A stretch of 37,450 nucleotides of DNA from Fidelibacterota bacterium (lineage in GTDB: Bacteria > Fidelibacterota > UBA2242). A model generated the notes under the pieces. That model had not been told where the DNA came from. It ran no database searches and saw only the letters and a list, made by a program, of their open reading frames with translations. A program made the translations under genes and the position numbers. Within the stretch, counting starts at the first letter, position 1; each line of letters begins with the position of its first letter. The DNA is taken from the NCBI GenBank assembly GCA_049975265.1, contig JBNGDF010000024.1, positions 1 to 37,450 of the forward strand. Reading direction: 5' to 3'. Below, in pieces: positions 1-37,450 of this stretch.

Positions 1-74
1 CATATTTATCAGTCGGTTACATTAACACTATCTGCAATTTTCAGGGGGTGGTCAGCCATTTTGAATCGTCCGGT

Positions 75-491
75 TTATTCACCGATAACCTTAATTAAAT
101 ATCGCTTTGGTCGTTTGCCGTCGAACTCTCCATAGAAAATCTGTTCCCAGGGACCGAAATCCAGCCGACCGTCGGTAACGGCTACAACTACCTCCCGTCC
201 CATAATTTGCCGTTTCAGGTGGGCGTCTGCATTGTCTTCAAAACCGTTATGATGATACTGGGAATACGGTTTCTCGGGTGCCAGTTTTTCCAACCAAATC
301 TCATAATCCCGATGAAGTCCGGGTTCGTCATCATTGATAAATACACTGGCGGTAATATGCATTGCATTAACCAGACAGAGCCCCTCCTGAATACCACTCT
401 CCCGAACGACCTCCGCTACCTCCGGCGTGATGTTGATAAACATCCGGCGTTTTGGGACATGCACTGTTTTGTATCTAGTTAATGATTTCAT
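75..491 (-). CDS. yjbQ: YjbQ/UPF0047 family protein (secondary thiamine-phosphate synthase-like)
   Basis: 138 aa; family motifs HITAS, NADAHLK and [13 protein letters not shown]. Confidence 0.9.
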
Positions 492-527
492 GGTTACCCT
501 TTTCTAAGAATTTACAACCGTCGGGAA

Positions 528-564
528 AGTTAAAATAGCCCCGCAACAAATACGAGGCTATTTT
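528..564 (-). terminator. Intrinsic terminator closing the fumarase-hdr-mvh-frd-malic enzyme operon
   Basis: Minus-strand RNA stem AGCCUCGUA/UGCGGGGCU (9 bp with 2 G-U pairs, extendable by AAAAU/AUUUU), loop UUUGU, then AUUUUAACUUU; about 20 nt after the malic enzyme stop. The G-U pairs only form on the minus strand. Confidence 0.8.
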
Positions 565-584
565 CAGTAAATTTAAGTAGGTGA

Positions 585-2039
585 TTAACTCACCTGGTCA
601 ATCGCCCATTTCAGTGCATCCTGCAGTAAGCTATTCGGCGGCTCCTTGATATAGCCCTCTTCGATCAACGTTTTAGCCATTGTACGGGAATATTCGATAT
701 CCCGCTTTGCCCATTCGAACGCCTCGTCCCGGGTGATGATTTTACGCGCCACACCATCTTTGATCGCCTGCATGGCGACATCGGCTGATTCCGTCGGGAA
801 TACCGTGGCTTCATCCATTGTTGGTACTATATTATCCGGATTAATACCTCGGGCCTCAGCATAATCAGCCAGTGAATTCGCGGCTGCAATGGCCATCTCA
901 TCGGTGACCTTTCTGGCTCTGACCATCAGAGCGCCTTTCAGAATACCGGGAAATCCCAGTGAATTATTGACCTGATTCGGAAAATCGCCTCGTCCTGTGG
1001 CGACGATATATGCGCCGGCTTCTTTCGCCGCATATGGGTATATTTCAGGTACGGGATTGGCACAAGTGAACACTATCGGTTTTGTGCCCATCAATTTAAT
1101 GGAAGCCGGTTTGACAGTATCCGGTCCTGGTTTCGATAAAGCGATCAATACGTCAGCACCTTTCATAGCAGTATCGAAATCCTGGATTTTTTTCGGATTA
1201 GTTGTTTCACACAATTTCCAGGTTCCATGATACATCGGATTTTGCTGAAAATCCCGACGGTCTCTATCCAGTGCACCATTTACATCAAACATGATTACAT
1301 TGGCTGGATCGGCGCCGGCGGCGATACTGATCCGTGCTACGGATGTATTGGCTGCTCCGGCACCCAGCATCACGATGCGTATTTCTTCAATTTTTTTATT
1401 TACCAATTTTAATGCATTAATCAGTCCGGCCAGTGTCACGCAGGCAGTGCCTTGAGCATCATCGTGCCAGACAGGAATATCACATTCTTCCCGTAACGTA
1501 TCGAGAACTTTAAAACAATTGGGTTGTGATATATCTTCGAGGTTAATCGCACCAAAACTATGCTGACACATTTTGACGAAATCGATAATCTTCTGCGGAT
1601 CGTTTTTCCCGTTTTCATCTTTGCTGTCGACGCATAGTGCCACCGCGTCGACGCCGCCGAGATATTTCATCAGAAATGCCTTCCCCTCCATGACCCCCAA
1701 ACCACCGGGCGGCGTAACGTCACCATCACCCAGAACCCGGGTGGAATCGCTGACGACACCCACCAGATTTCCCCGGTTTGTCAGCTCAAAGGAAACATCG
1801 TTGTTATCCCGGATGGTGGTGGAGATTTTCGAAACACCCGGCGTATACCAGACATTGAACCAGTTGAAGCCGAACACGCCGGCTTTGGGAGCAGTCTGGA
1901 TTTTCCCGCCGTAAAAACGATGGGCATCTTCCGCCAGTTTTTTCAAAAACAGCGTCTTCGCTTTGGCAATCTGCTCCTGGGTGAATTTGTCGGGAAAGAC
2001 TTCGTTCAGGTTTTTTAGGTCAAGACTAATCTCTTTCAT
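585..2039 (-). CDS. NAD(P)-dependent malic enzyme
   Basis: Motifs YTPGV, DSTRVLGDGD, VMEGKA, NLEDI, HDDAQGTA, GAGAA and TGRGDFPNQVNN; ATG at 2039 preceded by GAGGAG (the track starts at TTG 2042); no PTA fusion. Confidence 0.92.
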   Translation of the reverse strand: MKEISLDLKNLNEVFPDKFTQEQIAKAKTLFLKKLAEDAHRFYGGKIQTAPKAGVFGFNWFNVWYTPGVSKISTTIRDNNDVSFELTNRGNLVGVVSDSTRVLGDGDVTPPGGLGVMEGKAFLMKYLGGVDAVALCVDSKDENGKNDPQKIIDFVKMCQHSFGAINLEDISQPNCFKVLDTLREECDIPVWHDDAQGTACVTLAGLINALKLVNKKIEEIRIVMLGAGAANTSVARISIAAGADPANVIMFDVNGALDRDRRDFQQNPMYHGTWKLCETTNPKKIQDFDTAMKGADVLIALSKPGPDTVKPASIKLMGTKPIVFTCANPVPEIYPYAAKEAGAYIVATGRGDFPNQVNNSLGFPGILKGALMVRARKVTDEMAIAAANSLADYAEARGINPDNIVPTMDEATVFPTESADVAMQAIKDGVARKIITRDEAFEWAKRDIEYSRTMAKTLIEEGYIKEPPNSLLQDALKWAIDQVS

Positions 2040-2073
2040 CAAAAATTCTCCTCACTATTGATTAATTAAATCT

Positions 2074-3747
2074 TTAAACCAGCGTTCCGAAATATTCAGT
2101 GGTTTTTTGCTTATATTTGACATGATCGGGAATATAATCGGGCAGCACGATGGGAGCGATTTTTTTTCCGGGAATACCCAATGCCTTTACCTCTTTGCTG
2201 TAATCATAGACATGCTGCATCGTCAATTTGCCGAATTGGACGCCCCGCTTTACCCGTTCCGCAGCCCAATAGCCACTCCGCCGACCAAATACGATCAGGT
2301 CCAGCTGCGAATTGCCCATCAGGCGGTTGCGTCCGTGGATACCGCCAGCGGCTTCACCAGCAACATATAATCCGGGAATTCGGGTTTCACCCTTATCGTC
2401 AATTTCGATTCCGCCATTCTGATAATGCAAAGTCGGGTAGACCAGCATGGGATATTTCACGATATCAATATCGAAGCGCTTATATTGCCGCAGCATCGCT
2501 GGTAAATATTTCTGGATTGCGCCGGCACCATTGATCAAATCAATCAGCGGCGTATCCAGCCAGATGCCTACTTTGCCGGTCGGCGTTTTGACCCCCTTGC
2601 CCCGCTCCGTACATTCACGGATGAATGCTGCCGCCTCGATATCCCGGGGTTCCAGCGGATAGACAAAGAGTTCACCGTCATAATTCACTGGTTGAGCACC
2701 CATAGACCGGATTTTTTCCGTACAGAGAAATCCCAGAATCTGTTCCGGGAAAACTGCTCCTGTAGGATGGTACTGAACCGAATCCATGAACAACAGATTG
2801 GCGCCGGCGCGATAAGCAATTACCAAACCATCTGCCGTTGCACCGTAATGATTCGTCGTCTCAAAGTCGCGGATATGCAGTCGCCCAAACCCGCCGGTGG
2901 CGATGATAATTGATGCCGCCTTGATAACGATATACTGCTTGGTTTCAAGATGGTAACCAATGGCTCCGACAGCCTGCCCTTTATTATCAAGGATTAATTC
3001 GATGATTGATGTGAATTCCAGAAATTTTATCTTCGCAGGCATGTTATACACTTCATCCCGCAATACCCGGCAGATTCCGGCGCCGGTATAATCACGGGCT
3101 GAGTGCATCCGATTGCGACAGGTCCCGCCCCCCGATTTGACCATCATGGAACCGTCTTCATTTTTATCGAACATGACGCCCAGCTCTTCCAGCCATTTGA
3201 TCGCTTCGGGACCGTCGTTGACCAGTGCCTTGACCAGGTCTGGTTTATTGTCAAAATGACCGCCGCCGATTACATCGAGATAGTGCAGAACCGGCGAATC
3301 GTCTTTCTGAGTAGCCGCCTGTATCCCGCCCTGCGCCATCATGGAATTGGAATCGCCGAGTCTTAGTTTTGTCGCGATCAGAACATTACAGCCGTTTACG
3401 CCCGCTGTAATTGCCGCCGCCATACCGGCTGAACCGGCTCCAATTACCAAAACATCCGTCACATAGTCGGGATTGTCAAGGTCGAGAATTGCCGGATCAA
3501 TCCGGGAATAGGATTCCAGCAGATTTGCCACCTCGGTGGTTAGCAGTTCGCCTTTGTTTGGACCAACCCGGATTTCCCGGCGCGCATCCTTTCTGTAATC
3601 GGGATGAAAGTTATCCAGCACCTTCTGGCGCTCACTTTCACTCATCGCCGGGAAAACCTGCTTGCCCATTTTCTTCGCCAACTCCAGCCGTTTTGGTCTG
3701 GTTTGTTCAACCATTTTAATCGACTTCATCATATAATCGGGATACAT
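2074..3747 (-). CDS. Soluble fumarate reductase/succinate dehydrogenase-family flavoprotein (FrdA/TfrA-like) with N-terminal extension
   Basis: GAGSAG FAD-binding motif, AQGG, IATGG; dicarboxylate-site motifs QYHPT, TEKIR, PRD, HYQNGG and HGRNRLMGNS; AAGGAG RBS. Confidence 0.85.
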   Translation of the reverse strand: MYPDYMMKSIKMVEQTRPKRLELAKKMGKQVFPAMSESERQKVLDNFHPDYRKDARREIRVGPNKGELLTTEVANLLESYSRIDPAILDLDNPDYVTDVLVIGAGSAGMAAAITAGVNGCNVLIATKLRLGDSNSMMAQGGIQAATQKDDSPVLHYLDVIGGGHFDNKPDLVKALVNDGPEAIKWLEELGVMFDKNEDGSMMVKSGGGTCRNRMHSARDYTGAGICRVLRDEVYNMPAKIKFLEFTSIIELILDNKGQAVGAIGYHLETKQYIVIKAASIIIATGGFGRLHIRDFETTNHYGATADGLVIAYRAGANLLFMDSVQYHPTGAVFPEQILGFLCTEKIRSMGAQPVNYDGELFVYPLEPRDIEAAAFIRECTERGKGVKTPTGKVGIWLDTPLIDLINGAGAIQKYLPAMLRQYKRFDIDIVKYPMLVYPTLHYQNGGIEIDDKGETRIPGLYVAGEAAGGIHGRNRLMGNSQLDLIVFGRRSGYWAAERVKRGVQFGKLTMQHVYDYSKEVKALGIPGKKIAPIVLPDYIPDHVKYKQKTTEYFGTLV

Positions 3748-3760
3748 CTTCGCTCCTTTT

Positions 3761-3793
3761 TAGTATTGAGTTTTGAGATTTGAGTATTTAGAT
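3761..3793. repeat. Degenerate heptamer tandem array, left arm of an inverted repeat flanking the four-helix-bundle gene
   Basis: TATTGAG TTTTGAG ATTTGAG TATTTAG at 3764-3791. Confidence 0.8.
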
Positions 3794-3802
3794 AATTTTT
3801 AG

Positions 3803-4156
3803 TCATTTTTTAAGTTTTTGAATTAATCCATATAACATTTTCTGAATCTCATGAATTGCAATTGAGACTTCTTCAAATTTTTCAGATGAAATAAAGCCTA
3901 GATCCGACGATAAAATAATCTGTGTTTCTAATTCACAAGACGATGAGTATGCAATATCTAAAAAACGTAAAAAGTCCTTTGATGATGTTTTTCCTGCTCC
4001 CTCTGCAATGTTTGATGGAATGGATATTGCCGACCCCTGAATTTGAGAAATGAGACCATAGGTTTCAGCCTTTGGGAAACCAAAAGTTAATTCATAAACC
4101 ACTTTCACTAACTCTCTGGATTTCTGCCAAACTAATAATTCTTTAAACTGATGCAT
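3803..4156 (-). CDS. Four helix bundle protein (23S rRNA intervening-sequence protein / S23-like family)
   Basis: 117 aa; FKELLVWQKS, FPKAETYGLISQI, SIPSNIAEG and FLDIAYSSSCELETQI are family hallmarks; visibly more AT-rich than its neighbours. Confidence 0.92.
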   Translation of the reverse strand: MHQFKELLVWQKSRELVKVVYELTFGFPKAETYGLISQIQGSAISIPSNIAEGAGKTSSKDFLRFLDIAYSSSCELETQIILSSDLGFISSEKFEEVSIAIHEIQKMLYGLIQKLKK

Positions 4157-4190
4157 ATCTCACTACTCAATCCTCGTTACTCATAATCTA
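4157..4190. repeat. Degenerate heptamer tandem array, right arm of the inverted repeat flanking the four-helix-bundle gene
   Basis: CTCACTA CTCAATC CTCGTTA CTCATAA at 4159-4186; its reverse complement matches 3764-3793 at about 21/30 positions by hand alignment. Confidence 0.75.
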
Positions 4191-4874
4191 TTTTAACTTA
4201 ATCTCTCTTGCATAATACCGTTTGGATTGTTCCTCTCGCGGCATTTCGACAAGTTCATCCAGTTCCTTTTCGTATTTTCCATTCTCAATCTCGACAATCC
4301 GCTCTTCCAACTCCAGGCTTTTTTTATTCAGGTAACGCCCATATAGCCGCTGCGCAAGAGTTGCGGCATTGTACTGGACAATTTCAGCCGGACAGCGCAG
4401 GGCGCACAAACCACAACGAATGCAATCAAAGGAGAGGTCTGCTGCTTTGGCGATGTCGCCGCGCTTGAGTGCCTGCACATAATCCATTACCTTGATCTCC
4501 TGGGGACAGGCTTTTGTACAGGTATTGCAGGCGACACAGCGAAAAACCGTCGGAAAGAGAATCTTGATTGTATCCACGTCGGGGGTCAATTCCTTGATAT
4601 CGTAAACCGGTTTTTCCGCCGGTACAAAGGGAATCTGCGCCAGCATCATCCCATCACTAACCACCGTCTGACAGGCTAAGCCGCCCTTCAACTTATAGTC
4701 GCCCTTTTCCCGATAAACCGTGGCACAGGCGCCGCAAAAGCCCTCCCGGCAGCCAACTCCGCGCTTCATCTGAAATCCGGCGTACTCCATCGCCATAATG
4801 ATGGTCGAGCCTTCCGGTACATCATAGGCTTCACCCATGATGAATACTTTCACCATCTTCTGCTTTTCACTCAT
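4188..4874 (-). CDS. Fumarate reductase-associated iron-sulfur subunit (FrdB/TfrB N-terminal-like; [2Fe-2S] + 2x[4Fe-4S])
   Basis: CREGFCGAC...LACQT ([2Fe-2S]); CVACNTCTKACP and CIRCGLCALRCP (two full ferredoxin motifs); next to the flavoprotein. Confidence 0.82.
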   Translation of the reverse strand: MSEKQKMVKVFIMGEAYDVPEGSTIIMAMEYAGFQMKRGVGCREGFCGACATVYREKGDYKLKGGLACQTVVSDGMMLAQIPFVPAEKPVYDIKELTPDVDTIKILFPTVFRCVACNTCTKACPQEIKVMDYVQALKRGDIAKAADLSFDCIRCGLCALRCPAEIVQYNAATLAQRLYGRYLNKKSLELEERIVEIENGKYEKELDELVEMPREEQSKRYYAREIKLK

Positions 4875-5380
4875 TGATAAGCCTCCTTTAAAGCGTTCAA
4901 TCCCGATCTCATTTCGGAATCTTCGCCAGCTGTCATCTTTTTTATTTGCGCTTTAATATCAATAACTATCCGCCTCTTCTGCCTTTCGATTGCTCCGGAA
5001 AATGATTCTCCAAACGTCTGATTATCCTCAATTTCCACCGCCAGAAAATCAATCCTGTCGGGCACCATGAATCCACACTGACGGGCATATTTTAAAATAG
5101 AAAGAATATCCGTCGAGTGGATACTGAATGGTATATGCCCCTTAAAATCCGCCGCGGAGAAGCGGTGAATCGCACCAACCGGCTTCTTACCGGTGATTAT
5201 GGAATCAATGATGATCACCCGTTCATAGCCGTACATCTGATCCAGCAACCCGAATCCCGAATCCGCCGAAGCGATGACATCCCAGCCGCTGAATGCCGAC
5301 CTTAATTGCCTGGCAATGTAGACCCCGATTCCATCGTCGGTCAGCAGATTGTTGCCCAGCCCTATTATTAATACTTTCAC
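4871..5380 (-). CDS. [NiFe]-hydrogenase maturation endopeptidase (HyaD/HycI family)
   Basis: N-terminal IIGLGNNLLTDDGIG, IIIDS and SIHS motifs; GTG start overlaps the mvhD stop. Confidence 0.9.
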   Translation of the reverse strand: MKVLIIGLGNNLLTDDGIGVYIARQLRSAFSGWDVIASADSGFGLLDQMYGYERVIIIDSIITGKKPVGAIHRFSAADFKGHIPFSIHSTDILSILKYARQCGFMVPDRIDFLAVEIEDNQTFGESFSGAIERQKRRIVIDIKAQIKKMTAGEDSEMRSGLNALKEAYQ

Positions 5381-5784
5381 AACGGTGTATATTGAATCTG
5401 ACCCAATTCTCGAATTTCTTCGGTAAACTCATTCACAATTGCGGCAAAGCGTTTTCCCTCCGCCGCCGAAATCCACTCAAGACGGAGGCGTTCCTCGTTA
5501 ATATTCAGGTCAGTCAGCAGCTTCTTTAACAATTTCACCCGTTTCAGCGTCTGATAATTACCGGTCTGATAGTGACAATCGCCCGGATGGCAACCGCCGA
5601 TCAGAACTCCGTCGGCGCCGTTTCTGAAAGCATCCAGTACATGCTCCGGGTCCACCCGACTGGAACACATCAACCGGATGCCAATCACGTTCGGCTGATA
5701 ACTCAACCGGGATGTTCCCGCCAGATCCGCACCCGCCGAGGTACACCATTTACAAAAAAATGCGACTATCTTTGGTTCGAACAT
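5377..5784 (-). CDS. mvhD: F420-non-reducing hydrogenase delta subunit MvhD ([2Fe-2S])
   Basis: FCKWC...GADLAG...RLMCSSRVDP...GADGVLIGGCHPGDCHY...WISAAEG; all conserved Cys present. Confidence 0.95.
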   Translation of the reverse strand: MFEPKIVAFFCKWCTSAGADLAGTSRLSYQPNVIGIRLMCSSRVDPEHVLDAFRNGADGVLIGGCHPGDCHYQTGNYQTLKRVKLLKKLLTDLNINEERLRLEWISAAEGKRFAAIVNEFTEEIRELGQIQYTPL

Positions 5785-5793
5785 AGGTTACCC

Positions 5794-5842
5794 TTGATAT
5801 TGGAAATTGGAAATTTGAAATTAGAAACTCGCTACTCAGTAT
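5794..5842. repeat. Degenerate heptamer tandem array in the hdrA-mvhD spacer
   Basis: TTGATAT TGGAAAT TGGAAAT TTGAAAT TAGAAAC TCGCTAC TCAGTAT in unbroken 7-nt register. Confidence 0.8.
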
Positions 5843-5925
5843 AGTAGAAATCATAGAATCAAATCATTCCGTTTGACTACTAAAGGCTTTCGTTTTTGGA
5901 CCTCACTGATTTTTCTGATTACCAA

Positions 5926-7878
5926 TCACGTTGTTAAAATCGCCTGGACCATTCTATTCAATTGCTCATCTGTAAAATTACGCTGCTGCGCGGCTCCCGA
6001 CGGGCAGGCAGCCGCACAGGCACCACAGGCTTCACAGAGTACTTCGTTCACTTCGACAATCCCTTTCTCCCGGCTGATCTTACGGGCATCATAGGGACAG
6101 ACCGCCACACACAGACCGCAGCCGGAGCAGAGCTCTTCATTAACACCGGTAATGATCGGATCGTGCAACAGGTATTCGTTGGCAAACAGATTGGTGACCA
6201 TCGCCGCCGCTGCCGCCGCCTGGGCAACGGTATCGGGAATGTCCTTCGGCGCCTGGGCACAACCCGCCAGATAGATGCCGGCACTCAGCGATTCCACCGG
6301 ACGGAGCTTCGGGTGAGCTTCTGTTAAAAAGCTGTTTTGATCGATTGAAATTTTCAACAGTTTCGCCAAATCCTCGATCCCCTTCGAGGGACGAATCGCC
6401 ATTGACAGGACCACCAGATCGGCGCGAATCTCCACATTGCTGCCGCTGAGCGTGTCTATCCCACAGACAACCACCTTATCGCCATCCTGGTATAATTTTG
6501 AAACTTTCCCGCGTAAATACAATACTTTATCCTCTTCCTGAGCGCGTTGATAAAACTCCTCATATCCTTTACCCCCGGCACGTACATCCATATAAAAAAT
6601 ATACGGCTGTCCGTCAGGAACGCGGTGTTTATAGAGCATCGCATGTTTGGTCGTGTACATACAGCAAATCTTTGAACAGTAGGGAAAATGATGCTCCGGG
6701 TCCCGGGAGCCCACACATTTGATAAACACAATCTCTCTGGGAATTTTCCCGTCCGAGAGTCGGCGTACCTCTCCGCCGGTGGGACCCGATGAAGAGAGCA
6801 GCCGTTCAAAGGTCAGTCCGTCAATGACATCGGGTATTTTGCCGCTGCCGTATTCACCCATATTTATTAACGGATAAACATCGTAACCGGTGGCAACCAC
6901 GATTGCGCCGACCTCTTCTTCGATATACGAATCCGTTTCCGTAAAATTAATCGCCTCAAAAGGGCAGATCTTCTCACAGACCCGGCATTTTCCCGTTTTG
7001 AAATAGGTACAATTATCGCAATCAATGACCGGTTTATTCGGCACCGCCTGAGGAAAGGGCGTAAAAATAGCTTTACGCTTTCCCAAACCCTGATCGAATT
7101 CCGAAGCTACCTTCTGCGGACATTTCTCGATGCAAAGACCACAGCCGGTGCATTTATCCCAGTCAACATACTTTGCTTTTTGCTTTATTTTTACTTTGAA
7201 ATTGCCGACAAATCCCGAAATATCCGCCAATTCCGAATAGGTCAACAGGCGGATTTGGGGATGCTGGGCGACCTCCACCATCTTCGGTGTCAGGATACAT
7301 TGCGAGCAGTCCAGCGTCGGAAAGGTCTCGGACAGCTGCGCCATGCGTCCCCCGATAGAGGACTGTTTTTCCACCAAAATCACCTCGTAGCCACTGTTGG
7401 CAATGTTCAGCGCGGCTTGAATTCCGGCGATGCCGCCCCCGAGCACCAACGCTTTCCGAACCACCGGTACTTTAATCGGTTCCAGACTCTCGTCCAACAA
7501 AGCTTTCTCCACTACCGATTTGATGATCCTTTTCGCCTTTTCGGTTGCTACCGCCCGATCTTTATGCACCCAACTGCACTGCTCGCGGATGTTGGCAATT
7601 TCACAATTAAAGGGATTCATATCCACGGTCTGAACCGCCAGACGAAAGGTGTTTTCATGCAGGGTGGGAGAACAGGCGGCGATTACAACAGCATCCAACT
7701 TTTCCGACTTGATTTTCTTTTTCACCAGATTCTGACCCGGATCAGAGCACATGTATTTATAATCCTGAATGTAGGCAATGCCCGGATAATCACGCAGGTC
7801 TTCTACGACTTTGGCAACATCCACCGTCGCGGCTATGTTAATCCCGCAGTGGCAGACAAAGACGCCGACTCTCTTCAT
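5926..7878 (-). CDS. hdrA: Heterodisulfide reductase subunit A (canonical length, 650 aa)
   Basis: VGVFVCHCGINIA, NIREQCSWVH, GGGIAG, TFPTLDCSQC, inserted ferredoxin domain, FERL, CVGSRD, CSKICCMYTTK, EAHPKLRPV, GCAQAPKDI, C-terminal 2x[4Fe-4S]. Confidence 0.96.
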   Translation of the reverse strand: MKRVGVFVCHCGINIAATVDVAKVVEDLRDYPGIAYIQDYKYMCSDPGQNLVKKKIKSEKLDAVVIAACSPTLHENTFRLAVQTVDMNPFNCEIANIREQCSWVHKDRAVATEKAKRIIKSVVEKALLDESLEPIKVPVVRKALVLGGGIAGIQAALNIANSGYEVILVEKQSSIGGRMAQLSETFPTLDCSQCILTPKMVEVAQHPQIRLLTYSELADISGFVGNFKVKIKQKAKYVDWDKCTGCGLCIEKCPQKVASEFDQGLGKRKAIFTPFPQAVPNKPVIDCDNCTYFKTGKCRVCEKICPFEAINFTETDSYIEEEVGAIVVATGYDVYPLINMGEYGSGKIPDVIDGLTFERLLSSSGPTGGEVRRLSDGKIPREIVFIKCVGSRDPEHHFPYCSKICCMYTTKHAMLYKHRVPDGQPYIFYMDVRAGGKGYEEFYQRAQEEDKVLYLRGKVSKLYQDGDKVVVCGIDTLSGSNVEIRADLVVLSMAIRPSKGIEDLAKLLKISIDQNSFLTEAHPKLRPVESLSAGIYLAGCAQAPKDIPDTVAQAAAAAAMVTNLFANEYLLHDPIITGVNEELCSGCGLCVAVCPYDARKISREKGIVEVNEVLCEACGACAAACPSGAAQQRNFTDEQLNRMVQAILTT

Positions 7879-8765
7879 AACAGCCCTTTCCTTTTTAAGA
7901 CCAGTCGGGGGTCAATGGCGTGCAGCTGAAAATCATGGAGGTTCGGCTTCAATCCCATCAGCAGTGCCAGCAGCTGGGTAAAATAGAGCACCGGAACAGT
8001 CTGAAACGAGGCATCTGCTTTCCGAATATCCCGCTGCACCTCATCCAGATTGTAATAACAAAGCGGACAGAGTGTAACCATCAGATCGGCACCATTTTTC
8101 ACAGCAGAACCAACGATTTTCCGGGCTCGCTCCCTGACAATTTCAGGTTCGTTGACAATCTGGTAGGAACCGCAGCAGTCCGTCCTGAAGGGGAAATAGA
8201 CGTTTTCACACCCGGCATGGGCTAAAATTTCCTCCATAATCACCGGATCATCGGGCGAATCAATGGCGATTTCCCGGGGTCGAAGCAGCATGCAGCCGTA
8301 GTAGGAAGCGACTTTCAGATTGACATCTTTTTTAATAATGGCAGCCTTTAATTTATCCAGACCGATCTGCCTGATCAGTGTCAAAATATCAATTACCTCG
8401 ACTTCATCACCATAAAATTGGGTATTCTCAAGGTCCATAAACTGATGAATCGTATCCCGTTTTTCCGCATCATTTTTAATGAATTCAATCGCTCGTTTCA
8501 GGGTATTGAAGCACATGGTGCAGAGCGCCAGCAGCTGCCGCCTGCCGCTCTCTTTGGCTTTCACCAACGTCCTGACGGGAGCGACTTGCTGCATCAGATT
8601 GTCCTGGCTCTGGGAAAAACAGACGCCGCAGCAGTACCAGTCTTCCAGCTCCGTCACGGATACACCCAGGCGTTCCAGGACCGCCAGTGCCGAGGTCTCA
8701 AAATTTTTAGCATTGGATTTCAAAGTACATCCCGGGTAGTAGGATAGTTCCATCGGCTTCTCCAT
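7875..8765 (-). CDS. hdrB: Heterodisulfide reductase subunit B (two CCG domains)
   Basis: YPGC...CCG...CTMC and YGC...CCG...CPLC; all 10 CCG-domain cysteines present. Confidence 0.93.
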   Translation of the reverse strand: MEKPMELSYYPGCTLKSNAKNFETSALAVLERLGVSVTELEDWYCCGVCFSQSQDNLMQQVAPVRTLVKAKESGRRQLLALCTMCFNTLKRAIEFIKNDAEKRDTIHQFMDLENTQFYGDEVEVIDILTLIRQIGLDKLKAAIIKKDVNLKVASYYGCMLLRPREIAIDSPDDPVIMEEILAHAGCENVYFPFRTDCCGSYQIVNEPEIVRERARKIVGSAVKNGADLMVTLCPLCYYNLDEVQRDIRKADASFQTVPVLYFTQLLALLMGLKPNLHDFQLHAIDPRLVLKRKGLL

Positions 8766-8768
8766 GAC

Positions 8769-9182
8769 CTAAAGAATCGTTTTTCTAAAATTACCGATCA
8801 GTGCAATCTGCGGCAGTTTTTTCCTTAATTTTGTATCAATTTTACAAAGATTGCCATGCTCGAAATCGCTGCGCAGGACAATCTGGCGCAAGCCCTCCAT
8901 CACTTTCGCAATATCCACGCCGCGGGGACATTTTACTGTGCAGGCGATGCAGGCGGCGCAAATCCAGGGCGTTTCCGACGTTATTAGTTCGTCTATAAAC
9001 CCCAGCTGCACTTTCCGAATTACCTGATGCGGCGGAATATCCATGAACTCTACCGCAGGGCAAGCCGCCGAACAGTTGCCGCACTGGAAACAGGCATAGA
9101 CATTGACACCGGAAATATTCCGTAGTTGGTCAATCTGATCACAGCTGACTCGGTGTGCACTGATCGTTTGATTTTTACTCAT
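8769..9182 (-). CDS. hdrC: Heterodisulfide reductase subunit C
   Basis: CFQCGNCSAACP and WICAACIACTVKCPRG; directly upstream of hdrB. Confidence 0.92.
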   Translation of the reverse strand: MSKNQTISAHRVSCDQIDQLRNISGVNVYACFQCGNCSAACPAVEFMDIPPHQVIRKVQLGFIDELITSETPWICAACIACTVKCPRGVDIAKVMEGLRQIVLRSDFEHGNLCKIDTKLRKKLPQIALIGNFRKTIL

Positions 9183-9185
9183 GAG

Positions 9186-10649
9186 TCAATCCCTCACTAA
9201 CGTTTGAATTACTTCCCGTTGGGCATTGTGAATGGTGACAATCAGGGGCATTTGTCCCGGCAGGGAGTGCGTCGCGCAGGCAAAACAGGGATCGTACGCC
9301 CGAAAAGCCATCTCGACCATATTCAGGATACCGTCATCTACCTTGCCTTTTTTTATCAGCCTGCGGGCGGCGCGCTCGATGGACATACAGATTGCCGCCG
9401 AGTTGTTTGTCGTCGCAACGATCAGATTCACGTCGGTTACACGACCCTTTGAATCGGTTTTGTAGTGGTGATAGAGTGTACCCCGGGGCGCCTCGACAAC
9501 GCCGATACCTTCGGAAGGTATTTCGCTGGGAATCGTCCTGATATCCGGTGACAGGATTTCCGGATCATTTGCCAATTCTTTGAACCGTTCGGCGGCGTAC
9601 AGTACCTCCACCAGACGCGCCCAGTGATAGGCTAACGTATGGTGCGCCGGTTTCGTCCCCAGAGTTGCAAACATTTTCTCAAATTCAGCCTGGGCAAGTG
9701 GCGTCGCCATCCCATCGGCAGCGTTCAATCTCGCCAGTGGCGCTACCCGATAAACACCGCTCTTCTTTCCATCGCTAAATCCCTGCCAGCCGATCTTTTT
9801 CAGATAGGTAAATTTCACATAGCTCCAGGACTCCACGCGCTCCTCGATATGCCTGAGATAATCATGGGGCTTAAATTTTACAAATTCTTCACCGGTCGGC
9901 GTTACGACCCGGATATTGCCGTCATAAAGATTGACGCAATTCTTTTCATCCACGAGTCCCATATAATATGTTTCATGGCGATAGATGTCACCCATAATCA
10001 AATCCAGATACTCCCGGTTTGCCAAGACGATGTCGCTAAAGGCTTGCAGTGCCAGTTGTGCGAAAGCGATCATTTCATCAGCCAGCTGCCGGTACTCTTC
10101 GGCGTCTTCCGGCTTGACCCCTTTGGAAACGCCGCCCGGCAGGTTGCAGACCGGATGGATCACCCGCCCGCCCTGTTTTTCAATCACTGCCCGGACTTTG
10201 CGACGGATAGCGATGACCTGACCGCCGATTTCCATGCCGACTTTTCCCAGCACTCCCAGAATATTGCGCTGCTCTTTCGGCGCCTTCGGTCCGACGATGA
10301 AATCCGGTCCGCCTAGGTAGAAAAAATGCAGCACGTGATCTTCAAATATAAAAGCCGAATTGATCAGTTCGCGGATTTTTTTCGCCGCCGGCGGCGGCTC
10401 CACCCGGTAGAGATCGTCGAGGGCTTTGCCGGATGCCATGTGATGTGTCGTCGGACAGACGCCGCAGATCCGGGGCGTAATGCGCGCCAGCTCTTCTGCC
10501 ATACGACCGCGGCAAAATTCCTCGAAACCGCGCAGCTCCGGAACCTGAAAATAAGCCTGCTGCACATCACCTTCCGCATCGAGAAAAATATCAATCTTAC
10601 CGTGCCCTTCCAGACGAGTTATCGGATCAATTTTTATTCGCGTGCCCAT
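9186..10649 (-). CDS. mvhA: [NiFe]-hydrogenase large subunit, group 3c (MvhA)
   Basis: TRLEGHG, L1 RICGVC, EAPRGTL, L2 RAYDPCFACATH plus a cleavable C-terminal extension; hdr/mvhD context. Confidence 0.93.
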   Translation of the reverse strand: MGTRIKIDPITRLEGHGKIDIFLDAEGDVQQAYFQVPELRGFEEFCRGRMAEELARITPRICGVCPTTHHMASGKALDDLYRVEPPPAAKKIRELINSAFIFEDHVLHFFYLGGPDFIVGPKAPKEQRNILGVLGKVGMEIGGQVIAIRRKVRAVIEKQGGRVIHPVCNLPGGVSKGVKPEDAEEYRQLADEMIAFAQLALQAFSDIVLANREYLDLIMGDIYRHETYYMGLVDEKNCVNLYDGNIRVVTPTGEEFVKFKPHDYLRHIEERVESWSYVKFTYLKKIGWQGFSDGKKSGVYRVAPLARLNAADGMATPLAQAEFEKMFATLGTKPAHHTLAYHWARLVEVLYAAERFKELANDPEILSPDIRTIPSEIPSEGIGVVEAPRGTLYHHYKTDSKGRVTDVNLIVATTNNSAAICMSIERAARRLIKKGKVDDGILNMVEMAFRAYDPCFACATHSLPGQMPLIVTIHNAQREVIQTLVRD

Positions 10650-10663
10650 AAATTTATCCTTAT

Positions 10664-11632
10664 TTAAGACCGATCATGAAATTTGACTTTCAGCGATGAT
10701 GCCAGACTGAACATGTAAAATAAACCGGCGGGATCAATAACTGACTCCGCAAAGGCTTCGATTTTCCGCTCATCTTCACTCTCGAATTGCGAACTGAATC
10801 CCGCTAAAAATTTGGCACCCTGATCGTGAACGGCTTTCGTCGGACCGAAACAGCCGCGGCAGGGCATATTGGCATTGATACAGCGCTCGCCGCAGCCCGA
10901 ACGGGTCGCCGGTCCCAGACAGACGACACCCTCCGCCAGAAAACATTTATCAGCGGGAATGTTCGCCAGCGAAATGCGCTTAATATCCATGATTTTCAGC
11001 TTATCAGGTTTGGAGTCATTGCGCAGGCAACTGTCACAGAGCGATTTATCCGGCGCAAGGATAGTACCCTTTGCCGGTAATTTACCTGACAGTATCGCCG
11101 TAATCGCTTCCATAATCAGATCCGGTGGCGGTGCACATCCCGGCACATAGTAATCCACCTCAATCACCTGATCCAAAGCCCGCACCTCTGAATGCATCTC
11201 CGGCAATTCCAGCTCGCCCTCCTCGATGTGCGTAACTGCTTCCGGAAAAACATTATCCGGATTGTTGACAGACGGAACATTCCGGTAAACCGTCTCAAAC
11301 AGCTGCCGGAGGGAAGATAAATTCGCCAAGCCGGGGATTCCGCCCAGATGGGCACAGCTACCGAAAGCAACAATCAGACCGGATTTACGACGCAACAGTC
11401 TGACCCACTCCTCCTGCTCCGCTGTCCTCACTGCACCATTAATAAAAGCAACCGCTATCGAGCCGTCAGCCATGGTTTCAATATCACTCCTTTTGAAATC
11501 CATCGCCACCGGCCAGAGCACGATATCCACGGCGTCTACCACTTTCAGAATGTCTTCCGCCAGATCAACCACCGCCTCTTCGCAGCCCCCGCAGGAGGCG
11601 CACCAGTAAAAGGCAACTTGCGGTTTATCCAT
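10664..11632 (-). CDS. mvhG: [NiFe]-hydrogenase small subunit (MvhG)
   Basis: CASCGGC, FGSCA..GGIPGL, VPGCAP, CDSC, CLGPATRSGC and PCRGCFGP. Confidence 0.93.
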   Translation of the reverse strand: MDKPQVAFYWCASCGGCEEAVVDLAEDILKVVDAVDIVLWPVAMDFKRSDIETMADGSIAVAFINGAVRTAEQEEWVRLLRRKSGLIVAFGSCAHLGGIPGLANLSSLRQLFETVYRNVPSVNNPDNVFPEAVTHIEEGELELPEMHSEVRALDQVIEVDYYVPGCAPPPDLIMEAITAILSGKLPAKGTILAPDKSLCDSCLRNDSKPDKLKIMDIKRISLANIPADKCFLAEGVVCLGPATRSGCGERCINANMPCRGCFGPTKAVHDQGAKFLAGFSSQFESEDERKIEAFAESVIDPAGLFYMFSLASSLKVKFHDRS

Positions 11633-11656
11633 TATCCCCTCGCTTTATTTAAAAAT

Positions 11657-12541
11657 TTAATGGCATTCCTCAATCTTTTTACCTATTCCGATTTTTCCAT
11701 TCACTTCCCAGGTGTGCTTTTCAAGCCCGTAGGCAACAGTCATGAGTTGTGTAAAATAAACAACCGGGATATTTCTAAAATCCGGATACTTATGCTTGAT
11801 ATCATTTTGCCGATTATCGAGGTTGAAAGCGCACAGCGGGCAGGATGTGATCACAATATCGGCACCACTCCTTTGGGCATCCGTCAGGATGTCGTACCCC
11901 AGATTTACCACGGTATCTTTATTGTTAAGGGTCAAATAACTGCCGCAACACTTGTGCCTGCAGCGCCACTCAACCGCCTCGGCGCCAAGTGAACGGATAA
12001 AATCCTCCATAATTGTCGGGGTTTCATGATGATCGATTCCGATATCTTTCGGACGCAGCAACATACAGCCGTAATAGCCGGCGACTTTGAGATTTTTTAA
12101 CGGATTTACAACCTTACTCTGAATTTTGTCAAATCCGATCTCCCTTAACAGACTGAGAAAATGGATCAGCTCCACCGAACCGTCATAATCAATCTCGTTT
12201 GACATAAAATCATTGACAACTTTGAGATCATCCGGACTGTTTTTCATACGATTGTTGGATCGTTTAAGAGTATTATAACACATAGAACATAACGTCAACA
12301 GGCGTTTATTATCCTTTACAATGCCCTCTTGATTCATCTCTAAAACCCGTACAAAATTGCGAATTGGCGCCACATGGTGAATGATATCGTCCGTAGCCAA
12401 CGAGGAGACGACGCCGCAGCAGTTCCAGCGGGGGATTTCCACAAACTCAATACTTAGCTGTTTCGCAGCAGCGATAGCCGATTCTTCAAATTTCTTGGCA
12501 AAGGATTTCAGGGTACAGCCGGGAAAATAGGGGATTTTCAT
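11657..12541 (-). CDS. hdrB: Heterodisulfide reductase subunit B, second copy
   Basis: FPGC...CCG...CSMC and YGC...CCG...CPLC; clear paralogue of 7875-8765. Confidence 0.93.
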   Translation of the reverse strand: MKIPYFPGCTLKSFAKKFEESAIAAAKQLSIEFVEIPRWNCCGVVSSLATDDIIHHVAPIRNFVRVLEMNQEGIVKDNKRLLTLCSMCYNTLKRSNNRMKNSPDDLKVVNDFMSNEIDYDGSVELIHFLSLLREIGFDKIQSKVVNPLKNLKVAGYYGCMLLRPKDIGIDHHETPTIMEDFIRSLGAEAVEWRCRHKCCGSYLTLNNKDTVVNLGYDILTDAQRSGADIVITSCPLCAFNLDNRQNDIKHKYPDFRNIPVVYFTQLMTVAYGLEKHTWEVNGKIGIGKKIEECH

Positions 12542-12556
12542 AATTTTTACTCCTGG

Positions 12557-12961
12557 TCAGGATACCAGCTTCCGGTTGGCGGCGATAATCGCAATGGGTG
12601 GTAATTCCCGCAATTCATCGGCAGAAATGCTGTTCAGGTCTACGCGGTCAATGGATTGCCGTAAATTAACGAGTCGGAGGGCTTCCGCCACTTTGGAGAC
12701 ATCCAGACCGCGCGGGCAGCGGACGGTGCAGGTATTGCAGGTCGCACATAACCACATTGTTTTCGATTCCAGCACATCCTCCTGACCTAGCAGAACTTTC
12801 CGCATTAATTGCGACGGCATAATGTCCATATCGTCAACAAAGGGACAACCGCCGGAACAGGTTCCGCACTGATCGCACAGCGTAATCACCTCCCCGCTCA
12901 ATTCCGCAATCAGTTCGAAGAAATCCACAGACTTATCATCTAGAGTAATTTTTTCGGACAT
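12557..12961 (-). CDS. hdrC: Heterodisulfide reductase subunit C, second copy
   Basis: CDQCGTCSGGCP and WLCATCNTCTVRCPRG. Confidence 0.92.
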   Translation of the reverse strand: MSEKITLDDKSVDFFELIAELSGEVITLCDQCGTCSGGCPFVDDMDIMPSQLMRKVLLGQEDVLESKTMWLCATCNTCTVRCPRGLDVSKVAEALRLVNLRQSIDRVDLNSISADELRELPPIAIIAANRKLVS

Positions 12962-15340
12962 CTATCCACGCTCCTGTTTGCCATCACCGGGATTCATCAT
13001 GACGTAATCGTAATCGGCGATTTCTTTGACCAGCTGATTGATCCGCTCAATAAAAGCGGTCATCATCCCCGACGCAAGTTCAGAAAACACAATTTGTTTG
13101 CCCGTTATTCCCATATCCTGAAGTTGCCGGGCGGCGGATTGAATGCTATCCCGGATACACTGCCGACTCCAGGGAAACCGGGAACTCTTTTCCGGACAAT
13201 CGCCGATCAATACACCATCGGCGCCCTGCTGAATTGTGTACAAAATCAATTGCGGAGTGATCCTCGCCGCACTGGGAATTCGGATGATCCGAACGTCAGC
13301 CGAATAACTCATTTTGCGGATACCCACCGCATCCGCCAGACGATAAGTGCAGGCATCATCGGCAAAAACGATAATTCGTTGCTGAGATACCCTTTTTCGT
13401 GACAGAGCCCCCTGCACCGCCGCATACAGCTGCGCATTGGTATAGCCGTGCAAATCGAGGGCTTCCGTCGGGCAGCTGGCGATACAAGCCCCACAGCCAA
13501 CACAGAGAGCCGCGATGACCTCAGCCCGGTTTTCCGTATTGATCGTAATGGCATTTTTCGGGCATGCCGAAAGGCATTTTCCGCATCCATCGCAGAGTTC
13601 ACTATGCACGAATGCCAGAATCGGATCAACTTCAAACTCTTTTTGAGCCAGCGCACCGATTACCCTCGAAGCGGCGGCACTGGCTTGCGCAACTGTATCG
13701 GGGATATCCTTCGGACCCTGCGCCGTTCCCGCTAAAAAGACACCTTCCACCAGCGTATCCACCGGTCTGAATTTCGGATGCGCTTCCTGAAAAAATCCAT
13801 CGGAACTTCTAGCCAGCTTTAGCAGATCAGCGATTTTCTCCGACGCTCTACTCAGCTGAATACCAGTCGATAAAACGATTAAATCAAACTCCGCTTCAAT
13901 AATCTTCCGGGAAAGAGTATCCTCAACGTGTATCACCAGCTTCTTATTCACCGGATTTTCACTCAACTCCGCAACCTTCCCGCGGATAAATTTGATACCC
14001 ATCGTCTGGGCTTTTTTATAGTATTCTTCATAGCCTTTCCCGAAAGCGCGAATATCGGTATAAAAAATATAGATATCGGTTTTCGGGCGCGCCTGCTTTA
14101 AAAGCGAGGCTAACTTAATGGCATACATACAGCAGACCCGGGAACAGTATTCCCGTCCGGTCTGTTCGTCCCGGGAACCGACACACTGAATAAACCCTAC
14201 CCGTTTACCCACCTCCCGGGGTGGCGGGTTTTCGGTAATATGGTCGACAATCCGCTCCATCTCAAGCCCGGTCACCACATTCCTATATTTACCGTAACCA
14301 AAAACCGGCTTCTCCCGCGGATCAATAATATCATACCCTGTGGCGACAATAATAGTATCAACGGTAAAATGAATGTCTTTTGGCTGCTGGGAAAAATCGA
14401 TCGCCTCCTGCGGACACACCTCTGCACATCGGTGACAGTCGCCGCCATTGAAAAACAGGCAGGCGTCCGAATCAATCAGATATTTATATGGAATTGCCAG
14501 CGCCGCAGGAATATAAATCGCCTTGCGGTTCAGAATTCCCTGCTCCCACTGATTCGGCACTGTCACGGGGCAAGCCACCGTGCACTTTTCACAGCCCAGA
14601 CACTGATCCATATCGATGCTGTCTTTAATATACCGGGGATGCTGCCTGGCATGAATCTCAAAATGCAGGCGATGTCCGGCAACATTTTCCACGGTCGTAC
14701 TGGTCAAAAGGCGGATACCGGGATGTTCCTGAACCTCAGCCATTTTGGGTGAAATAATACAGGCGGCACAGTCTTCAGTGGGAAAGGTCTTGGTAAGCCG
14801 CGCCATATTGCCGCCGATACTGGAATCCTTCTCAATCAGGGTTACCTCCTTACCGGCTGCCGCCAGGTCCAGTGAGGCTTGAATTCCGGCGACGCCGCCG
14901 CCAATTACCAGCACCCGGTTTCCCATGGCGATTTTCTTTTTATCCAATGGGTAATTATGTCGCACTTTCGCCAGTGAGGCAAGCAGCAGATCGATCGCCT
15001 TTTCAGTCGCAACGTCAGGATCATTGCGATGAGTCCAGGAACAGTGCTCCCGAAAATTTGCCATCTCCAGAACATAGGGATTCAGACCCGCTTTTTCGAG
15101 TGTCGCCTTAAAGGTCTTTTCATGAAACTGCGGAGAGCAGGAGGCAATTACGACCCGGTCCAGCCGGTGCTCCTGAACATCCTCAATGATCAATTTCTGA
15201 CCGGCGCCGGAGCACATGTTGGAGTGCTCTCTCAGTACAGCAATATTATCCTGATCCCGGATTGCCTCGGTTACCTTCTGAAGGTCTACGACCTTCGAAA
15301 TATTTCCGCCGCACTGACATAAATAGACACCAATTTTCAT
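12962..15340 (-). CDS. hdrA: HdrA fused to a degenerate C-terminal MvhD-like domain
   Basis: IGVYLCQCGGNIS, GGGVAG, TFPTEDCAAC, CVGSRD, CSRVCCMYAIK, EAHPKFRPV; the last ~145 aa align with MvhD (IIVFADDACTY...GADGVLIGDC). Confidence 0.92.
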   Translation of the reverse strand: MKIGVYLCQCGGNISKVVDLQKVTEAIRDQDNIAVLREHSNMCSGAGQKLIIEDVQEHRLDRVVIASCSPQFHEKTFKATLEKAGLNPYVLEMANFREHCSWTHRNDPDVATEKAIDLLLASLAKVRHNYPLDKKKIAMGNRVLVIGGGVAGIQASLDLAAAGKEVTLIEKDSSIGGNMARLTKTFPTEDCAACIISPKMAEVQEHPGIRLLTSTTVENVAGHRLHFEIHARQHPRYIKDSIDMDQCLGCEKCTVACPVTVPNQWEQGILNRKAIYIPAALAIPYKYLIDSDACLFFNGGDCHRCAEVCPQEAIDFSQQPKDIHFTVDTIIVATGYDIIDPREKPVFGYGKYRNVVTGLEMERIVDHITENPPPREVGKRVGFIQCVGSRDEQTGREYCSRVCCMYAIKLASLLKQARPKTDIYIFYTDIRAFGKGYEEYYKKAQTMGIKFIRGKVAELSENPVNKKLVIHVEDTLSRKIIEAEFDLIVLSTGIQLSRASEKIADLLKLARSSDGFFQEAHPKFRPVDTLVEGVFLAGTAQGPKDIPDTVAQASAAASRVIGALAQKEFEVDPILAFVHSELCDGCGKCLSACPKNAITINTENRAEVIAALCVGCGACIASCPTEALDLHGYTNAQLYAAVQGALSRKRVSQQRIIVFADDACTYRLADAVGIRKMSYSADVRIIRIPSAARITPQLILYTIQQGADGVLIGDCPEKSSRFPWSRQCIRDSIQSAARQLQDMGITGKQIVFSELASGMMTAFIERINQLVKEIADYDYVMMNPGDGKQERG

Positions 15341-15372
15341 AACCTGACTCTCCCTCAGAACCTAACGATAGC

Positions 15373-15400
15373 CTCTCACGCTGCTTCTCCAGCGAGAGAG
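15373..15400. other. Intergenic stem-loop between tusA and hdrA-mvhD*
   Basis: CTCTC-A-CGCTG / loop CTTCTC / CAGCG-A-GAGAG: two 5-bp helices with one mismatch and no U-tract. Confidence 0.55.
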
Positions 15401-15421
15401 ATATGTGCGTCCGACTGCCCT

Positions 15422-15637
15422 TTAAAACTGGATCTGCGCCCGATGCTTTCCGTCCCCTTCATCCATACAAAACAGCAATGTGCGTCCGGTCCTCTCACAC
15501 CAGGCTGCGATGTCTTTCGGAAAAGAGGGACAATCCGCTAAAACCTCCACCATTTCGCCCGCCGGAATCTCTTTGGCTTTTGCCGCAATTTTCAGGACCG
15601 GCTCGGGACACTTTAAACCTGTCAAATCCAACTCCAT
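15422..15637 (-). CDS. tusA: TusA/SirA family sulfur carrier protein
   Basis: 71 aa; LDLTGLKCPEP (CPxP motif), EVLAD and DIAAWC; GGAG RBS. Confidence 0.9.
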   Translation of the reverse strand: MELDLTGLKCPEPVLKIAAKAKEIPAGEMVEVLADCPSFPKDIAAWCERTGRTLLFCMDEGDGKHRAQIQF

Positions 15638-15656
15638 GGTAGTCTCCTCTTAATGG

Positions 15657-16013
15657 TTAAAATGAAAATGTCAGGGTCGCATCTTTGGCTTCGTTCAGGA
15701 AGGTTGTGGCTCCGACAATTTCGACACCTTCCCGGAAATCTTCAGCCCTTAGATCCTTCGCCTCCAACGCCAATTCGCAGACGAAGATTTTGCCACCCAA
15801 TGCTCTCAATCCCTCGTACAATTCAACAATATCCGGCAATCCTTTGGCGCCTCGCAGCGCTTCCAATTTGCCTTTCAACATAGTCGGCGCTCCGGCTGGC
15901 GTAAAGAAAATGATTACTTCATCTCCCAGAGCCGCCGCCGAAGACCCGATAATCATCGGTGGAAAAATATTCGCACCTTCTGCTCCATTACAGGTGATTG
16001 CCACTTTTGCCAT
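15657..16013 (-). CDS. DsrE/DsrF/DrsH-like protein
   Basis: AAALGDEVIIFFTPAG, GGKIFVCELAL and GVEIVGATTFL; start moved to ATG 16013 (GAGGAG RBS), giving 118 aa. Confidence 0.82.
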   Translation of the reverse strand: MAKVAITCNGAEGANIFPPMIIGSSAAALGDEVIIFFTPAGAPTMLKGKLEALRGAKGLPDIVELYEGLRALGGKIFVCELALEAKDLRAEDFREGVEIVGATTFLNEAKDATLTFSF

Positions 16014-16053
16014 TGAATTCTCCTCATTTAATGACTGGTTATTCTCATATACG

Positions 16054-16758
16054 CTATAGCGGGGGAACTTCATACGTGTAGAGATCGTCGGGATCGGTCA
16101 GCATTTTCATGCGACGTCTGGCATCGACATGCTCCGGATCCAGTTCCACCACCTTTTTTAAATGCTTAATGGCATAATCCTGATTATCTACACCCAGATA
16201 CGCCAGCGCCAGATGATAATGCACCGAGGTGACATTGGGATCCTCTTTCAGGATCGCCTTCAGACATTGAATCGCCTCTTCGTATTTGCCCGACGCCTTA
16301 TAGACAATCGCCAACTGATAGTACCCCAGCGTACCGGCAGAACTATTTTCGGTCAAACGTTTATAGGCTTCAATACTGCGTTTGAACTGACCTTTGTGAT
16401 AATGAGCCAGTCCTTCCCAGTAGGACGACATATATAACTCCGGCTCGATTTCCTGAATGTGATGAAAAACATTAATCGCATCGCTGAATCGGGTTGCCCT
16501 GAAGTATGAAATCCCCAGGCGATAAAGCGCAAAGGTATAATCGGGTTTGGCTTTTATTACTTTTTCAAATTCTGTAATGGAGTTTTTTATATCACCCAGG
16601 ACATAATAGAGCTCACCTAACTTAACCCGCAGGTCGTGTTGTTCGGGATTTTCCTTCAGAATCTCCTGCAGTTTCACAATCGCTTTCCCGATTTTTCCCT
16701 GCATTTCATACCCCAAAGCCTCCCGGCGCAGCTGTTCCAGATCACGCATAAAATGCAT
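16054..16758 (-). CDS. Tetratricopeptide repeat protein
   Basis: About six 34-aa TPR-like units (LGELYY..G...SI..FEKVI...P, HLALAY..., A...LKKVVELDP); no signal peptide. Confidence 0.88.
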   Translation of the reverse strand: MHFMRDLEQLRREALGYEMQGKIGKAIVKLQEILKENPEQHDLRVKLGELYYVLGDIKNSITEFEKVIKAKPDYTFALYRLGISYFRATRFSDAINVFHHIQEIEPELYMSSYWEGLAHYHKGQFKRSIEAYKRLTENSSAGTLGYYQLAIVYKASGKYEEAIQCLKAILKEDPNVTSVHYHLALAYLGVDNQDYAIKHLKKVVELDPEHVDARRRMKMLTDPDDLYTYEVPPL

Positions 16759-16796
16759 CCTTTCTAAATGAAAAATAACCGTTTAAGCTATCGATG

Positions 16797-17357
16797 TCAT
16801 TGATCGAGGGAATATTTTTCCACCCCCAGTTTATAAACATCGTTACCCCGTACGTCATTAGCGACAAATACCGGAAAATTCACAACCTGCAGTTCCCGAA
16901 TCGCCTCCGCTCCCAAATCTTCATAGGCAATGATCCGGGCGGATTGAACCGCCTGAGCCGTGACCACCGCAGCCCCACCAATAGCCGCCAGATAGACGGC
17001 TCTGTTTTTAACCATCGAATCGACGACAGCCTGACTGCGTGGTCCTTTACCGATCATTGCTTTTAAACCGGCATCCATCAGTGCCGGAGCATAGGGGTCC
17101 ATGCGGTAACTGGTAGTAGGACCCGCCGAGCCGATGGGTTTCCCCGGTCTGGCAGGAGAGGGACCGACATAATAAATCACTGCTCCCACCGGATCAAAGG
17201 GCAGCTCCTTCCCCGCTTGTAATAGCTCCACCAGCCGTTTATGCGCCGCATCCCGGGCTGTGTAAACAATCCCACTCAGTAACACTTTATCACCAACATT
17301 CAACTGTTCCAGCATTTCCGACGTCAACGGTGTCTGTAGTTGTATCTCCTTTGCCAT
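16797..17357 (-). CDS. Class I Fe-S fumarate hydratase, beta subunit
   Basis: GDKVLLSG..YTARDAAHKR, YYVGPSP, GPTTSYRMD and MIGKG; start taken at ATG 17357 (MAKEIQ, GAGAGG RBS) because the track's extra 88 aa overlap the alpha gene. Confidence 0.9.
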   Translation of the reverse strand: MAKEIQLQTPLTSEMLEQLNVGDKVLLSGIVYTARDAAHKRLVELLQAGKELPFDPVGAVIYYVGPSPARPGKPIGSAGPTTSYRMDPYAPALMDAGLKAMIGKGPRSQAVVDSMVKNRAVYLAAIGGAAVVTAQAVQSARIIAYEDLGAEAIRELQVVNFPVFVANDVRGNDVYKLGVEKYSLDQ

Positions 17358-17368
17358 TTTCAACCTCT

Positions 17369-18217
17369 CTATTCTATTACCGCAGTCTCGTGACGATGAA
17401 CATGACAGTCCACATTGACCGCTACCGGCATAGAGGCAATGTGACAGGGCATGGCAAGAATCTGAACCGCAAGGGCAGTAGTCCGACCACCCAATCCCTG
17501 CGGACCGATTCCCAGCCGATTGATCCGTTCCAATATTTCTTCCTCCACTTGCGCCCATTTCGGATCGGGATGTTTCTCCGTCAGAGGGCGCAGCAGCGCC
17601 TTCTTCGCCAGCAGCGCACATCGCTCAAAACTGCCGCCGATGCCGACCCCCACCACCACCGGTGGACAGGGATTGCCGCCGGAACGCTTAATCCGGTCCA
17701 CAACAAAATCCTTCACACCCTCAATGCCATCCGCCGCCTTCATCATCTTCACTTCGCTCATATTCTCCGCTCCGCCGCCCTTTGGTACCACAGTGATCTT
17801 CAATGTTTCACCGGGTACAAGGTCGGTATAGATCAGCGCCGGAGTGTTATCCCTGGTGTTTTTTCGTTCAATCACCGGATCGTCCACCATCGATTTCCGT
17901 AAAAAGCCGTCCTGATACCCCTGCCGGACACCTTCATTGATTGCCTCATAAAAATCACCACCCACCAGATGAATATCCTGCCCCAATTCGACGAATACCA
18001 CCGCCACTCCTGTGTCCTGGCAGAGAGGCATCTGCTCCTGCGCCGCCATTTTGTGATTCTCCAGCATCAGCGCCAGAATATCCTTTGCCGTCGGCGATTC
18101 TTCCTTTTCCATAAAATACCGGATTCGATCAACAACATCCGGACTGGCGTAATAGTTGGCATCAATACACAACTTTTTCACGATCGGTATAACCTGTGAA
18201 ACCTGAATCTCCTTCAA
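17369..18217 (-). CDS. Class I Fe-S fumarate hydratase, alpha subunit
   Basis: CQDTG, KGGGAEN, NPCPP, GPQGLGG, PCHIAS and CHVHR; probable TTG start at 18217 after GGAGGG (track start 18232). Confidence 0.9.
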   Translation of the reverse strand: MKEIQVSQVIPIVKKLCIDANYYASPDVVDRIRYFMEKEESPTAKDILALMLENHKMAAQEQMPLCQDTGVAVVFVELGQDIHLVGGDFYEAINEGVRQGYQDGFLRKSMVDDPVIERKNTRDNTPALIYTDLVPGETLKITVVPKGGGAENMSEVKMMKAADGIEGVKDFVVDRIKRSGGNPCPPVVVGVGIGGSFERCALLAKKALLRPLTEKHPDPKWAQVEEEILERINRLGIGPQGLGGRTTALAVQILAMPCHIASMPVAVNVDCHVHRHETAVIE

Positions 18218-18232
18218 TGATTCACCCTCCAA

Positions 18233-18626
18233 ATAATTATCGTTGAAAATAAAAAATGGCTTAAAAAATAATTCAAGGAATCCTTCGTATTTTAAATGGA
18301 AAACACCATTCAGAAACTGGGATTAAGGAATTTCCTCATTTCAATGGAATACTGCGCCAAAAAACCAACTGTTCCCACTACCCTCGAAAATTTTAACGCA
18401 ACCCTGTTAATTCATTTTTCGCGAAATTTCTCGTTAGTCCAATTAATTCCCTTATTGCTAAAATAGAATCTTTTGTAAAAAATCCAAAAGGAAAATTTGA
18501 TCTTTTTAATTTTTACCGGTGCAAAAAATTATTTATTTAACGTGCTTACAATTTCTTCCGACGATCCGGTCGCTACATCACCAACTCCCGGGCTGCTCAT
18601 ATATTCGGCATTTCCATTCCTGACCC
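18233..18626 (-). promoter_or_regulatory. AT-rich upstream control region of the 17.6 kb operon
   Basis: ~390 bp non-coding, A/T-tract-rich gap, the largest in the window; individual promoter elements not pinned down. Confidence 0.55.
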
Positions 18627-19499
18627 CTATTGCAACGACGCCACCAGAGTCCGACCTATTTCTGCCGGATTCGAAGTCACCCTGATGCCGGCTTTTTCCA
18701 AAGTCTCCATTTTTTCCCTTGCCGTTCCCTGACCGCCGGCGATGATAGCACCGGCGTGCCCCATCCGACGCCCCGGAGGCGCGGTTATACCCGCAATAAA
18801 TGCAACCACCGGCTTGGTAAAATGCTTCTGGATATAAGCAGCCGCATCCTCCTCGGCGCTTCCGCCAATCTCGCCGATCAGCACTACCGCCTCCGTCTGG
18901 TCATCATCCTGAAATAACGGTAACAGATCGGTAAAGATACTTCCCACAATCGGATCCCCGCCGATGCCGATACAGGTGGATTGACCCAGTCCGAGTTGCG
19001 TGATCTGATGGACCGCTTCATAGGTGAGAGTTCCGCTGCGGGAAATAACACCCACCGAACCCCTCTGATGAATAAACCCCGGCATAATGCCGATTTTCGA
19101 CCTCCCCGGCGCGATGATTCCCGGACAATTGGGTCCAATCAATCGCGATTTCGACCGTTCCAAAACATACTTGACCTTGATCATGTCCTGCGTCGGAATT
19201 CCCTCGGATATACAGACAATCAATTCCAACCCTGCGTCAATGGACTCGAGAATGGCATCGGCAGCAAACCGGGGCGGGACGAAAATCACACTGGCATTCG
19301 CGCCGGTTTCCGCTACCGCCTCCCGGACAAAGTCAAAAATCGGCAGACCGTGTTCCGATTTTCCCCCTCCCTTTCCGGGCGTCACACCGCTCACGACCTG
19401 CGTCCCGTATTCCAGCATCCGAGCCGTGTGAAATGCCCCCTCTCTGCCGGTAATTCCCTGCACCATCACCCGGGTGTTTTCATTGATCAAAATACTCAT
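18627..19499 (-). CDS. sucD: Succinate--CoA ligase subunit alpha
   Basis: [30 protein letters not shown] and phospho-His motif RMGHAGA. Confidence 0.97.
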
Positions 19500-20668
19500 T
19501 ACTTCACTCCCCTGTTTGCTGCCTTGACAACCAATTTCGCCGCCCGGTCAAAGGAGTCGGCGACGGTAAAATTCAGGGCGGAATCTTCCAAAATTCTGCG
19601 CGCCTCTTCGGCATTGGTACCCTCAAGCCGGATTACGACGGGCACAGAGACCACCAGGCTTTGTAACGCTGTAACGATTCCCCGGGCAACCCGGTCACAG
19701 CGGACAATCCCGCCAAAAATATTGATCAGTACGGCATTCACATTTTCATCGCTCATTAAAATTTCGAAACCGTTGGCGACCGTATCCGGCGAAGCCACCC
19801 CGCCGACATCCAGAAAATTAGCCGGTTCGCCGCCATGCAACTTAATGATATCCATCGTCGCCATCGCCAGACCGGCACCGTTGACCATGCAACCGACATT
19901 TCCGCCCAAACGGACATAATTCAGGTGATTTTCCGACGCTTCCAGCTCCGCCGGATCTTCTTCACTGAAATCCCGTAATTCCAGAACCTGCGGATGCCGA
20001 AACAGGGCGTTGTCATCAAAATTGAGTTTTGCATCCAGCGCCATCAGCGCACCCGAGCGGGTTACAACCAGAGGATTGACCTCAACCAGCGATGCATCAC
20101 TGCGCCGAAAAACATTGTACAGGGACTGTAAAAACACCACCCCCTTTTTCCTCTGTTCGCCCTCCAGCCGCAATGCCGACACAAGCCGTTGATACTGATA
20201 CGCCTGCAACCCGAAACCGGGCAGCGCATATTCTTTGGCGATCTTTTCCGGCATCTCCGCCGCCACCTCTTCGATCTCCATACCACCTTCCGTGGAAACC
20301 ATCATCACCGGACGGGCTCTATTTCTATCAATCACTACTCCCGCATACAACTCCCGCTCAATATCCACCGCTTCTTCGATGAACAGCCGGTTAACGATTT
20401 TACCTTCCGGACCGGTCTGTCTGGTAATCAGCGGCTTGCCCAGCATATTTTCAATAATCTGTCGGGCTTCGGACTCTGAACGGGCAATTTTTACACCCCC
20501 GCCCTTACCGCGCCCACCGGCATGTATCTGGGCTTTGACAACACAGGGATAGCCCAGCAGACCGGCGGCATTCAGCGCCGCTTCCATCGAAAAAGCCGGA
20601 ATCCCCCGCGGTACCGGCACATGAAATCTGTTCAGGATATCCTTCGCCTGATACTCATGAATTTTCAT
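19499..20668 (-). CDS. sucC: Succinate--CoA ligase (ADP-forming) subunit beta
   Basis: [56 protein letters not shown] and [10 protein letters not shown]. Confidence 0.97.
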
Positions 20669-20748
20669 TCGATCACTCCTGCAAGATTAATCCAATTTTA
20701 CTCTGAAAAGTTAAATATCCAAAAACTCTATCTTGTACCATCATCTTT

Positions 20749-21285
20749 CTACTTCGCTGCAGAGCAGTATTTTTCCGTTCCGAAAATGGTGATAATCTCA
20801 CCATAATATACGGTATGATAGTCTTTTTCTGGATATTTTCCTTCAATAACCGGGTCCAGAAAATCCCGCGGATGAAACTGACTCCGGTAGATTTTCCGGC
20901 ATTCCAAAATGAGTTCCGCCTCCTGATAACCGGGCGCCCGCACCAGTGTCGAGTTGATCGGGGTCAAGGCAGTCTCCGCCAGTTTATTACCATCACGACC
21001 GGATTTTGAGCCCAGCAGATTCAGATCTTCCTGATATTCAAGACCGAAGGCGCACAGGGTAAAATCAGGGTAGCGCTCCATAAAGCGATGGGTATAGCGG
21101 GTTGGTCGCACCACCACTTGAACAAAGGGTCGGGACCACATGGTACCGATGCTGCCCCAGCCAACCGTCATACAGTTGTAATCATTCTTTTTAAAATCGC
21201 CACAACTCAATAATAGCGATTGGTAATGCCACAAATAATGATTTCTTGTCTGGAAATCTTCCACGGCTATCTTCCTGCGCTGCAT
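20749..21285 (-). CDS. Flavin reductase-like (flavoredoxin-type) FMN-binding protein
   Basis: NCMTVGWG, VRPTRYT, GSKSGRD.NK and C-terminal DYH..YYGEI. Confidence 0.85.
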   Translation of the reverse strand: MQRRKIAVEDFQTRNHYLWHYQSLLLSCGDFKKNDYNCMTVGWGSIGTMWSRPFVQVVVRPTRYTHRFMERYPDFTLCAFGLEYQEDLNLLGSKSGRDGNKLAETALTPINSTLVRAPGYQEAELILECRKIYRSQFHPRDFLDPVIEGKYPEKDYHTVYYGEIITIFGTEKYCSAAK

Positions 21286-22451
21286 GGATTGACTCTCCCT
21301 TTCTTTATAATTCTGATCAATAAATAAAACAGAATCGTCCCGGCGATGCTGATTCCCGACGATACGATAAAGATATATCGGATTCCGAAAAGGTCCATTA
21401 CAAGACCGGAAACCAGGGGCGCCGTAATCATTCCGATACTTTGTGCCGTATTAAATATTCCGACAGTGGCACCCATACTGCCAAGTTCCTTCCCGAGTTT
21501 AATGTTCAACGCCGTTGCCGCCGGCATGGACCAGGCACTGGCTACACCAATCACGGCTCCAAGGATAAACAGCGAAGAAAAAGTGCGGCATAGCGGAATT
21601 ACTCCCAGTGCCAGGGAAACAACAACAGAACCACTGATCATCATGTAGTAATTGTCATATCGATCCGCCAGCATCCCGAATCGCCGCTGCAGAACCGCCG
21701 TCAGCAATACATTGACGGAAATCAAGATACCAATCTCTACACTGTTCAGACTGAGCTGCGCCGCTACCACCGGTAGAAATGCCATCAGACCGCCCCGCGC
21801 CAACGCATTGACCGCCCGGTAGATGAAAAGTGCCCTGACGATGTTGTTGGATAAAATTTTGCGAAATCCTATCGGACTCCGCTCCGGACGATGAGCGTTC
21901 GGGCGAACATCTGGCAGAAACAGCCAATTGACGAAAAATGCCATCCCGCAGAGCAGCGCCATGGCATAGAAAACGGCATTCATTCCGAGACTCTCGTGCA
22001 GCAGTCCTCCCAGCAGCGGACCGGTCGCCATCCCCAAAAACAGTGATATATTGTAGGTACCCATCGCTTTTCCTTCGGAGCCATCCAACGTCGTTTCGCC
22101 CACATACGCCATGGCGATCGGCAATACCATCGCCGAAAAAATACCGTGCATAACACGCACGGCAACCAGTTCGTAAACCTTCGTCACAAATGTGTACAGA
22201 ATTGAGATGAGTACAATAAAAAAGAGTCCGATAACGATAAATTTTTTTCGCCCGGAATGGTCGGACAATTTACCGATAACCGGCATAAAAATGAACCGTG
22301 AAAAGGAAAAACCGGAGAAAATCAGCCCCAGCCAGATGCCCGTGGCGCCCATATTTTGAGCATAGATCGGCATCAACGGCGAAATAATTCCGAGTCCCAG
22401 CATCACGGCAAAGGTGGAGATGAGCAGGATTTTAAGGATTCGATCAGCCAT
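21267..22451 (-). CDS. Major facilitator superfamily transporter (DHA1-like)
   Basis: 394 aa, ~12 hydrophobic segments, motif A GKLSDHSGRK, motif C GPLLGG. Confidence 0.92.
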   Translation of the reverse strand: MADRILKILLISTFAVMLGLGIISPLMPIYAQNMGATGIWLGLIFSGFSFSRFIFMPVIGKLSDHSGRKKFIVIGLFFIVLISILYTFVTKVYELVAVRVMHGIFSAMVLPIAMAYVGETTLDGSEGKAMGTYNISLFLGMATGPLLGGLLHESLGMNAVFYAMALLCGMAFFVNWLFLPDVRPNAHRPERSPIGFRKILSNNIVRALFIYRAVNALARGGLMAFLPVVAAQLSLNSVEIGILISVNVLLTAVLQRRFGMLADRYDNYYMMISGSVVVSLALGVIPLCRTFSSLFILGAVIGVASAWSMPAATALNIKLGKELGSMGATVGIFNTAQSIGMITAPLVSGLVMDLFGIRYIFIVSSGISIAGTILFYLLIRIIKKGRVNPCSAGR

Positions 22452-22500
22452 TCAGTATTTTGGAATGTTTCCAGGGAATTTTATAGAACCGATAGATAAC

Positions 22501-24867
22501 TTATTTCCAATCGATGACTTTTACAATTTTTCCGTTGGAGCGCAACTGAACGGCGTGATCAAGGTCTGTGCGGAATACCTTCGCCCCTATCCGGCAATAA
22601 TTATCCAAGGTTATTTGAGCCGGGTGCCAGAACTTGTTGTTTTCCCCCACCGAAATGACAGCATAGTTGGGCTTGATCTGCTCCAGATAGCTCAGTGTCG
22701 AGGAAGTACGGCTGCCATGATGTGGCACTTTGATAATCGTTGAACGTAAAAAATCCGCCCAGTATATCAGATACTCCTCGGATTCCCTTTCCGCATCACC
22801 GGTCAATAGCATGCTGACTTCCCCGTGAACCAGTTTGCAGACCAGCGAAGCGTCGTTGAAATTGCGCTGATGAAGATGCAAAAACCGATCCGAGGGGTGC
22901 AAAAAATAAAGATGGAGGTTTTTATCAATCGATACCATTGCGCCGGAATAGACATCGGTGACAGGAATTTTAAGAGAATCGGCTAAATGGTGAATCTCCC
23001 GGTAAATCCGCGAACCGGCTTCGATCCCACTCTCCCAAATTCGTTCCACTCCGATATTCCTAATGACCGTCGGCGCACCTCCGATATGATCGCTGTGCGG
23101 ATGAGTCAACATCAGAACATCCAGCTTTCGAATACCCGCCCGCTTTAAAAAAGGCACTACCACCAGCTCTCCGTAATCCCGGCGATACGTCCGGTCACCG
23201 GCATCGATCAGCATTGTGCGCCGGTCAGGTAACCGGATCAGGGTCGCATCCCCCTGCCCGACATCCAGAAAGGTAACGGTCAGCGGCGGATTGATCAGAA
23301 CAGCTTGCCAGACCAGGACATTGCCAAAAATCAGAAGACCAAATACCAGCGCTTTGCGGACTCTTACGTTATCGGCATTGAGCACCGCAAATATGAAACC
23401 GTAGAGCAGCAGGAGAATTCCCAATGAAATCTGCGCCACCGAAAAATAGGCGCCCGGGATATTCGAGAAAAACGCGACAATTTTTCGAAGTACCGTAATC
23501 AGAAGCGTTTCGATCTCTCCATAAGCAATATTAAACCAACCCCAGACCGTTCCCAGAATCACCTGCGCGAATCCCAGCGCACCGATGATTCCCACCAGCG
23601 GAATCACCACCAGATTCGAAACCATCGAAATTATCGGAATCCGCTGAAAATAGAATATCGTAATCGGGACCGTGCCAAGGAGCGCCGCCAGCGACACCAG
23701 AAACATCTGAAATATATACCGTAACCATGCGTAAGCATACACTCGCTTTTTGAATGTCTCAGGCAACAGTTGATCGAAACGTCGATAAATATAAACAATG
23801 GAAAATACCGCCATAAAGGAGAGTTGAAATCCCATATCGAAAAGCTGCAACGGATCGATCAGTGTTTGAATAAACGCCGCCGCCGCCAGGGAGTTATAGA
23901 CATTAATCTGGCGCTCCCAACCCTTTGAGATCAACACCAGCGACGCCATGATCACCGCCCGTAAAACGGAAGGTTTGATATCCACCACCAGAACATACAT
24001 TGCCAATACAACCACCGTTACGATTACTCTCGGCTTCAGCGGCAAACGCAGAAATCCGGTAATCACCCAGATCGCAAGACTGATATAACCCACGTGTAAT
24101 CCGGACACCGCCAAGACATGAATCGCTCCCGAATCGATAAATGCCTGCTCGGTTTCATCGCTGATTTCACCCCGCAGCCCTACCAGCAGCGCCTGCAGAA
24201 TTGCCGCCGGTTCGCCCGAGATAGAATTGCCAATCAGATCTCTGATGTGATATTTAACCTGATTCGCCCAGCGACGCAGCAGAAACCGATCCTGCGGCGC
24301 TGAGACATGAACATCCTCCTCATCCAGATATGCCAGCGCATAGATATGATGATTTTCCAGATACCGGCGGTAATCGAATTCACCGGGATTACGCCTGGAG
24401 CTCGGGCGTCGCAGCACTGCCTGAAATTCAAGACTGTCACCATAAAAGTAGTATCTGTCGCTGTTTTTAAGCCGGATCAGGATTTTGCCGCGGCAAGCCA
24501 TTCCAGTGGTTTCATCAAATACCACCTTCTTCGAAATGATTTTCTGCCGGCGATCGGCATCCCGTTCCACTGATTCGACAACAACTTTGTAACTCTGCTC
24601 AACGCCCGTCAGATAATGGGAAATGTGATTGGCTGTCCGGCGAACCTTAAAGCTATGATTTAATCCGCCCAAACTGACCAGTAAACAGAGGGTTACGACA
24701 ATCCGCCGGTCACTTCCCCGCCATAAAAGCCCCAGCACCATAATGACAACGCAGATAAGCCACCACACTTCGACCGCCAGACCGATATAGTAGTTGCATA
24801 AAATCCCGGCAAGGTACCAAAAAATCAAAAACGCCAACGGCGCACGTTTAAGAAGAGTATTTAGCAT
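22501..24867 (-). CDS. comEC: DNA internalization competence protein ComEC/Rec2
   Basis: RNPGEFDY, HVLAVSGLHVG, PSVLRA and GFQLSF; metallo-beta-lactamase domain LDVGQGD, THPHSDHIGG, LTGD and VPHHGS. Confidence 0.96.
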   Translation of the reverse strand: MLNTLLKRAPLAFLIFWYLAGILCNYYIGLAVEVWWLICVVIMVLGLLWRGSDRRIVVTLCLLVSLGGLNHSFKVRRTANHISHYLTGVEQSYKVVVESVERDADRRQKIISKKVVFDETTGMACRGKILIRLKNSDRYYFYGDSLEFQAVLRRPSSRRNPGEFDYRRYLENHHIYALAYLDEEDVHVSAPQDRFLLRRWANQVKYHIRDLIGNSISGEPAAILQALLVGLRGEISDETEQAFIDSGAIHVLAVSGLHVGYISLAIWVITGFLRLPLKPRVIVTVVVLAMYVLVVDIKPSVLRAVIMASLVLISKGWERQINVYNSLAAAAFIQTLIDPLQLFDMGFQLSFMAVFSIVYIYRRFDQLLPETFKKRVYAYAWLRYIFQMFLVSLAALLGTVPITIFYFQRIPIISMVSNLVVIPLVGIIGALGFAQVILGTVWGWFNIAYGEIETLLITVLRKIVAFFSNIPGAYFSVAQISLGILLLLYGFIFAVLNADNVRVRKALVFGLLIFGNVLVWQAVLINPPLTVTFLDVGQGDATLIRLPDRRTMLIDAGDRTYRRDYGELVVVPFLKRAGIRKLDVLMLTHPHSDHIGGAPTVIRNIGVERIWESGIEAGSRIYREIHHLADSLKIPVTDVYSGAMVSIDKNLHLYFLHPSDRFLHLHQRNFNDASLVCKLVHGEVSMLLTGDAERESEEYLIYWADFLRSTIIKVPHHGSRTSSTLSYLEQIKPNYAVISVGENNKFWHPAQITLDNYCRIGAKVFRTDLDHAVQLRSNGKIVKVIDWK

Positions 24868-24903
24868 TGGGTTTAGATAATTTTCATTATCTACAATATA
24901 TCG

Positions 24904-25443
24904 TCAAATCACTGCAAGTTTGCTGATAAAAGTCAGGTAAAACCAGGTATAGGCAGTGGTAATGCACATAATTCCAATGGCGAAGGGATAGAAATTGTGT
25001 TTATTGACAAAATGCAGGCTGAAAAAGACTGCTGTCATGAACAATGTCGCAACGTTGGAGGTAATCAAAATGACGAGCCCGGCAATCAGAACCGTCGTGC
25101 GAGGACCAACCGCCAATTGGTAGAAAATCGTTGCAAACAGCAGGCTTACAACCAAAATCGCGTAATACCAGAAAAAGTAGCGGATATTGGTTCCCCGCCG
25201 TAGCAGCTGAATCAACACGACAGTAAAGAAAAGATAGAGCGCCGTAATGATGCAGACGGCAAACCAGCTGAGCAGCAGATCGTTCAGGGTCTCCACCGAA
25301 ATCCAGAAACGAAACTGTCGCAAAATATTGGGTTCCACTACCACCATAAACAGCGCAAATCCGGCAATCACAATTGTCAGCAGATAGCCATAAAGATGAC
25401 TGCCGAACCGAATTTCTTCCGTACCTGAGTGCTCTTCCATCAT
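24904..25443 (-). CDS. Hypothetical integral membrane protein (~5 TM helices)
   Basis: Hydrophobic ORF filling the gap between co-oriented genes; exact start uncertain (25449 or the ATG ATG at 25443/25440). Confidence 0.7.
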   Translation of the reverse strand: MMEEHSGTEEIRFGSHLYGYLLTIVIAGFALFMVVVEPNILRQFRFWISVETLNDLLLSWFAVCIITALYLFFTVVLIQLLRRGTNIRYFFWYYAILVVSLLFATIFYQLAVGPRTTVLIAGLVILITSNVATLFMTAVFFSLHFVNKHNFYPFAIGIMCITTAYTWFYLTFISKLAVI

Positions 25444-25449
25444 GATCAC

Positions 25450-25914
25450 TTATTTTCTGCCTTGCAGGGCTATTTCTCGCCGGGCTTCTCTGAGCCACAA
25501 TTCACTTTTCTCAATATCACCGGAATTGCGCGCCAGCGCAATCCGCACAGCGGCGGTAAAGGGTATCTTCTGATTATTCGGATCACTGTAAAAAGCATCT
25601 ACCAGACCGACGACCAGGTTTATCCGGTTCTCGCCCCGGGGAATGTATTCTCCGATGACTTCCCGGGAACGTTTAAGATAGAAGGGTTCTGTAAAAATAA
25701 ATTCCCTCTGTTGCTGATTCCTGATGTGAATTTCCAGGATATTTTCGGCTTTTTCAAGTCCGTTCAGAAATCCGGTCACATAGTACATCTTATTTTCCGT
25801 TTTCATCCCGTTCCAGATCATGCCGTCCAGCATTCGCTCCCTCTGTGCATGGAGATTTGAAATTACCAGGATGGCAGTAACAAAAAAGAGTGTCGGGAGT
25901 TGTAGTTTTTTCAT
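25450..25914 (-). CDS. Hypothetical exported protein
   Basis: Signal-peptide-like N-terminus MKK...SNLHA|Q; start overlaps the nadE stop (ATGA). Confidence 0.75.
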   Translation of the reverse strand: MKKLQLPTLFFVTAILVISNLHAQRERMLDGMIWNGMKTENKMYYVTGFLNGLEKAENILEIHIRNQQQREFIFTEPFYLKRSREVIGEYIPRGENRINLVVGLVDAFYSDPNNQKIPFTAAVRIALARNSGDIEKSELWLREARREIALQGRK

Positions 25915-27548
25915 TTTTTATACCGGTTGATAATTGGAAACCGTCGGCCCACCCCAAAGGCTTTGCCGGTCACCTTCAGACCGGGCGCCGCCTGACGCCG
26001 CTTATACTCCGCCAGCCGGATCCGGTTCATTATGTCCGACACCAACTGCGGATCATACCCTGATGCCAGCAGCTCGTCAAAGGATTTTTGATGAACAATA
26101 ATTTCATCTACCAGTGGGCTGACAATTTCATAATCAAAAGGGTCTACCTGACCGGCTTTCAGCTCGGCACTGGGTGCCCGCCGGAAGATGCGCTCCGGAA
26201 TAATTGCGCGGTCATTTGTATTATTGACATAGCGCGCCACGGCATAGACATCCAGTTTGCTCAAATCGGAGATCACCGCCAGCGCTCCCGCCATATCGCC
26301 GTACAGCGTGCAATAGCCCAGCGCCAGCTCGGTTTTATTGCCGGTGCTCAGAACATAGGCTCTGAACTTATTCGCCAGCGCCATCAGCAGGTTGCCGCGA
26401 ATCCGGGATTGAATATTCTCCTCGGTAATATCGGAAGGGAGTCCCCTGAAAACTCCTTGCAGCTCCCGATCATAAGCTGCCGCAACGGTCTCGATGGGAA
26501 GCGTCAGAAATTTGATTCCCAGATTTTCCGCCAGCAGTCTGGCATCGGTGTTGCTCTCCGCTGCCGTGTAAGCGCCGGGCATCGCCACTCCGGTGACATG
26601 TTGGCTGCCAAGAGCAGCAACGGCGATACAGGCTACCAGCGCCGAATCGATCCCCCCGCTCAGTCCCAGAATCGCCTCGTTGCAGCCGGTTTTTCGAAAA
26701 TAATCCCGGACACCGGTCACCAGACCGTTGAAGATGCTTTCCTCCCGACAAATATCCGGCACTGCCACCGGCTGTCCCAGCCCCGAATCCAGATTAATAT
26801 CGACCACCGTCAGGGTTTCTTGAAACTCCTCTCCCCAGCCGATGATCCGTCCGGCGGCATCCAGCATCATGGAATTGCCATCAAAGACAAATTCGTCCTG
26901 ACCGCCAATCTGGTTGACCAGCGCAAAGGGCGTTCTAATCTTTGTCACCTTGTCGTGAATTAATTTCCGGCGCACCTCCCGCTTGTTGTACTCGAAAGGA
27001 GATGCCGAAAGGTTTACGATCAGTCCGGCACCATCCGCCGCCAGCGGTTCTGTAATTTTCACCCCGGAATCGGCATCCCAGAGGTCCTCACAGATTTCGA
27101 CACCCAGTATAAGGGATTTCCCATTTATTTTCACCGGAACGGGGGTATTGGATTCGGCGGACACAAAATAGCGTTTCTCATCGAAAACGTCATAGTTTGG
27201 CAGCAGCGTTTTATAACGTTTATCGATTATTGAACCATTCTGAATCAGAGCAGCGGCATTATAGATATTTGTCCCGCTTTGATCCGCAAAACCGACGATT
27301 GCGATCATCTCCGCCGACACGTGTCGGGCGACGCTGTTCAACCCTGCGAGGTTATCGCAGATAAATTGCCGGTTAAACAACAGATCCTGAGGCAAATAGC
27401 CGGTAATAGTCATTTCGGGGAATATCAGCAGTTCGATCTGCAGTCGTTGCGCTTCCCGGATTTTTTCAATGATTTTTGCGACATTTCCCTCTATATCACC
27501 GATGATCGGGTTCAGTTGCGCCATCCCAATTTTTAAAACCCGGCTCAA
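25911..27548 (-). CDS. nadE: Glutamine-dependent NAD+ synthetase
   Basis: Nitrilase domain E-K-C (FPEM, KTLLPNYDVFDE, ICEDLW) plus synthetase LSGGIDS, ENIQSRIRG, TGNKTE and PSAELK. Confidence 0.96.
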   Translation of the reverse strand: MSRVLKIGMAQLNPIIGDIEGNVAKIIEKIREAQRLQIELLIFPEMTITGYLPQDLLFNRQFICDNLAGLNSVARHVSAEMIAIVGFADQSGTNIYNAAALIQNGSIIDKRYKTLLPNYDVFDEKRYFVSAESNTPVPVKINGKSLILGVEICEDLWDADSGVKITEPLAADGAGLIVNLSASPFEYNKREVRRKLIHDKVTKIRTPFALVNQIGGQDEFVFDGNSMMLDAAGRIIGWGEEFQETLTVVDINLDSGLGQPVAVPDICREESIFNGLVTGVRDYFRKTGCNEAILGLSGGIDSALVACIAVAALGSQHVTGVAMPGAYTAAESNTDARLLAENLGIKFLTLPIETVAAAYDRELQGVFRGLPSDITEENIQSRIRGNLLMALANKFRAYVLSTGNKTELALGYCTLYGDMAGALAVISDLSKLDVYAVARYVNNTNDRAIIPERIFRRAPSAELKAGQVDPFDYEIVSPLVDEIIVHQKSFDELLASGYDPQLVSDIMNRIRLAEYKRRQAAPGLKVTGKAFGVGRRFPIINRYKK

Positions 27549-27820
27549 AAACGCACCTCAAAGGATTTATATCCGTAGAGATCCGTTGAGGTATTTACAC
27601 TGACACCGGTCACTCTGGAAAATGACGGTCCGATTTTTAATTCTTTAATAAAATCCCGTACCAGACCCTCTTCCCCTTCGACTTCACAAAGCACATTCCC
27701 GTTCGGTAAATTCCTCACATACCCTGTCAATCCGTACTGCCGGGCGCGGCGCTGCGCAAAATAACGGTAACCGACTCCCTGTACCATCCCTTTGATGACT
27801 ACCTCAGCATGGACTTGCAT
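27545..27820 (-). CDS. acyP: Acylphosphatase
   Basis: GMVQGVGYR and GYVRNLPNGNV; likely start MQVHA at 27820 (track start 27838). Confidence 0.93.
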   Translation of the reverse strand: MQVHAEVVIKGMVQGVGYRYFAQRRARQYGLTGYVRNLPNGNVLCEVEGEEGLVRDFIKELKIGPSFSRVTGVSVNTSTDLYGYKSFEVRF

Positions 27821-28274
27821 CTCGTTCCCGCAATACAAAACGGACTGCTTCCTCCGCTGTTTTTACCGATGGCATCTCAGCAATATCCCAGCTCCCGATA
27901 CTTACCACCGGCACACCGAACTGCTTACAGTAGGCAATTTCCGAAAGTGTCCCGTAACTCCCTCCCACGGCAATCGCAGCCGTGGCTGAGCGGGCGATGA
28001 TAGCGTTCCGCGCCAGTCCGATTCCCGTCGCAATCGGTACCGTAACCCAGGGATTGGCATCCCGAATATCGTCGCCGGGTAAAATACCCACCGTGATTCC
28101 GCCGGCTTCTGCGGCACCGCGACAGGCGGCTTCCATAATTCCCGAACGTCCGCCACAGACCAAAATTCCCCTGTTTTCTGCAATCAAACGTCCCACTTCC
28201 AGGGCGATTTCATACTGCTCATCACTGCACTCCCGACCGCCGATGACGGCAATGATTTTCGGCGCTTTGGTCAT
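27804..28274 (-). CDS. TIGR00725 family (LOG-like Rossmann-fold nucleotide-binding) protein
   Basis: IAVIGG, CGGRSGIMEAACRGA, GILPG, TGIGLARN and GSYGTLSEI. Confidence 0.88.
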   Translation of the reverse strand: MTKAPKIIAVIGGRECSDEQYEIALEVGRLIAENRGILVCGGRSGIMEAACRGAAEAGGITVGILPGDDIRDANPWVTVPIATGIGLARNAIIARSATAAIAVGGSYGTLSEIAYCKQFGVPVVSIGSWDIAEMPSVKTAEEAVRFVLRERDASPC

Positions 28275-29566
28275 GGTTTTAACCGGTAAATAGTGCGGGC
28301 GAAGGGAATCACCTCACGAATGTGTTTCGTACCGGACAGCCACTGGACGAGCCGCTCAAGACCGATTCCAAAGCCGCTGTGGGGAACGGAGCCGTATTTT
28401 CGCAGGTCCAGATACCACTGATAGTCATCCAAGGGCATATTCTCCGCCACCATCCGTTGATAGAGCAGTTCGTAATCGTCCTCCCTCTGGGAACCGCCAA
28501 TGATCTCACCGAATCCTTCCGGTGCAATCAGGTCGGCACCCAGCACGAGGTCCGGATTTTCCCGATCCCGCTTCATATAAAAGGCTTTGATCTCCTTGGG
28601 CCATTTCTCCACAAAAACCGGCACGTCGGAGTTTTCGGTCAGCAGCACCTCATCTTTCGCACCCAGATCACTCTCTGCATCAATGTCCGAGCCCTGTGAA
28701 CGCAAAAAGGCGATCGCCTCCGCATGAGTCATTCGTCCGAACGGCGCATCGGCTTTTCTCAACTGAGCGGTGTCCCGCTCCAGGATTTCCAAATCATCCG
28801 GATTTTTCTCTAGCACGGCGTTGATCACGAAACGGATTAACTCCTCCTGAATTTTCAGGTTTTGTTCATGCTCCACGAAAGCGGCTTCGGCGTCCATCAT
28901 CCAAAATTCCGTCAGATGCTTACGGGTCTTGGATTTTTCCGCCCGAAAAACCGGACCGAAGTCATATACCCGCCCCAGACTCATAATGCCCGCCTCCAGA
29001 TAGAGCTGTCCGCTTTGTGACAGATAGGCATTTCCCAGCTCAAAATAGGGTACGCTGAAAAGGGTCGTCGTGCCTTCACAGGCATTCGGCGTCAGCAGCG
29101 GTGAATCGAACCGGTAAAAGCCGTTTTGATTCAGATAATCGGTAATTGCATAATAAACCGTGTGGCGAATTCGCAAGACAGCCCACTGCTTACTTGATCG
29201 CAGCCAGAGATGCCGATTGTCCATTAAAAATTCGACGCCGTGCTCCTTGAGTGTAATCGGATACTCCCCGGCAATCTGCACCACCTCAATATCCCGGACG
29301 ACAATTTCATAGCCGCCCGGCGAGCGTCGGTCAGCGTGGATCAGACCGCGCACAATGATAGATGACTCCTGCGTCAATTCGTTCTCTTTATTAAAAACTT
29401 CCTCGCTAACCTCGTTTTTCAGAACGACACCCTGGATAATGCCGGTGCCGTCCCGCATGATCAGAAACCAGATTTTACCGCTGGAACGTTTGTTATAAAC
29501 CCAGCCCTTTAGAGTTACCTCTTTACCATCGTAATTTTTTACATCCTTAATAAATACCCAATCCAT
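28271..29566 (-). CDS. asnS: Asparagine--tRNA ligase
   Basis: GWVYNKRSSGKIWF..RDGTG, RHLWLRS, CEGTTTLF, YLSQSGQLYLE, FRAEKSKTRKHLTEF, GEIIGGSQRE and PHSGFGIGLER; start probably ATG 29566. Confidence 0.95.
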   Translation of the reverse strand: MDWVFIKDVKNYDGKEVTLKGWVYNKRSSGKIWFLIMRDGTGIIQGVVLKNEVSEEVFNKENELTQESSIIVRGLIHADRRSPGGYEIVVRDIEVVQIAGEYPITLKEHGVEFLMDNRHLWLRSSKQWAVLRIRHTVYYAITDYLNQNGFYRFDSPLLTPNACEGTTTLFSVPYFELGNAYLSQSGQLYLEAGIMSLGRVYDFGPVFRAEKSKTRKHLTEFWMMDAEAAFVEHEQNLKIQEELIRFVINAVLEKNPDDLEILERDTAQLRKADAPFGRMTHAEAIAFLRSQGSDIDAESDLGAKDEVLLTENSDVPVFVEKWPKEIKAFYMKRDRENPDLVLGADLIAPEGFGEIIGGSQREDDYELLYQRMVAENMPLDDYQWYLDLRKYGSVPHSGFGIGLERLVQWLSGTKHIREVIPFARTIYRLKP

Positions 29567-29619
29567 TGAACTTTCTTTCTTCCTGATGTTCTCTGTTATC
29601 AATTACCCATGTCCATAAT

Positions 29620-30150
29620 TTACCAACCGGACAGAATCTGATTGATAATATCTTCTGTAATCCGGTCAATGGCTTCAGTCAACGCCAGATCCCGTGTCCG
29701 ATCGCTGGCACCCGTGGGATCATATTCGCTGTACGCCGTAAAAGTCTTCTTAAAAATGGTTTTGTCCTCCACCTTGTCGTACCACTCCGCTTCAATCTTG
29801 ATCGTCAGTCGATATTCGGTGACCGCTTCGCCGGCTTCATCCCCACGATACACCGACGGTTTGTCATCAATGCTCCGAACCGTACCGTACAAAATCGAAT
29901 GGGCATTGTCTTCCTCTCCCAATTTTAAAATGTTTTCACGGATAAAACCCACCCGAATCTGATCTGTCACAACCTGCTGGATATTGAACTCTGCCGTCTG
30001 GTCGCTGAAAAGGGGAATGGCAATGCTCTTAATATGCGGCGGCAAAGTCCCTTTAAAAGAGTAAAACCAGCAGCCACTGGCGATCATCGCTATATAAAAA
30101 GCCATAATTAAACAGGAGTTTTTAATCCGCACGTTGCACACCCCATTCAC
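29620..30150 (-). CDS. lptE: LPS assembly lipoprotein LptE family
   Basis: Lipobox IASGC, YSFKG..P.HIKSIAIP.F...T and C-terminal I.EDI.N...W; position after the sigma-54 activator resembles the arrangement in Bacteroidota. Confidence 0.75.
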   Translation of the reverse strand: MNGVCNVRIKNSCLIMAFYIAMIASGCWFYSFKGTLPPHIKSIAIPLFSDQTAEFNIQQVVTDQIRVGFIRENILKLGEEDNAHSILYGTVRSIDDKPSVYRGDEAGEAVTEYRLTIKIEAEWYDKVEDKTIFKKTFTAYSEYDPTGASDRTRDLALTEAIDRITEDIINQILSGW

Positions 30151-31355
30151 AGTCCGTACTCCTTGATTTTCCGATATAAGGTTCGTTCGCTGATTTTCAG
30201 AGCGTTCGCCGTCTGCCGTTTGCGGTTATGGAATTTTTTCAGCGTCTTTTCAATTAATTCCCGCTCCACCTCATCCAGTGAAACCTTGCCAAGCATATTG
30301 GGATTGACGACGGATTCATCATCCTCGGCGTATTCCGATTCATCTTCAATTGAATCCTCCTCCTGAACCGGCGGAATATGGCGCTGAATATCTGTCGTTC
30401 GGGGTGCCGATTCCAGCGCCAGCGGCTTATAATCACCGGTCAGTGTACTCTTGATTTCCGCAATATCACGGCGCATCAGCAATATTTGCTGCAGAATCAA
30501 TTCGCGCTCCGCCTGGTCAACACTTTTTGAGACCCGTACAGGCAGATTTGAGGAGATCGGGCGCTTCTCAACACCCAGGCGCCTGGTAACCATCGTGCTG
30601 TTGATAACTTCTCCCTTTTCCAGTACGATCATACTCTCCACAAAATTCTTTAATTCCCGCACATTGCCCGGCCAGCGATAGTTCTCCATTATGTGCAACG
30701 CATTGGGTGAAAAACCCTTAAAAGGGATATTGTTGCGGTTGGCAAATTCCAGCGCAAAACGTTCGATCAACAGGGGAATATCTTCGCTGTGATGCCGCAG
30801 TGGCGGCGCGACAATGGTGATCGTTTTCAGACGGTAATAGAGGTCCTTGCGAAAATTTCCCTTTTCAATCTCCTCTGAAAGATCCTTATTGGTAGCGGCG
30901 ATAATCCGGACATCCACCCTCTTACTTTGGGAACCGCCCACCGGGATGAATTCCCCCAACTCCAGAACCCGCAGCAGCTTCACCTGGGTTTCCACAGGCA
31001 TTTCGCCGATTTCATCGAGAAAAATCGTACCGTTGTTAGCGGTTTCGAAATAGCCCTTGCGGTCCTCAATTGCACCCGTAAAGGAACCTTTGACATGACC
31101 GAACAGCTCGCTTTCCAGGATTCCGGCGGGAATGGCACCACAATTGACTTTGACAAAAGGTTGGTGTTTCCGGCGGCTCATCTTATGCAGTGCATCGGCG
31201 ATCAACTCCTTACCGGTCCCACTCTCACCAGCAATTAATATCGTAATGTCGGTCCCGGCAACCTGATCAATCGTTTCAATAATTTCTTTGATCTTTTCGG
31301 ATTCTCCGATAATGCCAAAACTTTGCTGCAATTTATTCAAACGGGCTTCGCTCAT
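30147..31355 (-). CDS. Sigma-54-dependent Fis-family transcriptional activator without N-terminal sensor domain
   Basis: Walker A GESGTGKE, ESELFGH..GSFTGA, FLDEIGE, FRKDLYYRL, WPGNVREL and C-terminal HTH (ISERTLYRKI). Confidence 0.95.
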   Translation of the reverse strand: MSEARLNKLQQSFGIIGESEKIKEIIETIDQVAGTDITILIAGESGTGKELIADALHKMSRRKHQPFVKVNCGAIPAGILESELFGHVKGSFTGAIEDRKGYFETANNGTIFLDEIGEMPVETQVKLLRVLELGEFIPVGGSQSKRVDVRIIAATNKDLSEEIEKGNFRKDLYYRLKTITIVAPPLRHHSEDIPLLIERFALEFANRNNIPFKGFSPNALHIMENYRWPGNVRELKNFVESMIVLEKGEVINSTMVTRRLGVEKRPISSNLPVRVSKSVDQAERELILQQILLMRRDIAEIKSTLTGDYKPLALESAPRTTDIQRHIPPVQEEDSIEDESEYAEDDESVVNPNMLGKVSLDEVERELIEKTLKKFHNRKRQTANALKISERTLYRKIKEYGL

Positions 31356-31357
31356 TT

Positions 31358-32671
31358 TTACCTCTCGGACATGCTTTTCTTTTCCATAAAAGGACTTCTG
31401 TTCAGGGCGCGCATGCCGATATCGGTTCGGTACTGTTTCCCTTCAAAATCAACTATCTGCACATAATTGTAGGCGCTGTAAACGGCGTCATTCAGACTGT
31501 TGGAAAGAGCGGTGACCCCAAGTACCCGACCACCATTAGTGAGATAGTGCGTACCGTCATGTTTTACCCCTGCCAGAAACGGGATTGCCTTGGAACTTTT
31601 GTAAAGCTCCTCGATTCCGGTAATCACTTTGCCTTTCTCATAAGCACCCGGATAACCTTCTGAAGCCAGAATAACACAGGCGGCATAGCGGTCCGACATT
31701 TCAAACCGCTCTTTGTCCAAATGCCCTTCGGCAATACTCAGCAAAACGTCGCTAAATCCGGATTTTATCAGCGGCACAACGACCTGTGTTTCGGGATCAC
31801 CAAAGCGGACATTGAATTCCACTACCCAGGGTTCTCCCTTATTGACCATCAATCCGCAATACAATACGCCGATGTAGGGTGTGCCCCGCTCCTGCATTCC
31901 TTTCAAAACCGGCTGAATGATCCGCTCCTCGGCTTTCCTGATAATTTCCGGAGTCCCCAGCGGTGCCGGAGCGTAGGCGCCCATACCACCCGTATTCGGT
32001 CCTTCATCGTTATCAAAAATTCGCTTGTAATCCTGCGCCGGCGGCAACAGGATATAATCGTCCCCATCGGTCAATGCAAACAGCGAGAGCTCTTCGCCTT
32101 CCAGAAATTCTTCCACCAGCACCGCTTTCGCAGCGTCACCGAACCGGTTTTCCTCATAAATCGCGAAAACGGCGTCCGCCAAATCCTCCCCATTGCGGAT
32201 TACCAGCGCGCCTTTCCCGGCAGCCAGACCGTCGACCTTAATGACATAGGGAAATGGCTTGGCGTTTGTGACCTCTTCCAGACAATTGCGATCTTCACAG
32301 ATTACATAAGGAGCGGTGGGAATATCATATTCGGACATCAGCTTCTTTGCGAACACCTTGCTGCCTTCCAGCCGGGCGGCATTCTGGGTCGGCCCGAAGA
32401 TTTTTAGATTATGACTGACAAAACGATCCACAATCCCATCCACCAGTGGCTGCTCCGGTCCGACAACCGTCAGATCAATCCCCTTTTCCCGAACGAATTC
32501 AATCAGTTGATCAAACTCACTCTCCGGAATCTCCAGGTTTTCTGCATAGCAGGCTGTGCCGGCATTCCCCGGAGCACAATACAGCTGCGTTACTTCCTCC
32601 GCCTGCGCCAGCTTCCAGACCAATGTACTCTCTCTGCCACCACTGCCAATCACCAAAATTTTCATGGTCAA
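31358..32671 (-). CDS. purD: Phosphoribosylamine--glycine ligase
   Basis: IGSGGRE, APGNAG, VVGPEQPL, EGSK, DGLAAGKG, GPNTGGMGAY, EFNVRFGDPETQ and GGRVL. Confidence 0.97.
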   Translation of the reverse strand: MTMKILVIGSGGRESTLVWKLAQAEEVTQLYCAPGNAGTACYAENLEIPESEFDQLIEFVREKGIDLTVVGPEQPLVDGIVDRFVSHNLKIFGPTQNAARLEGSKVFAKKLMSEYDIPTAPYVICEDRNCLEEVTNAKPFPYVIKVDGLAAGKGALVIRNGEDLADAVFAIYEENRFGDAAKAVLVEEFLEGEELSLFALTDGDDYILLPPAQDYKRIFDNDEGPNTGGMGAYAPAPLGTPEIIRKAEERIIQPVLKGMQERGTPYIGVLYCGLMVNKGEPWVVEFNVRFGDPETQVVVPLIKSGFSDVLLSIAEGHLDKERFEMSDRYAACVILASEGYPGAYEKGKVITGIEELYKSSKAIPFLAGVKHDGTHYLTNGGRVLGVTALSNSLNDAVYSAYNYVQIVDFEGKQYRTDIGMRALNRSPFMEKKSMSER

Positions 32672-32740
32672 TTCCTCACTCTATTTACGCTCCACATACG
32701 AATTCCAACCTTAAATTTCATGAGCGAAATCTCTCTTCTC

Positions 32741-34747
32741 TTACTTCATTAAGAGGGACTTTTTATTCCCGGTAAATTTCGCAATTTCATCCCGCAATTC
32801 CGCCGCTTTTTCGAACTCCAGGGCTTCGGCGGCTTTCAGCATCTCCCGATTCAACAGTTCTAATAATTCCGCCTGCTCCATTTTGTTCCGCCATTGATCG
32901 GTGGACTTCTCTTTTACCGGGTGATATTCATGCTGGATCACATCCGCTACAGCGGTAACTGACATCACATCTGCCACCGATTTATAAATCGTTTTCGGGA
33001 TAATCCCATGTTTTTGATTATACTCCAGCTGGATTTTTCTGCGCCGGTCTACCTCATCCATTACCTTCTGCATGGATTGCGTCATATCGTCGGCGTAAAA
33101 TATCACCTTCCCGTTCACGTTTCGGGCTGCCCGCCCGGAAACCTGCATCAGCGAGCGCTCCGAACGCAAAAAGCCCTCCTTATCGGCATCCAGAATCGCC
33201 ACCAGTGACACTTCCGGCAGGTCGAGCCCCTCCCGCAACAGATTAATTCCCACCAGTACATCAAACTCGCCCAGACGCAAATCCCGCAGAATCTCCACCC
33301 GGTCCAGTGCCTTAATTTCCGAATGCAGGTAGCGCACCCGCAACCCCATATCCCGCAGATATTCCGCTAAATCCTCCGCCATCCGTTTCGTCAGGGTCGT
33401 CACCAAAACCCGTTCCTGACGATCGGTGACCACCCTGATCTCATCAATTAGATCATCTATTTGGTGTTTGGTCGGCTTCATGACGATTTCCGGGTCCAGA
33501 AGACCGGTGGGACGAATAATCTGCTCCACGACTACCCCGTGACTCTGCTCCAGCTCGTAATCCGCCGGTGTCGCCGAGACGAAAATCACCTGACGGATCA
33601 TTTTCTCAAACTCGTAGAACTTCAGCGGACGGTTGTCCAGCGCCGAGGGCAGGCGAAAACCGTACTCCACCAATGTCTCTTTGCGCGAGCGGTCACCGTT
33701 ATACATTGCCCGCAGTTGCGGAATTGTGGCGTGAGATTCATCAATAAACAGCAGCCAGTCATCCTTGAAAAAATCCAGCAGCGTATAGGGTTGCTCACCC
33801 GGTTTGCGTCCGGAAAAATGCCGGGAATAATTTTCAATGCCGGAACAATAGCCCACCTCTTCGATCATCTCCAGATCGAAGAGGGTGCGTTGCTCCAATC
33901 GCTGGGCTTCCAGCAGTTTTCCGGCTTCCCGCAGCTCCGTTAAGCGCTCCTCCAACTCCTCTTCAATCGTCTTTAATGCCCGTTTAACCGTCTCTTCCGA
34001 AGAGATAAAATGCTTCGCCGGGTAAATCACCACCGCCGGCAGTTCATCGATGATCTCACCAGTCAGCGGCTGAAAAGAGTAGATATGTTCCACCTCGTTT
34101 CCGAAAAACTCGATCCGGTAGGCGAAATCCTCATACGCCGGTTGAATCTCGACAATATCGCCCCGCGCCCGAAAGGTACCCCGCTCAAGATTCAGATTAT
34201 TGCGGGAATAAAAAATATCCACCAACCGGGAAAACAGATTTCTGATTCCGATTGGCTCCCCTCTCTTTATTAGTACGATATACCGGCTGTACTCTTCCGG
34301 TGAACCGATGCCGTAAATACAGGAGACACTGGCGACCACGATGACATCCTGGCGGCTGATCAGCGAACTGGTGGTTCGCAGCCGCAACTTATCGATTTCG
34401 TCATTAATCGAAGAATCCTTTTCGATGTATGTGTCGGTCACCGGCAGATAGGCTTCCGGTTGATAGTAATCATAAAAACTGATGAAATACTCCACCGCAT
34501 TTTCCGGGAAAAACGCCTTAAATTCACCATACAGCTGCGCCGCCAGGGTCTTATTATGCGAAATCACCAGCGTCGGTTTCTGAACATTTTGAATGACATG
34601 CGCCATGGTGAAGGTCTTTCCACTGCCGGTGATGCCCAGCAGCGTCTGCGCGTGATCCCTCCGCCGGACACCCTTGGTCAATTCCCTGATCGCCTCCGGC
34701 TGGTCGCCCGTCGGTTCAAGGGTCGTATGCAAACGAAACTCTGCCAT
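32741..34747 (-). CDS. uvrB: Excinuclease ABC subunit B
   Basis: [61 protein letters not shown] and C-terminal UVR domain. Confidence 0.98.
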
Positions 34748-34939
34748 TTCGGCAGAATTTACAGTGAACAGGCATTAGATACAAGATTCAAGGCACATTT
34801 TGCCGTCTTTCGGAATTGAAAACTCAGGATAAAATTTTATTTCTTTTTCAAAACATCTGGTTATATTAATTTTTCAACGGGTTTGTAATGTATGTATGAT
34901 TTTTTAAATCGATTCCGCAGCCTGCGTTAGATTTACTAT

Positions 34940-34964
34940 TCATCCGCCCATAAAAAGCGGATGA
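34940..34964. promoter_or_regulatory. Perfect 8-bp inverted repeat in the uvrB-thrA divergent region
   Basis: TCATCCGC-CCATAAAAA-GCGGATGA. Confidence 0.45.
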
Positions 34965-35054
34965 CTTCATGTCGACTTTCCACATTTCACCGATCAGCGT
35001 GAAGGTGAATTGTATATCCGGAAAGCCACAAACCGTCAGAGCGAGAGAACGTCA

Positions 35055-37450
35055 GTGAAAGTGTTAAAATTCGGCGGCACATCCGTTACTCAACCGGAAA
35101 ACCTTAAGACGATTTTCCGGATCATCGGCGAAGAGCATAAAGGGGACCGCGCCGTAACGGCGGTTTTCTCGGCACTATCCGGCGTGACCGATGAATTAAT
35201 CACCATCAGTCAGCTGGCTGTCGATAAAGACCAGGCATACCGTGACCACATTCAGCAGCTGACCGCAAGGCATCTGGAATACATTACCGCGCTCTTTCCA
35301 CCGGCTCAGAGAACCGAATTACTGAAAAATATCGAAGCAATGATCACCGAATTACGGGAAATTGTTCACGGCATTTACCTGCTCAAGGAGCTGTCCAATC
35401 GCTCACTCGACCTGGTGATGAGTTTCGGCGAACGCCTTGCCAACACGATTATCGCTGCTTATGGTCAACTTCTGAATTTACCGGTAAAATATACCGACGC
35501 CCGCCGGTTGATCGTCACAGATAACCATTTCGGCGCCGCCCGGGTTCAGATGGATCAGACGGTGTCAAAAATCCGGGCTTATTACGAAGTGGAAACCGGC
35601 ATCCCCGTTGTGACCGGCTTCATTGCCGCCACGGCTGAGGGTGTCACCACGACTCTCGGAAGGGGCGGTTCCGATCTGACGGCATCGCTAATTGCCGCTG
35701 CCCTTGACGCAGAAGAGGTCCAGATTTGGACCGATGTCAATGGTGTCATGTCGGCAAACCCGCATAAGGTCAGGGGTGCCTTTTCACTGCGGGAGCTCAG
35801 CTATGAGGAGGCAATGGAGTTGAGCCATTTCGGAGCGAAAGTGATTCATCCGCCGACAATCCAACCGGCGATGGAAAAAAATATCCCCGTGCGGATTATG
35901 AATACCTTCAATCCGGATTTCGCCGGAACGGTCATCACATCCAGCCCCGGGAACAACGGCGGACCGGTTAAAGGAATTACCTCTATCAGCAACATTGCCC
36001 TGTTAACGGTACAGGGCAGCGGCATGGTCGGCGTCACCGGTATCTCCTCCCGCCTGTTCGGTTCGCTGGCGAAAGCCGATGTCAATGTTATCCTGATCTC
36101 CCAGGCGTCTTCGGAACATTCGATCTGCGTGGCGATTACCCCCGAATCGGTCCCTAAGGCAAAAACTGCTATTGAAGAGGAATTTGCCCTGGAGATCGCC
36201 GTCCACAGGGTGGACCCGGTAATCGTCGAAACAGATTTGACGATTCTGGCAGTGGTCGGCGAACGTATGCGCAAAACCACCGGTCTCGCCGGGCGCCTCT
36301 TCAACGCCCTCGCTGAGAAAGCCGTCAACGTCGTCGCCATTGCCCAGGGGTCATCGGAATTGAACATTTCCATCGTCATTGATCAACGCGACGAGCTAAC
36401 GGCACTTAACGCGATCCACGAAGCCTTCTTTGCCAAACAGTCACAAATCAATCTCTTCATCCTGGGTGTCGGGTTGATCGGTTCGGCATTGCTGAAACAG
36501 ATTCGAGATAATTACCAAACCCTTTTAGCCGAACAAGCCCTCGATCTGAGAGTCATCGGGCTCGCCAACAGCCGCAAAATGCTGATCCGGGAGTCCGGCA
36601 TTGATCTGACATCCTGGAAAACGGCTCTGGACAGGTCGGAATCTGCCAGTGATCTGCCCCTGCTGGTAGAAAAAATCCGCCGGCTTAACCTTAGCAATAA
36701 TGTCGTCGTAGATTGTACCGCCAGCAGTGAAGTGGTCGAATTCTACGACCGCTTTTTCAATGCCCGAATTTCAATAGTCGCCGCGAATAAACTGGCAAAC
36801 GCCGGTTCCTATGAACAGTACCTGAAATTCCGGAATCTGGCAAAAGAGAAAAACGTTCACTATCTCTACGAAACCAATGCCGGCGCGGCGTTGCCGATCA
36901 TCAGCACCCTGCGCGACCTGATTAATTCCGGCGACCAGATTTCCAGAATCGAAGCCATTCTTTCCGGGACAATCAGCTACATCTTCAACAATTTCAGACC
37001 GGGTAAACCCTTCAGCGCCATTGTCAAAGAAGCCCGGTCAAAGGGGTTCACCGAACCCGATCCCCGTGACGATCTCAATGGTCTCGATTTTGCCCGAAAA
37101 TTGCTGATTCTAGCCCGGGAAATCGGCATTCCCATGGAATTAACCGATATTAAGATCGATCCGATTCTTCCGGAAAAATGTCAAAAAGCAAGTACCGTGG
37201 AAGAATTTTTTCAGGAATTGGAAACAGCCGATGTGCATTTCGAAAAAATGATACAACAGGCTGCCGGCAACGGACAGGTGTTGCGCTATATCGCCCGGCT
37301 GGAAAACGAAACTGCGGCAATTACCCTGGAAACAATCGACGCATCTCACCCGTTCTACTCTGTCAAAGGTAGCGACAATATCATTGCTTTCAACACCAGC
37401 CGGTATAGTGAAAATCCCTTGGTCATCAAAGGCGCCGGCGCCAGCGCCGA
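35055..37450 (+). CDS. thrA: Bifunctional aspartate kinase / homoserine dehydrogenase, truncated by the window end and absent from the ORF track
   Basis: Hand translation from GTG 35055: MKVLKFGGTSV, VFSALSGVTD, TTLGRGGSD, WTDVNG, two ACT domains, GVGLIG, VDCTAS, AANK, YETNAGAALP, ILSGT and FTEPDPRDDL (37047, in frame), ending PLVIKGAGASA. Confidence 0.95.
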   Translation, partial: MKVLKFGGTSVTQPENLKTIFRIIGEEHKGDRAVTAVFSALSGVTDELITISQLAVDKDQAYRDHIQQLTARHLEYITALFPPAQRTELLKNIEAMITELREIVHGIYLLKELSNRSLDLVMSFGERLANTIIAAYGQLLNLPVKYTDARRLIVTDNHFGAARVQMDQTVSKIRAYYEVETGIPVVTGFIAATAEGVTTTLGRGGSDLTASLIAAALDAEEVQIWTDVNGVMSANPHKVRGAFSLRELSYEEAMELSHFGAKVIHPPTIQPAMEKNIPVRIMNTFNPDFAGTVITSSPGNNGGPVKGITSISNIALLTVQGSGMVGVTGISSRLFGSLAKADVNVILISQASSEHSICVAITPESVPKAKTAIEEEFALEIAVHRVDPVIVETDLTILAVVGERMRKTTGLAGRLFNALAEKAVNVVAIAQGSSELNISIVIDQRDELTALNAIHEAFFAKQSQINLFILGVGLIGSALLKQIRDNYQTLLAEQALDLRVIGLANSRKMLIRESGIDLTSWKTALDRSESASDLPLLVEKIRRLNLSNNVVVDCTASSEVVEFYDRFFNARISIVAANKLANAGSYEQYLKFRNLAKEKNVHYLYETNAGAALPIISTLRDLINSGDQISRIEAILSGTISYIFNNFRPGKPFSAIVKEARSKGFTEPDPRDDLNGLDFARKLLILAREIGIPMELTDIKIDPILPEKCQKASTVEEFFQELETADVHFEKMIQQAAGNGQVLRYIARLENETAAITLETIDASHPFYSVKGSDNIIAFNTSRYSENPLVIKGAGASA

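Follow-up and report, generated by a model that had tools for sequence, protein, structure and literature searches.

A putative soluble fumarate reductase encoded with two alternative Hdr modules and a hydrogenase in a Fidelibacterota bacterium

Results

Gene content and boundaries of the cluster

The stretch of DNA analyzed in this report (the window) is 37,450 nucleotides long, contains no N runs, and belongs to a Fidelibacterota bacterium (GCA_049975265.1, JBNGDF010000024.1:1-37450) whose genome is 95% complete. As stated in the original prediction, 19 co-oriented and tightly packed genes occupy its minus strand from 18217 down to 585, with 18 internal gaps of -4 to 141 bp, and NCBIfam/Pfam profiles agree with the names they had been given. 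Their order is fumA, fumB, the TPR gene, dsrE, tusA, hdrA792, hdrC1, hdrB1, mvhG, mvhA, hdrC2, hdrB2, hdrA650, mvhD, the hydrogenase protease gene, frdB, an IVP-family passenger gene, frdA, and the malic enzyme gene (mae).

19499-20668, minus: sucC, succinyl-CoA synthetase beta (NF001913 above cut-off; adjoins fumA or frdA in relatives)
18627-19499, minus: sucD, succinyl-CoA synthetase alpha (NF004230 above cut-off)
18218-18626, no strand: AT-rich gap, 409 bp, likely promoter region (34% GC)
17369-18217, minus: fumA, class I fumarase alpha (NF004885 above cut-off)
16797-17354, minus: fumB, class I fumarase beta (NF005310 above cut-off)
16054-16749, minus: TPR protein (profile match; kept 3' of fumB in relatives)
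15657-16013, minus: DsrE-family protein, module X (PF13686/PF02635)
15422-15637, minus: TusA-family protein, module X (PF01206)
12962-15340, minus: HdrA792, HdrA core with fused cysteine-poor MvhD-like domain, module X (profiles, bifurcation residues)
12557-12961, minus: HdrC1, short 2x[4Fe-4S] type, module X (profile match)
11657-12541, minus: HdrB1, CCG protein, module X (profile match)
10664-11632, minus: MvhG, hydrogenase small subunit, module Y (best match NF045875 VhuG, below cut-off)
9186-10649, minus: MvhA, [NiFe] large subunit, module Y (best match NF041785 VhuA, below cut-off; motifs)
8769-9182, minus: HdrC2, module Y (profile match)
7875-8765, minus: HdrB2, module Y (profile match)
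5926-7878, minus: HdrA650, standard HdrA, module Y (profile match, residues)
5377-5784, minus: MvhD, all five cysteines, module Y (PF02662)
4871-5380, minus: hydrogenase maturation protease, module Y (TIGR00072 above cut-off)
4188-4874, minus: FrdB-like Fe-S subunit (Pfam; Fe-S motifs)
3803-4156, minus: four-helix-bundle (23S rRNA IVP family) passenger gene (TIGR02436/PF05635)
2074-3747, minus: FrdA/"TfrA-like" flavoprotein (catalytic residues)
585-2039, minus: malic enzyme (PF00390 and PF03949)
532-564, minus: 14-bp hairpin 3' of mae, possible terminator (computed fold)

The predicted AT-rich gap of ~390 bp measures 409 bp, or 394 bp with the TTG at 18232 taken as start codon, and has 34% GC versus 48.7% for the genome; a promoter scan of it stayed at chance level. 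At the other end, the hairpin (564-532) behind the predicted intrinsic terminator is present but went uncalled in the terminator scan, so a mae terminator is at best plausible. The sucCD genes lie co-oriented directly upstream of the 409-bp gap, and the sucD-fumA gap is 21-57 bp in four of nine related loci and 219-362 bp in the other five; judged from this arrangement, sucCD belongs to the cluster as a functionally linked pair. The IVP-family gene, which is patchy among relatives and sits in different gaps, is not part of the enzyme, while the TPR gene is found 3' of fumB in both locus types. No product of the 19 genes has a CXXCH or Tat motif, and the highest 19-residue hydropathy, 1.84 in the Rossmann strand of FrdA (2.87 for an MFS control), agrees with the claim that the cluster encodes neither a membrane anchor nor a cytochrome.

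FrdA and FrdB form a likely fumarate reductase

The flavoprotein keeps the catalytic set of fumarate reductases, as H327, T343, E344, R347, R368, H441, and R475 are invariant in all 85 sequences of its clade. The covalent-FAD His is replaced by Asn (Asn134 in the window FrdA), again in 85/85, and non-covalent FAD favors reduction. Nevertheless, the active site of the clade departs from that of known fumarate reductases, with Gly206 at the Phe116 position (84/85) and additional basic residues K345 (81/85) and R473 (82/85); FrdA also has a ~95-aa N-terminal extension and lacks the C-terminal helical domain. Its best NCBIfam match is methanogen TfrA (309.6 versus a cut-off of 718), and it scores far under every Frd/Sdh/Tfr cut-off. 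FrdB (228 aa) has one [2Fe-2S] and two complete [4Fe-4S] motifs, and NCBIfam/Pfam profiles found no CCG domain in it. Two other assignments were considered. FrdA is not the L-aspartate oxidase NadB, since it has Gly at the Glu121 specificity position and no nadA context. Membership of the SdhABE type is not indicated by equivalog scores either, all being far under cut-offs (SdhE 165 and 158 versus 500; SdhA 189 versus 1100). The genome's NadB is a separate gene on another contig (C6), adjoining a nadA-like ORF, which leaves FrdA as the sole Frd/Sdh candidate. FrdA and FrdB are thus likely to be a cytoplasmic flavoprotein/Fe-S pair, for which we infer fumarate as the substrate and reduction as the direction.

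This pair is strongly tied to Hdr in its genetic context. HdrA is present in 19/19 genomes with this FrdA clade versus 4/22 without it, an hdr gene lies within the available stretch in 67 of 87 non-duplicate FrdA loci, as the expected synteny would have it, and none of the 87 has an sdhC/D match. Most of the 20 loci with no hdr gene nearby lie on short stretches or on ones cut off by a contig end, but the stretches of three (L047, L048, L055) are long. Near the FrdA-Hdr core, the input module is Mvh in 20, Flx in 20, and Kor in 26 of the 87 loci, and fumarase, malic enzyme, SucCD, and ACL or aspartase recur as neighbors across phyla. While the present host is an uncultured anaerobic bacterium, the family has a cultured carrier in Ilyobacter polytropus, where aspartate ammonia-lyase heads hdrBCA-mvhD-flx-frdBA and FrdA is 55% identical.

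Two alternative Hdr modules

Comparison with relatives indicates that the two Hdr sets are old, alternative modules: X (HdrA792-C1-B1) and Y (MvhAGD-HdrA650-C2-B2). Close relatives keep the hydrogenase set Y alone, X alone, or both around FrdA, so that the two sets are not both required as halves of one cycle; a CoM/CoB-like cycle therefore needs no two Hdr sets. For example, two genomes (G014, 96% complete; G001, 87%) combine X with Frd while lacking MvhA and any further MvhD-family match, and a third (G008) seems to pair a standard HdrA and a capped one with a single HdrCB.

The residues matching E356, K409, and the intersubunit C197 of 5ODC are conserved in both HdrAs, the first two having roles in HdrA bifurcation (PMC12054007), as the proposed bifurcation would demand. 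As in group 3c MvhAGD-HdrABC, module Y combines hdrABC with all three Mvh subunits, the Ni motifs and the [2Fe-2S] cysteines being intact; MvhA carries both CxxC motifs for Ni binding plus a cleavable tail, and hypA-E lie on contig C20. The modules differ in MvhD: free MvhD keeps all five cysteines in 45/45, whereas the equivalents of C11, C40, and C70 are absent from 11/11 HdrA792 C-terminal domains. Having lost three of five cysteines, HdrA792 is likely ferredoxin-fed, and module X would most likely receive reduced ferredoxin with no hydrogenase. HdrB and HdrC score far under methanogen cut-offs, HdrC being short, and HdrB1/HdrB2 reach 165/158 bits with the SdhE anchor model NF042965 versus 144/151 with the HdrB model, all far under cut-off.

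The dsrE and tusA genes are likely sulfur-carrier genes, TusA having the catalytic Cys10 and a Cys36 at the position of an aspartate in E. coli TusA. By their distribution, they travel with Hdr modules and not with FrdA: TusA orthologues 81-96% identical adjoin hdrA792 in six genomes (G000, G001, G003, G014, G025, G050), and in G018, which lacks this FrdA, dsrE-tusA follow a different Hdr-Mvh cluster. A search of 30 genomes of the family found TusA in only six, and Y-type genomes such as G009 (98% complete) and G012 (97%) gave no match; TusA and DsrE are thus not needed for the H2 module.

Genomic context and energetics

The prediction of quinone-free fumarate reduction needs to be divided. 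The cell is probably not quinone-free, as its genome encodes NqrA-F of Na+-NQR, of which NqrA, NqrB, NqrC, and NqrF pass the cut-off, a MenA-like protein that likewise passes it, a partial MenG-like protein, and NrfH, although menBCD, MqnA, MqnC, and UbiD ring-synthesis genes were not found in it. Among 41 genomes the FrdA cluster itself shows no link to quinone genes, with NqrA in 12/19 Frd-positive versus 11/22 Frd-negative genomes and MenA in 13/19 versus 10/22. Malate dehydrogenase, aspartase, and Dcu were not found in the genome, and fumarate supply therefore rests on malic enzyme in its less usual carboxylating direction. Rnf, an Mbh-type complex, 2-oxoglutarate and pyruvate oxidoreductases, methylmalonyl-CoA mutase, and a Na+-pumping decarboxylase-type cluster are encoded; Kor lies outside the cluster on contig C1, FlxABC are not in the cluster, and ACL, FlxC, and ComA had no match in the genome. 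Calculated from redox potentials, the H2/ferredoxin/fumarate reaction yields -70 kJ at 1 bar H2 and -24 kJ at 10 Pa and, in keeping with the prediction, is exergonic to about 1 Pa H2, where equilibrium is reached at succinate:fumarate 100:1.

Discussion

The architecture of this locus suggests how a soluble fumarate reductase might be fed. The reading we favor, with moderate confidence, is that MvhAGD-HdrA650 divides electrons from H2 between ferredoxin and fumarate and that FrdAB draws electrons from either of two alternative HdrABC modules, Y via H2 and X via ferredoxin. With module Y, H2 would be oxidized and its electrons split at the HdrA flavin (net, 2 H2 + Fd(ox) + fumarate -> Fd(red) + succinate), while module X would use reduced ferredoxin as electron source, with no hydrogenase; gene content, synteny, conserved residues, and the genome inventory are read from the sequences, and from them we infer that a complex forms, that it bifurcates electrons, and that ferredoxin feeds X. 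Transfer from HdrC/B to FrdB could be direct or occur via a thiol/disulfide carrier on HdrB, between which we see about even chances. Reduced ferredoxin would drive ion pumping via Rnf or the Mbh-type complex or, alternatively, carboxylation by 2-oxoglutarate and pyruvate oxidoreductases; fumarate would be made from pyruvate through malic enzyme and fumarase, and SucCD, methylmalonyl-CoA mutase, and the Na+-pumping decarboxylase-type cluster would take succinate toward propionate. A more elaborate version, which we regard as a long shot, is a switchable two-input hub in which the HdrAs may form an asymmetric heterodimer and the highly conserved TusA with its two cysteines stands in for the CoM/CoB thiol pair, one arm bifurcating H2 to ferredoxin and fumarate and the other, with a permanent Fe-S-less MvhD cap, accepting electrons from ferredoxin or sulfur carriers.

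Several other explanations deserve consideration. The complex could run backward, confurcating succinate and reduced ferredoxin to H2 while the cell oxidizes propionyl-CoA or 2-oxoglutarate via succinyl-CoA, succinate, fumarate, malate, and pyruvate, with partners keeping H2 very low. SucCD-Frd-fumarase-malic enzyme with no malate dehydrogenase found does read naturally as oxidative, the mutase and decarboxylase/carboxylase cluster would fit, and so would the equilibrium near 1 Pa H2, but this direction is uphill above about that pressure, the clade-wide absence of the covalent-FAD His points the other way, and homologous clusters are associated with aspartase and with succinate production or the rTCA cycle; we consider it unlikely. 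Type E enzymes have two [4Fe-4S] motifs and do not need HdrA. Quite improbably, FrdAB and HdrB/C could be a type-E-like monotopic menaquinol:fumarate reductase that reoxidizes Na+-NQR quinol, with Mvh-HdrA serving a separate function. The constant presence of HdrA (19/19), the lack of quinone-gene association among 41 genomes, the ring-synthesis genes not found, and NrfH as another quinol sink all weigh against this, even though the SdhE model gives HdrB1 and HdrB2 their highest scores, FrdB has the two [4Fe-4S] motifs, and NqrA, B, C, and F, the MenA-like gene, and the partial MenG-like gene are present.

Sulfur offers another route: one Hdr module or both might turn over TusA/DsrE-bound sulfur, reducing or oxidizing persulfide, with fumarate reduction coupled only via sulfur chemistry of X or merely co-regulated. 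Conservation of TusA beside hdrA792 in six genomes, the other Hdr-Mvh neighborhood in G018, and the TusA/Hdr sulfur oxidation proposed for related Cloacimonadota in the available text of Williams et al. 2021 (PMC8542988) speak for this, yet it appears improbable given the rarity of TusA, its not being found in Y-type genomes, five HdrA792 loci (L029, L064, L070, L094, L104) with no adjacent tusA, and a sole DsrC-family protein in the genome with one C-terminal Cys. An unsaturated acid other than fumarate is a very improbable substrate for the flavoprotein, since the dicarboxylate-binding residues are invariant, fumarase, malic enzyme, SucCD, and ACL or aspartase recur as neighbors across phyla, and the genome has no other Frd/Sdh; arguments for such a substrate are Gly206, Lys345, Arg473, the missing C-terminal domain, the low profile scores, and, in some Anaerolineales loci, the separation of frdB from frdA by acyl-CoA dehydrogenase genes. 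If Hdr-linked fumarate reduction is correct, energy of fumarate reduction would be conserved without quinones, and a high-potential acceptor would be named for many bacterial HdrABC complexes lacking CoM and CoB. The locus adds a natural deletion series (X+Y, X only, Y only) around the same reductase, which makes testable the parts needed for H2 bifurcation and the role of the cysteine-poor MvhD fusion.

The system is not undescribed as first proposed, because both the concept and a closely resembling Mvh-Hdr-Tfr cluster have been published (PMC8542988, PMC6315080, PMC7282089), although the literature searched held no biochemical test of the proposed Hdr-fumarate reductase complex. What is new is the second Hdr module without the usual electron-entry cysteines, accompanied by two likely sulfur-carrier genes. 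A close parallel is the Mvh-Hdr-"TFR"-OGOR cluster of Ca. Celaenobacter (Cloacimonadota), whose TFR, fumarate hydratase, succinyl-CoA synthetase, group 3c Mvh, and Hdr were together interpreted as coupling H2 bifurcation to the reduction of fumarate (PMC8542988); FrdA from Cloacimonadota loci of that layout is 67-73% identical to ours. There, OGOR is inside the cluster and ACL (rTCA) elsewhere, and the available text mentions no second Hdr set, whereas here Kor is elsewhere, no ACL or MDH was found in the genome, and two Hdr sets, the capped MvhD fusion, and TusA/DsrE are present. Rubin-Blum et al. 2019 (PMC6315080) described FlxABCD-HdrABC/"TfrAB"/KorABCD clusters in tubeworm symbionts and Thioflavicoccus and proposed that electrons are bifurcated to ferredoxin and to fumarate, either directly or through thiols. 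Two organisms named there, the Escarpia laminata symbiont (L098) and RIFOXYD12_FULL_61_37 (L100), have an FrdA 61% identical over residues 1-547; as far as described, the symbiont system uses NADH (Flx) input, one HdrA, and autotrophic rTCA, unlike the H2 input here. Against the reading favored above, expression of the symbiont tfrAB did not parallel that of the other Hdr-Flx cluster genes (Mitchell et al. 2024, PMC11636981). Both published clusters share with ours the FrdA/B clade pair, co-located hdrABC, Mvh or Flx input, and the lack of an anchor, but ours has no KorABCD inside and, in this 95%-complete genome, no ACL-type rTCA. By gene description, the "succinate operon" of the cultured Pseudoclostridium thermosuccinogenes (fumarase, Hdr, two-gene fumarate reductase) is also alike, with Flx input and no hydrogenase; according to its proposed role, it links the formation of succinate with that of reduced ferredoxin (Koendjbiharie et al. 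2020, PMC7282089).

Methanogens provide the remaining parallels. Methanogen TfrAB (NCBIfam NF004900/NF004898), where FrdA finds its best NCBIfam match, is soluble and has no covalent-FAD His, as holds for FrdA. FrdB, however, has no match to TfrB at E<=1e-8 and no CCG half, CCG occurring only in the separate HdrBs, and with ComA not found in the genome a strict TfrAB identity does not hold. Module Y has all six subunit types of methanogen MvhAGD-HdrABC (PDB 5ODC, PMC6019823), with flavin residues and cluster cysteines kept, but differs from the published complex by the ComA result, its short HdrC, and its tie to fumarate reductase. For module X, the precedent is HdrA2B2C2 of Methanosarcina acetivorans, an HdrA-MvhD fusion with ferredoxin-dependent reductase activity (Yan et al. 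2017, PMC5296606), whose MvhD domain is described with a [2Fe-2S] motif, whereas that of HdrA792 lacks three of the five cysteines in 11/11 sequences.

Results

Contig C24, the window in its entirety, belongs to a 2.86-Mb parent genome (G000) that is 95.3% complete, and the closest named relatives of its FrdA carry the label Neomarinimicrobiota (Fidelibacterota in the HdrA tree). Its 19-gene cluster, with spacings of -4 to 141 bp, includes two Hdr sets: module X (dsrE, tusA, hdrA792, hdrC1 and hdrB1), whose HdrA is fused to a cysteine-poor MvhD-like domain, and module Y (mvhGA, hdrC2, hdrB2, hdrA650, mvhD and the protease gene), with a standard HdrA.

Features of the cluster
18217 to 585, minus strand: fumA, fumB, TPR protein gene, dsrE, tusA, hdrA792, hdrC1, hdrB1, mvhG, mvhA, hdrC2, hdrB2, hdrA650, mvhD, protease gene, frdB, four-helix-bundle gene, frdA, mae
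3803-4156: four-helix-bundle (IVP) gene, between frdB and frdA
5785-5925: 141-bp gap between hdrA650 and mvhD
15341-15421: GC-rich hairpin, tusA/hdrA792 intergenic

No haem motif or clear membrane helix was found in any of the 19 products. The predicted gene content, common orientation and AT-rich border are all confirmed, the gap 5' of fumA being 409 bp with 34% GC; of the predicted terminator there is a 14-bp hairpin 3' of mae in the computed fold, which the terminator scan did not call. A promoter scan performed at chance (25 found versus 24.8 expected). Past the 409-bp gap lies sucCD in the same orientation; in four of nine related loci only 21-57 bp separate it from fumA. An assembly chimera is ruled out, there being no runs of N and the related genome G003 being colinear with the window over both TPR-dsrE-tusA-hdrA792 and hdrB1-mvhG. 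Relatives have the IVP genes in differing gaps (frdB/frdA or hdrA/mvhD), and the AT-rich gaps around these genes may be insertion sites. The tusA/hdrA792 hairpin may serve in the processing or stabilisation of RNA.

Relatives carry the two modules singly or together. X alone is found 5' of frdBA in G001 and G014, and with fewer carriers in G025 and G032, and Y alone occupies this position in G002, G005, G009 and G012, with variants in G015. Both are present in the window and in G003, which is colinear with it across the junctions, in G050 with an mvhG remnant between the sets, and in G006 on separate contigs. HdrA792 and HdrA650 are 43% identical and fall into distinct, well-supported clades of a quick tree, which rules out a recent tandem duplication of the hdr sets. 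This distribution, together with the separate HdrA clades, shows that the double locus is old, with independent losses, and that neither set needs the other. Since single-set loci are the rule, a two-set thiol cycle as a requirement is ruled out.

Equivalents of E356, K409 and C197 of methanogen HdrA (PDB 5ODC) are kept in both HdrAs. In the MvhD-like tail of HdrA792, the equivalents of MvhD cysteines C11, C40 and C70 are missing in 11 of 11 sequences; free MvhD has all five cysteines in 45 of 45. Because neither G014 (96% complete) nor G001 (87%) has a match to MvhA or a further match to the MvhD family, X plus Frd occurs without a [2Fe-2S] entry port. We infer that module X would be fed by reduced ferredoxin, by analogy with HdrA2B2C2, for which PMC5296606 describes ferredoxin-dependent reductase activity. 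Scanning metagenomes with the HdrA792 C-terminal domain gave 53 pattern matches, which yielded one distant locus. In G008, two HdrA792-clade paralogues (L141 and L036) apparently have one common HdrCB across a contig break, one HdrA with a normal MvhD and a hydrogenase and the other with the cysteine-poor fusion, a pair that may illustrate how this fusion originated.

The association of Frd with Hdr extends well beyond the window. The FrdA clade is present in 19 of 41 related genomes, and HdrA occurs in 19/19 FrdA-positive versus 4/22 FrdA-negative genomes, a descriptive rather than statistical comparison because kin are non-independent; in one of the four, G029, a Y cluster is cut off by a contig end. 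Among 87 non-duplicate loci from several phyla, many of which stop at contig edges, frdB is found in 81, any hdr gene in 67 and a complete hdrABC in 39, with Mvh (20), Flx (20) or Kor (26) as input genes, fumarase (22), malic enzyme (22), tusA (3) and dsrE (2) as other neighbours, and sdhC/D in none. For these counts, 11 loci duplicating those of the related genomes were removed, and HdrA was scored only with at least 200 aa aligned. Frd-Hdr is thus the constant core and the electron input is exchangeable. Loci of ACL-bearing Proteobacteria with HdrC beside Frd while HdrB is absent were rejected as evidence of direct wiring, a 48%-identical HdrB being encoded elsewhere in 4/5 genomes and HdrA in 5/5. 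In the Anaerolineales loci L067, L073, L077 and L078, an acyl-CoA dehydrogenase-like gene lies between frdB and frdA inside a multi-HdrA cluster.

TusA and DsrE are Hdr rather than Frd accessories, because five of the six genomes with window-type TusA (of 30 in the family) have HdrA792, and in the sixth, G018, dsrE-tusA lies 3' of a different Hdr-Mvh cluster and the FrdA clade is absent. TusA, 81-96% conserved and with an extra cysteine where E. coli TusA has aspartate, may on these grounds be a dithiol carrier.

The match of FrdA to Frd/Sdh/NadB structures spans residues ~95-500; at the N-terminus there are ~95 additional residues, and the C-terminal helical domain is lacking. In an alignment of near-full-length matches only (at least 500 aa and at least 50% identity), the catalytic H327, T343, E344, R347, R368, H441 and R475 are invariant across 85 clade sequences, the covalent-FAD His is Asn in all 85, Gly occupies the Phe116 position in 84 of them, and K345 and R473 are peculiar to the clade. 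FrdA is the sole Frd/Sdh candidate in G000, whose NadB sits on contig C6, ruling out a NadB identity. FrdB carries a motif for one [2Fe-2S] cluster and complete motifs for two [4Fe-4S] clusters, and has no CCG domain. As FrdA scores 310 against a TfrA cut-off of 718, the enzyme is not a strict member of the methanogen Tfr family and would be Tfr-like in function at best.

Discussion

The H2/ferredoxin/fumarate chemistry originally predicted remains the most likely reading of the sequence. Electrons from H2 would enter module Y through MvhAG and MvhD to the FAD of HdrA650, from which the low-potential electron would pass to ferredoxin and the high-potential electron through HdrC2/B2, FrdB and FrdA to fumarate; Rnf or Mbh would use the reduced ferredoxin, and the route from succinate would lead towards propionate. 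Potentials are -414 mV for H2, -500 mV for ferredoxin and +33 mV for fumarate, from which the four-electron reaction is computed to yield -70 kJ at 1 bar H2, -24 kJ at 10 Pa and ~0 at 0.1 Pa. If the acceptor were instead CoM/CoB-like (-143 mV), the reaction is computed to stall near 100 Pa H2 unless pulled by fumarate. The reverse reaction, confurcation to H2, is feasible solely at H2 pressures of around 1 Pa or less, and its FAD, being non-covalent, makes FrdA an unlikely catalyst of it. In the cultured Ilyobacter polytropus, a 55%-identical FrdA homologue comes last in a cluster with aspartate ammonia-lyase first and hdrBCA-mvhD-flx within, a context that supports fumarate as the probable substrate and the reductive direction.

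The gene content of the genome bears on the quinone-free respiration first envisaged. G000 encodes Rnf, a group 4 [NiFe] complex of the Mbh type accompanied by hyp genes, an Mbx-like complex and a group A [FeFe] hydrogenase, and neither ComA nor menBCD, MqnA, MqnC or UbiD was found in it; nor were SdhCD/FrdCD or cytochrome bd or bo. However, it also has Na+-NQR, a MenA-like gene that clears its cut-off, an incomplete MenG-like gene and, at C7:125317-127541, nrfH preceding an nrfA split over two ORFs (a pseudogene or an assembly error), so that the cell may use salvaged menaquinone. A quinone link for the window's Frd enzyme is nevertheless disfavoured by the distribution of NqrA (12/19 FrdA-positive versus 11/22 FrdA-negative relatives) and MenA (13/19 versus 10/22), which is unassociated with the cluster. 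Carbon enzymes comprise PFOR, Kor, citrate synthase, aconitase, IDH and Pta/Ack, alongside several small ferredoxins, and methylmalonyl-CoA mutase adjoins a Na+-decarboxylase-type cluster; ACL, MDH, aspartase and Dcu were not found in this 95.3% complete genome.

Several other loci of G000 are worth recording. Three Rnf/Nqr-type systems lie on C8, C10 and C26 (L127, L131 and L128), the last with D/G/E/A-like genes and an NqrF-like gene, RnfC and NqrA not being seen there. At C8:26356-37371 (L127, L136), nqrA-F has a one-cysteine DsrC/TusE-like gene and a DsrE2-like gene, both of sulfur-carrier type, directly before it, and EtfBA and a GlcD-like dehydrogenase after it. The Mbh-type hydrogenase operon (C20:8198-20437, L130) begins with AsrA/AsrB-like genes, which could supply it with an NAD(P)H module. 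At loci L125 and L126, a DGGGP-synthase-like prenyltransferase (C31:8164-9003) and a second UbiA gene adjoining a geranylgeranyl reductase (C9:62751-65076) suggest archaeal-type ether lipid genes, such as are reported in FCB bacteria. Although the genome is otherwise fermentative, C32:9838-12373 holds genes for a pentahaem cytochrome c and a monohaem porin-like product close to a ccsA-like gene.

What the locus adds is a two-module anatomy and a natural deletion series among relatives. No description of the double-Hdr form with the cysteine-poor MvhD fusion, and no biochemical test of a Frd-Hdr complex, was found in a literature search with subscription journals and Preprints.org (including a 2019 manuscript) outside its coverage, and the available parts of PMC9324843 and PMC12590816 give no further Frd-Hdr mechanism. 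The system itself cannot be called undescribed, as originally proposed, because the proposal is already in print. Rubin-Blum et al. (2019; PMC6315080) proposed Flx-HdrABC and "TfrAB" as one complex bifurcating to OGOR and fumarate reductase; Koendjbiharie et al. (2020; PMC7282089) described a Flx-Hdr "succinate operon"; and Williams et al. (2021; PMC8542988) reported that in Ca. Celaenobacter group 3c Mvh and Hdr cluster with TFR, OGOR, fumarase and succinyl-CoA synthetase, and that Ca. Stygibacter has an Hdr cluster which includes TusA. A 2023 brine-pool preprint restated the same model for Bipolaricaulia, Mitchell et al. (2024; PMC11636981) found operon-like expression, tfrAB excepted, and a 2026 survey still termed the complex a suggestion (PMC13147460). 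The window FrdA is 61% identical to homologues of two organisms named in PMC6315080; the cluster is real, and its likely chemistry is an existing proposal rather than a new one.

Follow-up and report, generated by a model that had tools for sequence, protein, structure and literature searches.

A widespread HdrA variant with a degenerate MvhD-type tail, likely part of a ferredoxin- rather than hydrogen-fed soluble fumarate reductase

Electron transfer from ferredoxin to heterodisulfide has been demonstrated biochemically for the HdrA2B2C2 complex of Methanosarcina acetivorans, whose HdrA2 also takes F420H2 directly (PMC5296606), and a route without hydrogenase therefore exists. Bifurcating fumarate reductases linked to Hdr have been proposed from genomes or transcripts for the HdrABC-FlxABCD-KorABCD-TfrAB system of tubeworm symbionts (PMC6315080), for the Flx-Hdr-linked ‘succinate operon’ of P. 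thermosuccinogenes (PMC7282089) and for the Mvh-Hdr-TFR cluster of Ca. Celaenobacter (PMC8542988), as the available portions of these papers set them out. The mechanism by which the MvhD cluster reduces the HdrA flavin has been called a critical gap (PMC13580544). Here we analyse an HdrA (HdrA*) with a fused, degenerate MvhD-type tail, encoded in a 37,450-nt stretch of DNA from a Fidelibacterota bacterium (the window; Table 1). Promoter and terminator scans gave counts no higher than those of shuffled sequences (24 vs 25.5 and 11 vs 20.4), so operon limits were drawn from gene spacing.

Table 1. Features of the window discussed in the text
Feature	Position	Strand	Remarks
hdrA*	12962..15340	-	792-aa HdrA; HA3, HA4, inserted and C-terminal ferredoxin Cys, C191/C194, E362 and K409 kept
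FlpD (MvhD-like) domain of HdrA*	13016..13375	-	residues 656–775; Pfam PF02662; predicted cluster-less
Codons in the HdrA* tail	D661 13360-13358; C664 13351-13349; S690 13273-13271; C715 13198-13196; S720 13183-13181	-	
hdrC2	12557..12961	-	2x[4Fe-4S]
hdrB2	11657..12541	-	ten CCG Cys, all kept in 40/40 orthologues
mvhG and mvhA	9186..11632	-	group 3c-type hydrogenase; accessory block, missing from many hdrA* operons
hdrC1, hdrB1, hdrA1, intact mvhD (5784-5377), maturation protease	4871..9182	-	H2-fed paralogous set
frdB-like	4188..4874	-	[2Fe-2S] and 2x[4Fe-4S]; without CCG domain
frdA-like flavoprotein	2074..3747	-	catalytic residues intact; Asn replaces covalent-FAD His (25/25 orthologues)
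TusA	15637-15422	-	upstream of hdrA*; candidate thiol carrier; closest loci only
DsrE-like gene	16073-15657	-	upstream of hdrA*; candidate thiol carrier; closest loci only
sucCD and fumAB	16797..20668	-	pathway context
malic enzyme	585..2042	-	pathway context

Ligand loss in the fused MvhD domain and its conservation

Residues 656–775 of HdrA* match the FlpD family at 86.7 bits (cut-off 22.3; free MvhD, 183.9), and a gap-free pairwise alignment sets MvhD C11/C14/C40/C65/C70 against D661 (GAT), C664, S690 (AGT), C715 and S720 (TCC). By alignment, the same five positions are C13/16/42/67/72 in PDB 5ODC chain D, of which we take C13, C42, C67 and C72 to be the [2Fe-2S] ligands, partly from the wording in which the remaining one has been described. 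Cys16 is an additional cysteine that is not in the cluster (PMC13580544), so HdrA* retains a single one of the four ligands, the other three being replaced (C>D661, C>S690, C>S720). The motifs FADDAC, RIPSAAR, GADGVLIG, GDCPEKSSRF and SRQC, from which the original prediction had read a loss of Cys to Asp, Ser and Ser, all stand where it had placed them in an open frame, and the alignment confirms the three replacements; its suggestion that the Cys of SRQC (Cys728) might serve as an alternative ligand fails, as Cys occurs at that position in 0/97 relatives. MvhD His68 and Asp71, contacts of the HdrA cysteine-pair ligand, are replaced by P716 and S719. The predicted structure of the tail superposes on 5ODC_D with a TM score of 0.70 and an rmsd of 2.7 (TM 0.69–0.70 over the set 5ODC_D, 8RVU_F and 7BKB_F) and on FlpD domains in the Atlas with TM 0.83–0.88; the MvhD fold is predicted to be intact, and the replaced residues support the view that a normal [2Fe-2S] cluster would be impossible in it.

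A search was run with an HdrA core query (residues 130–580) that is blind to the tail. Among the best 120 of 7957 matches, 95 carry a degenerate tail, 17 are tail-less and 8 have an intact tail, the last forming a class of 1260–1365 aa with 42–47% core identity to HdrA*. The loss is common to all 97 fused relatives examined, each of which keeps at most one of the four ligands; 45 keep none, D661 is invariant, and equivalents of His68 and Asp71 occur in 0 and 1 of the 97, respectively. A metagenome pattern scan (49 loci) included D661, so that its 49/49 is biased at this residue and the core search provides the unbiased count. With the ligand columns removed, 24 degenerate tails still separate from 109 intact ones (SH 0.96). 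The domain shows a dN/dS of 0.08–0.17 (only pairs with unsaturated dS) and neither stop nor frameshift in the genomes matched; since 97/97 relatives share the loss and dN/dS is low, strain-specific decay is ruled out. A conserved domain of MvhD fold that has lost three of four ligands is predicted to act as a cluster-less structural cap. In a FastTree phylogeny of the HdrA core (midpoint-rooted), six other unfused HdrAs nest within the pseudo-tail clade, a further row labelled unfused (L152_12168) being a contig-truncated HdrA*, and the core would fit either one origin followed by loss of the tail or repeated fusion.

Linked genes and variable input modules

HdrA* has the features of a bifurcating-type HdrA (HA3, HA4, two ferredoxin domains, the Cys pair and E356/K409). 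HA3 with its four Cys, HA4, C191/C194, K409 and E362 are kept in 91/91 full-length proteins and the cluster ligands individually in 84–91 of the 91 (sites mapped on 5ODC_A), and the FrdA fumarate-site residues H327, E344, R347, R368, H441 and R475 are kept wherever covered (23–24 of 25 orthologues). The usual gene order hdrA*-hdrC-hdrB-frdB-frdA, found at 23 of 28 informative loci, links the Cys loss to frdBA; frdBA is missing from 5 of the 28, and fumarate is therefore not a universal sink.

Succinate-branch genes and hdrCB-frdBA are linked to hdrA*, and hdrA* occurs independently of mvhAGD and of a second HdrA in several genomes. HdrA* is the sole HdrA detected in five of the 12 genomes tested (G001, G014, G064, G085 and G106), so no heterodimer is required; the pseudo-domain is the only FlpD match in four of five genomes tested, and a search for MvhA in 12 genomes gave no match in four. 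The genomes without another HdrA or MvhD are MAGs, 87–96% complete. FrdBA is constant while its input module differs: it occurs with Mvh (G005, G009, G012, G013, G015), with Flx (G052), without an input module (G001, G014, G025, G032, G064, G106) and with both HdrA types (G000, G003, G006, G008, G154). No pseudo-domain match was found in 14 of 25 FrdB-bearing genomes, where FrdBA stands beside intact MvhD together with hydrogenase or Flx, and because the same FrdBA thus accompanies intact-MvhD HdrABC, the dead port is not needed for FrdBA docking. The source genome encodes Rnf, Kor and a membrane hydrogenase cluster. ATP citrate lyase is present in 1 of 12 genomes, which rules out rTCA autotrophy as a general role.

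Electron input and direction

The reading we favour, to which we give as a whole about an even chance, is an input-less HdrA*C2B2 that passes electrons from ferredoxin to fumarate via the neighbouring soluble FrdBA. Electrons of reduced ferredoxin would be taken up by the ferredoxin-type clusters and HA3 and passed across the FAD to HA4, HdrC and HdrB, from which they would reach FrdB/FrdA either directly or through a thiol/disulfide carrier. Such a complex likely runs without hydrogenase input, and MvhAGD-HdrA1B1C1 in the source genome may be an H2-fed bifurcating alternative that serves the same FrdBA. Judged from sequence, ferredoxin is the likely donor. The direction would be fumarate reduction, a claim that rests on the rule that a missing covalent-FAD His marks the fumarate-reducing direction. 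For quinol-type enzymes, one review holds that direction is unreadable from sequence (PMC13147460). Speaking against a ferredoxin feed, the NCBIfam name ‘ferredoxin:CoB-CoM’ is annotation, low-potential ferredoxin spent on fumarate would be an energy waste in a Rnf-bearing cell, and the invariance of the bifurcation residues and the Cys pair is left unexplained; the role of HdrA1B1C1 needs validation, according to a review (PMC6019823).

That invariance of E362, K409, HA3 and C191/C194, kept though the partners His68 and Asp71 are gone, argues for an HdrA* that still bifurcates with a two-electron input bypassing MvhD, be it a thiol carrier (TusA, DsrC-like or lipoyl protein) acting via C191/C194 or HdrB, or direct NAD(P)H, with fumarate as high-potential sink and ferredoxin reduced; we consider this possible but rather improbable. 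It is consistent with an HdrA from a Caldisericota cluster (P0130) that joins a GltD-type NAD(P)H insert and a cluster-less tail, with the direct use of F420H2 by M. acetivorans HdrA2, with tusA and dsrE upstream of hdrA* here and a DsrC-family gene in 3 of 5 genomes, and with 2-oxoglutarate:ferredoxin oxidoreductase genes as frequent neighbours. However, an NAD(P)H-binding insert was not found in the source HdrA*, Flx-like matches occur in 0/49 metagenome loci and an FrhB-type F420 subunit in only 1 of 5 genomes, and tusA precedes hdrA* in five closely related loci only. A bolder version, somewhat more doubtful still, holds that HdrA* defines an HdrA class of ancient origin, shared by bacteria and archaea, in which bifurcation needs no MvhD cluster, a thiol carrier reducing the flavin in one two-electron step via C191/C194 and the pair being split between fumarate and ferredoxin; if true, Hdr-type bifurcation would gain a new entry route, and the class would serve as a natural knock-out in the question of HdrA flavin reduction. 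We regard as unlikely an asymmetric dimer in which HdrA* is the passive side and its flavin is fed by the arm of a partner (HdrA1 with MvhAGD, or an NAD(P)H-binding HdrL-type HdrA). The MvhD cluster does reduce the FAD in the partner protomer (PMC13580544). At L053, L054, L070/G008 and L088, hdrA* is immediately preceded by a close paralogue that is unfused and accompanied by intact mvhD-mvhGA, with a single hdrCB set where the locus is long enough, and at L049 and L052 a 1.5-kaa GltD-type HdrA lies immediately upstream. Yet the HdrA/HdrA* heterodimer of the original prediction is weakened as an obligate one, given the genomes in which HdrA* is the sole HdrA found and the separate hdrC/hdrB that each HdrA (~44% identity) has in the source genome, and HdrA1 operons occur without hdrA* in the near-complete genomes G009 (98%) and G012 (97%); a facultative heterodimer could form where a locus carries two hdrA genes and a single hdrCB.

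Reverse running, in which succinate oxidation is pulled by ferredoxin co-oxidation (confurcation) to reduce a disulfide, a way for propionate or amino-acid oxidation to pass the succinate step without quinone, appears quite unlikely. Methylmalonyl-CoA mutase in 5/5 genomes, a Sdh cytochrome anchor absent from 5/5, the rarity of ATP citrate lyase and the Kor and membrane hydrogenase genes of the source genome would suit it, but the covalent-FAD His is missing in all 25 FrdA orthologues, a loss that in mutants disfavours succinate oxidation. Moreover, the cultured analogue P. thermosuccinogenes makes succinate (PMC7282089). The original prediction had also offered a port remodelled so that the [2Fe-2S] domain of FrdB docks where the cluster was lost, which we now hold to be very improbable: the frdBA linkage and a moderately conserved new motif near residues 718–724 agree with it, but FrdB is the same where Mvh or Flx occupies the port, the pseudo-domain occurs without frdBA in five loci and related tails are found on archaeal HdrA. 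In Sdh/Frd, moreover, the [2Fe-2S] cluster lies on the side of the flavin of FrdA. The helix equivalent to the input-docking helix of VhuD (PMC13518236) is also among the least conserved parts of the tail. Just as improbable is a tail that still binds a metal or redox group by unusual ligands (D661, C664, S690, C715), or a ligand loss by neutral decay. In most tails C664 and C715 are present or absent jointly (both in 45, neither in 45, one only in 7), a hint of a disulfide or of some small site; D661 is invariant, and the dN of the domain is about twice that of the core. But none of the five Cys is left in 45/97 relatives, so no such site is essential, and an open frame with dN/dS far below 1 argues against neutrality.

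Implications and comparison with known systems

The variant is widespread and likely belongs to a ferredoxin- rather than hydrogen-fed soluble fumarate reductase, and it suggests that little-known anaerobes have a soluble fumarate reductase of modular build, whose input may be H2, NADH or nothing dedicated. Pipeline names such as HdrA2 or ‘hydrogenase iron-sulfur subunit’ can mislead readers into assigning bifurcation driven by H2 or F420 to Marinimicrobia, Cloacimonadota, WOR-3 and other groups, and Asp at the first ligand position offers a one-residue marker dividing the cluster-less from the intact class. A natural lineage that lacks the cluster and His68/Asp71, yet retains the Cys pair, HA3 and Lys409, makes the flavin-reduction question testable, and Methanobacterium is a cultured genus bearing the cluster-less tail.

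Hdr-linked fumarate reductases have thus already been proposed in print, while the cluster-less variant is apparently undescribed: we found no description of it in the literature searched, a Cloacimonadota bioRxiv supplement that could list the cluster lying outside that search. The HdrA* tail resembles the MvhD/VhuD/FlxD/ElpC adaptor in Pfam match, predicted fold, scaffold residues and place behind the C-terminal ferredoxin domain, and differs in being fused, in the loss of three of four ligands and of His68/Asp71, and in its poorly conserved docking helix. Archaeal ferredoxin:CoB-CoM HdrA, of ~790 aa, also has a cluster-less MvhD tail. This is seen directly in Methanobacterium P0147, which passes NF041891 (‘ferredoxin:CoB-CoM heterodisulfide reductase’) at 1441 bits (cut-off 1300), lacks Cys at every one of the five positions, shares the Asp and Pro-Ser replacements and groups with the HdrA* clade; for Methanosarcina HdrA1 (NF041778 tail) the likeness is indirect, from model scores (pseudo-domain 25.5 bits vs intact MvhD 10.9). 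HdrA* itself falls below the cut-offs of both models (NF041891 698/1300; NF041778 689/1400), and is bacterial and frdBA-linked. Its domain order is that of M. acetivorans HdrA2B2C2, a type Ia HdrA-MvhD fusion (PMC5296606, PMC12054007), and Methanosarcina HdrA2 (NF040770) gives its best NCBIfam score, 891.5 bits, under the cut-off of 1100; however, a [2Fe-2S] motif is reported in the MvhD domain of HdrA2, which uses F420H2, whereas in HdrA* the ligands are lost. Like methanogen TfrAB, FrdBA is soluble, a CCG protein is encoded near it, and TfrA is the best NCBIfam match of FrdA (309.6 bits, under the cut-off of 718), but TfrB has fused CCG domains that FrdB here lacks. In the proposed Flx- and Mvh-Hdr-linked systems, HdrABC is likewise encoded together with succinate-branch genes and a fumarate reductase that has no anchor, the Flx form occurring with the same FrdBA in G052; they have an intact adaptor with NADH or H2 input, whereas HdrA* has neither and its paralogue HdrA1 has both an intact MvhD and H2 input.

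Ligand loss in a maintained fold

Only two FlpD matches occur in the whole genome: the free MvhD and the tail of HdrA*, the 792-aa HdrA with a fused, ligand-poor MvhD domain. In a gap-free alignment of the two, C11, C40 and C70 of MvhD are replaced by D661, S690 and S720, as the original prediction held, and C14 and C65 are retained as C664 and C715. These five positions correspond to C13/16/42/67/72 of PDB 5ODC_D; because Cys16 is termed an additional cysteine in the accessible text of PMC13580544, three of the four ligands are missing from the tail, and His68 and Asp71 are likewise lost.

All 18 proteins recovered with the tail as query were degenerate. Since such a query would select on the trait, a second search used the HdrA core alone, and the best 120 of its 7957 matches comprised 95 degenerate tails, 17 proteins with no tail and eight intact tails, the last forming a distant class of 1260-1365 aa. 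Source names of the core matches include Marinimicrobia, Cloacimonadota, WOR-3, Aerophobetes, Bacteroidota and Delongbacteria. D661 is present in 97/97 degenerate tails, and none has cysteine at the second or fourth ligand position; as all 97 share the loss, strain-specific decay is rejected. C664 is retained in 45/97 and C715 in 52/97, with none of the five cysteines left in 45/97; the two mostly disappear together, apparently on several occasions as judged by eye on a FastTree tree of the HdrA core. The cysteine of SRQC (C728), once put forward as an alternative ligand, does not fit that role, its column being free of cysteine in all 97 degenerate tails.

Among seven genomes, tail dN/dS was 0.08-0.17 where dS was finite (synonymous sites being mostly saturated), and tail dN was ~2x core dN in the same finite-dS pairs. 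AlphaFold gave a mean pLDDT of 88 for whole HdrA*, and the predicted tail alone matched MvhD structures with TM 0.69-0.70. The conserved loss, the low dN/dS and this predicted match thus point to a domain that has kept its fold and lost its cluster ligands; the trait is real, conserved and functionally meaningful.

Operon layouts around a common fumarate reductase

On the minus strand the genes run sucCD, fumAB, a TPR gene, dsrE-like, tusA, hdrA*, hdrC2, hdrB2, mvhG, mvhA, hdrC1, hdrB1, hdrA1, mvhD, hycI, frdB, a bAvd-like gene, frdA and malic enzyme. TusA occupies the same place upstream of hdrA* at five other loci (L034, L035, L045, L047, L037), and it and the DsrE-like protein might carry thiols or sulfur for HdrB. 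The bAvd-like gene is kept between frdB and frdA in some relatives (G005, G006, G007) and missing in others.

Features in the window, with positions on the whole stretch
Feature	Position	Strand	Remarks
hdrA*	15340-12962	-	FlpD domain at residues 656-775
tusA, 71-aa TusA	15422-15637	-	PF01206, 66 bits; directly upstream of hdrA*
DsrE-like gene	15657-16073	-	directly upstream of hdrA*, with tusA
bAvd/23S-IVP four-helix-bundle gene	3803-4156	-	between frdB and frdA
Site of the missing GPTGG loop in HdrA*	about 14200-14260		residues 363-380

Residues were read in 49 metagenome hdrA* loci, one of them truncated. Ligand-poor tails are mostly linked to frdBA: frdB or frdA was found in 23 of the 28 loci with at least 2.3 kb downstream and was missing in five. 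MvhA was present in 5/21 loci of at least 10 kb, and Flx-like genes in 0/49; common neighbours were sucCD, fumAB, malic enzyme and 2-oxoacid:ferredoxin oxidoreductase. A tail profile matched 16 of 401 genomes of the phylum (12 degenerate fusions, four intact MvhD), and the same FrdB type occurs in 25 genomes, 11 among the 12 with a degenerate fusion and 14 without a pseudo-domain match.

Reading the operons yielded four layouts around the same FrdBA: mvhGA with hdrC1B1A1 and mvhD, lacking hdrA* (G005, G009, G012, G013, G015); hdrA*C2B2 lacking hydrogenase genes (G001, G014, G025, G032, G064, G106); both HdrA types (G000, G003, G006, G008, G154); and an intact adaptor accompanied by either Flx (G052) or an unfused sister HdrA (G026). 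Among the genomes tested, all MAGs whose close kin are not independent, HdrA* was the sole HdrA found in 5/12, MvhA was not found in 4/12, and the pseudo-domain was the only FlpD in 4/5. So read, FrdBA is a constant output and the input is modular, with ligand loss accompanying the absence of any module docked on MvhD. These layouts and counts leave no need for the HdrA/HdrA* heterodimer originally envisaged, nor for an entry port remodelled to dock FrdB, and we regard a facultative heterodimer as unlikely and a tail serving as FrdB dock as very improbable.

At L152 (G008:C9), L070, L053, L054 and L088, unfused close paralogues of HdrA* and intact mvhD-mvhGA directly precede hdrA*; in a FastTree tree these paralogues nest within the pseudo-tail clade, as if an H2 port had been regained.

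Proposed electron flow through HdrA*

FrdA keeps its fumarate-site residues and has Asn at the position of the covalent-FAD His in 25/25; by mutant data, absence of that histidine favours fumarate reduction. For quinol-type enzymes, the available part of PMC13147460 states that sequence cannot tell direction. No cytochrome anchor was found in 5/5 genomes, methylmalonyl-CoA mutase and Rnf/Nqr-family genes were present in 5/5, and ATP citrate lyase in 1/12; a reductive succinate/propionate branch is the simplest fit. Elsewhere in G000, at L155 (G000:C20 about 12200-20450), FlxA/FlxB-like NAD-binding genes precede a cluster for a membrane-bound, group-4-like hydrogenase whose subunits include antiporter-like ones, these names being judged from sequence, and pyridine-nucleotide oxidoreductase-like, DsrC-family and DsrE-like genes precede an Nqr/Rnf-like cluster (G000:C8 about 25100-33200).

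Outside the tail, the four HA3 cysteines, HA4, the cysteine pair C191/C194, K409 and E362 (the E356 equivalent) are present in 91/91 full-length HdrA* relatives and the ferredoxin-domain cysteines in 84-91/91; HdrB2 keeps its ten CCG cysteines in 40/40. HdrA1 and methanogen HdrA have a GPTGG loop after E356/R357; the HdrA* lineage, unfused sisters included, lacks it.

In solved complexes, according to PMC13580544, electrons reach the partner's FAD through the MvhD cluster; HA4 forms the path towards HdrC/HdrB, and low-potential electrons are relayed by HA3 to ferredoxin-type clusters. Excerpts of PMC13518236 describe input modules attaching via HdrA termini and a VhuD helix, and those of PMC5296606 a ferredoxin-dependent heterodisulfide reduction by HdrA2B2C2. 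HdrA* has very probably lost its hydrogenase input, a well-supported conclusion that upholds the predicted inability to draw electrons from MvhAG. HdrA* lacks this entry cluster but keeps the other two arms, and linking these to each other would be the most economical wiring: electrons would enter from ferredoxin and leave to a disulfide or FrdB, a scheme to which we give an even chance. Its main rival retains bifurcation and draws its input from a thiol or from NAD(P)H. This reading better accounts for the energy balance and for the invariance of the cysteine pair and of the E/K residues, but the loci share no consistently encoded input subunit, and we consider it possible yet doubtful. Reverse confurcation seems distinctly unlikely, and an unusual metal site in the tail, or its decay, hardly credible.

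Wider family and known systems

When 1.84 billion representatives were searched with a profile, the 150 matches listed comprised 112 intact domains, 25 that retain at most three ligands and 13 that were incompletely covered. Cluster-less tails among the matches listed include one from Asgard-type archaea and that of P0130, a 1229-aa HdrA from a Caldisericota cluster, which has both a GltD-type NAD(P)H insert and a tail of the HdrA* clade; indirectly, Methanosarcina HdrA1 too appears to carry one. At two loci (L049:3490-7968 and L052:10-4458) the gene just before hdrA*-hdrC-hdrB encodes a 1.5-kaa GltD-inserted (HdrL-type) HdrA, with no frd genes within 10 kb after this set in L049. In FastTree trees of 24 clearly degenerate tails (short rows and those with scattered single losses left out), a single branch separated all 24 from 45 intact domains, and again from 109 once ligand columns and the adjacent loop had been removed (SH 0.96). 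One ancient origin is thereby suggested, and only suggested, because these are FastTree trees of short sequences that a degenerate profile had picked out.

Hdr-linked, anchor-less fumarate reductases have already been proposed (accessible text of PMC6315080, PMC7282089 and PMC8542988). Full-text searches, whose coverage mostly excludes subscription papers, turned up no prior description of a cluster-less fused MvhD, and MvhD ligand loss is not mentioned in the available portions of PMC12054007, PMC13580544, PMC12590816, PMC7325909, PMC6019823, PMC13518236, bioRxiv 10.1101/2025.11.11.687785, PMC8542988, PMC9723716, PMC12542636, PMC5296606, PMC13147460, PMC6315080 or PMC7282089. The layout of the tubeworm-symbiont-type cluster recurs in this phylum at L145 (G052:C59), as hdrCB-kor-hdrA-mvhD-flx-frdBA with the same FrdBA family. 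PMC12054007, in its accessible part, classifies HdrA-MvhD fusions as bearing a [2Fe-2S] protein, whereas the tail of HdrA* has one of the four ligands. Its Asp and Pro-Ser are shared by the Cys-free tail of a 791-aa archaeal HdrA from Methanobacterium, one of the 150 matches listed, which passes NF041891, the model for ferredoxin:CoB-CoM heterodisulfide reductase.

Follow-up and report, generated by a model that had tools for sequence, protein, structure and literature searches.

TusA and DsrE proteins encoded beside hdr genes have been described for the sHdr-LbpA pathway of sulfur oxidation by Tanabe et al. (2024, PMC11094781), in whose account the CPxP cysteine of TusA and the cysteine of DsrE3 carry polysulfide-derived sulfur, with transfer from DsrE3 to TusA; the second cysteine of the E. 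coli and Aquifex TusA proteins is described there as dispensable for sulfur binding. In the YeeE-YeeD thiosulfate uptake system of E. coli, C13 and C39 of YeeD (TsuB) are reported to be both essential in vivo, and it was suggested that this two-Cys protein processes bound sulfur inside one molecule (PMC11073785). For Cloacimonadota from Ace Lake, Williams et al. (2021, PMC8542988) described both Hdr with TusA, a thiosulfate sulfurtransferase and a sulfur transporter, and a Tfr-Hdr-Mvh set. The residues E356 and K409 were named as HdrA flavin residues in the account of PMC12054007, and for tubeworm symbionts a direct passage from Hdr to a bacterial Tfr-like enzyme had already been put forward (PMC6315080). 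TusA/DsrE beside hdr, Hdr with TusA and YeeE, and Tfr-Hdr-Mvh are thus already in print.

The locus considered here lies in a window of 37,450 nucleotides (the whole stretch of DNA that was analysed) on contig C24 of a 2.86-Mb genome, 95.3% complete, and places a dsrE-tusA pair inside an hdrABC-frd operon. No description of such an arrangement was found in the open-access literature; the supplements of PMC8542988 and PMC6315080 may bear on it. Nothing on the present pair was found in PMC6092417, PMC12142623, PMC5296606 and 10.1101/2024.09.26.615249.

Organization of the locus

The minus strand carries, in order, sucC-sucD-fumA-fumB-TPR-dsrE-tusA-hdrA1-hdrC1-hdrB1-mvhG-mvhA-hdrC2-hdrB2-hdrA2-mvhD-hycI-frdB-(four-helix gene)-frdA-malic enzyme (Table 1). 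The TPR gene is followed after 40 bp by dsrE, which 19 bp separate from tusA; a further 81 bp lead to hdrA1, with hdrC1 adjoining at 0 bp and hdrB1 after 15 bp, all on one strand, so that the placement of the pair directly before hdrA*CB in the original prediction is borne out. The dsrE start at 16013 has a strong ribosome-binding site and gives a length in agreement with the homologues; a longer start at 16073 was rejected, as it overlaps the TPR gene and the homologues comprise 117-118 aa. A scan for promoters and terminators gave no excess over shuffled sequence (11 versus 13.9; 10 versus 13.7).

The TPR protein is a constant member of these operons (fumB-TPR-X), whichever Hdr module or carriers come next, and is possibly an assembly factor. 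The gene between frdB and frdA encodes a four-helix bundle (23S rRNA IVP/bAvd-like) and is also present in the related genome G111 (labels G and L denote surveyed genomes and loci). A methylmalonyl-CoA mutase is present in the genome and a genome-wide profile search yielded no ATP-citrate lyase above cut-off, so that carbon fixation by the rTCA cycle is unsupported and the operon more likely serves a succinate/propionate-type fermentation.

Table 1. Features of the hdr-frd operon, in window coordinates.
Feature	Position	Strand	Assignment
upstream operon part sucC-sucD-fumA-fumB-TPR protein	16054..20668	(-)	
TPR protein	16054..16758	(-)	
dsrE-like sulfur carrier, 118 aa	15657..16013	(-)	PF13686/PF02635; predicted DsrE fold
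tusA-like carrier, 71 aa	15422..15637	(-)	PF01206, E 2.7e-18; sole TusA of the genome
HdrA1, 792 aa	12962..15340	(-)	HdrA core fused to MvhD-like domain without [2Fe-2S] cysteines
fused MvhD-like domain of HdrA1	12962..13384	(-)	
HdrC1, short, 2x[4Fe-4S]	12557..12961	(-)	family matches
HdrB1, two CCG domains	11657..12541	(-)	below SdhE/MfrE and methanogen HdrB cut-offs
second, separable module mvhG-mvhA-hdrC2-hdrB2-hdrA2-mvhD (canonical)-hycI	4871..11632	(-)	family matches
frdB (228 aa, no CCG domain), four-helix-bundle gene, frdA	2074..4874	(-)	frdA TfrA-like, below cut-off
four-helix-bundle gene	3803..4156	(-)	
malic enzyme, last gene of the operon	585..2042	(-)	

The carrier proteins and their cysteines

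All six cysteines named in the original prediction are present in the translated genes: Cys 10 (CPEP), Cys 36 (ADCP), Cys 47 (AWC) and Cys 57 (FCM) in TusA, Cys 8 (ITCNG) and Cys 79 (VCEL) in the DsrE-like protein. TusA belongs to its family by a score of 66 bits against PF01206 (cut-off 28.6), by the CPxP motif and by a SirA-like fold; its model (pLDDT 96.7) superimposes on E. coli TusA with a TM score of 0.89, the closest structures are 3LVJ/3LVK, and 8J4C is among the fold matches. The DsrE model (pLDDT 97) matches 3MC3 and 2QS7, and both PF13686 and PF02635 score over their cut-offs, which places the protein in the DsrE superfamily; against the DsrE2 equivalog NF047629 it reaches 48 bits (cut-off 210).

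In 70 close TusA homologues Cys 10 is kept in 69, Cys 36 in all 70, Cys 47 in 67 and Cys 57 in 50. A further 43 GTDB loci from two other lineages all have CPxP and DCxxF, with the WC type in 29 and the Cys 57 type in 42, while among 62 remoter single-domain TusA representatives CPxP and DCxxF occur together in 43 and the Cys 57 type in 6. In the DsrE family (best 120 of 282 homologues) Cys 79 is found in 120/120 and Cys 8 in 50/120; a cysteine at position 8, 37 or 38 occurs in 104 of 118, the position of the second cysteine not being fixed. In these alignments, only TusA Cys 10, TusA Cys 36 and DsrE Cys 79 are invariant in the clade, and TusA Cys 47 and Cys 57 vary by lineage. Conservation of the additional cysteines, on which the original prediction relied, thus holds for Cys 36 and not for Cys 47, Cys 57 or DsrE Cys 8. 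Cys 36 follows the CPxP cysteine at a distance of 26 residues and is preceded by an aspartate, Asp 35 (70/70), which is the YeeD/TsuB-type pattern; it is the WC-type Cys 47 that aligns with the second cysteine of E. coli and Aquifex TusA. A housekeeping TusA was rejected, as no member of the TusA family was matched in 31 of the order's 42 genomes. The top profile matches also include proteins P0192-P0202, of 500-820 aa, with 3-6 tandem TusA-like stretches.

The two Hdr modules

HdrA1 is much closer to 5ODC (668 bits) than to 6TJR (146 bits), which we take to be sHdrA, and is closer to 8RVU as well. Its residues E362 and K409, the equivalents of E356/K409, are invariant in 23 HdrA1-type proteins, as expected for a bifurcating HdrA. 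The special feature of HdrA1 is its fused MvhD-like domain, in which one of the four positions that we take to be the [2Fe-2S] ligands of MvhD is occupied. At most one of the four is kept in 30/30 HdrA1-type fusions, with or without TusA, as against all four in 40 of 41 free MvhD proteins, and under any choice of ligands no more than two of five MvhD cysteines are left in the fused domain. The MvhD [2Fe-2S] entry point is therefore lacking in HdrA1 and is found in the free MvhD beside HdrA2, which points to reduced ferredoxin as the feed of HdrA1. The cluster-less fusions precede hdrC, occur across bacteria and archaea and keep conserved motifs of their own; the match of HdrA1 to the ferredoxin:heterodisulfide reductase model NF041778 reaches into the MvhD-like domain, and free MvhD gives no match to it. 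The fusion likely marks a class of Frd-linked HdrA fed by ferredoxin.

HdrB1 keeps all ten CCG cysteines. It reaches 158 bits against SdhE/MfrE and 151 against methanogen HdrB, below both cut-offs, and HdrB2 likewise scores about equally with the two. Against TIGR03288 (HdrB) the two HdrB proteins of the window reach 151 and 144 (cut-off 345), and against NF004900 (TfrA) the score is 310 (cut-off 718). With HdrB and TfrA below cut-off, an FrdB devoid of a CCG domain and no ComA in the genome, the locus does not conform to the CoM-CoB-dependent Hdr/Tfr of methanogens.

Sulfur genes in the window and the genome

Among the 36 window ORFs scanned, no match was found to dsr, apr, sox, rhodanese or lipoate-binding families, and to this extent the absence of a sulfur context, as originally claimed, is correct for the window. 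It does not extend to the genome, which has one membrane rhodanese and, at C8:24804-27212 (G000, L257), upstream of nqr genes, a cluster of arsR, a flavoprotein, a DsrC-family (TusE) protein with one C-terminal cysteine, and DsrE2. The flavoprotein, for which Pfam gives Pyr_redox_2 only, is presumably sqr-like; such a gene occurs in 19 of the 42 genomes of the order. The 95.3%-complete genome has no PF01077 match (DsrAB/Sir) and no AprA above cut-off, and its DsrC-family protein with one C-terminal cysteine does not add up to a Dsr pathway, which comprises DsrAB and a two-Cys DsrC. The single GCV_H match precedes a gcvP-like gene and leaves the genome without a lipoate-binding LbpA of the sHdr kind. 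Neither YeeE (PF04143), the partner of YeeD/TsuB, nor a periplasmic rhodanese importer nor ComA, the marker of CoM synthesis, was found genome-wide. Elsewhere, at G000:C20:15078-20437 (L258), Group 4-type hydrogenase/complex I-like genes stand right after Fer4_22 and NAD-binding (sulfhydrogenase beta/gamma-like) genes.

Distribution of the pair in Frd-linked Hdr operons

A survey anchored on HdrB1 comprised 71 loci, 50 of which were checked at genome level; the genomes are related and incomplete, so that the counts are not independent and carry no statistical claim. The pair is missing from most homologous loci, an outcome that the original prediction had named as refuting it: frdA or frdB is present in 53 of the 71 loci and the pair in 4, and among the 19 frd loci in which the DNA upstream of hdrA-hdrC-hdrB is visible the pair stands there in 2 and is absent in 17. 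At genome level, TusA of the present clade occurs in 9 of 50, a generic TusA only in 20 and no match in 21, which leaves 41/50 without the pair; four records without clade TusA, from WOR-3, consist of one chromosome each. Clade TusA is found in 7 of 18 genomes with a cluster-less HdrA1 and in 2 of 32 others.

Of the 42 genomes in the order of the window's bacterium, 20 encode FrdA, 7 a TusA of the clade and 11 a TusA of whatever type; among the 13 near-complete genomes with FrdA, 9 are devoid of TusA altogether. The pair accompanies 6 of 9 HdrB1-type genomes (full matches of at least 56% identity, G143 included) as against 0 of 12 HdrB2-only genomes. Three Hdr1-type genomes are negative: an N gap interrupts the TPR-hdrA1 interval of G143, which was rejected as a clean loss of the pair; G083 has a canonical MvhD; and the contig of G072 ends in hdrA.

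The operon family amounts to a natural deletion series. L001, L002 and L072 have dsrE-tusA-hdrA1C1B1-frdBA without the Mvh-Hdr2 block, and in G001 and G002 (identical with G155, 87%, and G087, 96% complete), which retain the pair, just one CCG protein is encoded genome-wide. Conversely, G111 (same genus, 94%) and G066 (98%) have TPR-mvhGA-hdrC2B2A2-mvhD-hycI-frdBA, the block dsrE-tusA-hdrA1C1B1 being missing as a whole; G103 likewise combines a Mvh-linked Hdr with Frd in the absence of the pair, and none of these three genomes encodes TusA. In G119 the order is tusA-hdrA1C1B1-frdBA with no dsrE at the locus. Double-Hdr loci with the pair are the window, L005, L120 and G003/G203 (G203 = G003 = L003, a same-family relative); the double-HdrB frd locus L019 belongs to a genome without a TusA match, and none was obtained either in the Bipolaricaulota G040 and G046, each of which encodes one CCG protein. 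Frd is thus found with Hdr1 alone, with the hydrogenase-linked Hdr2 alone, or with both (compare also L254 and L256). In view of this series and of the single-CCG genomes, the two Hdr modules are interchangeable alternatives for Frd, not two halves of a thiol cycle, and the pair is an optional accessory of the Hdr1 module, not of Hdr2. One-CCG genomes exist for both Hdr types, many of them without TusA, and this suggests that Hdr is wired directly to Frd, with no disulfide shuttle in between.

The home cassette and the history of the pair

A second survey started from DsrE and covered the best 80 of 174 metagenome loci. Clade tusA follows dsrE in 61 of the 69 loci whose flank is long enough, and the next labelled gene is mvhD or hdrA in 51 of 58, with or without HdrB. 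Thirty-one loci offer at least 6.5 kb of downstream DNA: hdrA' (~425 aa)-hdrA'' (~562 aa) with FdhB-like genes is present in 27, any HdrA in 30, HdrB in 4 and frdA in 1 (24, 27, 3 and 1 of 28 after de-replication). The usual home of the pair is therefore an HdrB-less dsrE–tusA–mvhD–hdrA′–hdrA″–fdhB-like cassette. Unbiased GTDB draws recovered the TusA clade in 15/201 genomes of an Aminicenantes class and 32/201 Cloacimonadota; in the 43 new loci mvhD follows clade tusA directly in 39/39 with enough flank. The association of the pair with Hdr-type genes, as originally proposed, is therefore far beyond chance. Among the 68 loci with DNA upstream of dsrE, 27 have an ArsR-family gene directly 5' of it; such a gene is lacking at the window locus. 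A nifU-like gene is near the pair in some loci (L112, L198).

In longer cassettes (L182/L183, L186/L187, L196) a porin, rhodaneses and YeeE are present in addition, which gives the clade a sulfur-import context, and these cassettes resemble the Stygibacter cluster as presented by Williams et al. (PMC8542988). The Stygibacter genome G008 has the window's TusA clade before mvhD-hdrA', and YeeE of the full cassette adjoins a generic TusA of its own (L182, L186, L151). In L182/L183 (Cloacimonadota) the full cassette comprises dsrE, generic tusA, yeeE, rhodaneses and porin together with hdrA'A''-fdhB-like-hdrL-flx-hdrC genes, and an in-frame stop at a conserved position splits mvhD, consistent with selenocysteine. 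A third HdrA/MvhD context is provided by G182 (L195, G182:C171), where a pair of the window's type comes after hdrL-hdrA-mvhD-mvhG-mvhA in a locus devoid of hdrB.

DsrE of the window is 66-75% identical to cassette DsrE, and both carriers belong to the same clades. The window's genome has neither the split HdrA pair nor FdhB-like subunits: its only HdrA genes are the two of the window, and its best FdhB-like match is 19% identical. In a DsrE+TusA tree of 64 rows (without 15 overlapping loci, each set of identical pairs collapsed into one, midpoint root), a single starred clade (100/96) unites the six pairs grafted before hdrA1 with L195 and L197, and it lies inside the cassette-type pairs; the long branches of L186, L196 and L197 may stem from fixed-length trimming. 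In an HdrB tree (88 rows, quick mode) all eight TusA-adjacent HdrB1 proteins fall into one 14-row subclade with five pair-less ones and G143, a composition that fits one gain and several losses; L004 lies inside this subclade and is devoid of clade TusA. Consistent with the midpoint-drawn trees, the pair was apparently moved once from the cassette to the front of hdrA1C1B1. On one contig (L186/L187, G025:C10) a fum-frd-hdrCB operon is joined directly to a whole dsrE-tusA-mvhD-hdrA'A''-fdhB-yeeE cassette, a possible model for the origin of the graft.

With 96% identity to L001 and L002 (pS 0.91), TusA is the most conserved of 13 operon genes; DsrE reaches 92% and 86%, HdrA1 81% and HdrB1 78-79%. 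The synonymous sites of tusA are saturated, which indicates strong purifying selection. A decaying remnant is rejected on these grounds, and the conservation of both proteins shows the pair to be functional.

Possible roles of the pair

Among the roles considered, a persulfide relay is the one we tentatively prefer, as a possible function of an optional add-on that would offer sulfane sulfur to the ferredoxin-fed Hdr1 as a second acceptor; this part of the original prediction is kept as the best reading. DsrE Cys 79 would take sulfane sulfur from polysulfide, perhaps made by the separate sqr-like/TusE/DsrE2 cluster, and by analogy with other DsrE3/TusA pairs would hand it to TusA Cys 10. HdrA1, fed by reduced ferredoxin, would normally pass electrons through HdrC1/HdrB1 to FrdB-FrdA with no low-molecular-weight disulfide involved, and Hdr2 would take H2 through Mvh, either module feeding FrdBA directly. 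TusA-SSH may then dock on the Hdr1 complex and be reduced to H2S, more likely at the HdrA/MvhD side, since this is the sole part common to the cassette, the graft and G182; Cys 36 would resolve the Cys 10 persulfide into a Cys 10-Cys 36 disulfide, to be re-reduced subsequently. The relay has to contend with several points. The contact between TusA/DsrE and Hdr is putative; the sequence leaves the direction, sulfur reduction or oxidation, unfixed, and a related cluster was read as sulfur oxidation in PMC8542988; the genome has no YeeE or periplasmic rhodanese importer; 11 of 18 cluster-less-HdrA1 genomes, and L004, do without clade TusA; G182 has the pair after hdrL-hdrA-mvhD-mvhGA, and G119 has tusA without dsrE. 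The anaerobic Frd operon makes reduction the likely direction, as opposed to the oxidation of sHdr. A stricter version is doubtful: the two-Cys TusA would itself serve an HdrA-type enzyme of bacteria as a genuine protein substrate, and the ferredoxin-fed HdrA1-C1-B1 complex, with its cluster-less MvhD part, would switch between fumarate (FrdBA) and TusA-borne persulfide as terminal acceptor. If it were true, fermenters would possess an Hdr substrate independent of CoM/CoB, and HdrA/MvhD would be identified as the place of docking in the widespread cassette without HdrB. As the contexts of the pair share only HdrA/MvhD, the locus would offer a minimal system for protein-bound sulfur reduction, consisting of two small soluble proteins and HdrA1C1B1.

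The patchy occurrence of the pair (7/42 in the order) and the ArsR-family gene directly before dsrE in 27/68 loci would also suit a protective or regulatory function, in which persulfides are stripped from or buffered around the cysteine-rich HdrA/MvhD under sulfur stress with no catabolic substrate involved, and DsrE4-type proteins were proposed to detoxify reactive sulfur in the account of PMC11094781; we regard this as unlikely, as arsR is lacking at the window locus and the tight, fixed place before mvhD/hdrA across phyla suggests a specific partner, not general stress relief. The invariant two-Cys pair of TusA, the ten CCG cysteines of HdrB1, an Hdr1 without hydrogenase entry, the common loss of pair and Hdr1 in G111, the missing ComA and the reported co-purification of AqTusA with sHdrB1/B2/C1 (PMC11094781) could be taken to mean that TusA is a protein dithiol donor (Cys 10/Cys 36) at HdrB1, replacing CoM-SH/CoB-SH in a thiol:fumarate reductase HdrB1C1-FrdBA, with another thiol system re-reducing the TusA disulfide. 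Such a donor would be obligatory, yet the pair is absent at 17/19 frd loci, the clade in 11/18 Hdr1-type genomes, and HdrB from all but 4 of the 31 long home-cassette loci, which renders the proposal rather improbable. A passenger role, in which a rearrangement brought the pair under common transcription and its partners are other proteins, for example those of the sqr-like/TusE/DsrE2 cluster, draws on Hdr-Frd systems that do without it and on the frequency of the sqr-like gene (19/42); the place before hdrA1 is, however, kept in several genera, in two families and in a bin of Cloacimonadota, and G111 lost the pair together with Hdr1 and retains the sqr-like gene, so that this is improbable. 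Sulfur supply for Fe-S assembly in HdrA/MvhD-rich operons finds a precedent in TusA proteins that accept sulfur from IscS (3LVJ/3LVK), as well as in the high Fe-S demand of the operons and the nifU-like gene in L112 and L198. We consider it quite improbable, given that no TusA at all is encoded in 9 of 13 near-complete genomes with Frd-Hdr in the order and that the full cassette has external-sulfur importers (YeeE, rhodaneses) among its annotated neighbours; the narrower proposal of the original prediction, help in building the non-cubane clusters, fails on the same genomes and on the HdrB-less home cassette. The remaining original idea was that TusA/DsrE replace CoM/CoB between two HdrB sites, Hdr2 reducing them with H2 and Hdr1 oxidising them for fumarate reduction. 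Four double-Hdr loci with the pair (window, L005, L120, G003/G203) and the absence of a CoM synthesis marker agree with it, but G001 and G002 keep the pair with one CCG protein, G111, G066 and G103 run Frd with the Mvh-linked Hdr alone and no TusA, TusA is missing from the one-CCG genomes G040 and G046, and the double-HdrB L019 is in a TusA-free genome. With single-CCG genomes that keep the pair, Frd served by either module, and a home cassette devoid of HdrB, both the shuttle, which is thereby most improbable, and non-cubane assembly are contradicted.

Comparison with known systems

The likeness to sHdr-LbpA as outlined in PMC11094781 lies in TusA and DsrE beside hdr, the CPxP cysteine, a single active cysteine in DsrE and the relay logic from DsrE to TusA. 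In contrast to that system, HdrA1 with its 792 aa is of the methanogen type, the genome has no LbpA beyond the gcv-linked GcvH, and the sHdr gene order is not found. Compared with the Ace Lake Cloacimonadota, in which two separate clusters were read as sulfur oxidation and rTCA (PMC8542988), the window has the carriers inside the Frd-Hdr operon, no importers, and a genome without an ATP-citrate lyase match. The methanogen MvhAGD-HdrABC and TfrAB complexes (5ODC, 8RVU; NF004900/NF004898) share homologous HdrA/B/C, Mvh and a TfrA-like protein with the locus, the E356/K409 equivalents being kept; unlike them, the bacterium has no ComA, the CCG half of TfrB has no counterpart in its FrdB, relatives manage with one HdrB, and the MvhD part of HdrA1 is cluster-less. 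E. coli YeeD, with C13/C39 and D38 as described in PMC11073785, corresponds to C10/C36 and D35 in the same fold, whereas no YeeE is encoded in the window's genome. Carriers of the same clade are found in the uncharacterised HdrBC-less dsrE-tusA-mvhD-hdrA'-hdrA''-fdhB-like cassette, in place of which the pair of the window serves an HdrABC-Frd operon.
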